DNA of 64,000 nucleotides, from the IMG/VR virus record IMGVR_UViG_3300031088_000740. The stretch is one strand, 5' to 3'. Position numbers and translations under genes: made by a program. The stretch's first letter is position 1. The number at the start of each line of letters is the position of its first letter. The stretch is from an uncultured virus (IMG/VR IMGVR_UViG_3300031088_000740). Taxonomy: Duplodnaviria; Heunggongvirae; Uroviricota; Caudoviricetes. A model generated the notes under the pieces. The model searched no databases, was not told the DNA's origin, and was given only the letters and a program-made list of their open reading frames with translations. Positions 1 through 64,000 of this stretch are shown piece by piece.

Positions 1-502
1 GACCAAGAGCTTCATTGATCTTTGTACCGCTCGATGCTGCTCGGACTGCGCCAGTGTCAGGATTGGTGCATTCTGGGATGTTGACGAACGTGTCTCTTGG
101 GAACGAGATGACAGACATGCCACTATGATCCTCGTTGATGTGCACAAGGATGTTGACATCATTCAGACTTGCTCCACGAACGCCATAGGCTGCATTACCC
201 TGACCGGAATCACTACCCACAAGAAGAATGTTCGCCCCGCCGTCAAAAGAGCCGATCTCAACAGGCTTGGGGGTCTCGGTGGGATCGGTAGCTGTTGGTG
301 CAGGCTCGGGAGTTGTATCCAAAGCGACTGCATTGTCCTTCAACTGTCTGTCAAGGTTGTATACCGCGATGGCTGCTACCGAGCCAGCAGATACCGTAAC
401 GACCGCGACGATGGCAAGGAGAACCTTGAGAAGGGTGAGGACGGGATGAGGTCGCTTCAGCTTACCGTGACGTACAGAAGCGACACGGCGATGTGAAGGC
501 AT
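1..502 (-). CDS. LCP (LytR-CpsA-Psr) family protein, runs off the window start; not in ORF track
   Basis: Manual translation from ATG 502: MPSHRRVASVRHGKLKR, a TM helix, then NILLVGSD...NDVNILVH...ISFPRDTFVNIPEC...KINEAL (typical LCP motifs). Confidence 0.85.
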   Translation of the reverse strand, partial: MPSHRRVASVRHGKLKRPHPVLTLLKVLLAIVAVVTVSAGSVAAIAVYNLDRQLKDNAVALDTTPEPAPTATDPTETPKPVEIGSFDGGANILLVGSDSGQGNAAYGVRGASLNDVNILVHINEDHSGMSVISFPRDTFVNIPECTNPDTGAVRAASSGTKINEALG

Positions 503-508
503 GATGTG

Positions 509-537
509 ATTGTATACGCTAGTTCCGGCAAAATCAA
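509..537 (-). promoter_or_regulatory. sigma-A-like promoter, leaderless LCP transcript
   Basis: TTGATT-17-TACAAT, ATG 6 nt after the -10. Confidence 0.65.
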
Positions 538-1148
538 TCAGTTGGCTCAGTTGTGATGAAAGCGTTAATGGTCTGAGGATCAATATCGTGTTCTGCGTAG
601 TTAGCAACCCTCTCGACATCAGTCGTATCAAGGCTTACCCAGAGCGACTTGAAAACCTCAGGGCTAATGCCTCGTTCGATGAAGCTTGGGATCTTAGCCG
701 TAATCTCTTTGTTGCTCGAAATAGAGCGGTCGTCCATAATCATCGACCAGCGAACAGCATGTGACGCATCGACACCATGAGCGTTGATGAGTTCATACAA
801 GGTATGAGCCTGCATTGTTGACCACGACTCTCTACCTCTTTTGAGATAGTCAATGTCATCGGGGTTCTTGTTGATTTCCTTCTTCACCAGGGGCGACAGC
901 GCAAAACCCGAACGACTAGCAAAGTGATTGAACGCAATCATAACGAGAATGAGACCGACAACAATAAGAATCATGAAGGCGACATACCAGCCGCCTGTCG
1001 GTCCATTAGGACTAAACATTGAAATGAAGCTAGCTGACACAAAGAGGGTCATAGCGACTGAATTGAGAACCTGACCAACCCGGAGGTTTTTGTTCTGGTA
1101 GACAACGCAAATCATGAACCTGACTGCTTTGATGAAGTCTTTCATCAC
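534..1148 (-). CDS. membrane protein with C-terminal NDID-family module
   Basis: Two TM segments; ERGISPEVF...AEHDIDPQTINAF. Confidence 0.7.
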   Translation of the reverse strand: MMKDFIKAVRFMICVVYQNKNLRVGQVLNSVAMTLFVSASFISMFSPNGPTGGWYVAFMILIVVGLILVMIAFNHFASRSGFALSPLVKKEINKNPDDIDYLKRGRESWSTMQAHTLYELINAHGVDASHAVRWSMIMDDRSISSNKEITAKIPSFIERGISPEVFKSLWVSLDTTDVERVANYAEHDIDPQTINAFITTEPTD

Positions 1149-1747
1149 ACGTCCCCTAAGATCTTCTTCGGATGGTACATGATTCGTATACGACGGTCGA
1201 TGTCGGTTACGAGCGGAAATATCTGCTTGACTAGCTCTCTATCAATGTCGTTCTCGCCAATAGTGACGAGTTGAGCAACGGTATCAACGCCAAGCTTGTA
1301 CATCTGAACAAACGTTTCGGGCGAAAGACCAGACTTGTCGAGCTTGATGATGACCGGGGCGAAAGTAGACTGATCCGTGAATCTCATCTTACTGTCGTTG
1401 AAGGCTGATATCCATTCTAGCGCAACAAACTCATTAACGCCAGCAGCAACAAGATGGTCGTAAAAGCCTTTGTAGATAACCCAGTTCTCAACGACCTTCG
1501 AGGTGTCGATTACGCCTTGATACTTCTTGAGACGTTTTGGTACGTAGAGACCATTTTCTAGGCTTTGCAGATACAAGCTACGGAAGAAGAGCACTACCGA
1601 AACAGCCCCGACTACGGCAGCGATGATTCGGATGGCTGAGTTATCGATGCCGTAGCTGAGGGCGCTCACGACCATGACAGCAATAATGACCGCCTGTCTT
1701 CTCAGGCTTCGTCGAACAAAGGTTTTCGACGGCTCAATTCTGCTCAT
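1145..1747 (-). CDS. membrane protein with C-terminal NDID-family module
   Basis: Two TM segments; KSGLSPETF...GENDIDRELVKQI; 4-nt overlap with downstream paralog. Confidence 0.7.
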   Translation of the reverse strand: MSRIEPSKTFVRRSLRRQAVIIAVMVVSALSYGIDNSAIRIIAAVVGAVSVVLFFRSLYLQSLENGLYVPKRLKKYQGVIDTSKVVENWVIYKGFYDHLVAAGVNEFVALEWISAFNDSKMRFTDQSTFAPVIIKLDKSGLSPETFVQMYKLGVDTVAQLVTIGENDIDRELVKQIFPLVTDIDRRIRIMYHPKKILGDV

Positions 1748-1753
1748 ACAACC

Positions 1754-1782
1754 AGACTAATTTAGGTGTGAGTTTTTGTCAA
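1754..1782 (-). promoter_or_regulatory. sigma-A-like promoter (leaderless)
   Basis: TTGACA-17-TAGTCT, ATG 6 nt downstream. Confidence 0.7.
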
Positions 1783-1866
1783 TGGGAAGCTCTTTGATGA
1801 TACGGTTGTTAGACCAATTGATCCACAAGCCATCGGCGGCTTTTACCGAAAGGAAGTAGCCTCCGA

Positions 1867-2553
1867 ATGGCTAACACCTCTATTGTCCTTGTCCTGGGTG
1901 TCATCTCATCCATCACACTCATCATCTCCGCGTTGTCGGTGCATCGAGCACGCTTATTGACTTTCTCTGCTGTCACTACGGCGCTAGTTATCGCACAACT
2001 TGTCATCTCTCGTGACCCACTCTCTACCATCCTCATCTGTGCCATCGGGGTTGTTCAGATGAGTATTTTGCTTCTTGCTGATAAGCGATTCCCTAGGCTC
2101 AACCACTGGTCAGTCCTGTCGGTGTTCTTGGCAACATACGCAGCAACGTTCGCATTCAGCGCCGACTTTGGCACGATGAACTGGTACGAGTGGCTACCTC
2201 TGCTTGGCTCCTTCGCGGGCACTATCGGAGTCTTCATCACCAAGATGGGGATCACTAAGTCGCTAGCTACATCCTCAGCCGTCATTTGGGCGGGGTATTA
2301 CCTGTTCGCAGGTATGAACACACAACTGATCGGACAATCGTTCACCATTGCTGCCAATGCAGTTGCACTAGCAATGATCATCAAGGCGAGCCGCAATGGT
2401 ATTCCAGTCGATGCTATTCGTGACATCGATGACCGTCTTGCTGAGGCACTCACGGGAAGCATCAGGGTGGTCACTGAGAGCATTCAGACTGTCACTCAAT
2501 CCAACCGCATCATCAACCCTACCGGAACCGTCAGAACCGTAGACGGCTCTTAA
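1867..2553 (+). CDS. multi-pass membrane protein, YgjV-like
   Basis: About 7 hydrophobic segments, WLPLLGS and W..YYLFAG patterns; terminator follows. Confidence 0.55.
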   Translation: MANTSIVLVLGVISSITLIISALSVHRARLLTFSAVTTALVIAQLVISRDPLSTILICAIGVVQMSILLLADKRFPRLNHWSVLSVFLATYAATFAFSADFGTMNWYEWLPLLGSFAGTIGVFITKMGITKSLATSSAVIWAGYYLFAGMNTQLIGQSFTIAANAVALAMIIKASRNGIPVDAIRDIDDRLAEALTGSIRVVTESIQTVTQSNRIINPTGTVRTVDGS

Positions 2554-2558
2554 AATAG

Positions 2559-2596
2559 AGAAGACTGGTCTCGCTTATGCGAGCCAGTCTTCTTTG
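2559..2596. terminator. intrinsic terminator between convergent genes
   Basis: agaagactgg(t)ctcgc / gcgagccagtcttct inverted repeat. Confidence 0.7.
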
Positions 2597-2609
2597 TTCG
2601 GGCTAGATA

Positions 2610-2741
2610 CTATCGGATGTTGCTTGTGGCATGCAGTCGAGCATCCTCGACTGTGTGTATCTGGCGGAGACTTGCGGTGGACGGGTTTGAACTTCGGTCA
2701 GCCTTGTGGGCGCTCCAAAGAGACTTGATATACTTGAGCAT
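2610..2741 (-). CDS. small hypothetical protein (43 aa), not in ORF track
   Basis: MLKYIKSLWSAHKADRSS...HATSNIR*; TAACAT -10 lies 6 nt upstream of the ATG. Confidence 0.4.
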   Translation of the reverse strand: MLKYIKSLWSAHKADRSSNPSTASLRQIHTVEDARLHATSNIR

Positions 2742-2768
2742 GTGACTATGTTACAGGCTTGTTACAGA

Positions 2769-3689
2769 CTAAAGCAAGTTAACGAGAAGACCTTTGCCCA
2801 AACTTAGGGCGATATTCACATCCAGAACTCCTTCGAGTACCATCGTCAGCGTTTTTCGCTCCATAAAGTCGTGCTTACTCACCCTGTGGAAATCACCTGG
2901 AGAGATACCTTTGTCGCTTAGCTCACCCGCCCAGTCTGCTAGCTCAGCCATCGACTCCTTTCGCTTACTCATCGCGCAAATCCATTGCCATGCGGTATGA
3001 GATTGACCAGATGATCGCAACGTACGCGCAAAGATATCGGTAGTGTAATTGACACCACTGCTCGGCGGTTCGATGTAACTCATGCTCGTGATTGCTGTAT
3101 GAGGTGATACCAGGCGGTGCGAATAATCAGCGTATCGAATAGCTCGCGCATAGTCCTCGAATGACATTCCTGTTGAGTTGGCGATATCTAGGATTGGCTC
3201 ATAGGAGATACCTCCGAGTCTTTTGAGTTCCTCTGTAAGCTCAATCCTTATTTCGTTACTTACGAAATTCTCACTACCGAAGAGTAGACCTGCTTGTTGG
3301 AGACATGAGGTGATAGGAAGGCTATTGTCTTGGCTAACTCTAAAATGGGGTAACCAATCCAGCGCTGCTGTTAGCCGCTGGTTCCAAAAATCCTTGTTGG
3401 CACTCCAGCCTTCTACTAAACCCCGAGCGGTGATCCGGTGATACCTACCAGCATGCTTACCAATTCCCCCTTCACCCAATGCAATACCAAATGCGGAGCT
3501 ATCAAAGGCATCAAGCGCTTTTTGGTCATGCTTCGCAAGGAAAGCATTAGTGATATGAACCCTCTTAGGAAAGACGTATTCGTTGATGACGGGTATGCCG
3601 CCCTTGTACGTCTCTTTACGCGTAGATGGCTCTTCTACGCCCTCCCAGACCCATTCGTGGAGGGCGCTAATCGACATCTTCGTTGCCAC
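2769..3689 (-). CDS. hypothetical protein, divergent NDID-family module
   Basis: DKGISPGDF...LEGVLDVNIALSL at the C-terminus. Confidence 0.7.
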   Translation of the reverse strand: MATKMSISALHEWVWEGVEEPSTRKETYKGGIPVINEYVFPKRVHITNAFLAKHDQKALDAFDSSAFGIALGEGGIGKHAGRYHRITARGLVEGWSANKDFWNQRLTAALDWLPHFRVSQDNSLPITSCLQQAGLLFGSENFVSNEIRIELTEELKRLGGISYEPILDIANSTGMSFEDYARAIRYADYSHRLVSPHTAITSMSYIEPPSSGVNYTTDIFARTLRSSGQSHTAWQWICAMSKRKESMAELADWAGELSDKGISPGDFHRVSKHDFMERKTLTMVLEGVLDVNIALSLGKGLLVNLL

Positions 3690-4035
3690 TCTTTTCAGAG
3701 TTCTGAATGTCCTCTGCGTTAGCCTTTTCTTCCATGAGAAGGACGTATTTCTTCCTGTCCATCAATGCGCTATAACTGAGGTTTCGCGCCAGGAGGGTAA
3801 ACGAGTTGACCAGCATAAAGCTACCCAAGAGGAACACCAACAGACCGAATGTGCTATTAGTCTCGACACTCAGGATGATGAGCAGGAGATTGAAACCTAA
3901 GAAGAGGGCAAAGACCCAAGCCAGCATGGAGAAAGAAATCTGCACAGAAGCGCGCCGCTTGTATACCTTTGCGGGCTTGATCGCGTCTGCCAAGGTAATC
4001 CTGGCTAGTTCTTGCTGAAGTTCTTTCGGCTTCAA
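3667..4035 (-). CDS. small two-TM membrane protein
   Basis: Two hydrophobic segments; overlaps the next gene. Confidence 0.55.
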   Translation of the reverse strand: MKPKELQQELARITLADAIKPAKVYKRRASVQISFSMLAWVFALFLGFNLLLIILSVETNSTFGLLVFLLGSFMLVNSFTLLARNLSYSALMDRKKYVLLMEEKANAEDIQNSEKSGNEDVD

Positions 4036-4076
4036 GGGTGGCTCATTTCGTTGCGGACAGTATCACCGAGTTTCAC

Positions 4077-4667
4077 TCAAACGTCAAGTCGGTGCTGACG
4101 AGTGTACTCCGACATGATGATACCAGCAGCAGTAGCGGCATTGAGAGAACGAACACTACCCTGCATGGGAATGTAGACCATGCCATCGCAGTCATCGATT
4201 ACCTCACTCGAAAGACCAAGCTGCTCTTCGCCGTAGATGAAGGCAGACTTCTCAGGGTACTCAACATCCCAAAGCGAACTGGGATCGTACGAATCGATGT
4301 TATCGACAGCGTACAGAGTGTAGCCCTCAGCCCGCAGATAGTCACGGACGAAGGACCAGTCCTCGTGCTGCTTCAGCGTCTCGTAGTGGTGAGTTCCAAC
4401 GGTCCCCCGGGGGTCGAACTTACGCGCACCCACCAGCCAGATCTCCTGCGCGAGGAAAGCATTGGATGTGCGGACGATGGTCGCCTTGTTGAAGTCTGAA
4501 GAGAGGTTCATGCACACATTGATGAACTTGTTGCGCCGCTCCGCGAGCATTGCGCGAATAGCAACTACGTCCTGGACCTGCTTGAATTCGTCGATGACGT
4601 TTCGTGTTGCGGGGTCACGAACGACCGTCTCGGTGAATACAAGCTCGTTGGTGTCAGGGTTCTTCAT
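4077..4667 (-). CDS. TrmH/SpoU-family RNA 2'-O-methyltransferase
   Basis: SPOUT motifs N.ATIVRTSNAF, YGEEQLGL, IPMQGSVRSLNAATAAGI; TTGACA-17-TAACAT promoter at 4674-4702. Confidence 0.9.
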   Translation of the reverse strand: MKNPDTNELVFTETVVRDPATRNVIDEFKQVQDVVAIRAMLAERRNKFINVCMNLSSDFNKATIVRTSNAFLAQEIWLVGARKFDPRGTVGTHHYETLKQHEDWSFVRDYLRAEGYTLYAVDNIDSYDPSSLWDVEYPEKSAFIYGEEQLGLSSEVIDDCDGMVYIPMQGSVRSLNAATAAGIIMSEYTRQHRLDV

Positions 4668-4702
4668 ACTCCGATGTTAGTCGATTGATGAAGTGCTGTC
4701 AA

Positions 4703-5377
4703 CTAGTCAAGTTCGAGGGCATTCCAAAGAACGTCATGCAGATTGGTGTCTGGTTCCTCTGCGAGAAATTCAAGTAGCGCTTCTGGTCCACCAGCAGATT
4801 CGATCTCTTCAGCCACATTGACCCATGACTTGATGGAATCGGGATCTTCCACAGTAATGGTGTTGGACCAGTACTCTTTGCCGTCTTCTACCGGGTCAGG
4901 TGCGATGTCAAAACCATTGAGTGACATTGCCTCTTTGAGGTCATCGCGGCGGTCTGCGATGTTTGCACGAATCTCAGAGAGTGTTTCCTCGGTAGGGTTG
5001 GACTCACCCTGTTCTGCCGCGATGATGTGCGCAACATCGACGTTGCCAAAACCAACGGTGATCTCTAGACCGAAAGTACCCTGTGTCACCGTGACATCGG
5101 GGTTGCCTCCCCGAGGGAATAACAAGCGTGAATTATGCTTATCGAGAGTGATGGACATTCCATCAGCACCTTCAGCTTCTTGGACAGGATTGCCTTTGCC
5201 CATAGCTCGGATGATGTCTCCTGCACTAAAGTTGTCAGCGGCGGACCCGTCTACAGAAAGCGAGATAGAGGCAGGTACGCGGTTGTTAGCACCACTATCG
5301 GCATCGATCTTCTTGTGAACAGTGGTGAGCTTGCCGTTCTTATCGACAATCGGGGTGGAAACAGTTGGGTTGGACAT
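4703..5377 (-). CDS. DKNGK-tagged acidic protein #1
   Basis: Start ATG 5377 after aaaggag; MSNPTVSTPIVDKNGKLTTVHKK. Confidence 0.8.
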   Translation of the reverse strand: MSNPTVSTPIVDKNGKLTTVHKKIDADSGANNRVPASISLSVDGSAADNFSAGDIIRAMGKGNPVQEAEGADGMSITLDKHNSRLLFPRGGNPDVTVTQGTFGLEITVGFGNVDVAHIIAAEQGESNPTEETLSEIRANIADRRDDLKEAMSLNGFDIAPDPVEDGKEYWSNTITVEDPDSIKSWVNVAEEIESAGGPEALLEFLAEEPDTNLHDVLWNALELD

Positions 5378-5394
5378 TGTTCTCCTTTGGGTCA

Positions 5395-5416
5395 ATAGTA
5401 CCAGCGGTCGATGACA
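5395..5416 (-). promoter_or_regulatory. TGTC-N12-TAnnnT promoter motif
   Basis: TGTC atcgaccgctgg TACTAT. Confidence 0.7.
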
Positions 5417-5692
5417 CTAACGTGACAGGACCATCCCGCCAATGCTTCCGATCACGGTATCAGTCTTGATGTGGCGAGGAACACACGAACCGTTATCGAG
5501 AGTCTTGATGAGGAAGTCGCGAAGCGTACTCACCTTCCACTTGCTCGGCTGACTAAACTCCGAATAGAGAACCATCTTCTCTTTGGTGGTGTCATCTTCA
5601 ACTATCTTGACCACCTGAACAAGACCACCGTCTACTTCTCTGTAGACAACAGACTCCTGCACTTCAACAAGTGAGCCATCGCTGCTGTTCAT
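5417..5692 (-). CDS. small protein, DUF1653-like
   Basis: VYREVDGGLVQVV...TKEKMVLYSE...WKVSTLRDFL resembles the DUF1653 pattern. Confidence 0.45.
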   Translation of the reverse strand: MNSSDGSLVEVQESVVYREVDGGLVQVVKIVEDDTTKEKMVLYSEFSQPSKWKVSTLRDFLIKTLDNGSCVPRHIKTDTVIGSIGGMVLSR

Positions 5693-5731
5693 ACATCAAG
5701 ACTACAGGGAGCCACCGATATTCAGCGCCCA

Positions 5732-6205
5732 TTACTCCTTGCGAGGGAAAATGAGGAACTCGTCGCGACTGACAAGACCGTAGTGCGTCGTTAGAGCACT
5801 CACCTTATCGGGGTTCCTAGAAGCTAGATGATTGATCTCGGCAAGAACTTCACCTACAGATGCAGGAAGGAACTCGACGATCTTCATGGGGCTTCCAAGA
5901 GCACCATATTCAACAGTGACTAGGGCAATGGGTTCTTCGTTGTTGATGACTTGCTCAGGAGAAAGAGTCATGACATTGACCTGCTGGATCTTTCCTCCGC
6001 CGTCCTGGTTCTTCAACCACTCGACGTAGACCTTATCTGAGGTGTCGAGTTCCTTGTGTGAAGTGGGGCGGGCGTACTTCACCTCTACTGATACCACCTG
6101 AGTGACTGCAACCCTATCTCGACCTGTATTGGGGTCAGTGTGGACATAACAAATCCATCGACCACGGAGGTTAGGTGATTCCGATGTAAGCTGCTCGTCA
6201 GCCAT
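5732..6205 (-). CDS. hypothetical protein
   Basis: 157-aa ORF with RBS gaaggg. Confidence 0.6.
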   Translation of the reverse strand: MADEQLTSESPNLRGRWICYVHTDPNTGRDRVAVTQVVSVEVKYARPTSHKELDTSDKVYVEWLKNQDGGGKIQQVNVMTLSPEQVINNEEPIALVTVEYGALGSPMKIVEFLPASVGEVLAEINHLASRNPDKVSALTTHYGLVSRDEFLIFPRKE

Positions 6206-6369
6206 TCAAAGGCACCCTTCTGGTATGTACGCGCTTATGCACCCGCACATCATACAACTTTTAGGCTAGAAGTGAAGGGGTCTTGCTGTGGTTTACGGCT
6301 ATCGCTCAGCATAGCGGCTATGAGGAATAATTGGTACGGATTCTCTGAAAATCGTATTTTGAGAGTGAA

Positions 6370-6404
6370 ACAGCCCGCACCTACTTTGATTCAATGCGGG
6401 CTGT
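6370..6404 (-). terminator. intrinsic terminator after the ArdA-like gene
   Basis: acagcccgca / tgcgggctgt, T-run on the minus strand. Confidence 0.65.
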
Positions 6405-6417
6405 CAGCGGACAAAAG

Positions 6418-7329
6418 CTATCGCTTGAAGTAGTAGCCCTTGATGGAGTCATAGCCACCAGCGGAACCACCAGCATAAGCCACCCAATCAACATAAGAGC
6501 CTAGACCCTTATAGCTTTCTTGATAGTCCAGATATGCTCTGACCTCACCGCCGTCAGGTGTCTCGGTGTCATCTTCTAGACCTCCACCAAGACCAATCTC
6601 TGACTGAGTGTAATTGGTTGCCGCTTTGTCCCAATCAATGTAATCACCAATGGCTTGCATACCCGAACGCGAGTCTAGACCGCTACCGTCATCGTCTATG
6701 TCACCATATTCTTGCTCAAACATGAATTCACCAAGTTCATCAGCGCCTCTGAACTTGCCGTAGTACTTCGACTCAGCGATAGGGACGATCTCGCTCACCG
6801 GTTCGCCTCCATTGAGAGCATGGTAAGCAGCGTAGACTTCGAGACTGTGGCGTGTTCTGTCAATGAACTGGGAGCCGTATTCGGTGTCTTGTAGCCCCTT
6901 GAGTTCATCAAGCGCATCTTCATAGGAATGCGACTGGATGTATACCTGCTCATCAATAGGTAGGTTGAGGTGCTCTTCATTGACCCAGTAACCAATGTGA
7001 CCATTAGAAAGACCTCCATAGATGATGTCGTCTTCAGTCAACTCGGGGTTCTTTGAAAGGACTACTTCGAGGTGGTCAATGCTGTCTTCCTTGGAGCTAC
7101 CCAAGAAGAATTCGTCGAACAAGATTTCGTCTTCGGGGTTTTTGTCGATGAAGCTCTCCTTAGCTACGTCGTAACTAGGATCAGTAGCAATGCGAGATGC
7201 CTTCTTCGCAGCACTTTTGGGCTTTGCATTAGCCACAACGCGGAGGGCTACAGGCTCTCCTTGCTTGACATGACGGGTAACGAGATGACCATTTTTGTCT
7301 GTTCGGACTTCGGGTTGGAGGTTAGACAC
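6418..7329 (-). CDS. DKNGK-tagged protein #2 with ArdA-like antirestriction C-terminal region
   Basis: N-term EVRTDKNGHLVTRHVK; very acidic; YYGKF...ELGEFMFEQ, YIDWDKAA, YVDWVAYA...GYYF resemble ArdA Y(I/F)DYEA(F/Y) motifs. Confidence 0.65.
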   Translation of the reverse strand: MSNLQPEVRTDKNGHLVTRHVKQGEPVALRVVANAKPKSAAKKASRIATDPSYDVAKESFIDKNPEDEILFDEFFLGSSKEDSIDHLEVVLSKNPELTEDDIIYGGLSNGHIGYWVNEEHLNLPIDEQVYIQSHSYEDALDELKGLQDTEYGSQFIDRTRHSLEVYAAYHALNGGEPVSEIVPIAESKYYGKFRGADELGEFMFEQEYGDIDDDGSGLDSRSGMQAIGDYIDWDKAATNYTQSEIGLGGGLEDDTETPDGGEVRAYLDYQESYKGLGSYVDWVAYAGGSAGGYDSIKGYYFKR

Positions 7330-7359
7330 AGGAGAACCTTTCGGAGTAACTTTGGCTCA

Positions 7360-7381
7360 ATTGTAGCAATCATATCCGACA
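7360..7381 (-). promoter_or_regulatory. TGTC-N12-TAnnnT promoter motif
   Basis: TGTC ggatatgattgc TACAAT. Confidence 0.7.
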
Positions 7382-7421
7382 TAGCTTGGATCGGTCAGGT
7401 GGTTGTGGGTAGACTGTGCTC

Positions 7422-8189
7422 ATGACACGTATGGAAGAGTTCAAGGACGCAGAGAAGCTGCTTGAAACCATTGTGGAGCCGAAAAGGATTTACGCCATCA
7501 GGGTTGATGGTCGTTCCTTCAAGAAGTACACCAAGGATCTAGAAAGACCGTTCGACTTGAAGTTCATGGCTGCAATGGACGAAGCTGCTCTGCGTATCGT
7601 TAAAGAAGTATCCGGTGCGATGTTCGCCTATGTCCAGTCGGACGAAATCACAGTGTTCTTCTCAGACCTCTCGACTGAGAACAGCCAGCTATGGTTTGGT
7701 GGTCGTCTCAGTAAGTGGATCTCCATCACTGCATCGATTGCTTCGGTCTCTATGGCTCGGTCATTCCCTGACAAGCTACCTCCCGCGTTCGACTCTCGGG
7801 CATTCCAGCTTGACGGTATGGAAGCTGTTCACCGTTACCTCGACTGGCGACGTAGAGACGCTTTCAAGAACGCTATCACGATGGCTGCACATTGCTACAA
7901 AGAGCACAATGCCCTGATGTCCAAGAGTACCAACGACAGAATTGCTCTACTCGAAGGAACCGCACACTCGATGGGTAGCCTTCCACGCGGCTTCAAGTAC
8001 GGTCGAGTAATCATCCGTCACAAGACCAAGGGATTCGCCACCATTCCTGCAACTGAGGACAGAGAAGAGGCTCGTGTCTCCGTCGATAGGTATAGCTGGC
8101 TGACTGTGCCAGCGGGTGTCAGTGTTGTCTCTATGATGCTGACCGGTGTTGAGCAGTCCCTTAGCGCATTGGAAGTACAGCCTTCTTAA
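7422..8189 (+). CDS. tRNA(His) guanylyltransferase, Thg1-like
   Basis: IRVDGRSFKKYT, RPFD, YVQSDEI, WFGGR, FDSR, WRRRDAFKNAI. Confidence 0.92.
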   Translation: MTRMEEFKDAEKLLETIVEPKRIYAIRVDGRSFKKYTKDLERPFDLKFMAAMDEAALRIVKEVSGAMFAYVQSDEITVFFSDLSTENSQLWFGGRLSKWISITASIASVSMARSFPDKLPPAFDSRAFQLDGMEAVHRYLDWRRRDAFKNAITMAAHCYKEHNALMSKSTNDRIALLEGTAHSMGSLPRGFKYGRVIIRHKTKGFATIPATEDREEARVSVDRYSWLTVPAGVSVVSMMLTGVEQSLSALEVQPS

Positions 8190-8997
8190 CTGCCTTTTGA
8201 ACAAGGTAAGCGTCAGGTTTGTAAAGCCAGTTCTGCTGACCGTCAGCATGGAACGCTGCCTTGATGCAGTCAACTACGCCATTGATATCGCAGTTGTACC
8301 AAGCGGAACACCACGATGGATTAAACTCCAACAGGACTATTTCGCCAGTAGTGAGTATCGCAGTGTCAGCAACAACGCTGATAGGTAGCTCCGACTCTTG
8401 TGAAACCTCAGCAAGGAAGCTAGACACTCTGTCGAAATCACCTTCACGGTTTACAGCGCCATCGTAAGCCGTGAGGGTGCTGCCGTCTACAAAGTGGTTC
8501 AAATAGACACTAGATGTCACCACACGACCATCTACGAGAAAAGACCGGAACTCCCGGTCGATAGAGAGTCGCCCTTCTGAAAAGTGCAAGGCTGAATCGT
8601 GGGGTAGTTGATTGCGCGTGATATCAGTCATCAACTCATCCGCAGTCCGATATTCAGAAGCGAATCCATCCACCTTAGCTTCGGCTGATTTCCACCAGCC
8701 CGCCACAGGGTTAGCAAGAGATTCTTGAACGGTGAGTAACTGAACGCTACGCCCTAGAACATCTTCTTGAAAAGAGGGCAGAAGTGCTGTACCGGGAGAT
8801 ATCAGATCGACAGTATCTCGACCGGCACTAGCGAGAGCACGGTTCATTTCAACAGCAAAGGACTGAGGAATCCACCAAATGTCCGATGGCGTAAACAAGG
8901 GTACTTCTAGACCCCATGAGTGATTGACTTCGATATCCGCTGCGGACATCTCTTCCATCATCCAGTTGGGATGACAGATGAGTTGCAGTCTGGTCAT
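8161..8997 (-). CDS. ATP-grasp protein (R2K/DUF4343-like)
   Basis: REFRSFLVDGRVVTSSVY, VVADTA, LLEFNPSWCSAWY. Confidence 0.7.
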   Translation of the reverse strand: MTRLQLICHPNWMMEEMSAADIEVNHSWGLEVPLFTPSDIWWIPQSFAVEMNRALASAGRDTVDLISPGTALLPSFQEDVLGRSVQLLTVQESLANPVAGWWKSAEAKVDGFASEYRTADELMTDITRNQLPHDSALHFSEGRLSIDREFRSFLVDGRVVTSSVYLNHFVDGSTLTAYDGAVNREGDFDRVSSFLAEVSQESELPISVVADTAILTTGEIVLLEFNPSWCSAWYNCDINGVVDCIKAAFHADGQQNWLYKPDAYLVQKAVKKAVLPMR

Positions 8998-9156
8998 TCA
9001 GTTAGCGACTGACTCAAAACGAGCGCTCTGCTTGCGCTCCTTGCGCTTGAGAGTGTGACCGACAGCACGACGAGTCTTGGCACTGTTGTGACAAGAACAA
9101 CCGGCATGACAAAGCCGACCCTGAGCACCGTGATCGTTTTTACCATTCCTCAACAT
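8998..9156 (-). CDS. 52-aa Cys/His-rich basic peptide, not in ORF track
   Basis: MLRNGKNDHGAQGRLCHAGCSCHNSAKTRRAVGHTLKRKERKQSARFESVAN*; RBS gaagggg; its TGA abuts the ATP-grasp ATG. Confidence 0.65.
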   Translation of the reverse strand: MLRNGKNDHGAQGRLCHAGCSCHNSAKTRRAVGHTLKRKERKQSARFESVAN

Positions 9157-9308
9157 GACATTCCCCTTCTTTGTTTAGTCAACGATATCATCTATTCATC
9201 TCGCTGTCCATCTTGGTGACCACAACCGAATTCCGAAACCGTTCAGAACTCAGGATAGATTGGGTACTATTGCACTCGATCATCTCTTGAAACACCGAAA
9301 GGCGAAAT

Positions 9309-10277
9309 GTGAGCGCACCGGCAGGTTGGTATACCGACCCCGAAAACGAGCAAAACGTTCGTTGGTGGACAGGCGAAAAATGGACTACTTACGTTGAACC
9401 GCGTATCAAGAAGCTAGTACCTGAAGAAGAGCCATACGGCGCTAATATCAAGCGCATGGAGCCTTATCTCATAGGCAAGCCCACACGCCCAACAAAGCCG
9501 TTCAACACTCGTAACTTTAGTGCTGGTCTAGTCATGCCAGGTATCAGCATTGACCTACCGGACAAGGACGCAGTAGCTCTGCCAGGTGCGCAGGAGGTAT
9601 CCGGTAAGACTCGCGGTATCTTCCGATTGCCAGGATTCCGAAAGTACAGGAAGCGAATTCACAAGTTCGAACTTGTATTGGAGCCATACGCCAATGGCGA
9701 GTACGACGTAGCAATTCGATTCAAGAAGAAGACCGTTGGGTACCTCACTGATTTCTGGGTTCCCGTCTACCTACCATTCCTCAAACAGCTAGAGGAAGAG
9801 GGTCGTGACATTCATGTGGACGGTCGAGAGTACAACACTCTTGGCGGTAGAAGCGTTATGGTGTTCATGCCCAAGCCAGAAGAGTTCGCAATTTGGTTGA
9901 GCACTCCTTCACACCTTAGGCGTTCGCACCCACCTCGCCTTGAAGAGTCCGGTGCCTACCTTCAAAACATTGGTGAGAACACCCCATTCATCCTGAGCAA
10001 GCTTCAGAACAGGACCGCGCTACACGCAGATGTTCAGTACGAACTGAAGCTCATCAATAGCGGTGACTATGCAGGTATGCAGCAGATCATCGTCAAGATA
10101 GACGGCGGAATTATTGGAGAGGTGTCACCATTCTTCGCCACGCAATTCCCTACGTTCTATGCCAGTGTCGTCGAGAACGGTGTGCGCAAGGGTCGCATCT
10201 ACATTGACCGTCTTGGTAAGCAGTCCGGTGTCAATCACAAGGGACTCAGAGTAATTTCTTTCGTGCAACACAACTAG
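9309..10277 (+). CDS. DUF2510-domain protein with possible HIRAN-like region
   Basis: APAGWYTDP...VRWWTGEKWT; LEPYAN.YDVAI...VGYL. Confidence 0.7.
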   Translation: MSAPAGWYTDPENEQNVRWWTGEKWTTYVEPRIKKLVPEEEPYGANIKRMEPYLIGKPTRPTKPFNTRNFSAGLVMPGISIDLPDKDAVALPGAQEVSGKTRGIFRLPGFRKYRKRIHKFELVLEPYANGEYDVAIRFKKKTVGYLTDFWVPVYLPFLKQLEEEGRDIHVDGREYNTLGGRSVMVFMPKPEEFAIWLSTPSHLRRSHPPRLEESGAYLQNIGENTPFILSKLQNRTALHADVQYELKLINSGDYAGMQQIIVKIDGGIIGEVSPFFATQFPTFYASVVENGVRKGRIYIDRLGKQSGVNHKGLRVISFVQHN

Positions 10278-10295
10278 TCAACAGGAGGGTTCTCA

Positions 10296-10856
10296 ATGTC
10301 GGAATCAACGTATGGTGCTGCAACAATGATTGCAGCCGCCTATCACAGTAACGACAAGGAGACCCTAGACTTTTTGGCTCAGGGTGTTGACACTGGGATG
10401 GTGACAGCATCTACATTCCAGTTAATCCACATGCTTCTTCACAGTATCCCTGGCGGTCGCGTATCTAACAGAGCGTTCGATATCAGGGAAGAAGCTTTTG
10501 ACTACTTCGCAGAGCATGTATCGAAGCAAGCAGTCAAGGTCTCAGCGCTCACAGGAGCAGATCCTAGGGATGTTGTGACCGCTACCACTACCGTGGTCAT
10601 GGGAAGCATTGTTCCCCTCCTAGAAGGTGAATCTACGCCTACAGTCAATGTCGAACAAGAGGGTATCAACACATATGCGTTTTACATCCTCATGGCTTCG
10701 ATAGCGGAGGCTGCGGTGGAGTCTTTTAGAGCTTACGTTCCACTGACCGACATCTTCGACAAGATTGGCTCGGAGCCTACCTACGAGGAAGCAAGCAACC
10801 TTTTGTTGGCGCTATTACCTGCTCTGGTGTCCAACCAACTGCGCACCTCAAACTAG
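10296..10856 (+). CDS. hypothetical protein
   Basis: Strong RBS aggagg. Confidence 0.65.
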   Translation: MSESTYGAATMIAAAYHSNDKETLDFLAQGVDTGMVTASTFQLIHMLLHSIPGGRVSNRAFDIREEAFDYFAEHVSKQAVKVSALTGADPRDVVTATTTVVMGSIVPLLEGESTPTVNVEQEGINTYAFYILMASIAEAAVESFRAYVPLTDIFDKIGSEPTYEEASNLLLALLPALVSNQLRTSN

Positions 10857-10857
10857 A

Positions 10858-11316
10858 TTAGTCCTCAGGGGTCCATACTTCGATGTCGATGTCGAAAGCA
10901 TCGGCAGCTTCGTCAAGAACTACCTTGACATCATCCCAGTGCAGACCACCGATACCGCATCCAATACGAGGTAGCGCGATGACCTCTACGTCATTGTATG
11001 CAGAGAGAAGCTGGGTGATGGCATCCGAGATACCCTCACGAAGGAATGCGATGGTAGCGTGCTTACCAGGCAAGTCCTGCGAGGCGATGTTCAGGACAAT
11101 GTAATCGGACTTCGGGTCTTCCCACACCCAGGTGGTACCCGCCAGGAAATTGTTGGCACGGCAGATCTCGACGTACTCTTGCTTCATATCGGGGAATCGG
11201 TTGCCAAACTCCCTTGCGATACCCGCATTCATCAGACCCTTGATATTGACACCCTGACCAACGATATTCGCCTTGGTTTCAAAGAGCTTGCCGGAGTACT
11301 CGATTAGATTTCCCAT
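10858..11316 (-). CDS. macrodomain protein (ADP-ribose binding/hydrolase, DarG/TARG1-like)
   Basis: QGVNIKGLMNAGIAREF..RFP; IALPRIGCGIGGLHW; leaderless promoter TTGATT-17-TACTGT at 11323-11351. Confidence 0.88.
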   Translation of the reverse strand: MGNLIEYSGKLFETKANIVGQGVNIKGLMNAGIAREFGNRFPDMKQEYVEICRANNFLAGTTWVWEDPKSDYIVLNIASQDLPGKHATIAFLREGISDAITQLLSAYNDVEVIALPRIGCGIGGLHWDDVKVVLDEAADAFDIDIEVWTPED

Positions 11317-11354
11317 GACACAACAGTAGCGGTATCTGTCACGATAATCAAGCA

Positions 11355-11468
11355 AACCAAAAACCGCCCCTGCTAGGCAGAAGGCGGTTAGAAGTTTGAG
11401 AGGGAAAGCAGAAGAGCAAGTTAATTTATCCGAAAAGTTATAGAAGGAAGCTCTTCAAAAGCCCTACA
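11355..11468 (-). ncRNA. candidate stand-alone small RNA downstream of the TerD-domain gene
   Basis: Own promoter TAGACA-17-TATATT (11474-11502); AGGG..GAAGAGC/GCTCTTC..CCCT stem; terminator 11359-11389; no ORF. Confidence 0.6.
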
Positions 11469-11527
11469 AGATGAATATAGCACGGTGGTAGATGAATGTC
11501 TAGTCGTTTCCGAAAATACCTGGAAGA

Positions 11528-11570
11528 AAAACGAAGGTGCTGTACCTATGCGATACAGCACCTTCGTTTT
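11528..11570 (-). terminator. intrinsic terminator of the TerD-domain gene
   Basis: Perfect 17-bp inverted repeat aaaacgaaggtgctgta / tacagcaccttcgtttt. Confidence 0.8.
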
Positions 11571-13854
11571 AGACCCACTCAGACAGAATCTGATCGGTTC
11601 CTACTACCTCGCCATTGATGGTGACGCGACCTCGGTTGATGTCAACTACCACATCTGCCTCGTCACGGTCACTAACCAGAGTTCCTCGCGTTGCGTTGGA
11701 TGAGAATACATCGTGTAGCGAAGCTGTCTTGCTCTCAACGATACCGCGAACGGCTCGGGAGATAGCAGACTCGTTGTTTCCAACGTTGTTCGCATAACGA
11801 GATCTAGCCGTAACCGCAAGGTCGGTCCAGATGAATGCAGCCTCTTCAAGATCGACGACTAGGGGCATAGCCATCGTTCCGGGAACGGTCACGTCGAAAG
11901 CGTTGTGCAGCGTACGAGGCTCGAAGATTTCACCCTTCTGAGCACCCTTACGTGCCATAACGCCAGCGAATACCTCGGGAAGCGAGTCAAAGCTCTGGTG
12001 AGTGAACGAGTTCACCATCATAGCGATGTAGCGGTTGCCTCGCTTGAGCATCTTCTCTCGGTTGATGTCAATGAACTCAGCAGCACCCTTGGGAGCGGAA
12101 GTGATGTCACCGGAGTGAGCACCGCCCTCGTTCCTGAGGTTGTAGTAAGCCAAATCACCCGTAACGGAGAAGTTCTCGTCGAGGTATACAGCCGACAGAT
12201 CAAGGTCAGTCCTGCTGCTGCCATCGGTCCACCAGATGAAGAATCGAACGGTGTTCAGGTTCTTATCGAAGTATCCACGAGTTCCACGACCGACAGGGTT
12301 GAGCGACTTGGAAGCCGAGCGCGCACCAAACGGCACGGTGTAGTCCTTCAGCGAATCACTGATGAACACCTTACCGAGGTCACTACGCTTGCGGTAAATG
12401 GCACCGAGCGCAGAGCTAACACGCTCAATGACACCTTCAGCAACATCGTCGTCTAGCTCTACCAGAGGCGCATCCGCCACCTGAATCTTGGATGCACGAC
12501 CCTTCGGCATGAAGCTTCGACTAAGCTTGGGGTTCTTGCCAGCAACCAAGTGGCGGTTAGCATAGAAGCCCATTAGCTGCCATAGGACAGGCGTTGCCAC
12601 GTCAGTAGCAACCTCATCGAAAGCGTCGAGAACATCAACCTTGTTGATGGCTGTACGAAGAACCTTGTCGAGACGACGCGCAAAGACACCAGGGCGCTTT
12701 GCGAGCAGATCTACTAGGTCAGTGATGTCCTTGGCGTTAGCCTTGACATTGGAGTTGGCGAAAGAGATCTCGGCACACGTGATGAGAGCCTCAACCTTGG
12801 AGGTGTAGGTCTCGAAACGAGATCCATCGCTGTTCTTACCGTTGCTTCGCACGATGGCAGCAGCAGCGACAGCATTGGGTGCAGACTTGATGTAGTCGCC
12901 AATGTGCAGCGAGTGAGCAAGAATCTTCCACAGTGCGACATTGCGCAGCATGTCCTCAGCGATTTGCTCTACTCGTCCACCAGAAATGGACTCCAAGCGC
13001 TGAACTAGCGCGCGTCGAATGTACTTCGGCTGGCTAGCAAACCGAACGGCAGACACTCCGTTTCCGGAAAGCGACACATCGCCGCCAGAGAGCGCGACAG
13101 CAACACGAAGAACGTCAGTTGCGGTAGCGGCGCGAGTAAGAGACTCTGCAAACACATCGTGCTTGCCAGCATCCTTTGCCGCGACGATGAACGAGGCGAG
13201 CACCTCCTTGTTCGGGATGGTGATAGGTACGAGGCTGGTCAGGGCATTGCCCTCGCGCGCAGCAACGAACCACTTGGCATCGGCTAGCTCGGTAGCACCC
13301 CATGAGGACTTCATGGAGAGAAGGCTAGTGAAGATGCCGTCGAACTCATCCTCGGCAGCGGCGTATGACGCACCTCGCTTGGTCATGCCAATGACACGAA
13401 GCTCGGTCAGATCGTCAAAGCGATCCTTGTCGAGTGGAGCGCGCTCACCAATCTCAGATACAGGAGTGATGCGGAGACCAAACCTGTCACCAATGTAGTG
13501 CAGGACACTGTTGGTGTAGAGATATGCCTCGGTAGCATCGATGACCTGCTCCGGGAAGTTAGGGTACATCGGCTTGTACGTACGGCTTGCACCGGTAGCC
13601 TTGCGGATGACGGAGACAACCTCGTTGAAGTACTGAGCGAGGTCTGCATTGCTCAACTTGGTCGAGAGCGCTGCACTGATAAGCTCTTCGGAGAAGCGGT
13701 ATCCGAGAAGCTCGATGTTCTGAGCGGCGGTCGCAACCAACTGGTGCTTTGTGACACCAGAAATTCGGGTGCCGGTCGGGCTGTCAACTGCACCCTTGAC
13801 AGGTGCCACAACTGCGCCCCTACGGCGGAACAGGATATCCTTATTGATGCTCAT
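11569..13854 (-). CDS. large helical protein with C-terminal TerD-like domain
   Basis: PMYPNFPEQV, RPGVFARRLD, TDLDLSA, HSGDITSAP.GAAEFIDI; start MSINKD after gaaagagg. Confidence 0.8.
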   Translation of the reverse strand: MSINKDILFRRRGAVVAPVKGAVDSPTGTRISGVTKHQLVATAAQNIELLGYRFSEELISAALSTKLSNADLAQYFNEVVSVIRKATGASRTYKPMYPNFPEQVIDATEAYLYTNSVLHYIGDRFGLRITPVSEIGERAPLDKDRFDDLTELRVIGMTKRGASYAAAEDEFDGIFTSLLSMKSSWGATELADAKWFVAAREGNALTSLVPITIPNKEVLASFIVAAKDAGKHDVFAESLTRAATATDVLRVAVALSGGDVSLSGNGVSAVRFASQPKYIRRALVQRLESISGGRVEQIAEDMLRNVALWKILAHSLHIGDYIKSAPNAVAAAAIVRSNGKNSDGSRFETYTSKVEALITCAEISFANSNVKANAKDITDLVDLLAKRPGVFARRLDKVLRTAINKVDVLDAFDEVATDVATPVLWQLMGFYANRHLVAGKNPKLSRSFMPKGRASKIQVADAPLVELDDDVAEGVIERVSSALGAIYRKRSDLGKVFISDSLKDYTVPFGARSASKSLNPVGRGTRGYFDKNLNTVRFFIWWTDGSSRTDLDLSAVYLDENFSVTGDLAYYNLRNEGGAHSGDITSAPKGAAEFIDINREKMLKRGNRYIAMMVNSFTHQSFDSLPEVFAGVMARKGAQKGEIFEPRTLHNAFDVTVPGTMAMPLVVDLEEAAFIWTDLAVTARSRYANNVGNNESAISRAVRGIVESKTASLHDVFSSNATRGTLVSDRDEADVVVDINRGRVTINGEVVGTDQILSEWV

Positions 13855-13969
13855 GCTTACCTCTTTCACTTGTGGAAGCGCATGACACTTCCAGCCATGC
13901 ACGTGCACGGCTAACGATTTTCAACTGACTGACTATCGCATCGTACCACGCTGTAGATGCGTCCGGGTA

Positions 13970-14332
13970 TCAGTTGGAGAGAATTTTAATGGGGGTCTGG
14001 TACATCGGGTCAAAGCGGCGGTGCTTGTAACCCACCTCATCGAGAATGCGAGCGATGAGATTTGCTCCACCCCAAGAGCTTGTGTGAATCACGAATTCGG
14101 ACACGTTGAGGGGCGTTCCCTTGCGATGTGCGTCGATGGCGAAGTCAGTGAACTTCATGATGTCGTCACCACGACCCAGGCTGAAATCAAGCCAAACCTC
14201 GTCGTAGTGCTCAGTACTCACCGAGCCATCCTCATTGGTGAAATGATCGATTGCGTCACCAGTGTTGCGAAACACCGTGTGCTCTCGGTTGTCGAGAAAG
14301 TCACGCTCATCATCAATAAGGATCGTCTTCAT
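13970..14332 (-). CDS. receiver-like (cyclic-phosphate-processing) domain protein
   Basis: ILIDDER, EVWLDFSLG, IHTSS; promoter TTGACA-18-TACAGT. Confidence 0.65.
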   Translation of the reverse strand: MKTILIDDERDFLDNREHTVFRNTGDAIDHFTNEDGSVSTEHYDEVWLDFSLGRGDDIMKFTDFAIDAHRKGTPLNVSEFVIHTSSWGGANLIARILDEVGYKHRRFDPMYQTPIKILSN

Positions 14333-14458
14333 ATGACAACTGTAGGCGTAAGGGCATCACATTGTCAACTAGCTTGACATAACTGAGAAAATGCTGAAAC
14401 TAGTCCATCAAATCGCATAAGCAATTTTTGACCCCTATAATGGTTACAAAGGAGGGGC

Positions 14459-14845
14459 ATGATGACTATTGCACCAGAACTAGCACCGGTAGCGGTGGAG
14501 TACGACTATCTTGATACTGATAGTTTCGACCTCGTAACACCAAAGACAATGATCCAGCATTGGGGATCTTCGGCTTTGGCTGAGGAGGCGCAGAATCCTT
14601 CGTGGTACAACCACAAGTCTGAAGTACTCTGGGCTATCGCTGTTCATCCGAATGGGTCGGATGAACTAGTTCAGATGGCATTGGCATCGAATGAGCACCT
14701 ACCAAGCGACCTGATCGAACACCTGATTAGGGTCACGCCCTCCACGCGGGTTCTACACACGCTTATCGCAACTCAGGCACTTGACGACCCTATGACGCAA
14801 CGTGCCCGCCATGCGATTGAAAGCATATCCGCGCTACGTAACTGA
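14459..14845 (+). CDS. small helical-repeat (leucine-rich-variant-like) protein
   Basis: WAIAVHPN, ALASNEHLPSDLIEHL; RBS aaggagg. Confidence 0.55.
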   Translation: MMTIAPELAPVAVEYDYLDTDSFDLVTPKTMIQHWGSSALAEEAQNPSWYNHKSEVLWAIAVHPNGSDELVQMALASNEHLPSDLIEHLIRVTPSTRVLHTLIATQALDDPMTQRARHAIESISALRN

Positions 14846-14859
14846 ACAGCAGTAACACG

Positions 14860-14898
14860 AAGAAGCCCCCTTGATGCAGGAGATCAAGGGGGCTTCTT
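14860..14898. terminator. bidirectional intrinsic terminator
   Basis: aagaagcccccttgat / atcaagggggcttctt. Confidence 0.75.
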
Positions 14899-15001
14899 AT
14901 CGGATTAGCAGGGCAACTAACTCTTCTTAGAGAATAGGGTAGACCCTGATGTCATCCATAGAAAGCGCCCTCTACCGCGTACTTTATGACCACAACTGGG
15001 G

Positions 15002-17251
15002 TCATTTTGCCGCCAATCGAGAAGAATAGATGGAGTACAGGAACTCGAATCTTGCTTCATCGTTATCTTCGCCCGAGTAACCATAGGCGGCATCCACACT
15101 ACTGTTGAGCGCATCATGAGCCTCTTCGAGGTCTTGTGGCATGGAGGAATACATCTTACCCAACGGGAGGCTATTGTTCTCGTCGCGCACTACTAGAATA
15201 TTGCGAGCGGCTTCTGAAATGCGTTCTTCGCTCGTGCCATCTTCCATCCACGGGAATGTGTTGTACGTACTGGCGACAGAGTAGCTATAGTCATTACCCC
15301 CGCCCAGCCGAGCCGACGTGTTGCGCATCCATGCCATATGCATAGACGAACTAAGCACACCAAAGTGATAGTCAGTTGCCCCCGCAATGGTTTTGAGTGC
15401 ATTACTTGCGATGGTAGTTGGCTCCAAGAACTTCATGGGTATGTACGCCCTACCTGCTGAAGAGGAAGTTGGGATGGCAAGATACCGCTCTGTTGGTTGC
15501 CGAATCTCATCGAACAAATCAGACTTTTCAGCAGCTTTTCTCGTCTCCTTCTTGGTAGATGCTTCGCGCTGAATACGAATGCTGTCGATGCGAGCTTTGA
15601 TAACCGGGTGGTCTAGGACTTCAGCAGGTGCGTCTACCAGCCACATGCAGTATTGCTCAGTTCCCTTTGTGAGTTCATCAGCGCCAATGAACAGAGGAAG
15701 CCATCTCTCCAGGAACGGGTATTTCGATACCAGCAAATGCCTTTCCACTTTATCGACAATGAATGCCTTACCTCGGGGAAGGTTACCAAGATCAGCACTG
15801 GGTATCCCAGGACTGAGGACACGACCTCTCACAGCCTCAACAGCAGCGACGTTTAGTGGTGTGAGACCACCGTTGATGTGCTCGACAGGACGACTCTCAG
15901 CACCAGTGATAATCTGCTTGGAGGCAAACGTCCCAGACAGACCGAATGCAACAATAACCACCGTCACAGAAGCCCTCCCTGATGCTTCGTTAGACCACTT
16001 GAAGGATGGGTATGCGAATCCAATTTCCATATCGCGTTCAAACATCCATGACCAGAGGTTCGGTATATGTGAACCTTGTGAGATGGAGTTGGTTGATACA
16101 AAAGCGGCTTTTGTAGGTATAGTGGCGTATTTCTCTTCTATAGCTGGATTTACCACTTTTGCAGCATCGCTACTTTCCCAAAGGTCGAATAGCTCGTTGG
16201 TCTCCGTTCGACCCTCAATGAAAGCAGCAGCTTTGATGAACCATGCAGCAACAAGATCCAGAGAGTTCCACGTCTTGATGCCAAACTTCTTTCCGACAAG
16301 TTGCATGTCGAGCTTCTGCTCTTTTGGCATCTTCAAGGCACCCCGGAACGGCGGGTTGCCCACGATGAATGAACATTCGGATGGTGCGATGACATCTTCC
16401 CAGTCCACAGTCAGAGCATTTCCAACGGTGATGGTGGGTGAAGATGATGAGACGATATCAACGCCGAATTTTACCGTTGCCTCCACGTTCATCTGATGTT
16501 CTGTGATGGCTAGTGCAAGTCGAGCGACGAGTGCAGCTTCCTCATTGATTTCGATGCCATAGAACTGAGACAGTAATACAGAATGGTCAGATTGATTCCG
16601 TCCTAGACCCAAGGATTCAAGGGCAGAGAACTGCAATCGCCTCAACTGTTGGTAGATGACGATCAAGAACGATGCACAACCAACGGCGGGGTCCAAGAAG
16701 GTCACGGCACTCACCTCTTGGCGAATAAGCTCCGGGTCGATAGCAGCACGCTCCATCAATGAGTCGAGGAAGAGTGGACCAATCACCTTCATGATGTTTT
16801 CTTCGCTTGTGTAGTGTGCCCCGAACTCACGACGCTTGCCACCTCCGTGACTCAATTCGTCGGTTACTTCCTTGCTACCCATTTCGAGCACTCCTTGGAA
16901 TGCCGATCCAAAGACAAGTGGACTGACATCAGACCAAGCAACCTTTCTGCAATCATCGATGCAACTCCACGTTGTATCCGTAATCAGGTCAGGGGTGAAT
17001 GCAGGAGCGGATAGACCGTCGATAGTGCTGCCAGTGGCAAATAGAGATTGCGCATCATGAGAGTCGAGCGCACTCTTGATTGCTCGCCATTGAGAGCCGA
17101 GATGAATCTGTTCGGAGAAGAAGGCGGCGATCAGAAAGGACGTGACTCGGCTCACCTCTTTGTGCGAGAAGGAGTCATCGACCACAAACTGCTGGTAGAG
17201 CCGCGCAATAGCACTGACCGCTAAGTCGTTGACGTTCTCTTCTTCACTCAT
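15002..17251 (-). CDS. MmeI-like (type IIL) adenine DNA methyltransferase with TRD, apparently lacking the N-terminal nuclease
   Basis: FGSAFQG, GAHYTSEENIMKVIGPLFLD, FLDPAVG, FYGIEI, GNPPF, FVSTNSISQG, FGVLSSSMHMAWMR, YNTFPW, VDAAYG. Confidence 0.85.
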   Translation of the reverse strand: MSEEENVNDLAVSAIARLYQQFVVDDSFSHKEVSRVTSFLIAAFFSEQIHLGSQWRAIKSALDSHDAQSLFATGSTIDGLSAPAFTPDLITDTTWSCIDDCRKVAWSDVSPLVFGSAFQGVLEMGSKEVTDELSHGGGKRREFGAHYTSEENIMKVIGPLFLDSLMERAAIDPELIRQEVSAVTFLDPAVGCASFLIVIYQQLRRLQFSALESLGLGRNQSDHSVLLSQFYGIEINEEAALVARLALAITEHQMNVEATVKFGVDIVSSSSPTITVGNALTVDWEDVIAPSECSFIVGNPPFRGALKMPKEQKLDMQLVGKKFGIKTWNSLDLVAAWFIKAAAFIEGRTETNELFDLWESSDAAKVVNPAIEEKYATIPTKAAFVSTNSISQGSHIPNLWSWMFERDMEIGFAYPSFKWSNEASGRASVTVVIVAFGLSGTFASKQIITGAESRPVEHINGGLTPLNVAAVEAVRGRVLSPGIPSADLGNLPRGKAFIVDKVERHLLVSKYPFLERWLPLFIGADELTKGTEQYCMWLVDAPAEVLDHPVIKARIDSIRIQREASTKKETRKAAEKSDLFDEIRQPTERYLAIPTSSSAGRAYIPMKFLEPTTIASNALKTIAGATDYHFGVLSSSMHMAWMRNTSARLGGGNDYSYSVASTYNTFPWMEDGTSEERISEAARNILVVRDENNSLPLGKMYSSMPQDLEEAHDALNSSVDAAYGYSGEDNDEARFEFLYSIYSSRLAAK

Positions 17252-17343
17252 GCTCGTAGGCTACCTGAAGGAATGTTCTGAAGCCAACATTTGTTTACAC
17301 AATGTACACACAACAAACGCTCAAGTAGCGGGAGGAAATAGGT

Positions 17344-17670
17344 ATGACAACCACAATCACATCAGTAGAGCAGTTCAAGGAAGTAACCGAGAACTCAGAA
17401 GGAACCCTCGTGGTTGACTTCTGGGCAGAGTGGTGCGGTCCCTGTCGCGCTGTGAGTCCAATCCTTGATTCGCTCGAAGGCGAAGGCAAGATTACAGTCG
17501 CAAAGGTGAACGTTGACGAGCAACCCGAACTAGCCCGTGCATTCAATGTCACAAGCATTCCGCTGATGCGCGTCTACAGCGACGGCAAGCTATCCGAAGA
17601 ACCCATCATCGGTGCTCGCCCAAAGCCTGCTCTGGAGCATGCAATCCAGCAGGCTAAGCTAGCCGCGTAA
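17344..17670 (+). CDS. trxA: thioredoxin
   Basis: VVDFWAEWCGPC, KVNVDE, SIP. Confidence 0.95.
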   Translation: MTTTITSVEQFKEVTENSEGTLVVDFWAEWCGPCRAVSPILDSLEGEGKITVAKVNVDEQPELARAFNVTSIPLMRVYSDGKLSEEPIIGARPKPALEHAIQQAKLAA

Positions 17671-17677
17671 TCAGAGT

Positions 17678-17713
17678 AGCCCTCGCGACCTATACCGCGA
17701 GGGCTTTGCTTTG
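17678..17713 (+). terminator. intrinsic terminator
   Basis: agccctcgcg / cgcgagggct followed by T-rich tail. Confidence 0.7.
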
Positions 17714-17824
17714 TCCAAAACCATCCAGCAACCTGTGTATACGTCCGAATGGACTCAGATTTGAGTCGATACCCCCAGAAGTGGTGTAGATTATCTACTT
17801 AATTGCAAGGGGCAGAAGCAGGGC

Positions 17825-18322
17825 ATGGGTCAAGAAGAACTTATCGATCAGGTATTCCTACGTTACTACGACGTACCAACTGATTTTGAAACCGAACCGC
17901 AAATTGCCGCCATTCGAATCGTAGGCGTTGACGAGCGCGGTCGTAATGGCGATGTCGTCAGGTACCAAACGGTCGCGCTGCGAGACGACCAGAGACCCAA
18001 AAGAGTCAGCGATAAGGTACGCACCATTTCTGTAGACGCGCTAGAAGCGAACTGGATTGTAGCTACACAGGATGTTGCCCTTAGTGACCGCGAGGTATAC
18101 GAGAACAGCATTGCTGTAGCCAGCAGCTTCCTCTCTTCATCACTCGCCATACCTGAATCACAGGCTTCGGCTATGGTTACTATCATTGCCGAAATGACAT
18201 CTCAAGCAGATAAGCGAAAGCTCAGTCGTGCCAGAGACCTCATTAGCAAGATAGGAACACCCGAGAAGCAGAACCAGCAAAATGCTGGCATTCTTTCCAT
18301 GAGCGCAATTATCGGTCGCTAG
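17825..18322 (+). CDS. hypothetical protein
   Basis: 165-aa ORF filling the intergenic space. Confidence 0.6.
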   Translation: MGQEELIDQVFLRYYDVPTDFETEPQIAAIRIVGVDERGRNGDVVRYQTVALRDDQRPKRVSDKVRTISVDALEANWIVATQDVALSDREVYENSIAVASSFLSSSLAIPESQASAMVTIIAEMTSQADKRKLSRARDLISKIGTPEKQNQQNAGILSMSAIIGR

Positions 18323-18798
18323 TCCATCACGATTACTACGGGCTTTGTGGGATCTTCAACCTCATCAGGTGTAAGCCCCGCTGCTCGCCATGCTAGTACC
18401 TGAGATGACGTGTAGCCAGCGTTACTCAACCGCACAATCTCATCGACTACCTCACGAGCGCCGCTCACGCCGTAGAACTGAACGTCAGGGGCTAGACCAA
18501 GTGCGACGAACCACTCACTCAGGTTTCGGACTTTAGCCCGTGAGAGAGCCTTCCAGTAGGGAGAAAGACCATAGTGTCGAGAGTATTCAAGAGCCTGGTC
18601 GGGCTTCACTCCGTTGGAAATCTGCCTGTGCCGCCACTCATCAAAGTCCTGCCCGCCCCAAGTGAACCCATTTGCGGTCATAAGGTCAGCGACCACAACC
18701 CAATAAGGATCGGGCGGCTGCTGATTGCGGTGAGCATAAGCCACGCGAGCCTTGATGCGCTCCTGCGAAGCCTTTGAACTCTTCTTTTTCTTAGACAT
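18319..18798 (-). CDS. hypothetical protein with W...G(L/V/Y)(T/K)P repeats
   Basis: NGVKPDQA, NAGYTSSQV, WRAAGLTPDEV. Confidence 0.6.
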   Translation of the reverse strand: MSKKKKSSKASQERIKARVAYAHRNQQPPDPYWVVVADLMTANGFTWGGQDFDEWRHRQISNGVKPDQALEYSRHYGLSPYWKALSRAKVRNLSEWFVALGLAPDVQFYGVSGAREVVDEIVRLSNAGYTSSQVLAWRAAGLTPDEVEDPTKPVVIVMD

Positions 18799-18807
18799 GA
18801 ATCTCCC

Positions 18808-18842
18808 AAGATGCCGCCTCTTGGATAGAGAGGCGGCATCTT
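18808..18842 (-). terminator. intrinsic terminator
   Basis: aagatgccgcctct / agaggcggcatctt. Confidence 0.7.
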
Positions 18843-18859
18843 ATGCTCGTGGTTGAGGG

Positions 18860-19534
18860 TTACTCGTTATCGTCGCTGTCAGGCTGAATCATCGGCTTGA
18901 TGGTACCGGAGTCATAAGCCTCTTCGGCTTCCTCGGTAACGATGACTCGATCCATACGGTCAAGCGCTTCCTGACCTCGGTAGGTGACACCAGCATCAGT
19001 CACACGAAGGTCGTTCGAGGGGAAGCCAATGGTGCTGACGATCTGGCTCTTGATGAGTCCGCTCTTCTTCCACTCATCGAACTCGCGAACCATGTCTACG
19101 AGCTTGCTCTGCTTGGTCGAGTAGGAATCACGACCAGAAACGACGAGATCCTGAACCTTGGCGTACGACTCAGATGTTGCCGTAAGGTCAGGGTAAGCTT
19201 CCTGAATAGCGGAGAACATCGAACCGGTGTCACCAGGCTCCATGTTGCCGTCGTAACGCCCCTGCACAGCCTCGCTCAGGATCTTGTTCAGCTTGTCGTT
19301 GCCCTTGTCAGCAACACCCAGCGACTCCGTGAACTGCGCCGTGTACTTGGAAAGCTCGTCCTTGTTGACCTTGTACTGAGCGGTCAGTGCAGCCTCACGG
19401 GAGATTCCCTCGTTGCGGACGGTGTTGACGGTGCTGAACAGCGAGATGATGAGGATGAGAACGGTGAGGATTGCCCCGCCGATAACAGCCCACTTGATGT
19501 ACTTAGAGCGGGTGGACGTAACTGCTGCACTCAT
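18860..19534 (-). CDS. membrane-anchored helical protein (LemA-like architecture)
   Basis: N-term TM; MFSAIQEAYPDL...YAKVQDLVVSGR. Confidence 0.65.
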   Translation of the reverse strand: MSAAVTSTRSKYIKWAVIGGAILTVLILIISLFSTVNTVRNEGISREAALTAQYKVNKDELSKYTAQFTESLGVADKGNDKLNKILSEAVQGRYDGNMEPGDTGSMFSAIQEAYPDLTATSESYAKVQDLVVSGRDSYSTKQSKLVDMVREFDEWKKSGLIKSQIVSTIGFPSNDLRVTDAGVTYRGQEALDRMDRVIVTEEAEEAYDSGTIKPMIQPDSDDNE

Positions 19535-19539
19535 GGTCG

Positions 19540-20970
19540 TTAGTTCTTTCTGTTGGTCTTGGTGAAGATGGTTTCGGTGAAGTGACGAACCGGGTCACGG
19601 AGCGAACCGGTCGTGATGTTCGCTACGGCAAAGGTGCCGCCAACTGCGAACAAGAGAAATAGTACCGCAGAAATCGAGAAGTAGCAAACCCAGACACCCG
19701 TACTCGGTCGCCACTCATCTGAGAGATAGGTGAAGCCGGTACCGGAGTCGTCAGCGTCCTTGGCGGACATGCTCACACGCTCGAACTGGTTCTCACCGAA
19801 AAGGATGCTTTCGATGGCACCATTTGTGTGCTTGATGGTCTCAGTTGCGACGTTGTATGACGGAGAGCCAACGAAGTTCTTGTCAATAGGAAGACCTTCG
19901 AGGTCACCCGAAAGCTGACGCAATAGAGCCTCGTTACCCATCGGCATTCCGGTGTAAGCCTTAGCCCAACCAACGACAGGGGTGCCATTCTTGATGGCTT
20001 CCGTCTGTGTAGTGTCCGTAGATGACGACTTGTGCTTCTCAACCCCCACAATAACGACAATCGTGTTCTTGGGCAGGGCATCACGACCTGCTTCGGGAGA
20101 CTGCCAGTAAGCGATCAGTGCGTTTCCGTAGTCTTCCGTGCTGCCAACAGCATCGCCATCAACAAAGACAAGTCGAACATCTCCCCGAAGTTCCGTACCC
20201 ACGGCACCATTGAGATCACTCAGTGAATTGGTGATGGCGTTCTTATCGATGCCCAGAACATCACCAGCGAAAGAAGCCTTCGAAGCCTTGTAGAAATCCT
20301 GGGTACCGGAAGCGATGGGAGGAAGAAGACCCTTTTCTTTTAGGTCATCGATCTTATCGGAGTAGCGCTTGAGAACAGTGTTCTCCGAGGCGAGGATGTA
20401 GTTCTTGTACGAGTTCACCTGAGTCGTACCACCGGGTGTACCTGCATCGATACGAGCCTTCGCATCGCTCCACAGCTTAGGCGGGGTAGTGACTCGCCCG
20501 CCCGGAATCTGTCGGCTGCGCCACTCCGGACCAGTCATCTGGTTTGCAGCGATGGTGTAGCCACCCAAAGTTGTATCGACGGTGTAGGTAGTCTCTTCCG
20601 TCGAGTAGGGGCAACGGTGATATTCGGTCCTGGTTCGATCCTCTTCGTGGTATCCATCACCAGAGCTATTCTTTACTCGTTCTGTGTAATGCACCGTATA
20701 AGGGTCGCAGTTGTACTCGTTACTGCACGAGCCATCTCGGGTGCAGGAGGTAACTGACGTGTTGGCAGCGACCTCATATCCGTTGTAGTACTCGTGGTAG
20801 GTCTGCTTGTCGCTCTTGGCAACTGCCATCACAACGGCATACGTAGGCAGCGGGATGAGAATGGCAGCCAGAGCCGCAGCAGCCCAAACGGTCAGGTGGA
20901 GACCAGATTTGAAGGCAACTACCGACGCAGCAGCAATTGCGATGAAGATGAGGGTGTAAAAGATGAACAC
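19540..20970 (-). CDS. membrane protein with Cys-rich extracytoplasmic domain
   Basis: Two N-term TM, CTRDGSCSNEYNCDPY...RCPY, YKNYILAS, C-term TM; likely GTG start 20970. Confidence 0.7.
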   Translation of the reverse strand: MFIFYTLIFIAIAAASVVAFKSGLHLTVWAAAALAAILIPLPTYAVVMAVAKSDKQTYHEYYNGYEVAANTSVTSCTRDGSCSNEYNCDPYTVHYTERVKNSSGDGYHEEDRTRTEYHRCPYSTEETTYTVDTTLGGYTIAANQMTGPEWRSRQIPGGRVTTPPKLWSDAKARIDAGTPGGTTQVNSYKNYILASENTVLKRYSDKIDDLKEKGLLPPIASGTQDFYKASKASFAGDVLGIDKNAITNSLSDLNGAVGTELRGDVRLVFVDGDAVGSTEDYGNALIAYWQSPEAGRDALPKNTIVVIVGVEKHKSSSTDTTQTEAIKNGTPVVGWAKAYTGMPMGNEALLRQLSGDLEGLPIDKNFVGSPSYNVATETIKHTNGAIESILFGENQFERVSMSAKDADDSGTGFTYLSDEWRPSTGVWVCYFSISAVLFLLFAVGGTFAVANITTGSLRDPVRHFTETIFTKTNRKN

Positions 20971-21152
20971 GAGTTGTGGTTCTCTCTGTAGTGACGAGTA
21001 TCGACAGATTGAGACTACATGAATACAGAGTAGTTGGCAAGTCTCAAACCTGAGAGTAGCTTCAATCACTGCAAAATAAAGTTACGCCGCTAGCGAAATG
21101 GGTGTAGCATGTAGCCGGTTTCGCCTAAATACACCAGACCAGGGAGGTCATT

Positions 21153-21590
21153 ATGTCCGTCAGTCAGGACAACACAGAAGACCGTGGCGCAAAGTACGCA
21201 CTAAAGAAGTTCTTCATCTATGCCACCTTTGCTCTATTTGGATACGTAACACTTGCTTCTATCGCGGCATCCAGCAACATTTTCCAGGCGGTCATCATGT
21301 CCGCAATTGTGTGGTTCGTGGTCATCTACGCATACCGCAAGAGAGATTTCCTCGGTCATTGGCTATCGACCGACCTCACTTTCAAACAGCTACTGCATGA
21401 GCGCAAGATGGCTAGCACAGCCTCGCCAGCAGTTCTCCCTAAAAGCGCCGTGCCCAGAACGCAGGTAGCTAAGCCTACGCCGAGAGCTTGGGATTACTCC
21501 GCAGCAGACAATGACTTCCTTCAGCCACTGTCAGCATCTGAAAAGGATGCCTTCTCTTCAATCGTAGAGGTGTATCACAAGGAGGCTTAG
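21153..21590 (+). CDS. two-TM membrane protein
   Basis: RBS ggagg; two hydrophobic segments. Confidence 0.6.
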   Translation: MSVSQDNTEDRGAKYALKKFFIYATFALFGYVTLASIAASSNIFQAVIMSAIVWFVVIYAYRKRDFLGHWLSTDLTFKQLLHERKMASTASPAVLPKSAVPRTQVAKPTPRAWDYSAADNDFLQPLSASEKDAFSSIVEVYHKEA

Positions 21591-21859
21591 TCAAGCTGGA
21601 AGAAGTTGTAGCTGTGATGAACCTCTACCTGCTGTTGCCTGCGCTCTAACACGGCGTTCTCCTTTGAGCGCGCGTAGAGGCAGCTATCGCAGATGTTGAT
21701 GACTATAGCCGTACCATCCATCGGATCGTATGAAGAGCCATAGTGACCATAGCTGACAAACTCGGTGCCGCCATAGGGCTGATTCTCTGCGTCTTCTAGC
21801 GCAGGTTCAAGGGGTCTATCACACCGAATGCACGGCAGTGTGGGGATGCTATCTGCCAC
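21587..21859 (-). CDS. small zinc-binding protein
   Basis: CIRC...GHYGSSYD...ICDSC. Confidence 0.65.
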   Translation of the reverse strand: MADSIPTLPCIRCDRPLEPALEDAENQPYGGTEFVSYGHYGSSYDPMDGTAIVINICDSCLYARSKENAVLERRQQQVEVHHSYNFFQLD

Positions 21860-21902
21860 GACGGTTACCTTCTCTCAGTACGAGTCTTAGAATACCTCTA
21901 TT

Positions 21903-22478
21903 CTAGATCGATACTTCCTGAACACCAGACTTCTGCAACATTTCCTCGATGCTTGCAAACTCAATAGCCCAGCGACCCATAAGGAACGCATCAACATAGT
22001 CGGTCGATGCCTTCTTGAGTTGAGCGCGAACCTTGGCACGCTCCTTACCCTTCTCAGGAACCTCATCAGCATGGACAACAAGCATGTCGGGCGGGTTGTA
22101 CCCAAACACCTGTGCGGCAGCGAGAGCGCCCGCAGCCTTGCCTCCAAAGACTCCTTCGAATGAACGCTGCCATGTTGCTGGGTTGAGGAACACTGTCTTT
22201 TCGATGAGGTTAGCCATACCCAAAGCATGAATGATGATTCCCTGCAACCGCAGTACTGGCTTGATCATGAACTGCTTGGATAGACCGTAAGGCACATCTT
22301 CGAAGATGAGGATGTCAACTTCATGACGTGCGGCGGTGTCGATGATTTCATCGACAAAGGCAAATGCAGTCTTTCCCCAAGAGTCGAACTCTTCTACGAC
22401 TTCACCCTTGTTGTCTACAACCGCGCATGCCGAGAATCTAGCTGCGAGGTCTACCGTCAGTACTTTTCCAATTGCCAT
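21903..22478 (-). CDS. RuvC-like Holliday junction resolvase
   Basis: VLTVDLAARFSACAVV, ILIFED, NPATWQ, DYVDAFLMG; likely start MAIGKV. Confidence 0.7.
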   Translation of the reverse strand: MAIGKVLTVDLAARFSACAVVDNKGEVVEEFDSWGKTAFAFVDEIIDTAARHEVDILIFEDVPYGLSKQFMIKPVLRLQGIIIHALGMANLIEKTVFLNPATWQRSFEGVFGGKAAGALAAAQVFGYNPPDMLVVHADEVPEKGKERAKVRAQLKKASTDYVDAFLMGRWAIEFASIEEMLQKSGVQEVSI

Positions 22479-22518
22479 AGCCGAACAGTAGCAAGATGTA
22501 AGGGTCGGTAAGCGTTTT

Positions 22519-23436
22519 TCAGAGCGCGGCAATAAGAGTGAGGTCGATATCGTTCTTGATGGCACCAGCGAGGGATACCAGAGGAACGCCGCTGTAGAGA
22601 ACCGGGCGTAGATCTGTAGCGCTGATACCCTCCCGTACCATATCCGCAATGTAGTCCGCGATGACGACATTTTGCTCATTAGCAGAATGCACGAGATGAG
22701 TGGCGATAAGCAGCCATTCCGCAAACTCTGTGCGGCTCATGGACACGCCGGAAGCACTCTCTGCATCAGCAACAGTATCTACGACCGTATGTAGCGAAGA
22801 CGAGAAGTTTCGGAAGGGACCGATGGTCTTGGCAGCCCGCGCGAGGTCGATGGGTGCAACTCCGTTACGGGTTGCTTTGTGAATCCATGCCTTGTAGTTC
22901 TGTGAATAGATAGTGGTGTCCAGAGCATCCGCAATCGGGATAACCAACTCAGCAGGAACCTCATCGGACGCATCATCTAGCCACATGTTCGCCACGTTGT
23001 ACATGGGCGTATCAAACGACCGGAACGACTTACTTCTGGCATGGTCAGAGTATGCGGGGTGCTCATCATAGCGAGCCACCTCACCATAGAAGGTCACAAA
23101 CACCTTGCGCCGGACAGGGCTGTCAACGAAGAAGGCGCTTTCCCAGAAGCTCTGGTTGGAAACCCAGCCCCGAGCAATCTTCATGGCACCCAGAATCGTA
23201 TTGGTCGAGTAGCTCTCGCTACTGTAAATGTGCCGACCGCTCTTCTTGGTGTTCTTACCCAATGCGGAATTGACGTAAGAGTCAATAAGGTCGCCCCGCC
23301 CAAGCGTATTGAAGGCATCGCTTACAGCATCATGGGATGGTACTCCCACGATGGTGTCATGAGAAAGCAGAACGGGCTTTACTGCACCGTAGCTATCCCG
23401 GTGCAGGAAAGCCGTCCACTCATCAGTAAGGCTCAT
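22519..23436 (-). CDS. hypothetical protein with C-terminal NDID module
   Basis: REGISATDL...IKNDIDLTLIAAL. Confidence 0.75.
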   Translation of the reverse strand: MSLTDEWTAFLHRDSYGAVKPVLLSHDTIVGVPSHDAVSDAFNTLGRGDLIDSYVNSALGKNTKKSGRHIYSSESYSTNTILGAMKIARGWVSNQSFWESAFFVDSPVRRKVFVTFYGEVARYDEHPAYSDHARSKSFRSFDTPMYNVANMWLDDASDEVPAELVIPIADALDTTIYSQNYKAWIHKATRNGVAPIDLARAAKTIGPFRNFSSSLHTVVDTVADAESASGVSMSRTEFAEWLLIATHLVHSANEQNVVIADYIADMVREGISATDLRPVLYSGVPLVSLAGAIKNDIDLTLIAAL

Positions 23437-23438
23437 CG

Positions 23439-23735
23439 TTAGTTACCGACTCGCTTGATCTTGCGATCAAACGCAGCAAGTGCGGAAGGCGAAAGGTTAC
23501 CGCCAACCTTCTTCGCCTCGACAACTGCTTCCGTGCGGGCAGCCGAAGATACCTTAGATGCCTCAGCACCGAACTTGTCGGCAGCGTTGAGCGCATCTTC
23601 TGCATTGGCAAAACCAATGAGAGGAAGAAGGGTGGAGATGTCAGTGCCCGACTCATTTGCAAGCACTGTACGAATCACGTTCTCGGCACGCTTGAGCGCC
23701 TTGGTGTCCAAATCGAACTTATCCATAGTGGGCAC
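23439..23735 (-). CDS. small helical protein
   Basis: RBS gaaagggg; upstream gene of an apparent operon. Confidence 0.6.
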   Translation of the reverse strand: MPTMDKFDLDTKALKRAENVIRTVLANESGTDISTLLPLIGFANAEDALNAADKFGAEASKVSSAARTEAVVEAKKVGGNLSPSALAAFDRKIKRVGN

Positions 23736-23799
23736 TGCCCCTTTCGTTGTTGGTTACATCTTGTCACACGATAGGCAGTTTACCAAATCCGCGTGTTTG

Positions 23800-24195
23800 T
23801 TACTCTTTGTCTTTCCTCGAATCGAGGATGGTATCGATAGCCCTTACCAAGGGAGTTGATGCAAGCCAGCCCTCTGCTTCTTCGGTGGAAAGCTCGTCCA
23901 GTGTCACTTTGGGATGTACTGGCATGTCCGACAAGCTATGAAGCGAATCGGTAAAACGATTAGTCAAATCCATCACCCTGCCGACCTTATAGAACATCGA
24001 TTCAGCGTTCACAATGAATGCCCGGACGTTCACCAGATGGCTGGTCTTCATTGAATCGAGAGGGTGGACTATTCTCTTTTTGTCAATCCAAAACTCACTC
24101 TGGAAAAGCACACGATAGTCGAACCTGCTATCGAAATGGGTGGCAGTAAGAGGTCTCTGCGTTCGCTCGACCCACACTGGTGCTTGAATGGTCAT
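23800..24195 (-). CDS. hypothetical protein (phage-like)
   Basis: W...LDSMKTSHLVNVRAFI...WLASTPLVRAI. Confidence 0.6.
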   Translation of the reverse strand: MTIQAPVWVERTQRPLTATHFDSRFDYRVLFQSEFWIDKKRIVHPLDSMKTSHLVNVRAFIVNAESMFYKVGRVMDLTNRFTDSLHSLSDMPVHPKVTLDELSTEEAEGWLASTPLVRAIDTILDSRKDKE

Positions 24196-24299
24196 GGAGT
24201 AAAACTACCACCTATCCGCCAACTAGTCCAGTTGACAAGTCAGGTAAGAAGGACTAGATTGTTCCTAACCAACTAAGAAGCTAGAGAACGGAAACGATA

Positions 24300-24764
24300 A
24301 TGGCTGAGATCTTCGACATGGACGAAGCTCCTACGGACGGCACCGTCATTGAAGTTCTCATCGACGACTATTGGGTACGCGCGTTCTGGAGCGACCATGC
24401 AGACGACATGTCCCCTTATGGTGCTCCCGGCTGGGCGGAAGAAGAAAGCCGCATGATCATGGACCCCGAAGCATGGCGAGAGCCTGAGGTGGAAGGGTAC
24501 GTAGATGAGTACGCGGAGGCAGAGGCTCGTTACCAGGAACACGAAAACGACAAGAAGCACGAGCGCCAGCTTGCCAACCAGATCAAGCGTGAGAAGACCG
24601 CTGAGAATCGACGAAACCTTGAATCAACTTACCGCCAGATGACAGGTCGAGATGTCAGCGGTGAGAAGATCAAGATGGTTGACCTCCGCAAGATGGTTCA
24701 GCAGGAATCACACAAACGGAGCATGGAGGCTCTGGGCAAGCTCATGCAGGGATTTGGTCTTTAG
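24300..24764 (+). CDS. hypothetical protein (APTDGT, DUF551-like N-terminus)
   Basis: MDEAPTDGTVIEVL; promoter TTGACA-17-TAGATT upstream. Confidence 0.65.
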   Translation: MAEIFDMDEAPTDGTVIEVLIDDYWVRAFWSDHADDMSPYGAPGWAEEESRMIMDPEAWREPEVEGYVDEYAEAEARYQEHENDKKHERQLANQIKREKTAENRRNLESTYRQMTGRDVSGEKIKMVDLRKMVQQESHKRSMEALGKLMQGFGL

Positions 24765-25750
24765 CTTGCGAATCCATCCATGATCTTGGAGTTGTGAACG
24801 TCATCAACAGCGTCTCGCACAGATGCAAACGTCGTTGTGCTTCTGATGCTAGCTAGTTCACCATCGGAAAGCTTGTTGGTCTCGACAGCAAGAAGCTGGA
24901 CTGACTCATCGCCCGAGTTCCTGGCAACCTCAGCAATAGCATCTGATGGCGCATAGGAGTTAGCGATAAGCTGACGCTGAGCGACCACTCTGAGTCCGCT
25001 TGCACCGTCAATCTTTCCCGAGAAGGCAATGGCTCGGAGATCGAATTCAGCATTCTGCCCACCAGCTAGCTCGGTAAGTTCAAATACCTCTTCGTGCGAA
25101 AGCTCTGCAATCTCGTCCTTGCTCTGTAGCTCTTGACCTAGAACCCTCCACATGTTGCGAGCGTTGAAAGTGCCGGGGTCGGACTCGTTGTATAGTGTTG
25201 TCGCCTCGGTCGTATCCCAGTAGTCAATTACAGCATCAGGTGACATTGGCTCGCTTGAAGACATAACCCAGGCTGGTCGTGCAACCAAATCATCAGTCCA
25301 CTCAACTTCATCAGCCTTGTACTCACGCATCAAGAATGCCTCGATGTCATCGGCATGATTCTGTACGTAGTCGTACTTCTCCTGATCGTTCATCGACTCC
25401 ATTGCGGGTACATAATCAGTGAGCCATCTGGTCGAATCTACTTCGACACCGTAACCAGTAGCGTTGTAGACGATCTCTCCCTCTTCGTCACCTTCGTTGG
25501 TGTAGATGTTTCCGCTAGTGATGTCCTGGTCATAACCAACACCATCATCCTCTCCAAAAGTCCACTCATCGCCTAGTCCGAGAACGATAGGCTCTCTTGC
25601 GAGGACTTCATGACCGCTGTACTTGCTACTTGCTCTGGCAATAGGGATAAGAGCAGATCGAACCGGCTCGTTAGCACCCTCAGGGTTCTTCCACACCTGG
25701 GTCATCTTGCCGTTCTTGTCAACAATTGGGGTCTTGATCTTGCCAGCCAC
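24761..25750 (-). CDS. DKNGK-tagged acidic protein #3 with C-terminal helical repeats
   Basis: MAGKIKTPIVDKNGKMTQVWKNP. Confidence 0.8.
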   Translation of the reverse strand: MAGKIKTPIVDKNGKMTQVWKNPEGANEPVRSALIPIARASSKYSGHEVLAREPIVLGLGDEWTFGEDDGVGYDQDITSGNIYTNEGDEEGEIVYNATGYGVEVDSTRWLTDYVPAMESMNDQEKYDYVQNHADDIEAFLMREYKADEVEWTDDLVARPAWVMSSSEPMSPDAVIDYWDTTEATTLYNESDPGTFNARNMWRVLGQELQSKDEIAELSHEEVFELTELAGGQNAEFDLRAIAFSGKIDGASGLRVVAQRQLIANSYAPSDAIAEVARNSGDESVQLLAVETNKLSDGELASIRSTTTFASVRDAVDDVHNSKIMDGFAS

Positions 25751-25774
25751 TGTAGCTCCTTATCGCTTAGGTAC

Positions 25775-25796
25775 AGAGTACAACCATGCGGAGACA
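25775..25796 (-). promoter_or_regulatory. TGTC-N12-TAnnnT promoter motif
   Basis: TGTC tccgcatggttg TACTCT. Confidence 0.65.
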
Positions 25797-25872
25797 TACC
25801 TTGACCTAAGTTGACTTTGTAACCAATATGCATTACAGTTACACTGAATCTATAGTCTCGAAAGGAGTTGAC

Positions 25873-26196
25873 ATGGGAAAGAAGAGAATCGGAGCACCCG
25901 GCATCATTGCCGTCGAGCGAGGACTCATCAAGGTGAAGAAGATCACCCTTGATAAGGACTATCCTGACATCAAGGTATGGACTATCACTGTCGCTTCCCG
26001 TCAGGTGGAAAGCTCCGTCATCTACCAGGAGTTTCCTTCTGTAGTGTTCGATAACACCGATTACTACGCCCCTATAGACACAACGAGAGGGGAGCGAATC
26101 ACTACGGTTCACTTCGATCTGCCAGGTAACTCATTCTGGCATTTCCTCGTTCAAAGAGATAAGGACGACCACACGGTAATTGCTATACGTCACTAG
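25873..26196 (+). CDS. hypothetical protein
   Basis: RBS aaaggag before MGKKRI; TTGACT-17-TACAGT promoter. Confidence 0.6.
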   Translation: MGKKRIGAPGIIAVERGLIKVKKITLDKDYPDIKVWTITVASRQVESSVIYQEFPSVVFDNTDYYAPIDTTRGERITTVHFDLPGNSFWHFLVQRDKDDHTVIAIRH

Positions 26197-26234
26197 CCGA
26201 ACAATGCTAGTATCGCCGCAAAGGAGCATCTATC

Positions 26235-26516
26235 GTGCAGCACTATTTCTCGTGGCAACTCACTCAGCCTGACCGCTTCGGTAACCTTTCGTTGTTCAAC
26301 GCGGGGTCATCTACTGCATACAATGTCAGGGTAGAGCCAGACAACAGTGCCCGTATTGAGCCACGAAGTTTCTACCAAAATGAGATAGCTGCCAACAACA
26401 CCAGTGACAGACTAAAGGTTGTCCGCGAAGGAGCAGCCAAGTATCCCAGCATTCGAATTATCTGGTCCGACAAGGACCGTAACGCACACTCAGTTGTGCT
26501 TGAAGTCAAAATCTAA
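26235..26516 (+). CDS. hypothetical beta-rich protein
   Basis: RBS aaggag; LFNAGSSTAYNVRV. Confidence 0.55.
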   Translation: MQHYFSWQLTQPDRFGNLSLFNAGSSTAYNVRVEPDNSARIEPRSFYQNEIAANNTSDRLKVVREGAAKYPSIRIIWSDKDRNAHSVVLEVKI

Positions 26517-26527
26517 CAAGGAGAGAA

Positions 26528-26851
26528 ATGCCAAAGCGAGACGTAACTTTCGATCAGCCTGTCAAGGCAGAACTTGTCATTGAGTTAGAGAACGGTGTGA
26601 AGCTACCCGCGACACAAGAGAATCTCCAGAAGTTTGGGTATGTTGATGAACTAGCCGTCTACTGCAACTTCCGCGATCATCTGTACGCTCTCGCTGCTCT
26701 TGAAGGTGGAAATGAGCTTCCTGAACTGCTAGTTGCCATTCGTCATATCGCGGAGCTTGCAATTACCGCTCCGAACCTACTCAACGATTCGGGCGCTCAG
26801 CATTCGAACGACACTGTGCGGCAGTACATTCGCGGCGAAAAGAGCATCTGA
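26528..26851 (+). CDS. hypothetical protein
   Basis: RBS aaggag; operon position. Confidence 0.6.
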   Translation: MPKRDVTFDQPVKAELVIELENGVKLPATQENLQKFGYVDELAVYCNFRDHLYALAALEGGNELPELLVAIRHIAELAITAPNLLNDSGAQHSNDTVRQYIRGEKSI

Positions 26852-26853
26852 AA

Positions 26854-27174
26854 ATGATCAGTCATACTGAAATCCCCGTCAATGAACTCGCGGAAGAGCA
26901 TCTCGAACGCAAGGTAGATAGCATCTCAGCGGCAAAGCTCGTCGCCTGGCCGCACTACAGGCTCATCACCCCGTTCTTCGATGAAGACATCGTGACCAAA
27001 GAACGCCGTCCTAACGGACTGTCTGGCGCGACAATTCATAGCTTCAATCACCGCAAGGACGGCAAGACGACCATTCGTCTTAGTCGTGATGGCTATAAGG
27101 ACGCAAACAGCTTCGTATGTGCACCAGATGCGGTCATCAGGCTTCAGGTAGATCCGCCGACACGCCCGGAGTGA
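26854..27174 (+). CDS. hypothetical protein
   Basis: Starts 2 nt after the upstream stop. Confidence 0.55.
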   Translation: MISHTEIPVNELAEEHLERKVDSISAAKLVAWPHYRLITPFFDEDIVTKERRPNGLSGATIHSFNHRKDGKTTIRLSRDGYKDANSFVCAPDAVIRLQVDPPTRPE

Positions 27175-27287
27175 ACTCGATTTGACGACATAGCGATAGC
27201 GATGTACTGTAGTTCTTGTAGCCAAGCAAAAGTTTGACTGCCTCACAATTTATCCCCCGTTAGAAACAACGAAAGGTAACACACATC

Positions 27288-27494
27288 ATGGCGACCACCA
27301 CTTCCACCAAGAAGATCACCATCCTGAAGACCGCCGAGAAGACCGTCGAGGCTGAGTTCTACACCAACGCCAACGGACGCGACTACTTCGAGGTCATCAA
27401 GAACAGCGTTCCCACCCAGACCTTCATCGATGTCGCTGAGGGTGCTTCGTCCAAGGACGTGGCTGCTGCCTACGAGGCTGGCGCTCTGGTCTAA
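27288..27494 (+). CDS. small protein, probably highly expressed
   Basis: Strong C-ending codon bias; TTGACG-17-TACTGT promoter; RBS gaaagg; terminator 27510-27545. Confidence 0.7.
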   Translation: MATTTSTKKITILKTAEKTVEAEFYTNANGRDYFEVIKNSVPTQTFIDVAEGASSKDVAAAYEAGALV

Positions 27495-27556
27495 CCCAGC
27501 AACGGAAAAGCAACGGCTGGGAGCCACCTAACTCCCAGCCGTTGCTCGTTTAAGCG

Positions 27557-28009
27557 CTACATCCGTGCAACCTGCAAGCACGACCTCACAGACATCAGAA
27601 TGATACCTAGCTGATTCCTACCCCGGGTGGATGTCTTGGTTGAGTCACCCCAGATGTCATCACCCCAACTATTCGTTTCAATGAGAACAGCGTCTTTGGT
27701 ACTGAGTAGCTTGTCTCGGAACGGGTTGGTCTCAAACTTCTGAGCTACGATAAAGCTCATCACCTGAACCGCAACGCCGTCATCCCAATTCTCTCTAATG
27801 GGTACTGCTCTGGTTCGTCCAAACGTCTTTGCCTGCTGCGGGCTGTCCGCCAGGCGAATAATCTCTCGATACTCGATATCATCAAACTTGGCAGCCTGGA
27901 AGGCATGCTCATTAGTAGGGTAGACAACGCCGTCATACTCTACGTCTCGATAGGCAAAGTTCGAGAGGAATGAGTACTGTCCGGAGAAGCCTTTGATGAT
28001 ATCGGTCAT
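27557..28009 (-). CDS. NADAR (YbiA-like) family protein
   Basis: FLSNF, YPTNEHAFQAAKF, AKTFGR, LLSTKDAVLIE, DDIWG, GRNQLGIILM. Confidence 0.92.
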   Translation of the reverse strand: MTDIIKGFSGQYSFLSNFAYRDVEYDGVVYPTNEHAFQAAKFDDIEYREIIRLADSPQQAKTFGRTRAVPIRENWDDGVAVQVMSFIVAQKFETNPFRDKLLSTKDAVLIETNSWGDDIWGDSTKTSTRGRNQLGIILMSVRSCLQVARM

Positions 28010-28047
28010 AGTGGCGACACTATCTCACGACCGGTGACGCATTGCAA

Positions 28048-28842
28048 CTACAGTGCGGTTTTGTTGACGACCTCGAAGTGATGTGGGTTAGCAAGTAGGC
28101 TTATAGAGCCGACAGATTCGTACATGTTTACGTACCTCGTACAGCCGAAGAGATCGTACTTCTCGAATCTGTCTCGTCGCCAGTCTTTGACCGATTCGGG
28201 CGCACTATCGTTATCGTCATCAGCGAGAGACTCAGAGATGCTCATGGTGGGCAACAATGCCACCTCGTAAAGATAGAACTGTGCTGGTGCTAGACCTTCA
28301 CTTTCCCGTTCTCTTTTGAGGTCTTCCATACGAACGGTAGCGGCTTCCAGTGTTCCTAGATGAGTCAGCGGAGTGTCCTCCCCTTGGTGACCCTTCAACC
28401 TCTCATCCCAATCTTCGCGGATAGTTGTGTGGAACCATGTCGTATTGAGTACAGCTTCGTCGTCAAGGAATTCAAGAGCTTCCGGAAGAATGGATACCCC
28501 GGTTAGACCTTCGAGAGTTCCTGAACCACAGCCAGGGCACTCCCATGCCTGTGCACCTGAATTGATGAGTTCCTTATCGAAGTGATATTGGCACTGGAAG
28601 CAGTACGCTCCGGACTTACCCTCGGGGGCAATGGACCAAGGCGTGCCTTCATGGAAGAGCATCTCGCACTTCTTTCGGATCTCTTCGTAGAATACCTTCT
28701 CGTGGTTGTCTTCATTCACAGGGAAAGAAGGAGCACCAGGCGGAAGTCTCGTAATCATGGCGGGGTTGGGGTTCTTCCACACGCTTGTATGCTTGCCATT
28801 TTTGTCAATGACGGATGTGAGTACAGCCTTGCTCGATACCAC
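28048..28842 (-). CDS. DKNGK-tagged protein #4: zinc ribbon plus putative ADP-ribosyltransferase-like domain
   Basis: SVIDKNGKHTSVWKNP; CFQC..CPGC; WFHTT, THLGTLEAA..R, YLYEV, RYVNMYESVGSISL. Confidence 0.55.
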   Translation of the reverse strand: MVSSKAVLTSVIDKNGKHTSVWKNPNPAMITRLPPGAPSFPVNEDNHEKVFYEEIRKKCEMLFHEGTPWSIAPEGKSGAYCFQCQYHFDKELINSGAQAWECPGCGSGTLEGLTGVSILPEALEFLDDEAVLNTTWFHTTIREDWDERLKGHQGEDTPLTHLGTLEAATVRMEDLKRERESEGLAPAQFYLYEVALLPTMSISESLADDDNDSAPESVKDWRRDRFEKYDLFGCTRYVNMYESVGSISLLANPHHFEVVNKTAL

Positions 28843-28863
28843 GATTCCTCTTCCCTTGTCGCA

Positions 28864-28885
28864 ATTCTAACGCAAGCTCATGACA
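28864..28885 (-). promoter_or_regulatory. TGTC-N12-TAnnnT promoter motif
   Basis: TGTC atgagcttgcgt TAGAAT. Confidence 0.7.
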
Positions 28886-28950
28886 GTAAGGGGTGACAAT
28901 TGGGAACGTTCTGTACTATGCTTTACCTCCATACCTAGGAGTTCCACCAC

Positions 28951-29973
28951 GTGACCAATCACCACGTTCACCAAACCAAGACTTACACCAAGAATAGCTA
29001 CACGATCATCGTGGTTCTGTTGGTGGTCTTTGTAGGTCTCATCATCGTCAAAAACGCTTTCCAGAACGTGCCAACTTCGGCTGTACCGTCAATCGTCACA
29101 GACGGTATCACTGTGGCTCTAGGCGTGTTCATTGGCGCGTTCCCCTTCGTTGTCCTCGGGGTCATCTTCTCTGTAATCACTCAGGTATTCATCCCCGACC
29201 ACCTCATTGAACGGCTAGCTACGGCTCATCCTGTTCTCCGACGCGCACTGCTCACAATGGCAGGGATGGGCTTCCCCGTATGCGAGTGCGGAAACTTACC
29301 AGTATCACGAGGACTGATGAGTAAGGGCTTCTCTCCTGGGGACGCAACTACGTTTCTTCTTGCTGCGCCCATCATCAATCCCATTACCATCATCACCACC
29401 GCACAGGCTTTCGGTTGGACAAGTGATGTCTTGTTTGGTCGCGTCATCGGCGGAATCGTTATAGCCAACGCCGTGGGCATCGTGTTCTCGCTGGTCAAGA
29501 ATCAACGGTCACTTCTGAGACAGGACTTCGCTGATTACTGCGAACACGAAATTGGTCATCACCATGCCAAGTCCGACCGGAAGAAAGAGAGCTTTGAGAA
29601 GTTCTTCAACGAGCTAGGAATGATGCTGCCCGCCATCATTCTGGGATCAGTTGTGGCGGCACTGATTCAGACATTGGTGCCTAGTTCTGTACTGACAGCA
29701 ATTGGTGACTCACCAATTCTCGGTATCCTCTTGATGATGCTTCTTGCCTTCATCATCTCCATCTGCTCAAACGTTGATAGCTTCTTTGCGCTGTCGCTCA
29801 GCAACACCTTTAGCAGCGGATCTATCGCATCGTTCCTCACCTTTGGTGCTATGGTTGATGTCAAGATGGTTACGCTAATGAAGACCACTTACTCCATGAA
29901 GGGTATGGGCATCATTATCGGAATCGCGGCAAGCGGAGCGTTTGCTGTAGGACTGGCGGTGAATGCACTATGA
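28951..29973 (+). CDS. DUF318 (UPF0718/YcgR-like) permease
   Basis: FPVCECGNLP, FLLAAPIINP, SICSNVDSF, FGAMVDVK. Confidence 0.88.
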   Translation: MTNHHVHQTKTYTKNSYTIIVVLLVVFVGLIIVKNAFQNVPTSAVPSIVTDGITVALGVFIGAFPFVVLGVIFSVITQVFIPDHLIERLATAHPVLRRALLTMAGMGFPVCECGNLPVSRGLMSKGFSPGDATTFLLAAPIINPITIITTAQAFGWTSDVLFGRVIGGIVIANAVGIVFSLVKNQRSLLRQDFADYCEHEIGHHHAKSDRKKESFEKFFNELGMMLPAIILGSVVAALIQTLVPSSVLTAIGDSPILGILLMMLLAFIISICSNVDSFFALSLSNTFSSGSIASFLTFGAMVDVKMVTLMKTTYSMKGMGIIIGIAASGAFAVGLAVNAL

Positions 29974-30692
29974 CAAAGGAAAAGGCGATTGTGGGCGGCG
30001 TACTTGCCGCTGCTGCTGGAATCATCTGGCTGTCCTTCTCGGGTCGGCTTATCTTGTACGTACACCCCGACTACGTAATCTTCACCACCATCATGGCTAT
30101 CGTTGCGATGGTGGGAGTCATTGGCTACTACGCATTCACCAGTAAGCCTGAAACCAAGGCGCATTGGACCCTGGTAGCCGCTGTGAGCGCCTTAGCCCTC
30201 GCTATTGCAGTAGTTCCCGCGTCAAGCCTTACAGTGGCTCATACGGACACTGAGGCTACAGCCAAGACAGATACTGTCGAGAAGCCGCAGATGACGCTCA
30301 TTGATATCCCTGCAACAGCAACAGTTGCCGAAACTGACCTCTACAAGATTCAGGCTCGTTTTGCCAACAAGCAGATGGAGTCTATTGATGGTCAGTACGT
30401 CAAGCTCAGCGCGTACCTCTATCAGTCCAAAGAGCAGCCTTCATGGAGCTACCTCACGCGAAGTCTTGTTAGCTGCTGCGTAGTCGATGCTCGTGATTTC
30501 AACCTGCTCACTACTACGACCGAGGACTCAAAGGCTCTCAATAACTCATGGGTAGAGGTAAGCGGAGAACTCGTATCAGGTGACGAGGCGGGAACTTGGT
30601 ATTACATCAAGCTCGCATCGGTCACCAAGATAGATGAGCCGCAGGAGCCTTACCTTTACGTGAACTTCACGGACACAAACTGGAACTTTTAG
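29970..30692 (+). CDS. DUF1980/TIGR03943 (YcgQ-like) permease partner
   Basis: LYVHPDY, VSCCVVDA, WVEVSG, EPQEPYLY; ATGA overlap. Confidence 0.85.
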   Translation: MTKEKAIVGGVLAAAAGIIWLSFSGRLILYVHPDYVIFTTIMAIVAMVGVIGYYAFTSKPETKAHWTLVAAVSALALAIAVVPASSLTVAHTDTEATAKTDTVEKPQMTLIDIPATATVAETDLYKIQARFANKQMESIDGQYVKLSAYLYQSKEQPSWSYLTRSLVSCCVVDARDFNLLTTTTEDSKALNNSWVEVSGELVSGDEAGTWYYIKLASVTKIDEPQEPYLYVNFTDTNWNF

Positions 30693-31471
30693 TCGTTCTC
30701 GTCATCGAAGTAGACATCACGCAAGTTGCCGTTACGGGCAGTGAGCGGAAGGTTCTTTGAGACCCATTCGAGAGCCTCCTTCAATGGCTTGCTTTCGTCT
30801 CCAAAGCGGTAGTAGTTACGCCTACTGCTCTGAATAACCGCAGCGGTACCATCCTCTGCGTTGACTTCGAGGTCGTACCATGATGAGTCGTTGTTGCCCG
30901 TCAAAAGACTGAACTTTACCTCTTCACGACCATCAGCTACTGTGCGCGCAAACGTCAACATGCCCTCAACAAGCTCATCATCGATTGGCTCTTTATGATC
31001 GAAGGAGAGCGTAGCAATGGGTAGCTGATGCTCCATGTCATAGGTGTCTACCCTGAATTTCTTGTGCACTCCTGATACCCACTTCTGCTCAATCTCACTT
31101 GCAAGTCTGTTTCTCCTTGCAAGGCTATTGAGATCCTTCAACTCTTCAATGGGCGAATCAGCGCTGTACTTATCCGCTTCGAGTTCAAGCTTCATGGTGA
31201 TGAAGTCGTCGTACTGCTTGTAGAGAGCCTTCCTCTCATCAGCAATCTTGGTTGACTGTGCGTCAAGCTCACTCATGCGAGACTCGACAGAATCGATGTT
31301 CTCGTTGAGGTCAGACAAAAGCTCAGCCTCTTCAGCCGCAATTGACTTCTTGGGCTGAGATACCGCACTGACACGATTCTTACCAGTGGAGGTATCGCCT
31401 ACCTTCTTGTGGACGGTAGTGCGCTTTCCGTTCTTGTCAACGATTGGAGTCGGAGTGGTGTTGTCAGCCAT
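30689..31471 (-). CDS. DKNGK-tagged acidic protein #5 with coiled coil
   Basis: MADNTTPTPIVDKNGKRTTVHKK; second gene of an operon with #6. Confidence 0.8.
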   Translation of the reverse strand: MADNTTPTPIVDKNGKRTTVHKKVGDTSTGKNRVSAVSQPKKSIAAEEAELLSDLNENIDSVESRMSELDAQSTKIADERKALYKQYDDFITMKLELEADKYSADSPIEELKDLNSLARRNRLASEIEQKWVSGVHKKFRVDTYDMEHQLPIATLSFDHKEPIDDELVEGMLTFARTVADGREEVKFSLLTGNNDSSWYDLEVNAEDGTAAVIQSSRRNYYRFGDESKPLKEALEWVSKNLPLTARNGNLRDVYFDDEND

Positions 31472-31479
31472 GATTGTCC

Positions 31480-32142
31480 TTACTGAACGTGTTCGTTTGC
31501 GCGGTATGCAGCGATGATGTGAATGAATGAGTAAGCCGGTGCTTCCCAATGTGCATGGTTGCCCTCTGGAATCATGTCACGAAGAGCCGAAGGCATTTCA
31601 ATGTACCTGTGTTCGTCAACCTTTCCGCCCATCATCTGTTCCAGTTCAGCCTTTGCACTCTGCTCTGCTTCGTCGGAAAGCTGGCGATTCACGAATACGT
31701 AGTCAGCGCCATAGCTCACGCTTACGCCGTCAACAGTTTGTCCCTCAACGTATTCTTTCAGGTCGATCATGCCGTTGAAGGTCGCGCCAGCGTAAGCTTT
31801 GGCGACATGCTCGACATCGCTTGAATGAGGACCATCGGTGTACCTAACGTTGATGGATGCTCCACCGGAGTACTTGCTGGTGTTCACATAGAACTTGGTG
31901 TCAGGGAAGTCCTTCTTGAATGCATCCTTGAGAGATTCACGCATAAGGGTAGCCGTCTCAGTCGGAGACAGGCGGAGAGTCTTTTTGACCTTGCCATCGT
32001 TGGTCGTGTACTCGGAAACATGACCGAGCGACTTGACACGAGACTTGCCCTTAGCGGCATCTTCAGCCAACTTATGAACGGTAGTGACTTTACCGTTCTT
32101 GTCGATTACCTGTTCTGGACGGGTACGTGCGCTTGCAGCCAT
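31480..32142 (-). CDS. DKNGK-tagged protein #6 with LPD29-like polyvalent-protein domain
   Basis: QVIDKNGKVTTVHK; ETATLMRESLK..FPDTKFYV..SKYSGGASINVRYTDGP...FNGMID...YGADYVFVNR. Confidence 0.7.
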   Translation of the reverse strand: MAASARTRPEQVIDKNGKVTTVHKLAEDAAKGKSRVKSLGHVSEYTTNDGKVKKTLRLSPTETATLMRESLKDAFKKDFPDTKFYVNTSKYSGGASINVRYTDGPHSSDVEHVAKAYAGATFNGMIDLKEYVEGQTVDGVSVSYGADYVFVNRQLSDEAEQSAKAELEQMMGGKVDEHRYIEMPSALRDMIPEGNHAHWEAPAYSFIHIIAAYRANEHVQ

Positions 32143-32175
32143 GATGTTTCTTCCTCACGAGATGGGGTTGACTAT

Positions 32176-32197
32176 ATTGTAGCTGAAGTCGCTGACA
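32176..32197 (-). promoter_or_regulatory. TGTC-N12-TAnnnT promoter motif
   Basis: TGTC agcgacttcagc TACAAT. Confidence 0.7.
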
Positions 32198-32228
32198 CTC
32201 TAATTTAGTACAGAGGGAGGAAAGTGGA

Positions 32229-32411
32229 TCAGAATGGAGGAAGGTCGTCTAGTCGGTAGTTGTCCACCAGCCTGGTGAACGAATCGTCCTCGATTTCCTC
32301 ATGACCCATTGGGTGCTCATATCGAGGATCGCAGCCGCATATGACGAACTCTTCCTCACGCCCGAACACGTCGATGAGCGCCAGTACGGGGAAGTGGAAC
32401 GTCTCTGCCAT
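32229..32411 (-). CDS. small hypothetical protein
   Basis: TAATG overlap with the upstream gene. Confidence 0.45.
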   Translation of the reverse strand: MAETFHFPVLALIDVFGREEEFVICGCDPRYEHPMGHEEIEDDSFTRLVDNYRLDDLPPF

Positions 32412-32683
32412 TACTGGAAGTTTGGTCCCGTAAGAAAACCCACACCATACTTGTATGTCAACTCGCCAGAATTGACCATCTCCAAGAGAACATCGTTTGC
32501 TTCGCTCTCGGATATCTCAGCACCCTGAGCGAGGTACTTGACCATACGGTCGTTAGTTGTTGACATGTGCTCGTTGCGCATGACTCGACGGGCGATATCA
32601 AATGCGAAGTCTCTTGCGGTTGAACTGGTAGCTACGGTTGACACAGAATTTCCTTGGTTGATGGCATGAATATGCCTTGGCAA
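32411..32683 (-). CDS. small winged-helix-like protein (true start probably later)
   Basis: EISESEANDVLLEMVNSGELTY. Confidence 0.45.
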   Translation of the reverse strand: MPRHIHAINQGNSVSTVATSSTARDFAFDIARRVMRNEHMSTTNDRMVKYLAQGAEISESEANDVLLEMVNSGELTYKYGVGFLTGPNFQ

Positions 32684-32709
32684 GTATAGCTAACAAAGGG
32701 TGGTTCTTG

Positions 32710-33453
32710 CTACCTCTCCAAGAAAGGCTTATCGCTCTCATTAGCTGGTCCGTTAGGGTATTCAAAGCGGACAACTGCGTCGGGGAATACACCAGGGAAC
32801 CTATTCGCCCATTGGTCTTCTACATCGAGATAATCGAGCACCTCGATCTGATTGTCAGCCAGTGGTCGGAAGGCGCTCTTGGCATCTGAAGCAAGTCCAG
32901 AATACGGAATCTCTTCACCGTTCTTGTACACCTTCATTCCCCTGTCAGAGAACGTCTGCATGTAGGTATCGGTGCGTGTTCTTCCTGTCGCGATGTCGCG
33001 CATACTACGAGGAAGTGGTGAATCAAAAGACTGGCTCACCTGCACCGAGTACTGTCTCCGAGGATCACCATCTAGCCCACTGAAACCATGCCATTCGGTC
33101 ACAGTATCAACTTTTGCTCCGCCAGCTTGAAGCTTGTCCTTGACTCGGTACCCTCTAATCTCCCGGTCATCTTTGACCGATCCCCAGTCAACAAGCGCTG
33201 CTCTTTCATCCAGTTGAAATTCAGTGAGATGGCTGCTTTCAGAATCCAGAAGGTACGCCTCATACTCATCATCGGAAATCAGGTCTACCATGTTGACGGG
33301 GTTCATAGATGCAGGAGGTGGTGCCCATAGCTCATCTCCATTACCAGACCTAGCCGGTGCAGAGATATAGCCTGCGGGGTTGACCATACGGAACGTTGAT
33401 ACGCCGTTCTTGTCAACGATAGGCTGCTTGATGAGATGGCTGTTGCTGGGCAT
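32710..33453 (-). CDS. DKNGK-tagged protein #7
   Basis: IKQPIVDKNGVSTFRMVNP; AGTC-N12-TAAAAT at 33460-33481, 6 nt before the ATG. Confidence 0.75.
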   Translation of the reverse strand: MPSNSHLIKQPIVDKNGVSTFRMVNPAGYISAPARSGNGDELWAPPPASMNPVNMVDLISDDEYEAYLLDSESSHLTEFQLDERAALVDWGSVKDDREIRGYRVKDKLQAGGAKVDTVTEWHGFSGLDGDPRRQYSVQVSQSFDSPLPRSMRDIATGRTRTDTYMQTFSDRGMKVYKNGEEIPYSGLASDAKSAFRPLADNQIEVLDYLDVEDQWANRFPGVFPDAVVRFEYPNGPANESDKPFLER

Positions 33454-33490
33454 GTACCGATTTTACTCGATACCGCCGACTCAAATACCC

Positions 33491-33784
33491 TTAGGCAGCA
33501 TACAGATGGGTGCAGTAAGTGTCCCAGTCGCTCTTGACTCGCTCGACTAGTTGATCAACGATTCCGTCTTCGTTGTTCGTGAAGTCGGTGCCATTCATGT
33601 CTTCGAGGATGAGGCGACCAATGAGTTCCGAGTAGAAGAATCTCTCGTACTTGTCATCCCAGAATTCTGGGAACTGGTATCCGTTCTGCTTCAATTTGGT
33701 GATGTATTCAGACTGGCTATTCAATGTGTACTCCTGTATTGCGCGCAACAAATGCGCTGATCTTGTCGAGGTCTTCGCGTACAA
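33491..33784 (-). CDS. small hypothetical protein (likely TTG start near 33724)
   Basis: RBS caggag before LNSQSEY. Confidence 0.45.
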   Translation of the reverse strand: MYAKTSTRSAHLLRAIQEYTLNSQSEYITKLKQNGYQFPEFWDDKYERFFYSELIGRLILEDMNGTDFTNNEDGIVDQLVERVKSDWDTYCTHLYAA

Positions 33785-34250
33785 GACCTTTGTATGTGTC
33801 AGGCGAGAGGATCTCTACCTGAGGTGCGCTTGGTAGCCACCTTGCTACATCTTTAGCATACGCCAAATCGTCGTCCACCCAGAGAATAGGGCGGGCTGGA
33901 TCGGCAGTACATATGGACTGAATAGCGACAAGCTTCCACCAAGGGTTTGCACGGTAGTTCTTATAGCTATCGTGCCAGGGTAGCTCGGCTATTCCAATGG
34001 TCGCAGGGAACCTTGTGGTTCTTTCTTTCCAAGTCGTCAGCCATTCGACATCAACAACGCCCAATGAGACAATCCGGTTGAAAAAGTCCACTACCGAGGG
34101 CGACAAAAGAACATCGGGTCGTTCCCGGTTTTCAGTAACTGCGAACTCAGCTACATCATCCCAGCCATTGCTTACTTCCTCCAAAATGTTGACGATGTTG
34201 AAGACACCATCGAAGTCAATGAGGATAAGCGGATTGGACACGCTGAGCAT
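33717..34250 (-). CDS. HAD-family phosphatase (Swiss-army-knife RNA-repair type)
   Basis: LIDFDGVFN, WLTTW, WWK, LWVDDD, P..GL. Confidence 0.8.
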   Translation of the reverse strand: MLSVSNPLILIDFDGVFNIVNILEEVSNGWDDVAEFAVTENRERPDVLLSPSVVDFFNRIVSLGVVDVEWLTTWKERTTRFPATIGIAELPWHDSYKNYRANPWWKLVAIQSICTADPARPILWVDDDLAYAKDVARWLPSAPQVEILSPDTYKGLVREDLDKISAFVARNTGVHIE

Positions 34251-34284
34251 AGTAACTCATAGCGTCACTTTTTGCCACCTTTGG

Positions 34285-34887
34285 TTATCGACCAGCCTCA
34301 TCGAATTCAGCATTCATCTTCTCCATGTACGCGCTGGCGAAGAACCTAGCCTCATAAGCCAACTGGTCCTCTGTAGCTGCATACATGGCTTGGGTATCAG
34401 TGGCATCGTGCTTATCTCTGTAGTCGGGAGGCGGCAACTTACCCTTTGATCTGAGGTCGTACTCTGCATCTGAGAAAGCCATGCCGAGATGCGATAGTCG
34501 GATGTTCGCAACTGCTCGAACGGCACTATCGATAGTCACACTCGAACCAGATCCTAATGGCTTGTGCTCGCGCCCATGCGAAATCGAATAGTACGATGCG
34601 TAGAGAAAAAGGTCGGACGATAGAAGGCTTTCTTGCCCCACAGGTATTTGCTCGCGAGCTAAGTCAACCATTTTCTTCGTCTCTATAACCACCATATCGA
34701 GAAGGTCAAATGGCGTGGTCGCCTTCAATTTTACCTCGTCGTAGAAACCGTATCTCCCTTCGCGCGGGGATATCTTCAGGCTGCCCTCGAACATGGGCAG
34801 GTCTTTTACCTTTTTGGGTTTGAACACCTTGTCACCTCCTCTTATCATGAATGGTATCCAATAGGAGCAGATATAGCTAGCCTCCAA
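34285..34887 (-). CDS. hypothetical protein
   Basis: Long ORF; start uncertain. Confidence 0.55.
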   Translation of the reverse strand: MEASYICSYWIPFMIRGGDKVFKPKKVKDLPMFEGSLKISPREGRYGFYDEVKLKATTPFDLLDMVVIETKKMVDLAREQIPVGQESLLSSDLFLYASYYSISHGREHKPLGSGSSVTIDSAVRAVANIRLSHLGMAFSDAEYDLRSKGKLPPPDYRDKHDATDTQAMYAATEDQLAYEARFFASAYMEKMNAEFDEAGR

Positions 34888-34940
34888 GCAGAGAGCACTC
34901 GTGTTTCTGGTGTAACATCAGTGCAACGAAAGGCTTCCAT

Positions 34941-35843
34941 ATGAATTCTCAGAGAGTGACTAATGCAGTTTACCTATCCGCTCTGGGTGATGGATGGGGA
35001 TACACCACAGAGTTCACAAGTTTCGGAAGCATCCCGCGTGAGGTTCCCATTCCGAACCCAGTAAGGATCTCTGATGACACTCAGATGGCTATTGCTGTCA
35101 TTCAGGGCATCGAAAAATCACGCTCCACTACCGATAGCGAACTGCTAGCAATCGGTGATGCTTTTCTCATTTGGGCAGATGACGTAGACAACAACAGAGC
35201 ACCAGGCAATACCTGCATGTCTGCTCTTTCTCAGTTCGGTAGAACACGTGAACTTGCTAACCCATTCTCAGGCACCATTCTCGCCTCTAAAGGCTGCGGC
35301 GCGAACATGCGCGCGGGCTGGCTTGGCTTCTTGGATAGACCCATTGAGGACATCGAGCAGCTAGCATCAGACCAGGCGAAGATTACACATGGGCACCCTA
35401 CTGCTCTGGAGTCAAGCGCTCTCACTACTCACGCCGTATGGGCTATCGCACATGACGAAGTAGAGCACGGAGGACTTGTTGAGTACCTTCTGGGTCGTGC
35501 GGAAGACAGTGCGGTCATTGAGGCTCTTGTTCATGCCCGCGACACAGCCGCCGATTATGTCCGCAATCTTGACAACGACCCATGCTGGACTATTGGCGAA
35601 GGATGGATCGCAGAAGAAGCTCTTGCGTTGGCAGCTAAGGTCTTCGATGTGTACGACAACCCCGCTGAAGGTCTTCTTCGGTCGGTAAGAACAGGTGGAG
35701 ATTCAGACTCTATCGCGTGCATCGCAGGCTCGTTTATGGGTGCATCCTTGGATACTGACTGGCGCGAACTGTTTGAGGGCGATATCCGCTTCGAACCACG
35801 ATACGAAAGGGAGCTAGCGGACGTTCTGTCTGTTCTCGCTTAG
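34941..35843 (+). CDS. ADP-ribosylglycohydrolase (DraG/ARH family)
   Basis: GDGWGY..EF, SDDTQM, RAPGNTC, SKGCGANMR, THGHP, GGDSDSIACIAG. Confidence 0.92.
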   Translation: MNSQRVTNAVYLSALGDGWGYTTEFTSFGSIPREVPIPNPVRISDDTQMAIAVIQGIEKSRSTTDSELLAIGDAFLIWADDVDNNRAPGNTCMSALSQFGRTRELANPFSGTILASKGCGANMRAGWLGFLDRPIEDIEQLASDQAKITHGHPTALESSALTTHAVWAIAHDEVEHGGLVEYLLGRAEDSAVIEALVHARDTAADYVRNLDNDPCWTIGEGWIAEEALALAAKVFDVYDNPAEGLLRSVRTGGDSDSIACIAGSFMGASLDTDWRELFEGDIRFEPRYERELADVLSVLA

Positions 35844-36310
35844 CGAGCGAATCTACCCTCTGCGCGGTCATCAAGCTCATGCATGATTGACTCAGCATAG
35901 GAGAGCATCGCCCTCTCGTCATTAGACAAAGCCTCCTTGGCAAAGTGCATACCGGCGAAGTAGCTTCGAAGGCGCTCAAACGAGACATTGGCTGGCGGGA
36001 TGTCAGTTCCCGGCTCGGTGCCAGGGTTGTCGGCATAGACAAAGAGTGACTGAACACGCTTCTTTGTGGTGTGTTCAAGCTCCTTCTTCCAACGGTGCGT
36101 GGGCTGGAAGTGGTTCACGGCATGACGGATATCGTCAAAGGTCATATCGGCTGGCTGAAGTCTCTTGGTGTCTACCTCTGTAGCTGCGTTGGTAGGCACC
36201 GCAACCGCCGCCAAGCGATTCGATTCGCCAGCGGTCTGAATCTTCTTGTTGACGTGGGTAGCCTTACCGTTCTTGTCAACGATTGGCGTTCTAACTGTGT
36301 TGCCTGACAT
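35840..36310 (-). CDS. DKNGK-tagged protein #8
   Basis: Start ATG 36310 after gaaagg; MSGNTVRTPIVDKNGKATHVNKK. Confidence 0.8.
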   Translation of the reverse strand: MSGNTVRTPIVDKNGKATHVNKKIQTAGESNRLAAVAVPTNAATEVDTKRLQPADMTFDDIRHAVNHFQPTHRWKKELEHTTKKRVQSLFVYADNPGTEPGTDIPPANVSFERLRSYFAGMHFAKEALSNDERAMLSYAESIMHELDDRAEGRFAR

Positions 36311-36332
36311 GAATGAACCTTTCGTTGACTCA

Positions 36333-36354
36333 ATCTTATCAGCAGCCGTAGACA
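36333..36354 (-). promoter_or_regulatory. TGTC-N12-TAnnnT promoter motif
   Basis: TGTC tacggctgctga TAAGAT. Confidence 0.7.
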
Positions 36355-36362
36355 AAGAAGAC

Positions 36363-36617
36363 TTAGGTGGCAAGCAGGAACTTCTTGGCACCTGTGAGGT
36401 GCTGAACGGGACGAACAGGCTTGTTGCGACCACCCTGACCCATCCAGACCACGGCATCATCGGGGCAGTCCTTAATGAACGAGCGCAACTGACCTACAGT
36501 CAAAGCACCCTTCTCATTGTCCAGATCCACGCCATCTTCCAGCGTTGTGAACGGTGGCAGTTGCAGACTCATATGGATGCCTCTCGAATAGCGGAAGCAA
36601 AGGCTAACATGCTTCAT
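36363..36617 (-). CDS. small hypothetical protein (start probably MSLQLPP)
   Basis: LTVGQLRSFIKDCPDDAVV, a common phage small-protein pattern. Confidence 0.5.
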   Translation of the reverse strand: MKHVSLCFRYSRGIHMSLQLPPFTTLEDGVDLDNEKGALTVGQLRSFIKDCPDDAVVWMGQGGRNKPVRPVQHLTGAKKFLLAT

Positions 36618-36684
36618 AGAGAGAAGCTATAGGTGTACCATCTTCAGGCATCACTAAATCAACCAAGACGCGAAAGGGCGCACC

Positions 36685-36945
36685 ATGTCAGCACTAGAAA
36701 TTCTCCGTAAGAACGCACTAGCATCAGAAGGCAACTTCTCCTATGAAGAGCGCGAGCTAAAGGACAACCTCGTAGCAGTAGAGATCGTTCGAAACGGCGA
36801 GACCAAGATTCAGTTCAGAGAGTTCTACTTCATTGTGGATGTTGTCAAGGAGGCTGTATACCTCGTTGACTATTCCGAGCCTGAAAGCGTCCTCGTGGAG
36901 AAGATTAGACGCGGCATCTCAAAGCCATTTGCTCAGTCTGAATGA
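36685..36945 (+). CDS. hypothetical protein
   Basis: RBS gaaaggg. Confidence 0.55.
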   Translation: MSALEILRKNALASEGNFSYEERELKDNLVAVEIVRNGETKIQFREFYFIVDVVKEAVYLVDYSEPESVLVEKIRRGISKPFAQSE

Positions 36946-36959
36946 GTCATGACGACTAG

Positions 36960-37841
36960 CTATCTTGCCGTACCTTCAATACTCGTTGTGTCGAAACCAT
37001 CCTGGGGTTCGAACTCCAACTTGTAAGAAAGTGACTTTAGCCTTGGCGCAGTGGTTGTGCTGTAGTCAAAGTGCTCGATGATGCTTTCACTACCCTGAAT
37101 GGTCGCCTCTGTGAAGACTTTAGAGCGGTCGTAGATGGTGAGTTTGATGTCGCCAGAGTAAAGCTCGCCCTTGTCATTATCCATAGCACTAGCACCGAAG
37201 TTGATGACATGTCGCTCACCATTAATCTCAGCAGCGCCTAGGTGAATCTCGGACAATGGCAAGGGCAAGACAACTGGCACTTCTCCACGCTTGACAACCC
37301 CTTGGGGTAGTGCTTCGACTGTGCCCGGCCAGGAACCAAACTGCTTCTTCATCCCCTCGTCAGATACTGTCACGCTCGAACTACCGCTAGTCCATTCATC
37401 TTCACCGAAGAGTTCCGTCAACTCATCTCTCCAAAGAAAGTGTGACGAGACACCTCCTTGGAAATCGATATGGACTGTTCCTTTGGGAGAATTTTCGTTA
37501 GCACTCCAGGCTTCTTGCAATGTGTACCGAAGGAAATCTTTTGGTTTTGAGATGACATAGCCATCTTCGATATCAACAGATACCTTGTAGTTCATACCGT
37601 CTGTAACCACCAGAGTGCCGTAAGACCAAGGGTCGTACTCGAACTCAGCGTTAGACACCCCATCAACAGATTCAATGTTCTTGGTGAGTTCACTGGCTGT
37701 TTGACCAGCACCGCCATTGTCCTGTGGGACGTAAGGTGAAGAGCAGGCTGCCACTAGCAGAGAAACGACAGTGATGAGAGACACCGCAGCAACACCTCGC
37801 GCCAATGCTCGCTTAGAACCGTTCAGTCGCCTACTCGTCAT
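36960..37841 (-). CDS. lipoprotein
   Basis: Basic N-terminus, hydrophobic stretch, lipobox VAAC. Confidence 0.7.
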   Translation of the reverse strand: MTSRRLNGSKRALARGVAAVSLITVVSLLVAACSSPYVPQDNGGAGQTASELTKNIESVDGVSNAEFEYDPWSYGTLVVTDGMNYKVSVDIEDGYVISKPKDFLRYTLQEAWSANENSPKGTVHIDFQGGVSSHFLWRDELTELFGEDEWTSGSSSVTVSDEGMKKQFGSWPGTVEALPQGVVKRGEVPVVLPLPLSEIHLGAAEINGERHVINFGASAMDNDKGELYSGDIKLTIYDRSKVFTEATIQGSESIIEHFDYSTTTAPRLKSLSYKLEFEPQDGFDTTSIEGTAR

Positions 37842-37908
37842 AATCGCAATGATACATCATGAGCATATTTGACCCAACACATCAACCGAATAGTCAGGTA
37901 GCAACAAG

Positions 37909-37937
37909 TTGACACCGCTGAAAATACAGCTTATGAT
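37909..37937 (+). promoter_or_regulatory. sigma-A-like promoter (leaderless)
   Basis: TTGACA-17-TATGAT, ATG 6 nt downstream. Confidence 0.75.
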
Positions 37938-37943
37938 AAGACT

Positions 37944-38729
37944 ATGACTTACACATACGGCATCGCCGGAGACTGGCACGGTAACCTCCCTTGGGCTATC
38001 AAGAGCCTGGGCGAGTTCCACAGCGCCGGAATCACAGAGGCTCTTCACCTCGGTGACTTCGGTCTCTTTGGCGATGATGACGGAATCGAGTTCATTCGTA
38101 CCGTCAACGAGATGTGTGCCAAGTACGGCATCACCCTGCTCGTCACCCTCGGTAACCACGACAACTGGGTGATGTTCGATGCTTTCGTTGCCATCGAGGA
38201 CGGACAGTACGACGGCTGGCTGCACAACCCTCTGTTCCCCAACGTGCTCTACGCACCGCGAGGACACCGCTGGGAGCGCGATGGGGTTTCGTTCGTCTCT
38301 CTGGGTGGTGCCAACAGCATCGACCGTTACGGGCGCGTTGAGGGCATCAACTGGTGGGCTGGTGAGCAGATCAGCTACGGTGACATCTACCAGACCCGCG
38401 CTGGTGGATACGCCGATGTATTCCTCGCTCACGACTGCCCTCGGGGTGTCAACCTCTTCGACACTCACCGCTCGGATGACAAGTGGAGTGCTGAGGCTGT
38501 CGAGTACGCTCAGCACTCTCGGGTTGCTACCCGTCAAGCTGTGGATGGTGTCAAGCCCGCCATGTATTTCCACGGGCACTACCACCACTACCTCGATCAG
38601 GTGACGACCCTCACAGATGAGGATGATGTCTCGTACGACCTTCGTACCATCGGAATGGACAAGGACGACTGTGACAACAACCTCGGTCTTCTGGAGCTTC
38701 CCAGCATGAAGTTCACCATCCTGAAGTAG
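37944..38729 (+). CDS. calcineurin-like metallophosphoesterase
   Basis: GDWHG, LGDFG, GNHD, GGANSID, WWAGE, AHDCP, FHGHYH. Confidence 0.9.
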   Translation: MTYTYGIAGDWHGNLPWAIKSLGEFHSAGITEALHLGDFGLFGDDDGIEFIRTVNEMCAKYGITLLVTLGNHDNWVMFDAFVAIEDGQYDGWLHNPLFPNVLYAPRGHRWERDGVSFVSLGGANSIDRYGRVEGINWWAGEQISYGDIYQTRAGGYADVFLAHDCPRGVNLFDTHRSDDKWSAEAVEYAQHSRVATRQAVDGVKPAMYFHGHYHHYLDQVTTLTDEDDVSYDLRTIGMDKDDCDNNLGLLELPSMKFTILK

Positions 38730-38738
38730 ACCATCAGA

Positions 38739-38784
38739 CAAGAAGCGGTGCGATCTTCACGGGTCGTACCGCTTCTTGCTTTTA
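38739..38784 (+). terminator. intrinsic terminator
   Basis: caagaagcggtgcgatc / ggtcgtaccgcttcttg plus T-run. Confidence 0.7.
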
Positions 38785-38832
38785 GCACAACATGTCGAGG
38801 TAACCTGTCTCCGAAACAAGGAGCGATAAGCC

Positions 38833-39411
38833 GTGGCTAAGACCAAGTACAAGGCACCCAAAGAGACCATAACGCGAGCGGGTGGTGCACCAGCGACAGT
38901 TGCGGTTCTCTTGGTGATAGCGCTCTTCGCTACTCTCATCTGGGTTCTTCTTGTCCACGAAGGTAGCCGCGACGAACTAGTCTTTGATGTGTTCGTTGTT
39001 GCAAGCATTATTGGTCTTGTTGGCTGGCTAGGTCGTCTAACTAACTTCAGGCAGAAGGCTATCGATAACCAGCACCGATATGACTACTACGACCAGAACT
39101 CACAATGGATTGACGAAACAGTTATTCCATTCTTCCGAAAGACCGCCTCTATCGAGCTAAGCCACAACGAGGCAACAGAACTCATGTACTCCGGTTCTCT
39201 TCAGAAGGTTCTTGGTGAACCATACCCAGCACATAACTCTTACGTCATCCAAATCACCCTTGAAGAAGGCGACAAAATCGAGTTCTCGCTCAACAGAGTG
39301 ACTGAACAATACTCCACTGACGCTGTGACGACTGAAACGACGGCGATACCACTAGCTCTGAAGCCCGCCGTTGTAAGTCCCAAGAAAAAGCGTTACACCT
39401 GGCGTAGCTGA
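38833..39411 (+). CDS. two-TM membrane protein (paralog family with 50214 and 60061)
   Basis: WIDETVIPFF...EATELMYSG after the TM pair. Confidence 0.65.
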   Translation: MAKTKYKAPKETITRAGGAPATVAVLLVIALFATLIWVLLVHEGSRDELVFDVFVVASIIGLVGWLGRLTNFRQKAIDNQHRYDYYDQNSQWIDETVIPFFRKTASIELSHNEATELMYSGSLQKVLGEPYPAHNSYVIQITLEEGDKIEFSLNRVTEQYSTDAVTTETTAIPLALKPAVVSPKKKRYTWRS

Positions 39412-40466
39412 GCCACCAACGGGCACTGGAACGGGTCGCTGTGCTTCAATCCAACCTTGTTGAGGTATCGCATGACGATGCCGTACGACTGGAATAGTCC
39501 CGTTTCGGCATAAGGCACATCGTGATCGATGCAGAACTGCTTGACGATCTTCTGCGCCTTGCGGAGGTTCGGTCGTGCCATGCTCGGGAACAGGTGATGC
39601 TCGATCTGGTAGTTCAGCCCGCCCATGAGGTTATCAGTCAACCAGTTGGACTTGATGTCACGTGAGGTGAGCACCTGACGGCTGAAGTAGTCCACCTTTT
39701 CACCGCGCGGAATGATGGGCATACCCTTGTGGTTTGGGGCGAATGCACCACCCATGAAGAGTCCGAACACACCCATCTGAATCAAGATGAAGCCACCGGC
39801 TACCCAAGGGTTGCACAAAGCGAAGAGGAAGACCGCAGGAGCGATTGTTCTGATGGCGATGAGGGATAGTTCAAGTGCTCTATTTTCGAGCTTAGACGAA
39901 GGCGACACAAGGCTCTGGACCGAACTCTTCAACAAGTCAAACCCCGTGAAGAGCAGCAAGAAGGGGAAGAGGTAGCCCTGCCTCTTAGTAAGCATCTTCT
40001 CTAGACCAGTCCTGCTGTCGTAGTCCTCTTTGGTGAATACGAGAACTGGGATCTTGATGTCAGGGTCTTTGTCTTCAGTATTCGGGTTGGCATGGTGAAG
40101 ACTGTGCTTCTTCTTGTCCCACCATCCGATAGAGAGACCCACAAGAAGGTTCGCGGTGAAGAGCGCAAACCACTTGTTGAGCTTGTTCGAATTGAACACC
40201 TGCTTGTGTCCCAACTCATGAGCAAGGAATCCATACTGCGCCCCGAGGATACCCAGGAATGGCGCGATGAGAAGAACGAGGGCGGACTCCCGAAGAAAGA
40301 AGACACCGCCCCAAGCAACGATTGCCAGAACAGACACCTGGATGAATCGAGTGATGTAGAAGCCTACCTTCTTATCGAGAAGATCTGCCTCCTTGATGAG
40401 CTTCGAGAGGCTTGCGTATGTGCTTAGTGCTCGTGCTTGGGGCTTTTCAGCGGTCGTAGTGGACAT
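39393..40466 (-). CDS. membrane fatty-acid (acyl-CoA) desaturase
   Basis: His boxes HELGH, HSLHH, QIEHH; FAPNHKGMP; start MSTTTAE after aaggag. Confidence 0.92.
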   Translation of the reverse strand: MSTTTAEKPQARALSTYASLSKLIKEADLLDKKVGFYITRFIQVSVLAIVAWGGVFFLRESALVLLIAPFLGILGAQYGFLAHELGHKQVFNSNKLNKWFALFTANLLVGLSIGWWDKKKHSLHHANPNTEDKDPDIKIPVLVFTKEDYDSRTGLEKMLTKRQGYLFPFLLLFTGFDLLKSSVQSLVSPSSKLENRALELSLIAIRTIAPAVFLFALCNPWVAGGFILIQMGVFGLFMGGAFAPNHKGMPIIPRGEKVDYFSRQVLTSRDIKSNWLTDNLMGGLNYQIEHHLFPSMARPNLRKAQKIVKQFCIDHDVPYAETGLFQSYGIVMRYLNKVGLKHSDPFQCPLVAQLRQV

Positions 40467-40646
40467 TGTGCTCCTTGGAATTGGAGGCTTTATTCCATTG
40501 CGGGCATATACAGGCAACGAAGTAAGATTTCGCTTGCCTCAGAGGTAAAGTTACCACAGCAAATGCCATATCGAACTCAGCCCTACCCATGTTTTGCTGT
40601 GAGTTAGCCTTTAGTCAGCTAGGATTGGTAACTGAACAGGAGAATC

Positions 40647-41000
40647 ATGTCGAACAACGCTTATCTACCTCAAGCTGTCCCTGACACACAGCTTCCCAAC
40701 TCGCTTCATAGCAAGATCTACCTCAGTGCACTTGTTGTCTTCATCGCACTGGTCAACTTTGCTCTGCCCACGGTATTTCCTGAGGTTGTGATTGCAGAAA
40801 TCACAAGGATCTTCCTTTCTCTTGCAGGCGCAGCAGGTGGTGTAGCTGTAGGAATCCTCCTGATTCGGAAGGCTCGCGAAGAGAACGCACGCACGGCGGT
40901 AGCTATTACAGGACTCGTTCTTTCATCCATCTACCTTTTGTTTGCTGTCGGCGTGGCTCTCTTTATTGGTGCCCTTTACCTAGCAGTCTCGAACGAGTAA
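40647..41000 (+). CDS. three-TM membrane protein
   Basis: SKIYLS...VGILLIRKA; paralog of the next gene. Confidence 0.65.
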   Translation: MSNNAYLPQAVPDTQLPNSLHSKIYLSALVVFIALVNFALPTVFPEVVIAEITRIFLSLAGAAGGVAVGILLIRKAREENARTAVAITGLVLSSIYLLFAVGVALFIGALYLAVSNE

Positions 41001-41500
41001 TGGCTACCGAAAACGACGACAACATCCAGTTCGGCTATGACGGCTTTGATCAGACCGAACCAAGTCAGCAGGCATCACCCGCATCAAGCTACCCGCCTGG
41101 CTATGCGGCACCTGTTGAGCAGCCAATTGCTCATAGTGGTGAAGTCCCCACTGAGACATCGGGCAAACCTCGGTCAACAACTGGTTCAAAGGTCTATTTG
41201 TCACTTGCTGCGATTGTTGTAGTCGTTCCGCTCGTAACTATTTTGTTCGCATGGGGAATTCTCCCATATGGTTTCCTTGGTCCGGTTGCTACCTTTCTGG
41301 GGCTACTCACCTTCCTGTGTTACCCCGGAGCAATCGTTGGTCTCATCGTGGGAATCGTTTGTGTCCGAAAAGCCAAGAAGCGCAACCAACGTCGTATCAA
41401 TTGGGCTGTAGGTATTGCCATGATGAGTATTCAGGTAGCAGTGCTCACAGCAGCAGTTGTCTATCTAGCGGTGCTCCTTGCATCCTATAACGGCTACTAA
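41000..41500 (+). CDS. three-TM membrane protein with Pro-rich N-terminus (DUF4190-like)
   Basis: SKVYLS...VGIVCVRKA. Confidence 0.65.
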   Translation: MATENDDNIQFGYDGFDQTEPSQQASPASSYPPGYAAPVEQPIAHSGEVPTETSGKPRSTTGSKVYLSLAAIVVVVPLVTILFAWGILPYGFLGPVATFLGLLTFLCYPGAIVGLIVGIVCVRKAKKRNQRRINWAVGIAMMSIQVAVLTAAVVYLAVLLASYNGY

Positions 41501-41577
41501 TTCAAACTGAATGCTTGACCACTACCTAGTAGTATCGCGCTATAAGTGGTATCATCTCATCCAACATAAGGAGACTC

Positions 41578-42324
41578 ATGAGTGCCTACGTAGACGAGCC
41601 AAAGACAACAGAAGAATACGAGCAGATCGTTGACAGTGTTGATCTGCCCGGGTGGATGGACTACCCCGAAGAGAAGAAGAAGGTCTACGAGATCGTCACA
41701 GAAGGTGAGCTATTCAAGATCGTAGAAACGGGCGATTCTTTCTCCACCTTCGAAGAGGCGTACGACTTCATTGATGATGCTCTCGGCGGTGACCAGATCT
41801 TCCCCACCGTCAGCGACGAGCTAAAGTTCGGGAAAGACGATACGGATAGGAGAGTAAGAGGGTTCCTATCCTTTACCTTCGACGACAGAGAGCGCATAGA
41901 CAAGTACTCCTACTGGGTCTTCCTTCAGATCAACGAGCAGTACGAGAAAGACCGAGAGGACTGGGTAACAGCATACCGCTGGCTCAAGAACCACCCAGCC
42001 TTCTACCACCGCTACGAATCGAATATGAACGACTGGGCAACCGATGATGGTCTGGACGACATCTACCAGAACGTCGGTCGAGACGACCAGGGTGGCGCAC
42101 TTGTGAAGCTCGAACACGGCACATGGGAAGGCAAGGGAAGAACTGGTCAGCGAAGCGTTGACTTCCGGCTCTCAGTGACCGCCAGCAGCTTTGAGGAAGC
42201 ATTCGTGCTCCTTGCTAAGCGAGTACGCAAGAACTTCTCCACGGACGGCGTTGACTACGGCAAGCAAGAAGACCTGCCAGTGTGGTACGAAGAGCTAGTA
42301 GCAAGGCTTCGCGACGAAGAATGA
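41578..42324 (+). CDS. acidic hypothetical protein
   Basis: RBS aaggag; AYRWLKNHPAF, LEHG, ASSFEEAFVLLA. Confidence 0.7.
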   Translation: MSAYVDEPKTTEEYEQIVDSVDLPGWMDYPEEKKKVYEIVTEGELFKIVETGDSFSTFEEAYDFIDDALGGDQIFPTVSDELKFGKDDTDRRVRGFLSFTFDDRERIDKYSYWVFLQINEQYEKDREDWVTAYRWLKNHPAFYHRYESNMNDWATDDGLDDIYQNVGRDDQGGALVKLEHGTWEGKGRTGQRSVDFRLSVTASSFEEAFVLLAKRVRKNFSTDGVDYGKQEDLPVWYEELVARLRDEE

Positions 42325-42665
42325 CCATCACCGAATCAGAAGCCAATCGAATCTACGACTCTGTTCGAGAAGCACTGAGTGATGTAGAAGACCCCGAAAT
42401 CGGAATCAACATCGTAGACCTGGGTTTGGTTTACGGCATTGACATCTCCGATAACGGGGTCTTTCTTACTATCACCCTCACTTCCGCTGCCTGTCCTCTA
42501 CAGGACTATATTCAGGAAGAGATATTGCGCGCGATTGATCGTATAGATGCACCATCGCCCGTCTACTTCAACTGGGTATTCGCTCCGCTATGGAACATCA
42601 GCATGATGACTGATGACGGGCGCGAGATGTTTCGGGCAATAGGCGGGCACATACCCACCTATTAG
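42321..42665 (+). CDS. DUF59 / SufT-like Fe-S cluster assembly protein
   Basis: DVEDPEIGINIVDLGLVY, TLTSAACPL, WVFAPLW...MMTDDGR. Confidence 0.88.
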   Translation: MTITESEANRIYDSVREALSDVEDPEIGINIVDLGLVYGIDISDNGVFLTITLTSAACPLQDYIQEEILRAIDRIDAPSPVYFNWVFAPLWNISMMTDDGREMFRAIGGHIPTY

Positions 42666-43684
42666 GCGGCGTGAGCCATACGCTGCATCTTGGCAAGCTT
42701 CGCCTGTTGGTTGCTCAGCAGAGTGATGCCAAGCTCTACGGTCTTCCAGTTGGTTATATCTATCTTGCTAGAAGCGAGAAGCTCATCACCATTTCGCCGC
42801 AGATGATAGATCTTCACCCCCAACTCGCTGTAGTTGATGTAGCCATCCTTAGACATCAGCAGTCGTGCGACCGCATCCTTGGGATGACCCGCTGTGATGA
42901 GTTTGACGATCTTCTTTTCAAAGAAGTAGGTCGTGTTATCGACACCTAGACCCCAAGGGTAGCTAAGGAACGAGATACCCGACTCGGCAGTGAAGTACTC
43001 GCGATACTGGGAGAGGATACTCAGTCGATTCAAGCTGCGACACGTGCCCACAACCTCGATGAACTCATCCGTTACAAAGCGTGCCCCAAAGGCACTCTTG
43101 ACGAAACTTCGAACATCTCGCTGCATGAAGTGCTTTGCAATCTTCTTGAATGAGCGATGGTCTCCGAAGTTGAGCTTGCCCCGGATCTTGTCTTTGCCGT
43201 CAGCTAGATCCCACTCTCGAAGAAGTGGGTAGGCAAGATAGCTATACAGCATTGAATCTTGAAGTATCTCCTTGGGTACAGTCTCACCGTAAACCCTTTC
43301 GTACATCTCGACTACGTACCGAGCGACTTCTGCATCATGAGCACTCTTTGGGTTATGACGAGGGTCATCGCTTGTGAGGTCACACCCGCTCATCACACGG
43401 AACATAGGATTACCCTCTTTGGTTCTCCTTCGGCACGAATAAACAGTGCTACTGAGCCGGGTGTAATACTCATTGACCCGATTTTCACCAAGCCGGTACG
43501 TCTCCTTGTGCATTCGCGCGCGAGTCTCCTGCACCACGATGTCATCAAAGACATAGATGTGCTCATAACGCATCAAGGCGTAGGCATAATCCTTATTCAC
43601 ATGAGTGGTATCCAACTCGATAGCACGTGAGTACATCTTGTACTTATCGGTCTCTCTGAGCAGCACAAAGGGTTTCTCGTCCAT
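42662..43684 (-). CDS. hypothetical protein
   Basis: RBS aggagg; TTGACA-17-TACATT promoter. Confidence 0.65.
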   Translation of the reverse strand: MDEKPFVLLRETDKYKMYSRAIELDTTHVNKDYAYALMRYEHIYVFDDIVVQETRARMHKETYRLGENRVNEYYTRLSSTVYSCRRRTKEGNPMFRVMSGCDLTSDDPRHNPKSAHDAEVARYVVEMYERVYGETVPKEILQDSMLYSYLAYPLLREWDLADGKDKIRGKLNFGDHRSFKKIAKHFMQRDVRSFVKSAFGARFVTDEFIEVVGTCRSLNRLSILSQYREYFTAESGISFLSYPWGLGVDNTTYFFEKKIVKLITAGHPKDAVARLLMSKDGYINYSELGVKIYHLRRNGDELLASSKIDITNWKTVELGITLLSNQQAKLAKMQRMAHAA

Positions 43685-43743
43685 ACCAAGCCTCCTACCT
43701 ACTTAGTACGAATGTACATGAGTAGCCTTATGGTGTCAAATAC

Positions 43744-44031
43744 TTAGCTGTTTCCTAGGGCTTCAAGCCCCCGCATCTCAGCGATGATGTCAGTTACGTC
43801 CTGAATATCCTGCTCAGTAGTGTCTTGGTCCTCCATGACCTCGATGGCGTACTCAGTAAGCTCAGCGCCATCGAAGTGAGGTGAGTCGAGGATGACCCCA
43901 GTAGCCTTCATCACTGACGTATTGCTCTCTCGAAACACCAACAGGGTCCGCAGCATGTTCTCAGCCTGTGGAATGGTTCGGAACATACCGATGACGAATC
44001 GCTTCTTAGGAGTGTTTCTCGGTTCCATCAT
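43744..44031 (-). CDS. small hypothetical protein
   Basis: Operon position. Confidence 0.5.
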   Translation of the reverse strand: MMEPRNTPKKRFVIGMFRTIPQAENMLRTLLVFRESNTSVMKATGVILDSPHFDGAELTEYAIEVMEDQDTTEQDIQDVTDIIAEMRGLEALGNS

Positions 44032-44905
44032 TGCCTCTCAGGGAGTCGAAAATACCGTCATCGATGTCGTTCTCGGTGATTTCAAGCGCGATGTGGACGG
44101 AAATGTCCTTGGATGCTACCTTGTCGAAGCGATTAACGGAACACCCAGAAGAAACAACTCGATCTACAGTGCTAGACCACTCATCAGAACTGATCTTGGA
44201 GAGCATCTTCAGTTCCAGTAGCTCCCAGGCAAGCTCAGTGCCCTCAGGAACCCGTGAGCGCCACTTATCGACAACTTGCTCATACCCTTCGTGCGAGGTC
44301 GCGAAATCGAATCCTAGAGCCTCTGAGAGCTTCACACTGCCCCACTCAGCCCAGCGATAGTACACAGGGGCAAGGTCAACAAGCTGACTGTCATCAACGG
44401 CTAGATGAGCAACGTACGCCGCGAGAGGGAGAGCGATTGTGTTGCGTGACACAGGCGGCACCATAGCGCCAATGTTCTTGCCCTTTACTCCACCGTAGAT
44501 GACTGCGACATCTAGCTCAGCAGCGTACTCTTGACTTCCATCACCAACGGAATTGTTGAAGTTGGCAGTGTGGAAGCGGAGGTCATTCTTGCCGTAGAGG
44601 TTTTCGTGAATGTAGTCGTACCATACGTTCAGCGCATCAATAGTGCCTTCAACATCGACAAGGACTGCATATGCCAAAGACGCACGAGTCATAGGCTGGA
44701 CATAAAAGGGGCTGCTGCCTTGAGTCTTCTTCATGGAGCGGATAACGTTTCGATACCTCTCGCTCACAAAGAACTCCTTGACCTCCGCTAGCTGACCCAG
44801 AGCGGTCTTCTGCGGAATGCCAAAACGTCGTGCCTCATCCTTGACAGAGCTAGTCATGTCGGTGATTCTCGGCGCGTAAGCGAGTAGTGGGTTGGGGTTA
44901 GTCAT
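44006..44905 (-). CDS. hypothetical protein with C-terminal NDID module
   Basis: SSGCSVNRF...ITENDIDDGIFDSL. Confidence 0.75.
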   Translation of the reverse strand: MTNPNPLLAYAPRITDMTSSVKDEARRFGIPQKTALGQLAEVKEFFVSERYRNVIRSMKKTQGSSPFYVQPMTRASLAYAVLVDVEGTIDALNVWYDYIHENLYGKNDLRFHTANFNNSVGDGSQEYAAELDVAVIYGGVKGKNIGAMVPPVSRNTIALPLAAYVAHLAVDDSQLVDLAPVYYRWAEWGSVKLSEALGFDFATSHEGYEQVVDKWRSRVPEGTELAWELLELKMLSKISSDEWSSTVDRVVSSGCSVNRFDKVASKDISVHIALEITENDIDDGIFDSLRGNDGTEKHS

Positions 44906-44907
44906 GG

Positions 44908-45180
44908 CTAGATGAGGTAGAAGTGTCCGTTAGAGAAGGAGAGCGCACCGGTAGCCGATACGTGCTGGTCGAGTTCAACCGTATCAGCATCCTCCGGATG
45001 AATCCATACCTCAGTCCAGATGTCGTCGAAGCTATCAGCAGACTCAACCCACTGACCGTCCTGAAGCGTCTTGCTGGGGTTGCGGACGGTTACGAAGAGA
45101 CCCGAGACACCATCAATGATGCTCTGGTGAGGTAGGGCGATAACCGGACCTACGATTGTGGTTGCGATACTCATGCCCAC
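44908..45180 (-). CDS. small OB-fold-like protein
   Basis: Beta-rich; overlaps the HNH stop. Confidence 0.45.
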   Translation of the reverse strand: MGMSIATTIVGPVIALPHQSIIDGVSGLFVTVRNPSKTLQDGQWVESADSFDDIWTEVWIHPEDADTVELDQHVSATGALSFSNGHFYLI

Positions 45181-45638
45181 TCACCCACTCGGACCTCGGT
45201 AAGCGCCGGGAAGTAGTTTTTGCGGCGGATCTCAATGCGAGACTTGTCGAGTGCAGAAGGCATTTTTGCGCCCTTCGAAAGGTTGTGGAACTCGCACGCC
45301 GCGACGAAGTTCTGCATGGAGGTAGCTCCACCACGGGAGAAGGGGAAGAAGTGGTCAGCGTGCTGAGACCGACGCGGGCATCGGCTGAGACCAACCGAGA
45401 ACTCGCACTGGTGACCAGCACGAGCGTGACCGAGACGCTTTTGTTCCTGCGAGAAGATACGCTCATCGGTGGACTGGTGCGCACGACGCTTTGCGTTACG
45501 GATGTTGCGAATCGACTTGAAGACGACACGAGCGATGATGAAGACAATGATCCAGCCAATAGCCTCGGGGATGAACTCACCCGTGGATGTGGCATTGAGC
45601 GCTTGCTCGAAAAGCCCGAACAGAATGTCCTCGACCAT
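45171..45638 (-). CDS. HNH endonuclease with N-terminal TM segment
   Basis: GHQCE...C...HADHFFPFSRGGAT...NFVAACEFHNLSKG. Confidence 0.85.
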   Translation of the reverse strand: MVEDILFGLFEQALNATSTGEFIPEAIGWIIVFIIARVVFKSIRNIRNAKRRAHQSTDERIFSQEQKRLGHARAGHQCEFSVGLSRCPRRSQHADHFFPFSRGGATSMQNFVAACEFHNLSKGAKMPSALDKSRIEIRRKNYFPALTEVRVGEWA

Positions 45639-45751
45639 GATGTCCTCCTTAGTTGATAGTTACATCATACTAGGTTTCCAGAAGGTAGTCAAATAGAAAC
45701 TTGGTGCAGTGGTGGGTTATGTCAAAAGGATATACTCACGGCTGAATTGGA

Positions 45752-45773
45752 TGTCGCTTGCACCAGATACAAT
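45752..45773 (+). promoter_or_regulatory. TGTC-N12-TAnnnT promoter motif
   Basis: TGTC gcttgcaccaga TACAAT. Confidence 0.7.
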
Positions 45774-45794
45774 TGAGAGCAGAAAGGGTTTCCC

Positions 45795-46646
45795 ATGTCC
45801 AAGAACCGCGTCCCCATTGTCGATAAGAACGGCAAGTCCACACACGTCTGGAAGTCAGACGACAACGGCAGACACTCCATTGAGCGAATTGCTAGTACCG
45901 AAGTCACCAGTGCAGCAAGCTCAGCCAGTGGAGACCCCGTATCAGATCTCATGGATGACCTATGGACTGACACCCAGGCTATTAGGGTTCTCTCGACATC
46001 TCTTGCCGGTATCGATGAGATGCGCAAGAACAACCAGGATGCCACCCCGTTGCTTGAAGCGGTTATGAACACTGGCGAGCAGAGCGGAACTGAGATGCTC
46101 ATGGAAGCTGCTTTCTCAGCACAGGACAACATCGAGAAGCTCGACGCTGAACTGACCGCTATCGAGCAGCAGAACCCTTACGACCTCGACGAAGACGACC
46201 GAGAGTCTTACGACGTAGGTGTCGGTGAACTACGTCTACAGAAGTCCCAGATCAAAGAGCACCTCGACAAGGCTGGTGTACTTAGCGGAGCGAGCATCCT
46301 CTCTCCCCGTATCACTCGTACCTGGGAAGACGGCATCGCTGCCGCCAAGGAAATCTACGGCGAACCGACCATCGAGCAAGACCTACCTAATGGCGGTTCC
46401 ACTCTTCGTTACGGCGACCCAGATGCAGATGCTGGTTGGCACGAGGTTACGGTCAACAGACTTGGTAACGTCACCGCGTTCAACACCCCCGAGGGTTCAT
46501 TCAGCGCAAGCAGTATCGACTTCCCCGTTGCTACGCCAACTGGTGACGTAGAGCTTCGAGGCGAGACAGAAGGCAAGCTCACCATGCAGGACGTTCAGCG
46601 TATCGTCTTCATCAGCACCGGTAACCGAGACACATGGACTAGCTAA
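45795..46646 (+). CDS. DKNGK-tagged acidic protein #9
   Basis: MSKNRVPIVDKNGKSTHVWKS. Confidence 0.8.
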   Translation: MSKNRVPIVDKNGKSTHVWKSDDNGRHSIERIASTEVTSAASSASGDPVSDLMDDLWTDTQAIRVLSTSLAGIDEMRKNNQDATPLLEAVMNTGEQSGTEMLMEAAFSAQDNIEKLDAELTAIEQQNPYDLDEDDRESYDVGVGELRLQKSQIKEHLDKAGVLSGASILSPRITRTWEDGIAAAKEIYGEPTIEQDLPNGGSTLRYGDPDADAGWHEVTVNRLGNVTAFNTPEGSFSASSIDFPVATPTGDVELRGETEGKLTMQDVQRIVFISTGNRDTWTS

Positions 46647-46663
46647 CACCGCTTGACCTCACA

Positions 46664-46707
46664 CCAATGGCACTACTGAGAGAAATCCAGTAGTGCCATT
46701 GGCTTTG
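46664..46707. terminator. intrinsic terminator
   Basis: ccaatggcactactg / cagtagtgccattgg. Confidence 0.75.
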
Positions 46708-46750
46708 TATGGAGCCGAGCTACCCGATGAAGGATAACCCGGCACGTATC

Positions 46751-47092
46751 TCAACAGGCGGAGCGGCGCGCTTCTTCAACTGCCCGTTGATGTTCCTTGG
46801 GAGAGACCCACCCTGCGCTTTCAAACGCAAGTCTGACCGCACTCATGAAGTCGCCTACGTCAATCAGGTCTGGGTTGACATCAGCGCTATTCGTCACGGG
46901 GAGTGAGAAGTAATCACAGAGGTCGAACAGATATTCGCCCACGCTAGACTTCTCGTCTTCCTCCACATCAAACTCCAATGCTTCACCCTTCATGTAGTCA
47001 GAATCCACGAGCATCTCGTGCATCCGTATCGCTCTTTGTGTGAACTGGTCATCCATTGTCTGCACCGTCTTCCTTGTAGTAGTCGTGATCAT
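46751..47092 (-). CDS. small acidic hypothetical protein (start probably MDDQF)
   Basis: Downstream of 47049..47828. Confidence 0.5.
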   Translation of the reverse strand: MITTTTRKTVQTMDDQFTQRAIRMHEMLVDSDYMKGEALEFDVEEDEKSSVGEYLFDLCDYFSLPVTNSADVNPDLIDVGDFMSAVRLAFESAGWVSPKEHQRAVEEARRSAC

Positions 47093-47828
47093 CCTTAGCC
47101 CATTTCAGCCCAGGGTCAAACGACTTACCCGTCTTCAACGAAGTCATGACCTCGACGCTCATGTAGAGGTCACCATCGCTAAAGCTGATGTCAGAGAGCT
47201 TGCCGCTCAGGGGGAAGTAGCCGAACCGATCCTCACTGGTGACAATGCCTTCACTAATGCGCGAAAGGTCGATATACCGCAGCTTCCATGAAGAGTCATC
47301 ACCCCATACGCAACCGGTATAGACAGCCCACTGACCGGTTGTGGAATAGAGGTCTTCTTCCGAGTAGAGGTATCGGATAGCGTCTTTATTGCCGAATGTT
47401 CTGGTGACAGAATCGTCGTCAAATTCGCCACGCCAGTCAAATACTCGGAAGCCGGTAGGGCAGAAACCTGAACCCGGCAGTTCGGTACCAACAGGGTGAG
47501 TCTTCAACCACTCACTCTCAGGGTTACTATTAGCTATCCTGTCGTACATCTCTTGGGTGACCACAGGGTACGCCTCGACAGCAACGATTTCTCCCTTGAC
47601 GAGATCCACCACTTCGAATCGCGTGTACTTGGTAGAGATGAGGGCGTAATCTCGCCAGACACCATCTTTGAGTTGACGGAACGGTTCAAACGTTCCCATC
47701 ATGCCGTAATTACGGTCATACTCAAAAACCACTCTGCCATTCTCACCTTCTTCACTGAGAAGAGTGGTGTCTCGAATAGCTACATGGGTTGTATTCCATG
47801 TACCCTTCTCACCCTGAATTTTGGTCAC
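47049..47828 (-). CDS. hypothetical beta-rich protein
   Basis: KGTWN, TFEPF, GFCP, GCVWGDDSSWK..YIDLS. Confidence 0.7.
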   Translation of the reverse strand: MTKIQGEKGTWNTTHVAIRDTTLLSEEGENGRVVFEYDRNYGMMGTFEPFRQLKDGVWRDYALISTKYTRFEVVDLVKGEIVAVEAYPVVTQEMYDRIANSNPESEWLKTHPVGTELPGSGFCPTGFRVFDWRGEFDDDSVTRTFGNKDAIRYLYSEEDLYSTTGQWAVYTGCVWGDDSSWKLRYIDLSRISEGIVTSEDRFGYFPLSGKLSDISFSDGDLYMSVEVMTSLKTGKSFDPGLKWAKDDHDYYKEDGADNG

Positions 47829-48044
47829 GTCAGCAACGTATTGCTCGTGGACCAGCTTCTCGGGAGGGAGCGGGAATGAACGGTTTTCTGAGTTCTGTAC
47901 CTAAGTCATGGTGAAAGCATACACCGACAATGGGCGAGTAACCCAAAATGGTAGAAATTGCACAGCAAACTTGAAGCGACGAACCGAGAACTATCGGTAC
48001 CAGTCTGTTAGTGTTACTCATCACTTTCGGAAGGTAACCCCAAT

Positions 48045-48317
48045 ATGCCCGTCAACGACAGCATCGCTACAAAGCAGTTCATGGTTATGTGCGCACTACG
48101 TTACGCAATCGGTCGTCAGACCTACATTACCGGTATGGTTACCGAAGAAATCCAGCGCATTTGGAATGACCTCAATGCAGATGAGCAGAACGCTATCGAG
48201 ATTGATGTTCGTCACGAACTCAAGGACGGCAAGAGCGCTGACGGCGACCTCATCAAGCTGGCAACATTCATCACAGCAAAGCGAGCCGAACCGCCAGTAC
48301 CCCCGACAAGGTTCTAG
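48045..48317 (+). CDS. small phage-type hypothetical protein
   Basis: CALRYAIGRQTY. Confidence 0.6.
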   Translation: MPVNDSIATKQFMVMCALRYAIGRQTYITGMVTEEIQRIWNDLNADEQNAIEIDVRHELKDGKSADGDLIKLATFITAKRAEPPVPPTRF

Positions 48318-48826
48318 TTTCTCGAATCGTCGTCAACTGAGCGAGCGAGGCTGACTGCGAGATCGTCAGCAGGTGCTACTTCGATAATGGGAACAAGAGT
48401 TGCTTCCTCCTGCTTTTTCTTGGGAGCGAGAGGAACAACATTGTTTCCTTCCTCATCGTTTCCGCCCAGAGCGGTGTAGTCACGACCATCACGGGATTCC
48501 CGCTTAATCGTCTTGGGCTTCAGAGAGGCAACCTTCTCGGCATCCACCTGAGTCTTCTCAGAGCTAGTTGCCTTACGAATCTCACCCGCTGCTTCACGCT
48601 TCTTTTTCTTGCGCCAATCGATGTTTCCCTTGATGAGGTTTGCAATCAGAACAATCACACCGACGATGATACCAATGGGAGTGAGGTATCCAACGTGGAG
48701 ATAGTTGCGATCAGCAACGACAAGCGCAAGAGCAATCAGCGCGATGACGACAATGACTGTGACAAATCGATTGTCGAACTTCTTCTGCTTGTCTGAAACT
48801 TCGGTGGACGTGTTGTATCCGAGCAC
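48314..48826 (-). CDS. two-TM membrane protein
   Basis: RBS gaaagg; TM pair then charged tail. Confidence 0.6.
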   Translation of the reverse strand: MLGYNTSTEVSDKQKKFDNRFVTVIVVIALIALALVVADRNYLHVGYLTPIGIIVGVIVLIANLIKGNIDWRKKKKREAAGEIRKATSSEKTQVDAEKVASLKPKTIKRESRDGRDYTALGGNDEEGNNVVPLAPKKKQEEATLVPIIEVAPADDLAVSLARSVDDDSRN

Positions 48827-48993
48827 GGGTGACCTTTCGGGGTGAGAACTGGTATAGGTTATCAGGAGTAGCGTCGCTACTTCGTGGTTTCCGTCAGTAG
48901 CTGCTTGCCATGCACAGTTGTCCAGCGGCTAGTTGGACAATTTAGATATTGCTTGCTATCCTATGCGAAATCACCATCAGAAAGCCCGATCCA

Positions 48994-49497
48994 ATGAGCA
49001 CCACCATTGCACAGCCAAACGTGCCTACCAGCTATGACCAGTTCTCCCGCCTCGTCGAGAGTGACGTGAGGAACAAGGCGGAAGCCGCCGATGCGCAATG
49101 GCTGCGCCGAACAGACAACTTGGTCAACTGGTTGCGTGAGCTAACTTTTGTGCGGAACTCGGTGCAGAACAGCCTCAACTTCCTCACCAACGAAAAGCGC
49201 GAACATCCACTCAACCCCGCCAACGCGGGAGGAAACTCTGACGAGTGGAAAGAGATTTCGGACTCTATCAAGAGCCGCCGAACAAGAGCCATCAAGTTTC
49301 TCTCCTATGTCGAGAATCGCATCAAGGAGGCTTCATTCCTCATTGCTGAGAGTGATGTAGTTGAGTTCGATGACGTAGAGGTACTCGTGCGGCTACAGAA
49401 GGTCGAAAACCTACTCATCAATGGTGATGCCGAAGCTGCTCTGGCAAGCATTGCCAGTCTCATTGATCGCCTCGGTGGAGATTCCGAAGATAGCTGA
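48994..49497 (+). CDS. helical hypothetical protein
   Basis: Likely start MSTTIAQ; TGGACA-17-TATCCT upstream. Confidence 0.6.
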   Translation: MSTTIAQPNVPTSYDQFSRLVESDVRNKAEAADAQWLRRTDNLVNWLRELTFVRNSVQNSLNFLTNEKREHPLNPANAGGNSDEWKEISDSIKSRRTRAIKFLSYVENRIKEASFLIAESDVVEFDDVEVLVRLQKVENLLINGDAEAALASIASLIDRLGGDSEDS

Positions 49498-49527
49498 TTG
49501 TCTCATCCGCTGAGGTAGTCTGACACC

Positions 49528-50217
49528 ATGCCAAAGCGTATCGAAGAACCGAGAATCGAAGGCGACAAGTTTGTTGCTGTAGGGTTCATATCCAACACAG
49601 ATATCCCCAGCGGCGACTTCTACGAATCAGGCAAGATGCCGGTCATACAGTCGTTCATGTCAGATGACCTGTGGGTGGTACCAAGCCAGTCTTGGATAGC
49701 CGATGACGCTCGGAAGCTTGATCGTTCGACATACAACGTCACAGCTTTCAACACAAGCGAGTTCATCCTTATCGAGGAAGGACAGACTGTGCAGGCAGCA
49801 GGTGAGTTCTGGCTTGACTTGCTCAGAAACTCCACTCCTGAACTCATGGAACAGTTCGCTGACTGGAAGGTCAACGTCGGAGAGAACGCATTCCGGTATC
49901 ACATCGCCTCATACGATGAACAGACGGCTTTCAGTACCGAGCTAGCGACCTATCTGGAAAAGATCCTTGTCGCTGCCCTTCGCGCTCATGACGAGAAAAC
50001 TAGCGCACTAACGTATCACCTCTACGAGACGGCAGTGCCTACCTCCGGGGTTCCATTGGAGCATAGCTATCTTGTGCGTGGCGCGTTTACCGAGGCTATG
50101 GATAGCTCAGGGACGGCAGCATTGGAGTCGTTTGCCAAGCGTGACAAGATCTACCGAAACCACAAGAAGTTCGCTATCGCGCTTGATTCATTCCGCTCTG
50201 CAAACGGCTTGGCTTAG
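49528..50217 (+). CDS. hypothetical protein
   Basis: 229-aa ORF; TAGTCT lies 6 nt before the ATG. Confidence 0.6.
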   Translation: MPKRIEEPRIEGDKFVAVGFISNTDIPSGDFYESGKMPVIQSFMSDDLWVVPSQSWIADDARKLDRSTYNVTAFNTSEFILIEEGQTVQAAGEFWLDLLRNSTPELMEQFADWKVNVGENAFRYHIASYDEQTAFSTELATYLEKILVAALRAHDEKTSALTYHLYETAVPTSGVPLEHSYLVRGAFTEAMDSSGTAALESFAKRDKIYRNHKKFAIALDSFRSANGLA

Positions 50218-50897
50218 AAAGTACCAGTACCGCCGCTGCCATCGAAGCTACTTCCGCTACTGTCGGAATAGCTACTCCCGCTTGCAATAGTGGAGATGGT
50301 TGTGGCGGCAACTACTGCCCCAAGTAGACCGGAATCATAGCTGCTACCACTCGATGATGTTCCGGTGCTTCTGCTCCTACGAATCTGATTGCGCACAAGA
50401 GGGGATGCCTTGGCGGCTCGCTTGCCCACCTTGCTTGTCTTGCTCGTGAGTGAAGGAAGCTTTTTCTTGTAAACCTTGATGGTGTTCTTCTCGGTCAACT
50501 CGATGGCGTAGTGCACACGGTCAACATCAAAGCTCGTTGTGCCAACAGCGGCAAGCTCACGAAGATTGCTTGAAGGCACAGATACCTCAGCCACCGACTC
50601 GACATGCTCGCGTAGCTCACCATTGAGCCAGGTCGTGAAACGAACTACGTTGTCGCGTTCGATCTTCTTGTTGATGACACCCAATCGAAACGCGAGTGTA
50701 ATTCCGACCACTCCCAGCGCGATGCCAACAAGAAAAGCCCATAGCGCTGCATCTCGTATAACGCCACCAAAAAAGAACAGAATCACTGAAGCTACGATAA
50801 CCGCCACCGAGATAGCAAGAACAAAGCCAATTCCATGCTGATCTTTGGGCTGATTGGTGACAGGAATTGTAACCGACTTGTGGTTGTTGCGTGACAT
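50214..50897 (-). CDS. two-TM membrane protein with Ser/Gly-rich tail
   Basis: TM pair; ends SSGSSFDGSGGTGTF. Confidence 0.65.
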   Translation of the reverse strand: MSRNNHKSVTIPVTNQPKDQHGIGFVLAISVAVIVASVILFFFGGVIRDAALWAFLVGIALGVVGITLAFRLGVINKKIERDNVVRFTTWLNGELREHVESVAEVSVPSSNLRELAAVGTTSFDVDRVHYAIELTEKNTIKVYKKKLPSLTSKTSKVGKRAAKASPLVRNQIRRSRSTGTSSSGSSYDSGLLGAVVAATTISTIASGSSYSDSSGSSFDGSGGTGTF

Positions 50898-50899
50898 GG

Positions 50900-51211
50900 T
50901 TAGCCCCTTTCGACTGGGTAGAAGTCAAAGATGAAGTCATCAGAATCTAGTCCTGAATGGGAAAGAGCGTTATTGAACGCTTCAAGCTCATTGTCGGGGG
51001 AGCTATTGAGTAGGTCAACAAACTTCATGCTCTCTTCGACAATAGCCAACACACTCCAAGATGAGGGCGCGGCAGCACGCCAGAAGTATGGCTCGTTCTG
51101 GTACGTGGCGCATGACTGTGGGAATTCAGTGCAGTGGCAGGCATCTTCATGCCACTCAGCAAGAAGGCGCGACTCAGCGTAGAGTGCAACTAGCTCATTG
51201 AATTCAATCAT
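50900..51211 (-). CDS. small hypothetical protein
   Basis: WHEDACHC...C. Confidence 0.5.
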   Translation of the reverse strand: MIEFNELVALYAESRLLAEWHEDACHCTEFPQSCATYQNEPYFWRAAAPSSWSVLAIVEESMKFVDLLNSSPDNELEAFNNALSHSGLDSDDFIFDFYPVERG

Positions 51212-51297
51212 GCATCCACCTTATCACTATCGGAACTAGAGAACAAGCATCGACATCGGTGGGTAGCTGTAGACTTGACCCAACGAAAGGTTCAGCA

Positions 51298-52083
51298 ATG
51301 TCCAACCTCACACCAACGCCCATCGTTGATAAGAACGGCAAGAAGACCACGGTTCACAAGAAGCCGCTCGATACCGCCTTGGAGTCACGCGTACCTACCA
51401 GCACCTCTTCCTCTGCAAAGATGGAGGCTATTCAGAATGTCGTGGCGCAGATTCAGAGAACGAATGGTCGATATGGTAGGAATGACCAGTCAGACTCTCT
51501 CGTAGAGGCAGCAAAGCTTATCGTGAGTTTGCCTGCTGCAACTGACTGGGAAGAAGTTGCAGCAGAGACGCTAGCTGATGCAAAGAAGCTTGGATACAAC
51601 AAGGCTTCATGGAACACGAGGGTTCGCGATGCGAAGCAGGCATACTCTGAGTTTGTACCAACAGAAGGTGTGAATCTTCTTGAGCTAGATGACAAGGATA
51701 CGTCTTTGCCTATTCAGGACAGGTACAAGGTCTTCATCGCAAAGGGTGTTGCAAAGGCAGGCACACCAATGAACCGTGAGCTAGAGAATGACATCTACGG
51801 ATGGACCGACCATAAGGCTGCTGAGCACTTCGATGGCAGGCAGGGTAACGCCTGCGAAATCGCGGAGGTCACAAGTGTTGTTGAGGACAAGTGGTCTACC
51901 TTTGGTGACACTTTCAGCGGTAACGATGATTCTCATGGAGTCCAGTGCGAAGTACAGTGCGCCTGTGGATGGTACAAAGGACCAGTCCGCGAAGAAGGAA
52001 CTCTGGAAGAGATGATCGGAACCATCAGAAGGGATATCTCCAGCGAAGATGTCTTTGATGGAAAGACATCACGAGTCTGGTAA
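51298..52083 (+). CDS. DKNGK-tagged protein #10 with Cys/His C-terminal domain
   Basis: Start ATG 51298 after gaaagg; MSNLTPTPIVDKNGKKTTVHKK; H..C...CEVQCACG; CATC-N12-TAGACT at 51254-51275. Confidence 0.8.
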   Translation: MSNLTPTPIVDKNGKKTTVHKKPLDTALESRVPTSTSSSAKMEAIQNVVAQIQRTNGRYGRNDQSDSLVEAAKLIVSLPAATDWEEVAAETLADAKKLGYNKASWNTRVRDAKQAYSEFVPTEGVNLLELDDKDTSLPIQDRYKVFIAKGVAKAGTPMNRELENDIYGWTDHKAAEHFDGRQGNACEIAEVTSVVEDKWSTFGDTFSGNDDSHGVQCEVQCACGWYKGPVREEGTLEEMIGTIRRDISSEDVFDGKTSRVW

Positions 52084-52084
52084 A

Positions 52085-52378
52085 TCACTCACTAGGAGTG
52101 GGGGCTGCACCGTTATCGGTAGCAGCCTTTCTCTTTGCCATCTTACGCGCGAAAAGCTCTTCGTAGTACTCAGGTGCTTGTAGAGGGTGAATCATCTCTC
52201 GCACCTTGGCAACGCCAAACAGGACGATGACAACGGCTGGGACCATCAAGATATAGAAGCCGTACCGTGCATCATCACCAGCAGGAAGAACATTGAGCTT
52301 GTACATCGACAGATACACCAGCAGGAAGCCCGCAACGAGCAACACAGCGCCTAGCAGCCCATTGAGCACCCGAGACAC
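52085..52378 (-). CDS. two-TM membrane protein
   Basis: Hydrophobic pair. Confidence 0.55.
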   Translation of the reverse strand: MSRVLNGLLGAVLLVAGFLLVYLSMYKLNVLPAGDDARYGFYILMVPAVVIVLFGVAKVREMIHPLQAPEYYEELFARKMAKRKAATDNGAAPTPSE

Positions 52379-52380
52379 AG

Positions 52381-52590
52381 CTATGCTCCCAAACGGTGCT
52401 TAGAGGGCTTCTGCGGGGCGGAGATAGCTCTTAGAGCCTCTTCTGCGCCAATACGTAGAGCTTCCTTGATAATTTGCTCATTCTTGTAGGCATCGAGGAT
52501 TTCACCCCAGGGCTGACCAACACCCTGGGCGCGTTCCCATCCTTTTGCCACCGCACTATCGACGAAATCCTTCTCATCCATTAGAACCAC
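52381..52590 (-). CDS. small hypothetical protein
   Basis: TAATG-type coupling at 52581. Confidence 0.45.
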   Translation of the reverse strand: MVLMDEKDFVDSAVAKGWERAQGVGQPWGEILDAYKNEQIIKEALRIGAEEALRAISAPQKPSKHRLGA

Positions 52591-53405
52591 GTCGCATCGT
52601 CAGTGTTGGCACCAGTGGAACCGGAATCGACAATCTTGGCATCGCCAGAGTCTTTCTTCTTGCGTACCTTCTTTTCCTTGATCTTCGGGATTCCACCACG
52701 CGCCTCCTGCTCACGCAGCGCGCGGTCGTAGTCGGACTCAGGCTCTTCATCTTCGTTCCTGACAGGAGCGTTAGGTTCAAGGAAGCGACGAGCTTTCTCG
52801 CGACTGATAGCCAATTCCTTAGCCCTATCCTTACGCAACTGAGTCCTGTTTCTCTGTCCAACACTGTTGGGGTTGGCTGAGTCCTCATCCCAGTCGTACG
52901 AAGTGAATGCGAGAGCAATGACCCATACAGGGTAGAGGAATACGAACAGCAACAGGTATCCGGCATCCTTCTCAAACGCACGACCAATGTTGTAAGCCGA
53001 CAGAAGAGCGATGATGGCAGATGAGATGAAGAGGAAGCCAAACACCGGGAGCAATACAACGCTGGACTTATCCAAGGCGTTCATAAAACCGCTATTGACC
53101 CACTCGGCACCACTGAGCAAGGCAACTGGTGCCGCCACCATAGTGACACCAACATAGGCATACCCAATCAGGGCACCAATAATCCACAAGCCGCTGTAAC
53201 CGCCGAGACGGAAGAACACGATGACGTTCCAGATAGGTACGAATGCAGCAGCGAATGGCTGACCGCCCTTGGAGAAGATACGACCAAGGAACACCGAACC
53301 GATGATGTACGAGAGTACACCAATGATGACGAAGACAGCGCTCACGGATGAGCCTTCGGTCACCAAATCTGTCAGATTGGCAAGGAACTGGGTTGGTGTA
53401 ATCAC
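52581..53405 (-). CDS. DUF5684-like membrane protein
   Basis: RIFSKGGQPFAAAFVPIWN, IGRAFEK..GY..LFVFLYPVW..LAF. Confidence 0.7.
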   Translation of the reverse strand: MITPTQFLANLTDLVTEGSSVSAVFVIIGVLSYIIGSVFLGRIFSKGGQPFAAAFVPIWNVIVFFRLGGYSGLWIIGALIGYAYVGVTMVAAPVALLSGAEWVNSGFMNALDKSSVVLLPVFGFLFISSAIIALLSAYNIGRAFEKDAGYLLLFVFLYPVWVIALAFTSYDWDEDSANPNSVGQRNRTQLRKDRAKELAISREKARRFLEPNAPVRNEDEEPESDYDRALREQEARGGIPKIKEKKVRKKKDSGDAKIVDSGSTGANTDDATWF

Positions 53406-53959
53406 TTAGTGTTTTCCTCAGGGGTATTCAGGTTGATCACCGTAATACTACCCTGAAGAGCATCGAATAGAGCAGAATCGAACTCTTCGAGATCTTCTTC
53501 GTCGTACTCCTCGGGCTGTGACATCTCGGTGGCGTACCAACCACGAACGGTCTCCAAAGCTCGGTCAATGGTCCCGAAGTGATGCATTCGTGAGGGACCG
53601 AGAACGTACGAGTACAGACTGACACCAGGCTTAGGGTTTTCGCCATCTGCTCGCGCCCAGTAAGTGCCGAGTTCAATCGTGAGGCTACCCTCACTTGACT
53701 TGGAGTGACCATCACGCTTGAGAGAACGTGCTAGCGCAGTGTCGTGGAGGTACCTAATCTCTTCCAGCTTGGCTAGATCCTCGACCGAAAGTAGAGGATT
53801 AGCGCCCGACTCAACTGTCTTCGCAATCCTGCTCTCCGACTCCTTCACCAAGGTATCGAGGTCGAAAGGCTCGCCAGGCTGAGCCAAGATGTTCCTCGGC
53901 TTGAACTCAGTAGCCAGCGGCTCGTAATCGTCGTACTCGTACTCATCTTCGTGAGACAT
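53402..53959 (-). CDS. acidic hypothetical protein
   Basis: RBS gaaggag; YSYVLGPSRMHHF. Confidence 0.65.
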   Translation of the reverse strand: MSHEDEYEYDDYEPLATEFKPRNILAQPGEPFDLDTLVKESESRIAKTVESGANPLLSVEDLAKLEEIRYLHDTALARSLKRDGHSKSSEGSLTIELGTYWARADGENPKPGVSLYSYVLGPSRMHHFGTIDRALETVRGWYATEMSQPEEYDEEDLEEFDSALFDALQGSITVINLNTPEENTK

Positions 53960-54016
53960 AGTTCTCCTTCAAATCATGCACATTGTCTCATATCCCAGGC
54001 GGGGAAGCAAGACCGC

Positions 54017-54919
54017 CTAGTTATCGGATGAGACGGACAGGGTGTCTAAAAGACCCTTGTCGATGTCATGCAGCCATACAAGATACATCTTCTCAAAGTC
54101 AGCCGATGGCGCATTAATCTTCATATCAATGACCTGAAGGGGTCGCATACCACGCCGTGCACATTCCATCACATTCTCGATAGTGAACTGGTAAGTGACG
54201 AGACAGTTGATCAACGCAGCCCATGCCAGAATTAGCGTCGAATCATTACCAGACTCATTCAGAGTGACCTTGAAAAGTGTCGGTGAAATGATATCAACAC
54301 CGTTTGGAGTCCACTTCTCTGAGAACCTGCCATACAGAGCCGCAGGAGACTCCTGACCATGAGGGAATCGAGCAATTTCTCTCAGGCTATTGAGAAGGAT
54401 TTCAGGGGTGGACATATCGTCTGCAAGCAGGTTTAGAAGCGGAAGAAATTCGGAATAGTTGATGAACCCACGGGAAACGGCAATTGCCTCTTGGGGTAGA
54501 GGATCTGCGTCCGACGAGAACAATTCAAGCGCTGCCTCAAACTGATTGGATGATCCCGTGTAGACAATCCGTCCATCAACAAAATCGACTTCTTCTAACC
54601 ATCGCTTTGGTTGACGGATAACTCCCGATGCAACTACCACTTCGGTGTCTGAACTCAAATAGACAAGCTGTTCTTCGGTCGTAATCGGCTCGGGCAGTCT
54701 TCTGTACCATTCCGAATCGAAGAAGGTGTCCACCTCACTCTCGGTGAAAAACTTCATCAACCCTTCGCGAGTGAATCGAGAAGTATCAATCGGCGCAGAC
54801 CATAGCTCTTCACCTCGAAGCTTTGAGAAGAGTGGCTTGGTTGATACGGCGATGTCACCATGCCTGAGTGATTGATTGAGCACAAGAAGACAATACCCTA
54901 TAGACACCAACATCACCAT
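54017..54919 (-). CDS. hypothetical protein with C-terminal NDID module (start uncertain)
   Basis: RRGMRPLQV...LHDIDKGLLDTL; FTESEVDTFFDS..Y resembles FTDIELRDFFNSDF of 58515..59507. Confidence 0.7.
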   Translation of the reverse strand: MVMLVSIGYCLLVLNQSLRHGDIAVSTKPLFSKLRGEELWSAPIDTSRFTREGLMKFFTESEVDTFFDSEWYRRLPEPITTEEQLVYLSSDTEVVVASGVIRQPKRWLEEVDFVDGRIVYTGSSNQFEAALELFSSDADPLPQEAIAVSRGFINYSEFLPLLNLLADDMSTPEILLNSLREIARFPHGQESPAALYGRFSEKWTPNGVDIISPTLFKVTLNESGNDSTLILAWAALINCLVTYQFTIENVMECARRGMRPLQVIDMKINAPSADFEKMYLVWLHDIDKGLLDTLSVSSDN

Positions 54920-54991
54920 AAGCTACCCCCAGAACTGGTGAAAGTCATTGCCTCCACTATCGATATCGGTGCCCGGAGGTACTATGTGGGT

Positions 54992-55156
54992 ATGACTACT
55001 GCAACCCTCTCTACATTCGACATCCGCGCGATCATCGCAAGCCTTCCCAACAAGAAGCTTCACGATTGGCTCGCAAACTACTCGGTAAGTGGCAACATTG
55101 GCACCGAAGCCCATGAACTGCTCATTGCGGAGGCAAAGTCCCGCAACCTCATCTGA
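54992..55156 (+). CDS. small hypothetical protein (leaderless)
   Basis: TACTAT 6 nt before the ATG; terminator 55167-55203. Confidence 0.5.
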   Translation: MTTATLSTFDIRAIIASLPNKKLHDWLANYSVSGNIGTEAHELLIAEAKSRNLI

Positions 55157-55278
55157 GTTACCTACAAGAACCGCCCCTACAAAGCAGTAGGGGCGGTTCT
55201 TTGTATTCCAAGGCGTAAACCATTGCCAAGACCAACCTGCCGAGATAGCCTACCGACTCGAACCAATAGGAGCGCATC

Positions 55279-55605
55279 ATGAATCAAGGAATCATCATCA
55301 AGACAGACGGACAGGTTCTGGATATCGACATTCAGGAAGACTCTATCTCTCAACTCATCTCAACCCCCAGACCTCACCGTATCGCACTCGACACAGGATT
55401 CGTTGCCTACATCGACAATGAGTCGAGCGAGAAGGAAGACAACGTAGGTGCCTCGTTTGTCATGGAATCGTTGGGTCACGTATTGGTGAATTCACGAGCC
55501 TTCATTACTGGCGACGTGGTTATCCTTGCATCACAGGGTGATGACGAGGATGCGAGCCTCACCGAGCGGCAGAGCAAGATCGTTCACATCCTCGCCAACA
55601 ACTAG
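55279..55605 (+). CDS. DUF3846-like protein
   Basis: GIIIKTDG, AYIDNE, N.GAS, ITGDVVI, SLT. Confidence 0.6.
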   Translation: MNQGIIIKTDGQVLDIDIQEDSISQLISTPRPHRIALDTGFVAYIDNESSEKEDNVGASFVMESLGHVLVNSRAFITGDVVILASQGDDEDASLTERQSKIVHILANN

Positions 55606-56720
55606 GACTTCCGGACCACCTTCTGAATTTTCAAGGTGATGTTGTTCCGCACCGAAACCTCGATACGCTTCTGCTCTAGAGCTTCGATGACAACCTCTGC
55701 ATCCTGTACGGACTCCACACCATGACCGTAGCTGTTATGCGGACCTGCGATACCACCTCGCCAATCGATGATTGTGTACCGATGCTGCTTTTTCTTGCCC
55801 CAGAGGAATGTGAGTACGGCGTAGTTGTCGTTAAAAGCCAGAACATCCATGAGGGGACCAATACCAGCCAGTTTCACCTTGTCACCCTGATGAAGAGTTA
55901 GCGGGGTGATAGGAGGTCGTGTAGCCCTATTGCGATAGACAACACCCTCATCACTCAATGCTTCAAGTGCCGCTTGTCCGCTGTTGAGATACCCAGTCAA
56001 CTCATCAACGAATTGATTTCTTGTGCTCTGTTCCATGAACAGCCATGACGGCATGAGTACTTTGAATCCATCATCAGGGAACTCCGTTTCATCCTTGATG
56101 TTTCTCAGAAGGGAAAGAACATCGTCGGTAAGAGCAGGATCAACAACATCGTGTTCAAGGAACCATTTGCAGATCCACTCCGCGATATGACCCTCTTGAA
56201 TCCAGTATGTATCCCCTAGCTCCCACATCGCATGACCAAGAAGAGCGATACGATGGAGATTACCCTCCCAAGCGATTGATACGAGTTTTAACATGGCGTA
56301 CTCGACGTACGAGTCTAGTTGAACAGGCGCAACATCTCGGTACGAAAGCGGTAGGTCTCGACCAATGAGATAAGCCATAGGTGCGGAATACTTATGAGTG
56401 CTCTCACCGGGGCTTGGCTGGATAAGGGTGGTCTCTACAAGCTCGCCCTTATCGTCAGCATAGAAGAACCCGAGGTTAGGGTGCCAGCCATAAGGGAAGG
56501 TAGGCGCACTGTCTTCACCATCAACCCAGTACGCATACTGATGATTGAGCGGGAAGGAACCAGAAAGTGCCACTTTGGTAGCGAACTGTACTTCGTCTCG
56601 AACCCAGCCCCACTTGTCCGGCACTGGTTGGCTAACAACCCGCCTGGCGACCGAGTAAGGCTCATCGGTTTCTGCCATGCGGTTGCGTACGGCTTGTTTT
56701 GCTGCTCTATTCTTGACCAT
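55602..56720 (-). CDS. hypothetical protein with basic N-terminal K..VR.RMAET.EPY..ARR module
   Basis: MVKNRAAKQAVRNRMAETDEPYSVARR; RBS ggag. Confidence 0.7.
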   Translation of the reverse strand: MVKNRAAKQAVRNRMAETDEPYSVARRVVSQPVPDKWGWVRDEVQFATKVALSGSFPLNHQYAYWVDGEDSAPTFPYGWHPNLGFFYADDKGELVETTLIQPSPGESTHKYSAPMAYLIGRDLPLSYRDVAPVQLDSYVEYAMLKLVSIAWEGNLHRIALLGHAMWELGDTYWIQEGHIAEWICKWFLEHDVVDPALTDDVLSLLRNIKDETEFPDDGFKVLMPSWLFMEQSTRNQFVDELTGYLNSGQAALEALSDEGVVYRNRATRPPITPLTLHQGDKVKLAGIGPLMDVLAFNDNYAVLTFLWGKKKQHRYTIIDWRGGIAGPHNSYGHGVESVQDAEVVIEALEQKRIEVSVRNNITLKIQKVVRKS

Positions 56721-56740
56721 CATTACTCCATATGGCAATA

Positions 56741-56827
56741 GCCCTACGCCCCATCGCCTGATTGAGATGATGAAGGATACAGGATTCGGTGAACCTTGCT
56801 CTCAACGAACCTTCACTGCGTAGGAGC
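56741..56827 (-). promoter_or_regulatory. candidate structured 5' leader RNA
   Basis: Nested stems cctacgc/gcgtagg, tgaagg/ccttca, ttcg.tga/tca.cgaa between the TACCAT -10 (56870-56875) and the RBS. Confidence 0.45.
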
Positions 56828-56891
56828 TTAGATTCTTGAGACGTGCTGCTGTGACAGCCGACTGAGAGGATGGTAGCACTTAATCGAAGCT

Positions 56892-57821
56892 TTAGCGCAT
56901 CGAGCCGTAAAGATACGGATCGACATCATTGCCGATAGCTGACATGATGTTGCTACGTGCCCCTGCATTGAAGTACGGCAAAGCAGTGTGATAGTCAGGA
57001 AGCTCTTGTGAGACGAAATCGAAGAGTTCGTGATGGTCTGCAAACTCCTTACCGCAGCGAGCTAGCCATAGAAGAACGTCATTCCTGACGCTAATGTGAG
57101 CGGCTTCCAGCAAGCTGCGATAGAACTTCTGACGCAAAGCGTACCTGTCCTCGCCCGACCTCCGCGCTCTGTCTGAAAAGCTCAGTAGCGCATGAGAGGT
57201 GGCAAAAACCACACTGTAGAGACCCTTGTGCTGGGTAAACGCTCGCGAAAAAGACGTGTAGCTCATTCCCGATTCGGAGATATCTCGGACTCTTCGAGAG
57301 TAGTCGTATTCACTACTCAGGAGCAACGACAGGTTGAACGAAGAAACTGAGTCAGAGAAAGAACCATCAAACAGATCAACGTATGCGATGGGGTCGAAAA
57401 AGTTAAGTCTGGCTCCACTCACGCGCTGAGAATTGTTGTCATACAGCGACACCTTAAATGTTTTGTACTTCTCGGGAAAGAACCCATACTTGTTCCAGTA
57501 CCCAACCAAATCAGCAAAGTCGAGAGTAACAAAAGCCGAATCGACATCACCACCGTCTGATGTGATAGCTGCGTAGTCGTGTTCAACTGACTCTAGGGCA
57601 CCAGATGGCATGAGATGGCTCATTGCGATAAGAAAGTCACCGAAGTTGGAGATGGTACCTTCGTAATCTTCCACCTCCTTCATGACGCTCTCATAGAGAG
57701 GCATAGCGGCGTAGTACTGACTAAACGATAGGTCTTTAGGAGGGGTGAGCCATCTATCTCTTCCAGTCTTGCCGGAATCACCAACAAAGTTCGCCCAGTC
57801 GTACTCGGGGATTCCAGACAC
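56892..57821 (-). CDS. hypothetical protein with C-terminal NDID module
   Basis: ALPYFNAG...AIGNDVDPYLYGSM. Confidence 0.7.
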   Translation of the reverse strand: MSGIPEYDWANFVGDSGKTGRDRWLTPPKDLSFSQYYAAMPLYESVMKEVEDYEGTISNFGDFLIAMSHLMPSGALESVEHDYAAITSDGGDVDSAFVTLDFADLVGYWNKYGFFPEKYKTFKVSLYDNNSQRVSGARLNFFDPIAYVDLFDGSFSDSVSSFNLSLLLSSEYDYSRRVRDISESGMSYTSFSRAFTQHKGLYSVVFATSHALLSFSDRARRSGEDRYALRQKFYRSLLEAAHISVRNDVLLWLARCGKEFADHHELFDFVSQELPDYHTALPYFNAGARSNIMSAIGNDVDPYLYGSMR

Positions 57822-58373
57822 TTAGCTATCACCATCCAGTAGAGAGCGCAAGAGTGCATCATCCACCTCGTTGACCGAGATGCCTTGGATGCTGCTCATG
57901 GATAGACCCTCATTGACATACCCAAAGAACTCTCGGTATCCAAGCTTACGGGCATAAGGAACCGACTCATCAGTCCCCACACCAATGGTATCTGCCATGA
58001 TGCAGAAAGCTAGACGGAGATCAGAGGTGACGTTCTTATCTTGAAGCGCAGCCAAGACCTTCTCTTCGAAACCGGGCTTAAAACGCTGTTCATTGAGCAG
58101 GACGAAGAAGTAAGACTTGAAGAGAGTCCAGCACTCAACGAACTGATCTGCTGTTACTCCCAGTTCGTCCAGTTCCTCTGCTGCCGAGTCAGAGAACCCA
58201 TCTGTGGCGCGTACATGCTCATACGTATCGACAGGGATGTAAGAAGGAGTGATGCGCCGACGACCGCAACGGATAGGTCCGCCAGACCAACCGTGCTCAG
58301 GCAGCACCCGGGTGGTATCAATGTCGGGTCTACTCACAACACTCTCGATACTGGCTGCAATCTGATTCGTCAT
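57822..58373 (-). CDS. hypothetical protein with C-terminal NDID module
   Basis: Start MTNQIA, leaderless from TTGACT-17-TACTAT (58380-58408); NEGLSMSSI..ISVNEVDDALLRSL. Confidence 0.7.
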   Translation of the reverse strand: MTNQIAASIESVVSRPDIDTTRVLPEHGWSGGPIRCGRRRITPSYIPVDTYEHVRATDGFSDSAAEELDELGVTADQFVECWTLFKSYFFVLLNEQRFKPGFEEKVLAALQDKNVTSDLRLAFCIMADTIGVGTDESVPYARKLGYREFFGYVNEGLSMSSIQGISVNEVDDALLRSLLDGDS

Positions 58374-58419
58374 ACTTCGATAGTAGCGTGATAAATCGTA
58401 AAAGTCAATCCTGGCGGTT

Positions 58420-58490
58420 AACGAAACATGCCTCGTATCTCTACGAGGCATGGTCCGGTTGATTGAAAATGTGAATGTAATTAGTGTTGC
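58420..58490 (-). ncRNA. candidate small RNA
   Basis: TTGACA-17-TATGAT (58497-58525), about 40 nt A/C/U-rich stretch, terminator catgcctcgta/tacgaggcatg. Confidence 0.45.
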
Positions 58491-58514
58491 TCTGCAATCA
58501 TAGCAACCAAAGTG

Positions 58515-59507
58515 CTAGTTGTCAACTTCATCGAAAAGATGCTCAACGATATGCACGTCGATATCGTTCTCGATGAAATCCGCAAGGTTCGGCGTATTGA
58601 TATGGCGGTTGATGTAGGGCAGTGCCTTCTCGACAGTGATGCCTCTTTTCAGACACTCATCAGCCAACGAGCCATCGGTGTTCTTAGTGATTCCTACGAA
58701 AGCCCACATTACAGCGTCGTCATTAACAGGACTACCATTACGAACATCGAGACTTAGCAATCTCCGCGCGATGGGCGTAGCCTGTTCATCCCAATTACTC
58801 GTAATGCTGACAAACAGATTCTCGGTATCACCGCCATAAATCAAATCGGCAGCCTTTTGGAACGCAGAGAACGGAACGCACGCCATATCAAACAGCGGCA
58901 TGACACCCTCAGCGATGAGACCATCATCCATCAGCCCGGATAGTTCGGCAATGGTGATTACACCCTCAACACCAAACAAAGACTTCGTGAAAGGCTCTGC
59001 TACAGCGCCACCACGAGCAACCAAGCCCGATACGGTATTTACCGCACCCCAGCGCCCAAACGTCTTTTTCTTTGCCTTGTCATTGGTGATGCGACTATCG
59101 GTCCAACCCTTAGTGGAGGAATAGGGCACGGTAATCTCAGAATAGTTCGCCTCTGTCCACGCAGAAGGGTTACGGAGCCATGACTCGATAACCTCAGACT
59201 CACTGAGGAACAGGTGCTCTTTACCGTCCTCGATGACCTTATCTACACGCGGAGAGTTGGTGAGACTAGGGTCATAAAATCGACCGCTCATGAAGTCAGA
59301 ATTGAAGAAGTCACGAAGCTCGATATCCGTGAACAGAGAATTGTCGTGCTGGTCGATAAAAAGAGTCATGTCGTTACGAGAAGGTAGTAAGACATGGTAA
59401 GCGGTCATGAAGTTCTCGCTAGCAAATGACCGGTTAAAAGCAGTACCACCAACCACGGCGTTGTACTTGCTGTAACCGTGCTCGGGAACAGAGATTAGCT
59501 CCTGCAT
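58515..59507 (-). CDS. hypothetical protein with C-terminal NDID module
   Basis: KRGITVEKALPY...FIENDIDVHIVEHL; TTGATA-17-TACAGT promoter at 59525-59553. Confidence 0.75.
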   Translation of the reverse strand: MQELISVPEHGYSKYNAVVGGTAFNRSFASENFMTAYHVLLPSRNDMTLFIDQHDNSLFTDIELRDFFNSDFMSGRFYDPSLTNSPRVDKVIEDGKEHLFLSESEVIESWLRNPSAWTEANYSEITVPYSSTKGWTDSRITNDKAKKKTFGRWGAVNTVSGLVARGGAVAEPFTKSLFGVEGVITIAELSGLMDDGLIAEGVMPLFDMACVPFSAFQKAADLIYGGDTENLFVSITSNWDEQATPIARRLLSLDVRNGSPVNDDAVMWAFVGITKNTDGSLADECLKRGITVEKALPYINRHINTPNLADFIENDIDVHIVEHLFDEVDN

Positions 59508-59563
59508 GTAAATCCTCCTACTTCACTGTAGCTCAGATACGTCTTGATATCAAATCGTAGATC

Positions 59564-59604
59564 ACCAAAGGCGACTGCCTTTGACCAGAACAGTCGCCTT
59601 TGGT
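59564..59604. terminator. hairpin / terminator
   Basis: accaaaggcgactg / cagtcgcctttggt. Confidence 0.6.
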
Positions 59605-59716
59605 TATGAAAGGAGAACATGAAGAAGAATCCACTACAAATCAACTTCGTGGATAACGATACCACGCAAATTGAACGGCAGTCGTCGCATAATGCTATGG
59701 ATTAGCTGTGCGTTTG

Positions 59717-60064
59717 TTACAGGTCGTTTTCCTTCTGAGCCTCAACAGCATTTTCGAGACTCTTGATGGCAACGTGGATCTTCTGTACGACTTCTTCGAG
59801 TGGTAGTAGATGCGAAGAGTCAACCCAGCTACTTTCACGCTCTGTGCCATCGACTTCCCAAGCAACGTAGCACTGATGAACCTTCGTCGTCTTGATGAGT
59901 CCATACTCAAAGAACCTCGTCTTCGTAACCCGCCCCATAGGAACCCGCAAGATGCTGGCTGTATAGCGCTGAGCGAGGGGGTGTTCCAAATTGATGCTCA
60001 CATAGCTATCAATTGCGAATGGCTCGGGTGAGTCATCGATTAGTGGAGCTAACTCGGCGCTCAT
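59717..60064 (-). CDS. small SH3-like protein
   Basis: GRV...YVAW...SSWV..HLLPL. Confidence 0.5.
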   Translation of the reverse strand: MSAELAPLIDDSPEPFAIDSYVSINLEHPLAQRYTASILRVPMGRVTKTRFFEYGLIKTTKVHQCYVAWEVDGTERESSWVDSSHLLPLEEVVQKIHVAIKSLENAVEAQKENDL

Positions 60065-60690
60065 GTAGAGGCGACCTCTTTCTTCTGCTCGAAGCTTTCG
60101 AACTCAAATGGTGCGGGTGGTCTTGTGGGGTCGGGCATGATCAGTAGCCGAACTTCATCAGGGTAGAATCCGGGGCTACTTCTGTACTCTGGCTCAGCAG
60201 CGCAGATAAGACCGTAGATTCCATCGATACGGACTCGGACTAGTTCACGCTGACCAGATTGGTTGAAGCGGTATACGCGGGCTACTCCACCTCGGTATAG
60301 CTCAATAGCATCGTTGATTCGAACATCAACGTCATAGTTTTCTTTCAGCCAAGGAATGATGGTCCGAGAGACGAATTCAGTGCGACCCTTACGTACTTCG
60401 TCATTGAGAACATCGTCAGGCTCTGACCAAACGATCATTGAGTAGATGCACCAAGCGATTGCCGACACAATAAAGGTAGTCCAAGCAATCTCAGCCCAAC
60501 TCCAATCCCGTCGATTACCCAAAGGTGTATCAAGGTTCATAACCTCAGTCGGGGCAAAAAGAGCCGCAACAAGAAGTGCCGCCAAAACGACGATGGAAGC
60601 AAGCCATAGGAAGAAGGGCTTGTTGCTGGGTCGCTTCATCTTCACAGCGCCGTAGTGGAGCGGAGGCAACTCTAGGAGGTTGCTGTTCAT
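60061..60690 (-). CDS. two-TM membrane protein (paralog family with 38833)
   Basis: FVSRTIIPWLKENY...DAIELYRGG; start MNSNLL after gaaggg. Confidence 0.65.
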   Translation of the reverse strand: MNSNLLELPPLHYGAVKMKRPSNKPFFLWLASIVVLAALLVAALFAPTEVMNLDTPLGNRRDWSWAEIAWTTFIVSAIAWCIYSMIVWSEPDDVLNDEVRKGRTEFVSRTIIPWLKENYDVDVRINDAIELYRGGVARVYRFNQSGQRELVRVRIDGIYGLICAAEPEYRSSPGFYPDEVRLLIMPDPTRPPAPFEFESFEQKKEVAST

Positions 60691-60881
60691 TAGTATCCCT
60701 TCGCGAACGGCGCAATGATACATCTGTTGGTACATCTAGTCAACAGTGTCTTGTATCTATTTTCGCATACTCGGATGTCATTTGACTTTGCTTTTGTCTT
60801 AGGGTAGGTTGTAATTATCGACCGACCTAATGACCCCTGACCGACAATCCTGTTGGCAGTCATGATGTCCGAAAGGGAACC

Positions 60882-61184
60882 ATGAAGAACGATGACGTGC
60901 AAAAGACTCTTCACAGTGCCGTCAAGTCACTGGACAAGGTGATTGCTCGCAACACCGATGAGTGGATTCTTGCAAAGTTGGTTGCTGTCCGGTCGGCGCT
61001 CTACGTCCTTCGCCTTGCCTCTGAGTCTTCGAATGGAATCCCCGGACTTCGAGGCTTGGGTATGGAGGAAGGCTACGCACTTGCTACCCGAATCAACGAG
61101 AAGATGGAAGGCGACACGGGTGACTTGCGAATCCTCGCGTTCCACATCGATCACAAGTCCATCCTGAAAAGCGTGGTTCTGTAG
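60882..61184 (+). CDS. hypothetical protein
   Basis: RBS gaaaggg; hairpin downstream. Confidence 0.55.
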   Translation: MKNDDVQKTLHSAVKSLDKVIARNTDEWILAKLVAVRSALYVLRLASESSNGIPGLRGLGMEEGYALATRINEKMEGDTGDLRILAFHIDHKSILKSVVL

Positions 61185-61268
61185 TCAGCAGAAGATACCA
61201 AGTATCTTCTGTCGAGAGGGTGTGATTATCTAAGTCATGCGCTACTCTGAGTACAGGAGGCTCGCACT

Positions 61269-61658
61269 ATGGACAACACCGTACTCATCGATGCATACGG
61301 ACTTACCACATGCGGACTAGTTCTCTATGGCTACCGAACGACCAATCAGTCAGATCAGAGAATCCGACTAGTTACCGCTGAGAGACCACTGGGTGCACAT
61401 GAGGTTGTCGTCACTCGCATACTAGAAGACTCTGAAGATTTTGACGGTGAGTCGGGAATGTTCGACACCATTGAGATCGATTCATCTAGCGCCATCCACG
61501 ATCAACTCGACGACGAGAGCAACAGTGGATGGTTAGAAGGTGGTCGTCTGTACTCAACGAAAGGTCAAGAAGTCGTCACACTGACCCCTAATGAACTGCT
61601 CGGTATCTCCGGTAGCCTCTTCGTCGTCAAGGACATCGACCGCACCATTGCGTTCTAA
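61269..61658 (+). CDS. acidic hypothetical protein
   Basis: RBS aggagg. Confidence 0.6.
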   Translation: MDNTVLIDAYGLTTCGLVLYGYRTTNQSDQRIRLVTAERPLGAHEVVVTRILEDSEDFDGESGMFDTIEIDSSSAIHDQLDDESNSGWLEGGRLYSTKGQEVVTLTPNELLGISGSLFVVKDIDRTIAF

Positions 61659-61722
61659 CTTGACTCTGGCTACGACTTGATGTAGGTTTATAGTGATAAC
61701 ACTCATCAAGCAGAGGAACACA

Positions 61723-61938
61723 ATGACCAGCACTCCCCAGAAAAAGCGCAACTCCGCCATGAACGCACTGGCGATGTTCAGCCTCATCGGTGCCGTAGCT
61801 CTCATCGCACTGCACATCTACCTGATTCAGCTTCAGGGCGGCGTGGCAGTAATCAACGTCGTGTGGCTGGTTATCTGCTCGGCAGTCATCCTGGCACTCA
61901 TCGCCACCGGAGTCATCGGTCGTCGCAAGAAGCGCTGA
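61723..61938 (+). CDS. small two-TM protein
   Basis: Start MTSTPQ after gagga; TTGACT-17-TAGGTT; terminator 61945-61977. Confidence 0.6.
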   Translation: MTSTPQKKRNSAMNALAMFSLIGAVALIALHIYLIQLQGGVAVINVVWLVICSAVILALIATGVIGRRKKR

Positions 61939-61982
61939 TGCTACACAAAAGCCCCCGTGAATCACGGGGGCTTTTGTTGTTC

Positions 61983-62573
61983 CTACGGTGTGCCTAGGTA
62001 TTTGATTAGTACGTTGATGGGGAACTTCGAGATACGTTTGAACCCATTGCGCATGTAGTAGGCAAGAAGCCTCTGGGCGGCAGTTTCCGTAGCAGGACGA
62101 CCCCATGCCGGGTCAACATCAAGAGGTGAGGACTCAAGGGCGATGGTGTCCGCCCTGAGGGCTTCTGCAACCCGTTCCATCATGTCAGCACCAAGGTTTC
62201 TTCCGCTGAATTCAGGGTCAGCACCTACCTTGGCGACAATCATGAGGCGGTTGACGTTCTCTAGCTTGTCAGTGTCGCTGAGAAGCAGTGCCACGAAAGA
62301 AACATCATTGTTCCTGTCGAACTCTGCACTGAACGGGTTTCCCTCATCACAGTCAATGACAGCCCCTTCAACCCGAGAAAGAACACCGCTTGCAGGCAAG
62401 ATAGCCCGGTATTCAGCCCTTTCCAAATCGCTCATCCCTTCAAGAAGATGTTCAGGGTATCGAAGCTCGGCAGTAAACGCATACGCGGTGTTTACTGAAC
62501 CAGGAATCTTTGTCTCTGCCACTTCGGCGGAAAGGATGGAGTTGCTCAATACTGCATCATGAATTGCACTCAT
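61983..62573 (-). CDS. GNAT-like acetyltransferase
   Basis: VGADPEFSGRNLGADMM, LLAYYMRNGF. Confidence 0.6.
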   Translation of the reverse strand: MSAIHDAVLSNSILSAEVAETKIPGSVNTAYAFTAELRYPEHLLEGMSDLERAEYRAILPASGVLSRVEGAVIDCDEGNPFSAEFDRNNDVSFVALLLSDTDKLENVNRLMIVAKVGADPEFSGRNLGADMMERVAEALRADTIALESSPLDVDPAWGRPATETAAQRLLAYYMRNGFKRISKFPINVLIKYLGTP

Positions 62574-63085
62574 ATCGTCACTCCTTTGATCAGGGAACGA
62601 AGAATTTCTCCGTCCACGTCGTTATCTACTGCCTTCTTGATCACATCTAGTGGGATCTTGGCGTATACCTGTGCTGTTAGCTCGTTGAAGCTCATCTTTC
62701 TGATTAGCGGCTCAATATCGCGGGCTGTAAAGTCTTCACATGCCGGGGTGATCATCAAGACGAATGCTTCGATTCTGTCAAGCCCCGTCACACGAATCCA
62801 ATGCTCGAAGTAGCCGTCGTATCCCGCATTCTCGTTACCTGTTGTTACGAATGGAGCGTCTTCCTTGTCGAAGAAGTTATCGAAGAACTCTTCGACGGCA
62901 AAGGCGAAACGATCTATCTCGATAACGGTGTTCTTGTCTATCCAAACAAATGTGTCTATTGTGATATTCCATCTATCTAGCGTAGCTAACTGATAGTCCT
63001 CTAATTCGAACAAGAGGCTGAGCTTGTCTTCTCCCGTAATCCCTCTCGTAGCTCGCTGATATTTTTGCGAGACTAGTGATGGCAC
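62570..63085 (-). CDS. hypothetical protein with C-terminal NDID module
   Basis: AVDNDVDGEILRSL; likely GTG start 63085 because TTGATA-17-TATGCT overlaps the track start. Confidence 0.65.
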   Translation of the reverse strand: MPSLVSQKYQRATRGITGEDKLSLLFELEDYQLATLDRWNITIDTFVWIDKNTVIEIDRFAFAVEEFFDNFFDKEDAPFVTTGNENAGYDGYFEHWIRVTGLDRIEAFVLMITPACEDFTARDIEPLIRKMSFNELTAQVYAKIPLDVIKKAVDNDVDGEILRSLIKGVTI

Positions 63086-63156
63086 GGTACAAGTCCCCTT
63101 CGCTAGATGAGCAAGCATAACTCAACGAACGCTAGTTATCAAATCAACACGCCGTT

Positions 63157-63301
63157 AACAGAACGAAGCCCGAGAGACGGGATGGTGTTGTCTCTCGGGC
63201 TTCGTTTGTTACTGTAGAGAGGAACCGCCCATTACACTTTTGACCCTGCTGCTACCGACTAGCAACGGGCGGTTACCTGACCCCTAAACGGGGGTCGTTA
63301 C
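63157..63301 (-). ncRNA. candidate structured non-coding RNA
   Basis: AGTC-N12-TAACCT upstream (63308-63329); stems GACCCC/GGGGTC and AACCGCCCGTTGC/GTAATGGGCGGTT; 17-bp terminator stem; no ORF. Confidence 0.5.
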
Positions 63302-63364
63302 ATGTATAGGTTACAACGTCACTTAGACTGATTGCGAGTTTTCGGAACATTCAACAGGAAATTC

Positions 63365-63853
63365 TCAGAAAGTTCCGAATGTGGCGTTCAGTACAAGACC
63401 GATTGACAAGGCGAGTCCACCGCCGATGACGTTGCGGGCTAGCTGAACACCCAACTTCGCCTTTCCGAACCTAACCGAGATGATAGTAGTCAGAGTGACT
63501 GCAACGAGCACTGCAACAAACACCGCAAGCACAGATTCGAAGAGAGCAGCGAACGCTAGTGGGATGACTGCACCGCTTACGAATGCAACGAAGGATGAGA
63601 CGGCGGCATGGACCGGATTGGTATGCTCGACGCTCTGTGCTGCCCTCTCAGCGTCTCTCTGAGCCGAGACAGAGACGTACTCACCTAGTGCCATAGAAAC
63701 GGCTCCTGCGACGATTCCCGAGATACCAACGACGATCATCTTGTCATGAGAGAGGACACCAACGATAGATACAAGTAGGACGGCAACGCTGATGATGCCG
63801 TCATTAGCTCCAAGCACCCCGGCGCGGAGCCAATTGAGTCGTGCCATGTTCAT
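63365..63853 (-). CDS. VIT1/CCC1-family Fe/Mn transporter
   Basis: LNWLRAGVLGANDGIIS, SMALGEYVSVSAQRD, NPVHAAVSS. Confidence 0.9.
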   Translation of the reverse strand: MNMARLNWLRAGVLGANDGIISVAVLLVSIVGVLSHDKMIVVGISGIVAGAVSMALGEYVSVSAQRDAERAAQSVEHTNPVHAAVSSFVAFVSGAVIPLAFAALFESVLAVFVAVLVAVTLTTIISVRFGKAKLGVQLARNVIGGGLALSIGLVLNATFGTF

Positions 63854-63876
63854 AGATGCATCCCTTGTTCGTTTGG

Positions 63877-63895
63877 TTTGGAAAGGCTATCCAAA
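63877..63895. promoter_or_regulatory. IdeR/DtxR-like operator
   Basis: TTTGGAAAGGCTATCCAAA matches 15/19 of TWAGGTWAGSCTWACCTWA, 24 nt upstream of the VIT1 start. Confidence 0.5.
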
Positions 63896-64000
63896 CCATC
63901 TTTGCCCTTAACGAGGAAATGTCCCGCACCAAGCGGGACATTTACCTTCGAGTAGATACTAGCACGATACCTTGCCGGTTGTGCGTTCAAGCAGCACCAG

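What the first reader, a model, noticed from the sequence alone, without database searches (positions are those of the whole stretch)
4703..52083. Ten unrelated proteins share an N-terminal DKNGK tag: candidate targeting signal for a cargo-delivery system
Seen: ORFs starting at 5377, 7329, 25750, 28842, 31471, 32142, 33453, 36310 (all minus), 45795 and 51298 (plus) carry a short motif within their first ~25 aa: PIVDKNGKLTTVHKK, VRTDKNGHLVTRHVK, PIVDKNGKMTQVWKN, SVIDKNGKHTSVWKN, PIVDKNGKRTTVHKK, QVIDKNGKVTTVHKL, PIVDKNGVSTFRMVN, PIVDKNGKATHVNKK, PIVDKNGKSTHVWKS, PIVDKNGKKTTVHKK. It is usually followed by an R(V/L/I) and an A/S/P/T linker, then a different, mostly acidic domain. The genes are scattered, not tandem copies. 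Known: T4 internal proteins share a short N-terminal capsid-targeting sequence, and ArdA, LPD and ART domains occur in proteins delivered with invading DNA. Inference: the motif is a beta-hairpin address label that loads a swappable library of counter-defence or host-takeover proteins into the virion or transfer machine.
Basis: partly seen in the sequence, partly recalled or inferred. Interest (0 to 1): 0.92.

Follow-up and report, generated by a model that had tools for sequence, protein, structure and literature searches.

The report
Shared N-terminal hairpin tag on cargo proteins
Ten unrelated proteins in this stretch, and hundreds more in related giant mobile DNA elements of plant-associated actinobacteria, begin with the same short hairpin-forming tag, which most likely labels them for export together with the element's DNA.

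Summary
Exactly ten ORFs in the window start with M-x(8-12)-(P)IVDKNGKxTTVHKK...R, followed by an Ala/Ser/Pro-rich linker and unrelated acidic bodies. There are 10 DKNG in six frames against a mean of 0.23 in shuffles.

- **Family size:** a profile of the tag finds 911 protein clusters in 1.84 billion representatives. In 149 of the best 150 the tag sits at the N-terminus. It was found only in metagenomic contigs, none in 185,579 species genomes.
- **Selection and fold:** synonymous codons vary freely, so selection acts on the peptide. AlphaFold gives a confident beta-hairpin followed by a disordered linker.
- **Regulation:** tagged genes share a promoter-like motif, TGTC-N12-TAnnnT (7 of 10 tagged against 1 of 93 untagged window genes).
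- **Cargo:** the few recognisable bodies are LPD29, ArdC-N with a metallopeptidase, SprT-like, a ParB-like GmrSD_N domain, a near-threshold ArdA and a CCA-adding enzyme.
- **Carrier element:** the one fully readable relative (203 kb) has VirB4-like and coupling-protein-like ATPases, a type IV pilus cluster, 64 tRNAs and CRISPR-Cas. No capsid or terminase was found. Close variants of the window's tagged proteins lie on contigs of the same lengths (805 kb, 413 kb) as those ATPases.

Best reading: an address tag for effectors exported by the element's transfer machine. This is inferred, not shown. Virion packaging and intracellular tethering remain rivals.

The parts
4703..5377 (-). Tagged gene, 224 aa. 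The tag is roughly the first 35 codons (MSNPTVSTPIVDKNGKLTTVHKK...R). The body is acidic with no family.
   Evidence: Ortholog P0074 (58% identity in the body) also carries the tag.
6418..7329 (-). Tagged gene, 303 aa, with the variant tag SNLQPEVRTDKNGHLVTRHVK.
   Evidence: E 1.6e-10. The same tag subtype sits on the CCA-adding enzyme of the related element.
24761..25750 (-). Tagged gene, 329 aa.
   Evidence: Close variants lie on contigs of 637,428, 805,269 and 412,594 bp.
28048..28842 (-). Tagged gene, 264 aa. The body has Cys-x2-Cys pairs, possibly a zinc ribbon (read from the sequence).
   Evidence: Ortholog P0146 (35% identity) is tagged.
30689..31471 (-). Tagged gene, 260 aa. It starts 8 nt after the stop of the preceding tagged gene, so the two are probably co-transcribed.
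31480..32142 (-). Tagged gene, 220 aa. The body is an LPD29 domain (residues 60-156).
   Evidence: PF18847, 63.2 bits against cut-off 27; phrog_15549.
32710..33453 (-). Tagged gene, 247 aa, with a divergent tag (PIVDKNGVSTFRMVN).
   Evidence: E 6.3e-12.
35840..36310 (-). Tagged gene, 156 aa.
   Evidence: Orthologs P0097 and P0051 are tagged.
45795..46646 (+). Tagged gene, 283 aa.
51298..52083 (+). Tagged gene, 261 aa. The model shows hairpin 5-10/16-21, a disordered stretch 23-36, then a folded body with no clear structural match.
5395..5416 (-). Promoter-like motif TGTC-N12-TAnnnT, 17 nt before the start codon.
7360..7381 (-). Promoter-like motif, 30 nt before the start codon.
25775..25796 (-). 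Promoter-like motif, 24 nt before the start codon.
28864..28885 (-). Promoter-like motif, 21 nt before the start codon.
32176..32197 (-). Promoter-like motif, 33 nt before the start of the LPD29 gene. It probably also serves 30689-31471.
36333..36354 (-). Promoter-like motif, 22 nt before the start codon.
45752..45773 (+). Promoter-like motif, 21 nt before the start codon.

Best explanation
The first 35 or so residues form a modular address tag. It consists of a two-stranded beta-hairpin (PTPIVD / TTVHKK around a K-N-G turn), a short basic stretch ending in a conserved Arg, and then a disordered Ala/Ser/Pro-rich linker. A lineage of giant (0.2 to at least 0.8 Mb) plasmid-like mobile elements of plant-associated Actinobacteria attaches this tag to a large, fast-turning-over set of otherwise unrelated, mostly acidic effector proteins. 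These genes are expressed as a regulon from a shared promoter. The proposed mechanism is that the exposed hairpin docks on a receptor of the element's own transfer apparatus, by edge-to-edge beta pairing plus the basic residues. The receptor is most likely the conjugative type IV secretion system, through its coupling protein or an adaptor. The flexible linker would let the attached protein be fed into the channel, so that anti-restriction and host-takeover proteins reach the recipient cell with the DNA. In effect this is an 'unbundled' version of polyvalent proteins, with each effector carrying its own header. Shown here: the tag's existence, its N-terminal position, selection on the peptide, the hairpin prediction, the shared promoter motif, the cargo families, and the presence of tags and T4SS-like genes in the same elements. 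Inferred: that the tag is read by a machine, which machine reads it, and that the proteins leave the cell.
For: **Position.** In 149 of the best 150 of 911 profile hits the tag starts within residues 1-17. All 18 matches in the 203-kb relative are N-terminal. In 170 unique tagged ORFs the start codon lies 7-13 codons before the Asp, most often 10.

**Selection on the peptide.** Among identical residues in the 17-residue core, 52% of codon pairs differ, and nucleotide identity is 64%. Every conserved residue uses all its synonymous codons.

**Modularity.** The ten window bodies are unrelated. 8 of the 10 have diverged orthologs or close variants (35-100% identity) that keep the tag.

**Structure.** The hairpin has pLDDT 85-93, followed by a low-confidence linker.

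**Regulon.** TGTC-N11-13-TAnnnT lies upstream of 60 of 170 tagged genes. In the window this is 7 of 10 tagged against 1 of 93 untagged genes (Fisher p 5e-8). In the relative it is 8 of 15 against 10 of 220 (p 1e-6).

**Cargo.** Bodies over the curated cut-off are LPD29, ArdC-N, GmrSD_N and DUF7007, and GmrSD_N, LPD29 and SprT-like on database relatives. A CCA-adding enzyme is also tagged. ArdC and TraC1 are known to be transferred as proteins during conjugation, and 'header' domains are proposed to couple polyvalent proteins to delivery machines (PMC5512222, passages read).

**Machine.** The relative encodes an AAA_10 ATPase of 920 aa (47.6 bits against cut-off 27.5; Atlas look-alikes are AAA_10/DUF87 proteins of about 830 aa from Actinomycetota and Bacillota, score 0.98). 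Next to it lies an 11-TM protein of 1297 aa. A 921-aa P-loop membrane protein has Atlas look-alikes named type IV secretory system conjugative DNA transfer proteins (0.98). By tblastn that protein matches 4 records in 72,556 plasmids. All four are actinobacterial megaplasmids, and three of the matched genes are annotated as that family. It matches none of 50,697 phage records.

**No virion genes.** No capsid, portal or terminase was found in the relative by PHROGs, Pfam, NCBIfam or six-frame searches.

**Co-residence.** Close variants of four window tagged proteins lie on contigs of 805,269 and 412,594 bp. The coupling-protein cluster has members on contigs of exactly these lengths, and on the 231,541-bp contig that holds tags L087 and L109. 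The VirB4-like cluster also has a member on the 805,269-bp contig.
Against: No receptor is identified, and there are no experimental data. Known T4SS substrate signals are C-terminal or internal (recalled knowledge), so an N-terminal one would be unprecedented.

The T4SS assignment rests on one Pfam hit, on language-model look-alikes, and on 23-25% identity to annotated genes. The candidate relaxase is below cut-off (Replic_Relax 20.9 against 25.3 bits).

The relative is classed as a provirus in IMG/VR and has phage-like content. This includes 64 tRNAs plus a tmRNA, several HNH endonucleases, NAD-salvage and nucleotide-metabolism genes, and a DnaE closest to Streptomyces phages. One window protein hits a PHROG named 'virion structural protein' (18860-19534, E 7e-26).

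Only 203 kb of one element and 64 kb of another could be read in full, so capsid genes could lie elsewhere in elements of 640-805 kb. A shared promoter fits any co-regulated set. In the Pfam scan of 150 tagged proteins, 142 matched no family, so 'counter-defence' is extrapolated from a few.
Confidence: 0.4

Rival explanations
1. Virion-packaging signal. The elements are huge phages, and the tag loads the proteins into the capsid before or with the DNA, like the T4 capsid-targeting sequence, so that they are ejected into the next host.
For: T4 internal proteins and Alt share a 10-20-residue N-terminal targeting sequence that suffices to load foreign proteins (PMC5694885, passages read). The relative is listed in a virus collection as a provirus. 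It has a 64-tRNA array with a tmRNA, HNH endonucleases, RNR, thymidylate synthase, NAD salvage and RtcB, and a DnaE nearest to Streptomyces phage genes (37% identity). Window proteins hit PHROGs, including one 'virion structural protein' family. Contig sizes of 413-805 kb overlap those recalled for huge phages.
Against: No capsid, portal, terminase, protease, sheath or tube family was found in 203 kb of the relative or in the window. None was found among 150 representatives, taken from 222 neighbour clusters, of genes next to tags in metagenomic loci. VirB4-like and coupling-protein-like genes are conserved in the lineage and match plasmids, not phages. The tag has no conserved Glu-type cleavage motif like T4's; its conserved residue is Arg.
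Confidence: 0.2
2. Intracellular tethering module. The hairpin binds one common partner inside the cell, and this concentrates many effectors at the same place without any export. The partner could be DNA or the nucleoid, the element's replication or partition machinery, RNA polymerase, the ribosome or a chaperone.
For: The tag is basic (4-9 Lys+Arg in the first 40 residues against 1-5 acidic) and sits on acidic bodies. A single hairpin cannot be a stable domain on its own and must dock on something. One protein (P0006, 770 aa) has three hairpin copies, two of them internal, as expected for a binding unit rather than a strictly terminal signal. A tagged CCA-adding enzyme could equally well work in the producing cell.
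Against: A generic binding module would be expected at either end or inside proteins, yet it is N-terminal in 149 of 150. No known nucleic-acid-binding family matches even at E 10. The recognisable cargo families are those associated with delivery during DNA entry.
Confidence: 0.2
3. Turnover or expression element. The N-terminus is a degron that gives all these proteins a short, timed life, or it is a translation-initiation context kept for efficient (partly leaderless) expression.
For: 14 of the 60 promoter-bearing tagged genes have the -10 box 6-7 nt before the start codon, so those mRNAs would be leaderless and the first codons could matter for initiation. The set is co-regulated.
Against: Conservation is at the amino-acid level, not the nucleotide level, which argues against an mRNA element. 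The conserved part extends over about 35 residues with a predicted defined hairpin, more than known N-degrons need (recalled knowledge). Most tagged genes have ordinary leaders with ribosome-binding sites.
Confidence: 0.07
4. Cassette-shuffling scar. Promoter plus tag is simply the conserved 5' end of a gene cassette that spreads by recombination, and the peptide has no function of its own.
For: Promoter and tag travel together. Cargo sets differ between elements: none of the 10 window bodies has a homolog in the 203-kb relative. Paralogous tags cross-match in assemblies of other samples (short pieces only).
Against: Nucleotide identity in the core is only 56-64%, with free synonymous change. 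That is too low for homologous recombination and is the signature of purifying selection on the peptide. Orthologs at 35-58% body identity keep the tag.
Confidence: 0.05

Closest known systems
T4 capsid-targeting sequence (CTS) of internal proteins IPI-III, Alt, gp67 and gp68
   Same: A short N-terminal sequence shared by otherwise unrelated proteins. It is sufficient to address them to a delivery container, and the cargo includes anti-restriction and host-takeover proteins (PMC5694885, passages read).
   Different: The CTS is 10-20 residues and is removed by the prohead protease. Here the tag is about 35 residues with a predicted hairpin and a conserved Arg rather than a Glu-type cleavage site. 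No capsid, scaffold or prohead protease gene was found in the sequences held. There is no sequence similarity.
N-terminal signal or packaging domains of eCIS payloads (Photorhabdus PVC, Serratia Afp)
   Same: N-terminal leaders on diverse payloads load them into an injection machine. Seen here only in the search listing and abstracts of PMC10097599 and bioRxiv 10.1101/2023.11.13.566157.
   Different: No sheath, tube or baseplate family was found in the window or the relative. Those leaders are described as disordered and weakly conserved (recalled knowledge), whereas this one has an invariant D-K-N-G turn.
Polyvalent proteins and their 'header' domains (ArdC-N, MuF) in conjugative elements and phages
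   Same: The effector domain repertoire is the same (LPD29, ArdC-N with MPTase-PolyVal, ParB-like). So is the idea that an N-terminal header couples effectors to the conjugation or packaging apparatus (PMC5512222, passages read).
   Different: Polyvalent proteins string 2-15 domains on one polypeptide. Here each effector is a separate small protein with its own copy of a new, much smaller header, and its own promoter.
Type IV secretion substrate signals (C-terminal charged tails, XVIPCD domains, relaxase TS motifs)
   Same: They mark proteins for recognition by the coupling protein of a T4SS. The elements here encode coupling-protein-like and VirB4-like ATPases.
   Different: The known signals are C-terminal or internal (recalled; listing of PMC8740702). 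This tag is N-terminal and unrelated in sequence. No Gram-positive conjugative effector signal is known to me.

Membership tests
T4-type capsid-targeting sequence | Short N-terminal sequence shared by several unrelated proteins of one element | tested here: met
   10 of 10 window proteins and 149 of the best 150 database hits carry the tag at the N-terminus.
T4-type capsid-targeting sequence | Removed by a prohead protease at a conserved (L/I)-x-E site | tested here: not met
   There is no conserved Glu after the tag; the only conserved residue there is Arg. Cleavage itself cannot be tested here.
T4-type capsid-targeting sequence | The element encodes a capsid, scaffold core and prohead protease | tested here: inconclusive
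   None was found in the window or in the 203-kb relative. However, the elements are 0.4-0.8 Mb and most of their sequence could not be read.
T4SS translocation signal | The element encodes a coupling protein and a VirB4-type ATPase | tested here: met
   AAA_10 is over cut-off. Atlas look-alikes score 0.98 for both proteins. There are weak tblastn matches to annotated T4SS coupling proteins on actinobacterial megaplasmids. The two genes share contig lengths in 7 cases. These are leads, not proof of a working T4SS.
T4SS translocation signal | C-terminal or internal position of the signal | tested here: not met
   The tag is N-terminal.
T4SS translocation signal | Recognition by the coupling protein and transfer to recipients | not testable with these tools
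   This needs mating and translocation assays.
eCIS payload N-terminal signal | Sheath, tube or baseplate genes in the same locus | tested here: not met
   No such family was found among the window's 97 ORFs (10 tagged, 87 others) or the relative's proteins scanned.
Polyvalent proteins (Iyer et al. 2017) | Two to fifteen effector domains on one polypeptide | tested here: not met
   Tagged proteins are 53-770 aa, mostly 150-350, with at most one or two recognised domains.
Polyvalent proteins (Iyer et al. 2017) | Domain repertoire (LPD families, ArdC-N, MPTase, ParB-like) | tested here: met
   LPD29; ArdC-N over cut-off with MPTase-PolyVal below cut-off; GmrSD_N.
Sec or Tat signal peptide | Hydrophobic core of 10 or more residues after a basic N-region | tested here: not met
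   The sequences printed show no hydrophobic run in the first 45 residues. The region is polar and basic.
Any Pfam family for the tag itself | Profile match | tested here: not met
   0 of 10 tags match any Pfam-A model even at E 10. The likeness of the hairpin to YD/Rhs or cell-wall-binding repeat hairpins is my recollection only.

The most novel reading that the evidence does not exclude
The hairpin is the first sequence-defined, N-terminal translocation signal of a Gram-positive conjugative type IV secretion system. It addresses on the order of a thousand effector families (911 clusters at 50% identity) that megaplasmid-like elements of 0.4-0.8 Mb inject into recipient actinobacteria ahead of or with their DNA. 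This would be an effector arsenal on the scale of Legionella's, but used for plasmid establishment, and it would yield a ready-made catalogue of unknown anti-defence proteins.
Probability: 0.3. Interest if true: 0.92.

Novelty: new variant of a known kind. Interest (0 to 1): 0.8.

Why it matters
If the tag is an export label, it gives a simple sequence rule for listing every protein that a whole lineage of giant mobile elements sends into a new host. That list holds 911 clusters, of which 142 of the 150 examined match no known family, and it is a rich hunting ground for new anti-restriction and anti-defence mechanisms.

It would also show that conjugative elements can replace giant polyvalent proteins by many small, separately tagged effectors. 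The portable tag of about 40 residues could be tested for loading foreign proteins.

The carrier elements themselves appear undescribed in the literature I searched. They reach 805 kb and carry T4SS-like and type IV pilus genes, a 64-tRNA array, tmRNA, CRISPR-Cas and their own replication machinery. One public run labelled with a single organism holds a close relative of the window, so bench tests may be possible.

Tried and rejected
- **Complex prediction.** I ran the tag (alignment A6) with the cytoplasmic part of the coupling-protein-like ATPase (residues 330-921, alignment A5). The tool gave no verdict (score 0.00, controls not run). This says nothing either way.
- **Cargo fold.** The model of the 51298 protein (pLDDT 75) gave no Foldseek match at E <= 0.001. 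VIA-align gave only helical-bundle matches with Z below 7. Its function stays unknown.
- **Near-identical DNA and the 51298 protein in GenBank phages and PLSDB plasmids.** No match.
- **Tag in 185,579 species genomes.** 248 pattern matches, 0 relatives.
- **Tag in Curtobacterium megaplasmid pS16**, which holds weak homologs of the two ATPases. None found.
- **Whole genome of the window.** Not held. The large metagenome records could not be searched by handle, so capsid genes on the 0.4-0.8-Mb contigs could not be looked for.
- **Solved-structure sequence search for the two ATPases.** Only generic P-loop and FtsK matches.
- **Rfam on the window and the relative.** Nothing was found in the window or in L032-L035, and only tRNAs in L025-L027 and L029-L031; L028, which holds the main tRNA array and the tmRNA, was not scanned.
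- **First promoter pattern.** With a 17-20 nt spacer it was not enriched (13 of 170). The spacing was mis-measured and was corrected to 11-13 nt.
- **Metatranscriptome run X20.** Short contigs lie on parts of three tagged genes, but DNA carry-over cannot be excluded, so this is no evidence of expression.
- **Loose ends and joints at tag positions in other samples' contigs.** These are short cross-matches of paralogous tags (for example 42 nt of a 53-kb contig), not evidence of cargo swapping.
- **Literature.** 'DKNGK' gives 6 papers, none relevant. 'conserved N-terminal' + 'huge phage' + 'targeting' gives 2, none relevant. The searches found no description of this tag or of these elements.
- **Earlier findings of this scan.** Nothing on this genome or sequence.

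Full report

- A six-frame scan finds DKNG ten times, always 7-13 residues after a start codon of an ORF of 156-329 aa, at the coordinates given.
- Shuffled windows give 0.23 DKNG on average, at most 2 in 100 shuffles.
- A profile HMM of the tag scores the ten ORFs at E 1.4e-18 to 1.6e-10 and the next ORF at 0.24, so nothing was missed.
- D, K, N, G and an Arg about 20 residues downstream are invariant in the ten.
- After residue 42 the proteins show no pairwise similarity (best BLASTP E 1.2).
- The bodies are acidic (Asp+Glu 15-22%). The stretch after the hairpin is Ala/Ser/Pro/Thr-rich.
- Only one body has a Pfam family, LPD29.

**The tag is a large, strictly N-terminal family found so far only in uncultivated elements.**

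- A profile of 28 tags was searched against 1.84 billion representative proteins. It finds 911 clusters at E <= 0.001, of which 40 are at E <= 1e-10.
- In 149 of the best 150 the match starts within the first 17 residues. The exception, P0006 (770 aa), has an N-terminal copy plus two internal hairpin copies.
- The pattern search found no relative in one genome each of 185,579 species.
- In the IMG/VR virus collection it found six places, all on one 202,737-bp contig. A profile search of that whole contig then found 18 matches, all N-terminal.
- In metagenome contigs it found 117 relatives, of which 74 loci were kept.
- In those loci I counted 156 unique tagged ORFs. With a stricter rule, 170 unique tagged starts were found overall, in which the start codon lies 7-13 codons (most often 10) before the Asp.
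- The consensus is M-S-N-L-x-P-T-P-I-V-D-K-N-G-K-x-T-T-V-H-K-K ... R.

**Selection acts on the peptide.** At every conserved residue all synonymous codons are used. Among identical residues in the 17-residue core, 52% of codon pairs differ, and nucleotide identity is only 64%. This excludes an RNA or DNA element as the conserved object and makes a recombination scar unlikely. 8 of the 10 window bodies have orthologs or close variants (35-100% identity) among the database hits, and these keep the tag. None of the ten has a homolog in the 203-kb relative. The label is therefore constant while the cargo set differs between elements.

**Structure.** AlphaFold2 with 140 tags as the alignment predicts a two-stranded hairpin at residues 5-10 and 16-21 (pLDDT 85-93), followed by a low-confidence stretch. 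In the full-length 51298 protein the same hairpin appears, residues 23-36 have pLDDT below 50, and the body folds separately. A lone hairpin on a flexible linker is not a domain. It looks like something made to dock on a partner.

**Shared regulation (new here).** Upstream of tagged genes lies TGTC-N11-13-TAnnnT, with a preferred G two bases before the TA.

| Set | Tagged genes with motif | Untagged genes with motif | Fisher p |
|---|---|---|---|
| All tagged starts | 60 of 170 | n/a | n/a |
| Window | 7 of 10 | 1 of 93 | 5e-8 |
| 203-kb relative | 8 of 15 | 10 of 220 | 1e-6 |

The counts are and the p-values. In 14 of the 60 the TAnnnT box is 6-7 nt from the start codon, implying leaderless mRNAs. 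Most of the rest have leaders of 17-28 nt with a ribosome-binding site. The tagged genes are thus a regulon of separate transcription units.

**What the cargo is.**

- Among 150 tagged database proteins, 142 have no Pfam match. Three match a family over the curated cut-off (GmrSD_N, LPD29, SprT-like), and ArdA is just under it.
- In the 203-kb relative the tag sits on a CCA-adding tRNA nucleotidyltransferase. It also sits on an ArdC-N protein with a sub-threshold MPTase-PolyVal domain, a GmrSD_N protein, a DUF7007 protein, and a protein with a weak papain-like toxin hit.
- These are families that Iyer et al. (2017) describe in polyvalent proteins of phages and conjugative elements. That paper notes that ArdC and TraC1 are transferred as proteins during conjugation, and that N-terminal 'header' domains may couple such proteins to the delivery apparatus (PMC5512222, passages read).
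- No ART domain was found on a tagged protein. A PARP-domain protein next to a tag is untagged.

**What the carrier is.** The window has 50% G+C. 68 of its 87 untagged ORFs scanned lack any Pfam match. It encodes Thg1-like, SpoU, R2K ATP-grasp, Macro, NADAR, ADP-ribosylglycohydrolase, HAD_SAK_2, cREC_REC, an MmeI-type methyltransferase, thioredoxin and others.

The 203-kb relative encodes the following.

- Replication and repair genes: a DnaE polymerase (nearest to Streptomyces phage genes, 37% identity), clamp, clamp loader, GyrA, ligase, RNR, SbcCD and WhiB.
- NAD salvage genes and RtcB.
- A type I-E Cas operon.
- 64 tRNAs plus a tmRNA whose tag ends in ALAA.
- A PilB/PilT/PilC/prepilin-peptidase cluster followed by short proteins with one N-terminal TM segment.
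- A T4SS-like set. It comprises a 920-aa AAA_10 ATPase (Atlas look-alikes are AAA_10/DUF87 ATPases of Actinomycetota and Bacillota), a ParA/MinD-like protein and an 11-TM protein of 1297 aa.
- The set also includes a 921-aa membrane P-loop protein whose look-alikes are type IV secretion coupling proteins. By tblastn that protein matches coupling-protein genes on Arthrobacter, Curtobacterium and Euzebya megaplasmids of 375-572 kb, but nothing in 50,697 phage records.

No capsid, portal or terminase was found by PHROGs, Pfam, NCBIfam or six-frame family searches. None was found among 150 representatives of the genes next to tags in the metagenome loci.

Close variants of four window tagged proteins lie on contigs of 637,428, 805,269 and 412,594 bp. 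The coupling-protein cluster has members on contigs of 805,269, 412,594 and 231,541 bp, the last being a contig that also holds tags. The VirB4-like cluster has a member on the 805,269-bp contig. The two ATPases share contig lengths in seven cases. Judged by these length matches, tags and T4SS-like genes belong to the same elements, which reach at least 0.8 Mb.

Public runs holding near-identical DNA are labelled phyllosphere, plant, straw, leaf-litter and food metagenomes (20 rows, 14 studies, one of them a possible source). One run carries a single-organism label. In that run the 16-kb stretch laid is covered throughout, with most pieces 90-99% alike.

**Mechanism.** I think the hairpin is an address label read by the element's own transfer machinery, most likely the T4SS, so that a co-regulated set of small effectors enters the recipient with the DNA (confidence 0.4). 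The steps shown and the steps inferred are listed under the best explanation.

The main rival is virion packaging in a huge phage (0.2). The phage-like gene content, the IMG/VR label and one 'virion structural protein' PHROG hit in the window keep this reading alive. It could not be excluded because most of each element was unreadable here.

A tethering module that binds one intracellular hub is also possible (0.2). A degron or initiation context (0.07) and a cassette scar (0.05) fit the data poorly.

**Comparison and novelty.** Functionally the nearest things are the T4 capsid-targeting sequence (PMC5694885), eCIS payload leaders (abstracts only) and the header domains of polyvalent proteins. 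The tag is a member of none of these. It has no sequence similarity to them and no Glu-type cleavage site, and there are no eCIS genes nearby. Each protein carries only one or two domains. Its N-terminal position is also unlike known T4SS signals.

The searches I ran found no description of the motif or of these elements. I rate it a new variant of a known kind (cargo address tags). The T4SS reading, if true, would be considerably more novel.

Noticed in passing
window 5395-5416, 7360-7381, 25775-25796, 28864-28885, 32176-32197, 36333-36354 (minus strand); 45752-45773 (plus strand): A promoter-like motif TGTC-N12-TAnnnT, with G two bases before the TA, marks tagged genes almost exclusively. 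The TGTC lies only about 12 nt from the -10 box, unlike a standard -35 spacing. It may therefore be read by a special sigma factor or an activator. 14 of 60 such genes would give leaderless mRNAs.
   Followed up: partly
L028:4899 to L029:1841 (relative contig 64.9-81.8 kb): An array of 64 tRNA genes plus a tmRNA (tag peptide ANASRNDFALAA) within about 17 kb of the 203-kb relative.
   Followed up: no
L026:4574-16979 (relative contig 24.6-37 kb): A complete-looking type IV pilus cluster on the mobile element. It has PilB-like and PilT-like ATPases, a PilC-like platform, a prepilin-peptidase-like membrane protein, short pilin-like proteins and large proteins with one N-terminal TM segment. Two of these genes carry the tagged-gene promoter motif.
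   Followed up: partly
L030:14277 to L031:1760; L037:425-3499; L100:2-3073: CRISPR-Cas genes occur on these elements. There is a type I-E set (Cas3, Cse1, Cas7, Cas5, Cas6e) in the relative, a Cas2-Cas3 fusion in one metagenome locus, and a Cas9-like ORF (RuvC_III plus HNH_4, cut by the locus end) in another.
   Followed up: no
window 4077-4667, 7416-8997, 10858-11355, 13970-14332, 27557-28009, 33717-34250, 34941-35843: The window is dense in RNA-repair and ADP-ribose-processing genes, all untagged: SpoU methylase, Thg1-like, R2K ATP-grasp, Macro, cREC_REC, NADAR, HAD_SAK_2 and ADP-ribosylglycohydrolase. This suggests defence against tRNA-targeting and ADP-ribosylating host systems.
   Followed up: no
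window 15002-17251 (minus strand): A MmeI-family protein of 749 aa with methyltransferase, target-recognition and C-terminal domains. No N-terminal nuclease domain was reported by Pfam, so it may be a modification-only enzyme.
   Followed up: no
window 11569-13908 and 18860-21069 (minus strand): A 779-aa protein matches phrog_33734 over nearly its full length (E 1e-84, unknown function). A 224-aa membrane protein matches phrog_1383, named 'virion structural protein' (E 7e-26). These are the only hints of virion-related genes in the window.
   Followed up: no
protein P0006 (770 aa, from the representative library): The single exception to strict N-terminal position. It has three copies of the hairpin (N-terminus, about residue 190, about residue 430) in one protein, together with other short hairpin-like repeats.
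   Followed up: partly
proteins P0155, P0181, P0184, P0188, P0194, P0205 (contig of 805,269 bp): Elements of this lineage reach at least 805 kb. Other contigs are 654, 637, 536, 495 and 413 kb. Some VirB4-like homologs are about 1350 aa and carry homing-endonuclease or intein families (P0228).
   Followed up: no
runs X1-X20 for window 28000-37000: Near-identical DNA recurs in plant-surface, straw, leaf-litter and food metagenomes of many studies. It also occurs in one run labelled with a single (coded) organism, whose two sister runs lack it. This is as expected for a strain-variable accessory element with a culturable host.
   Followed up: partly
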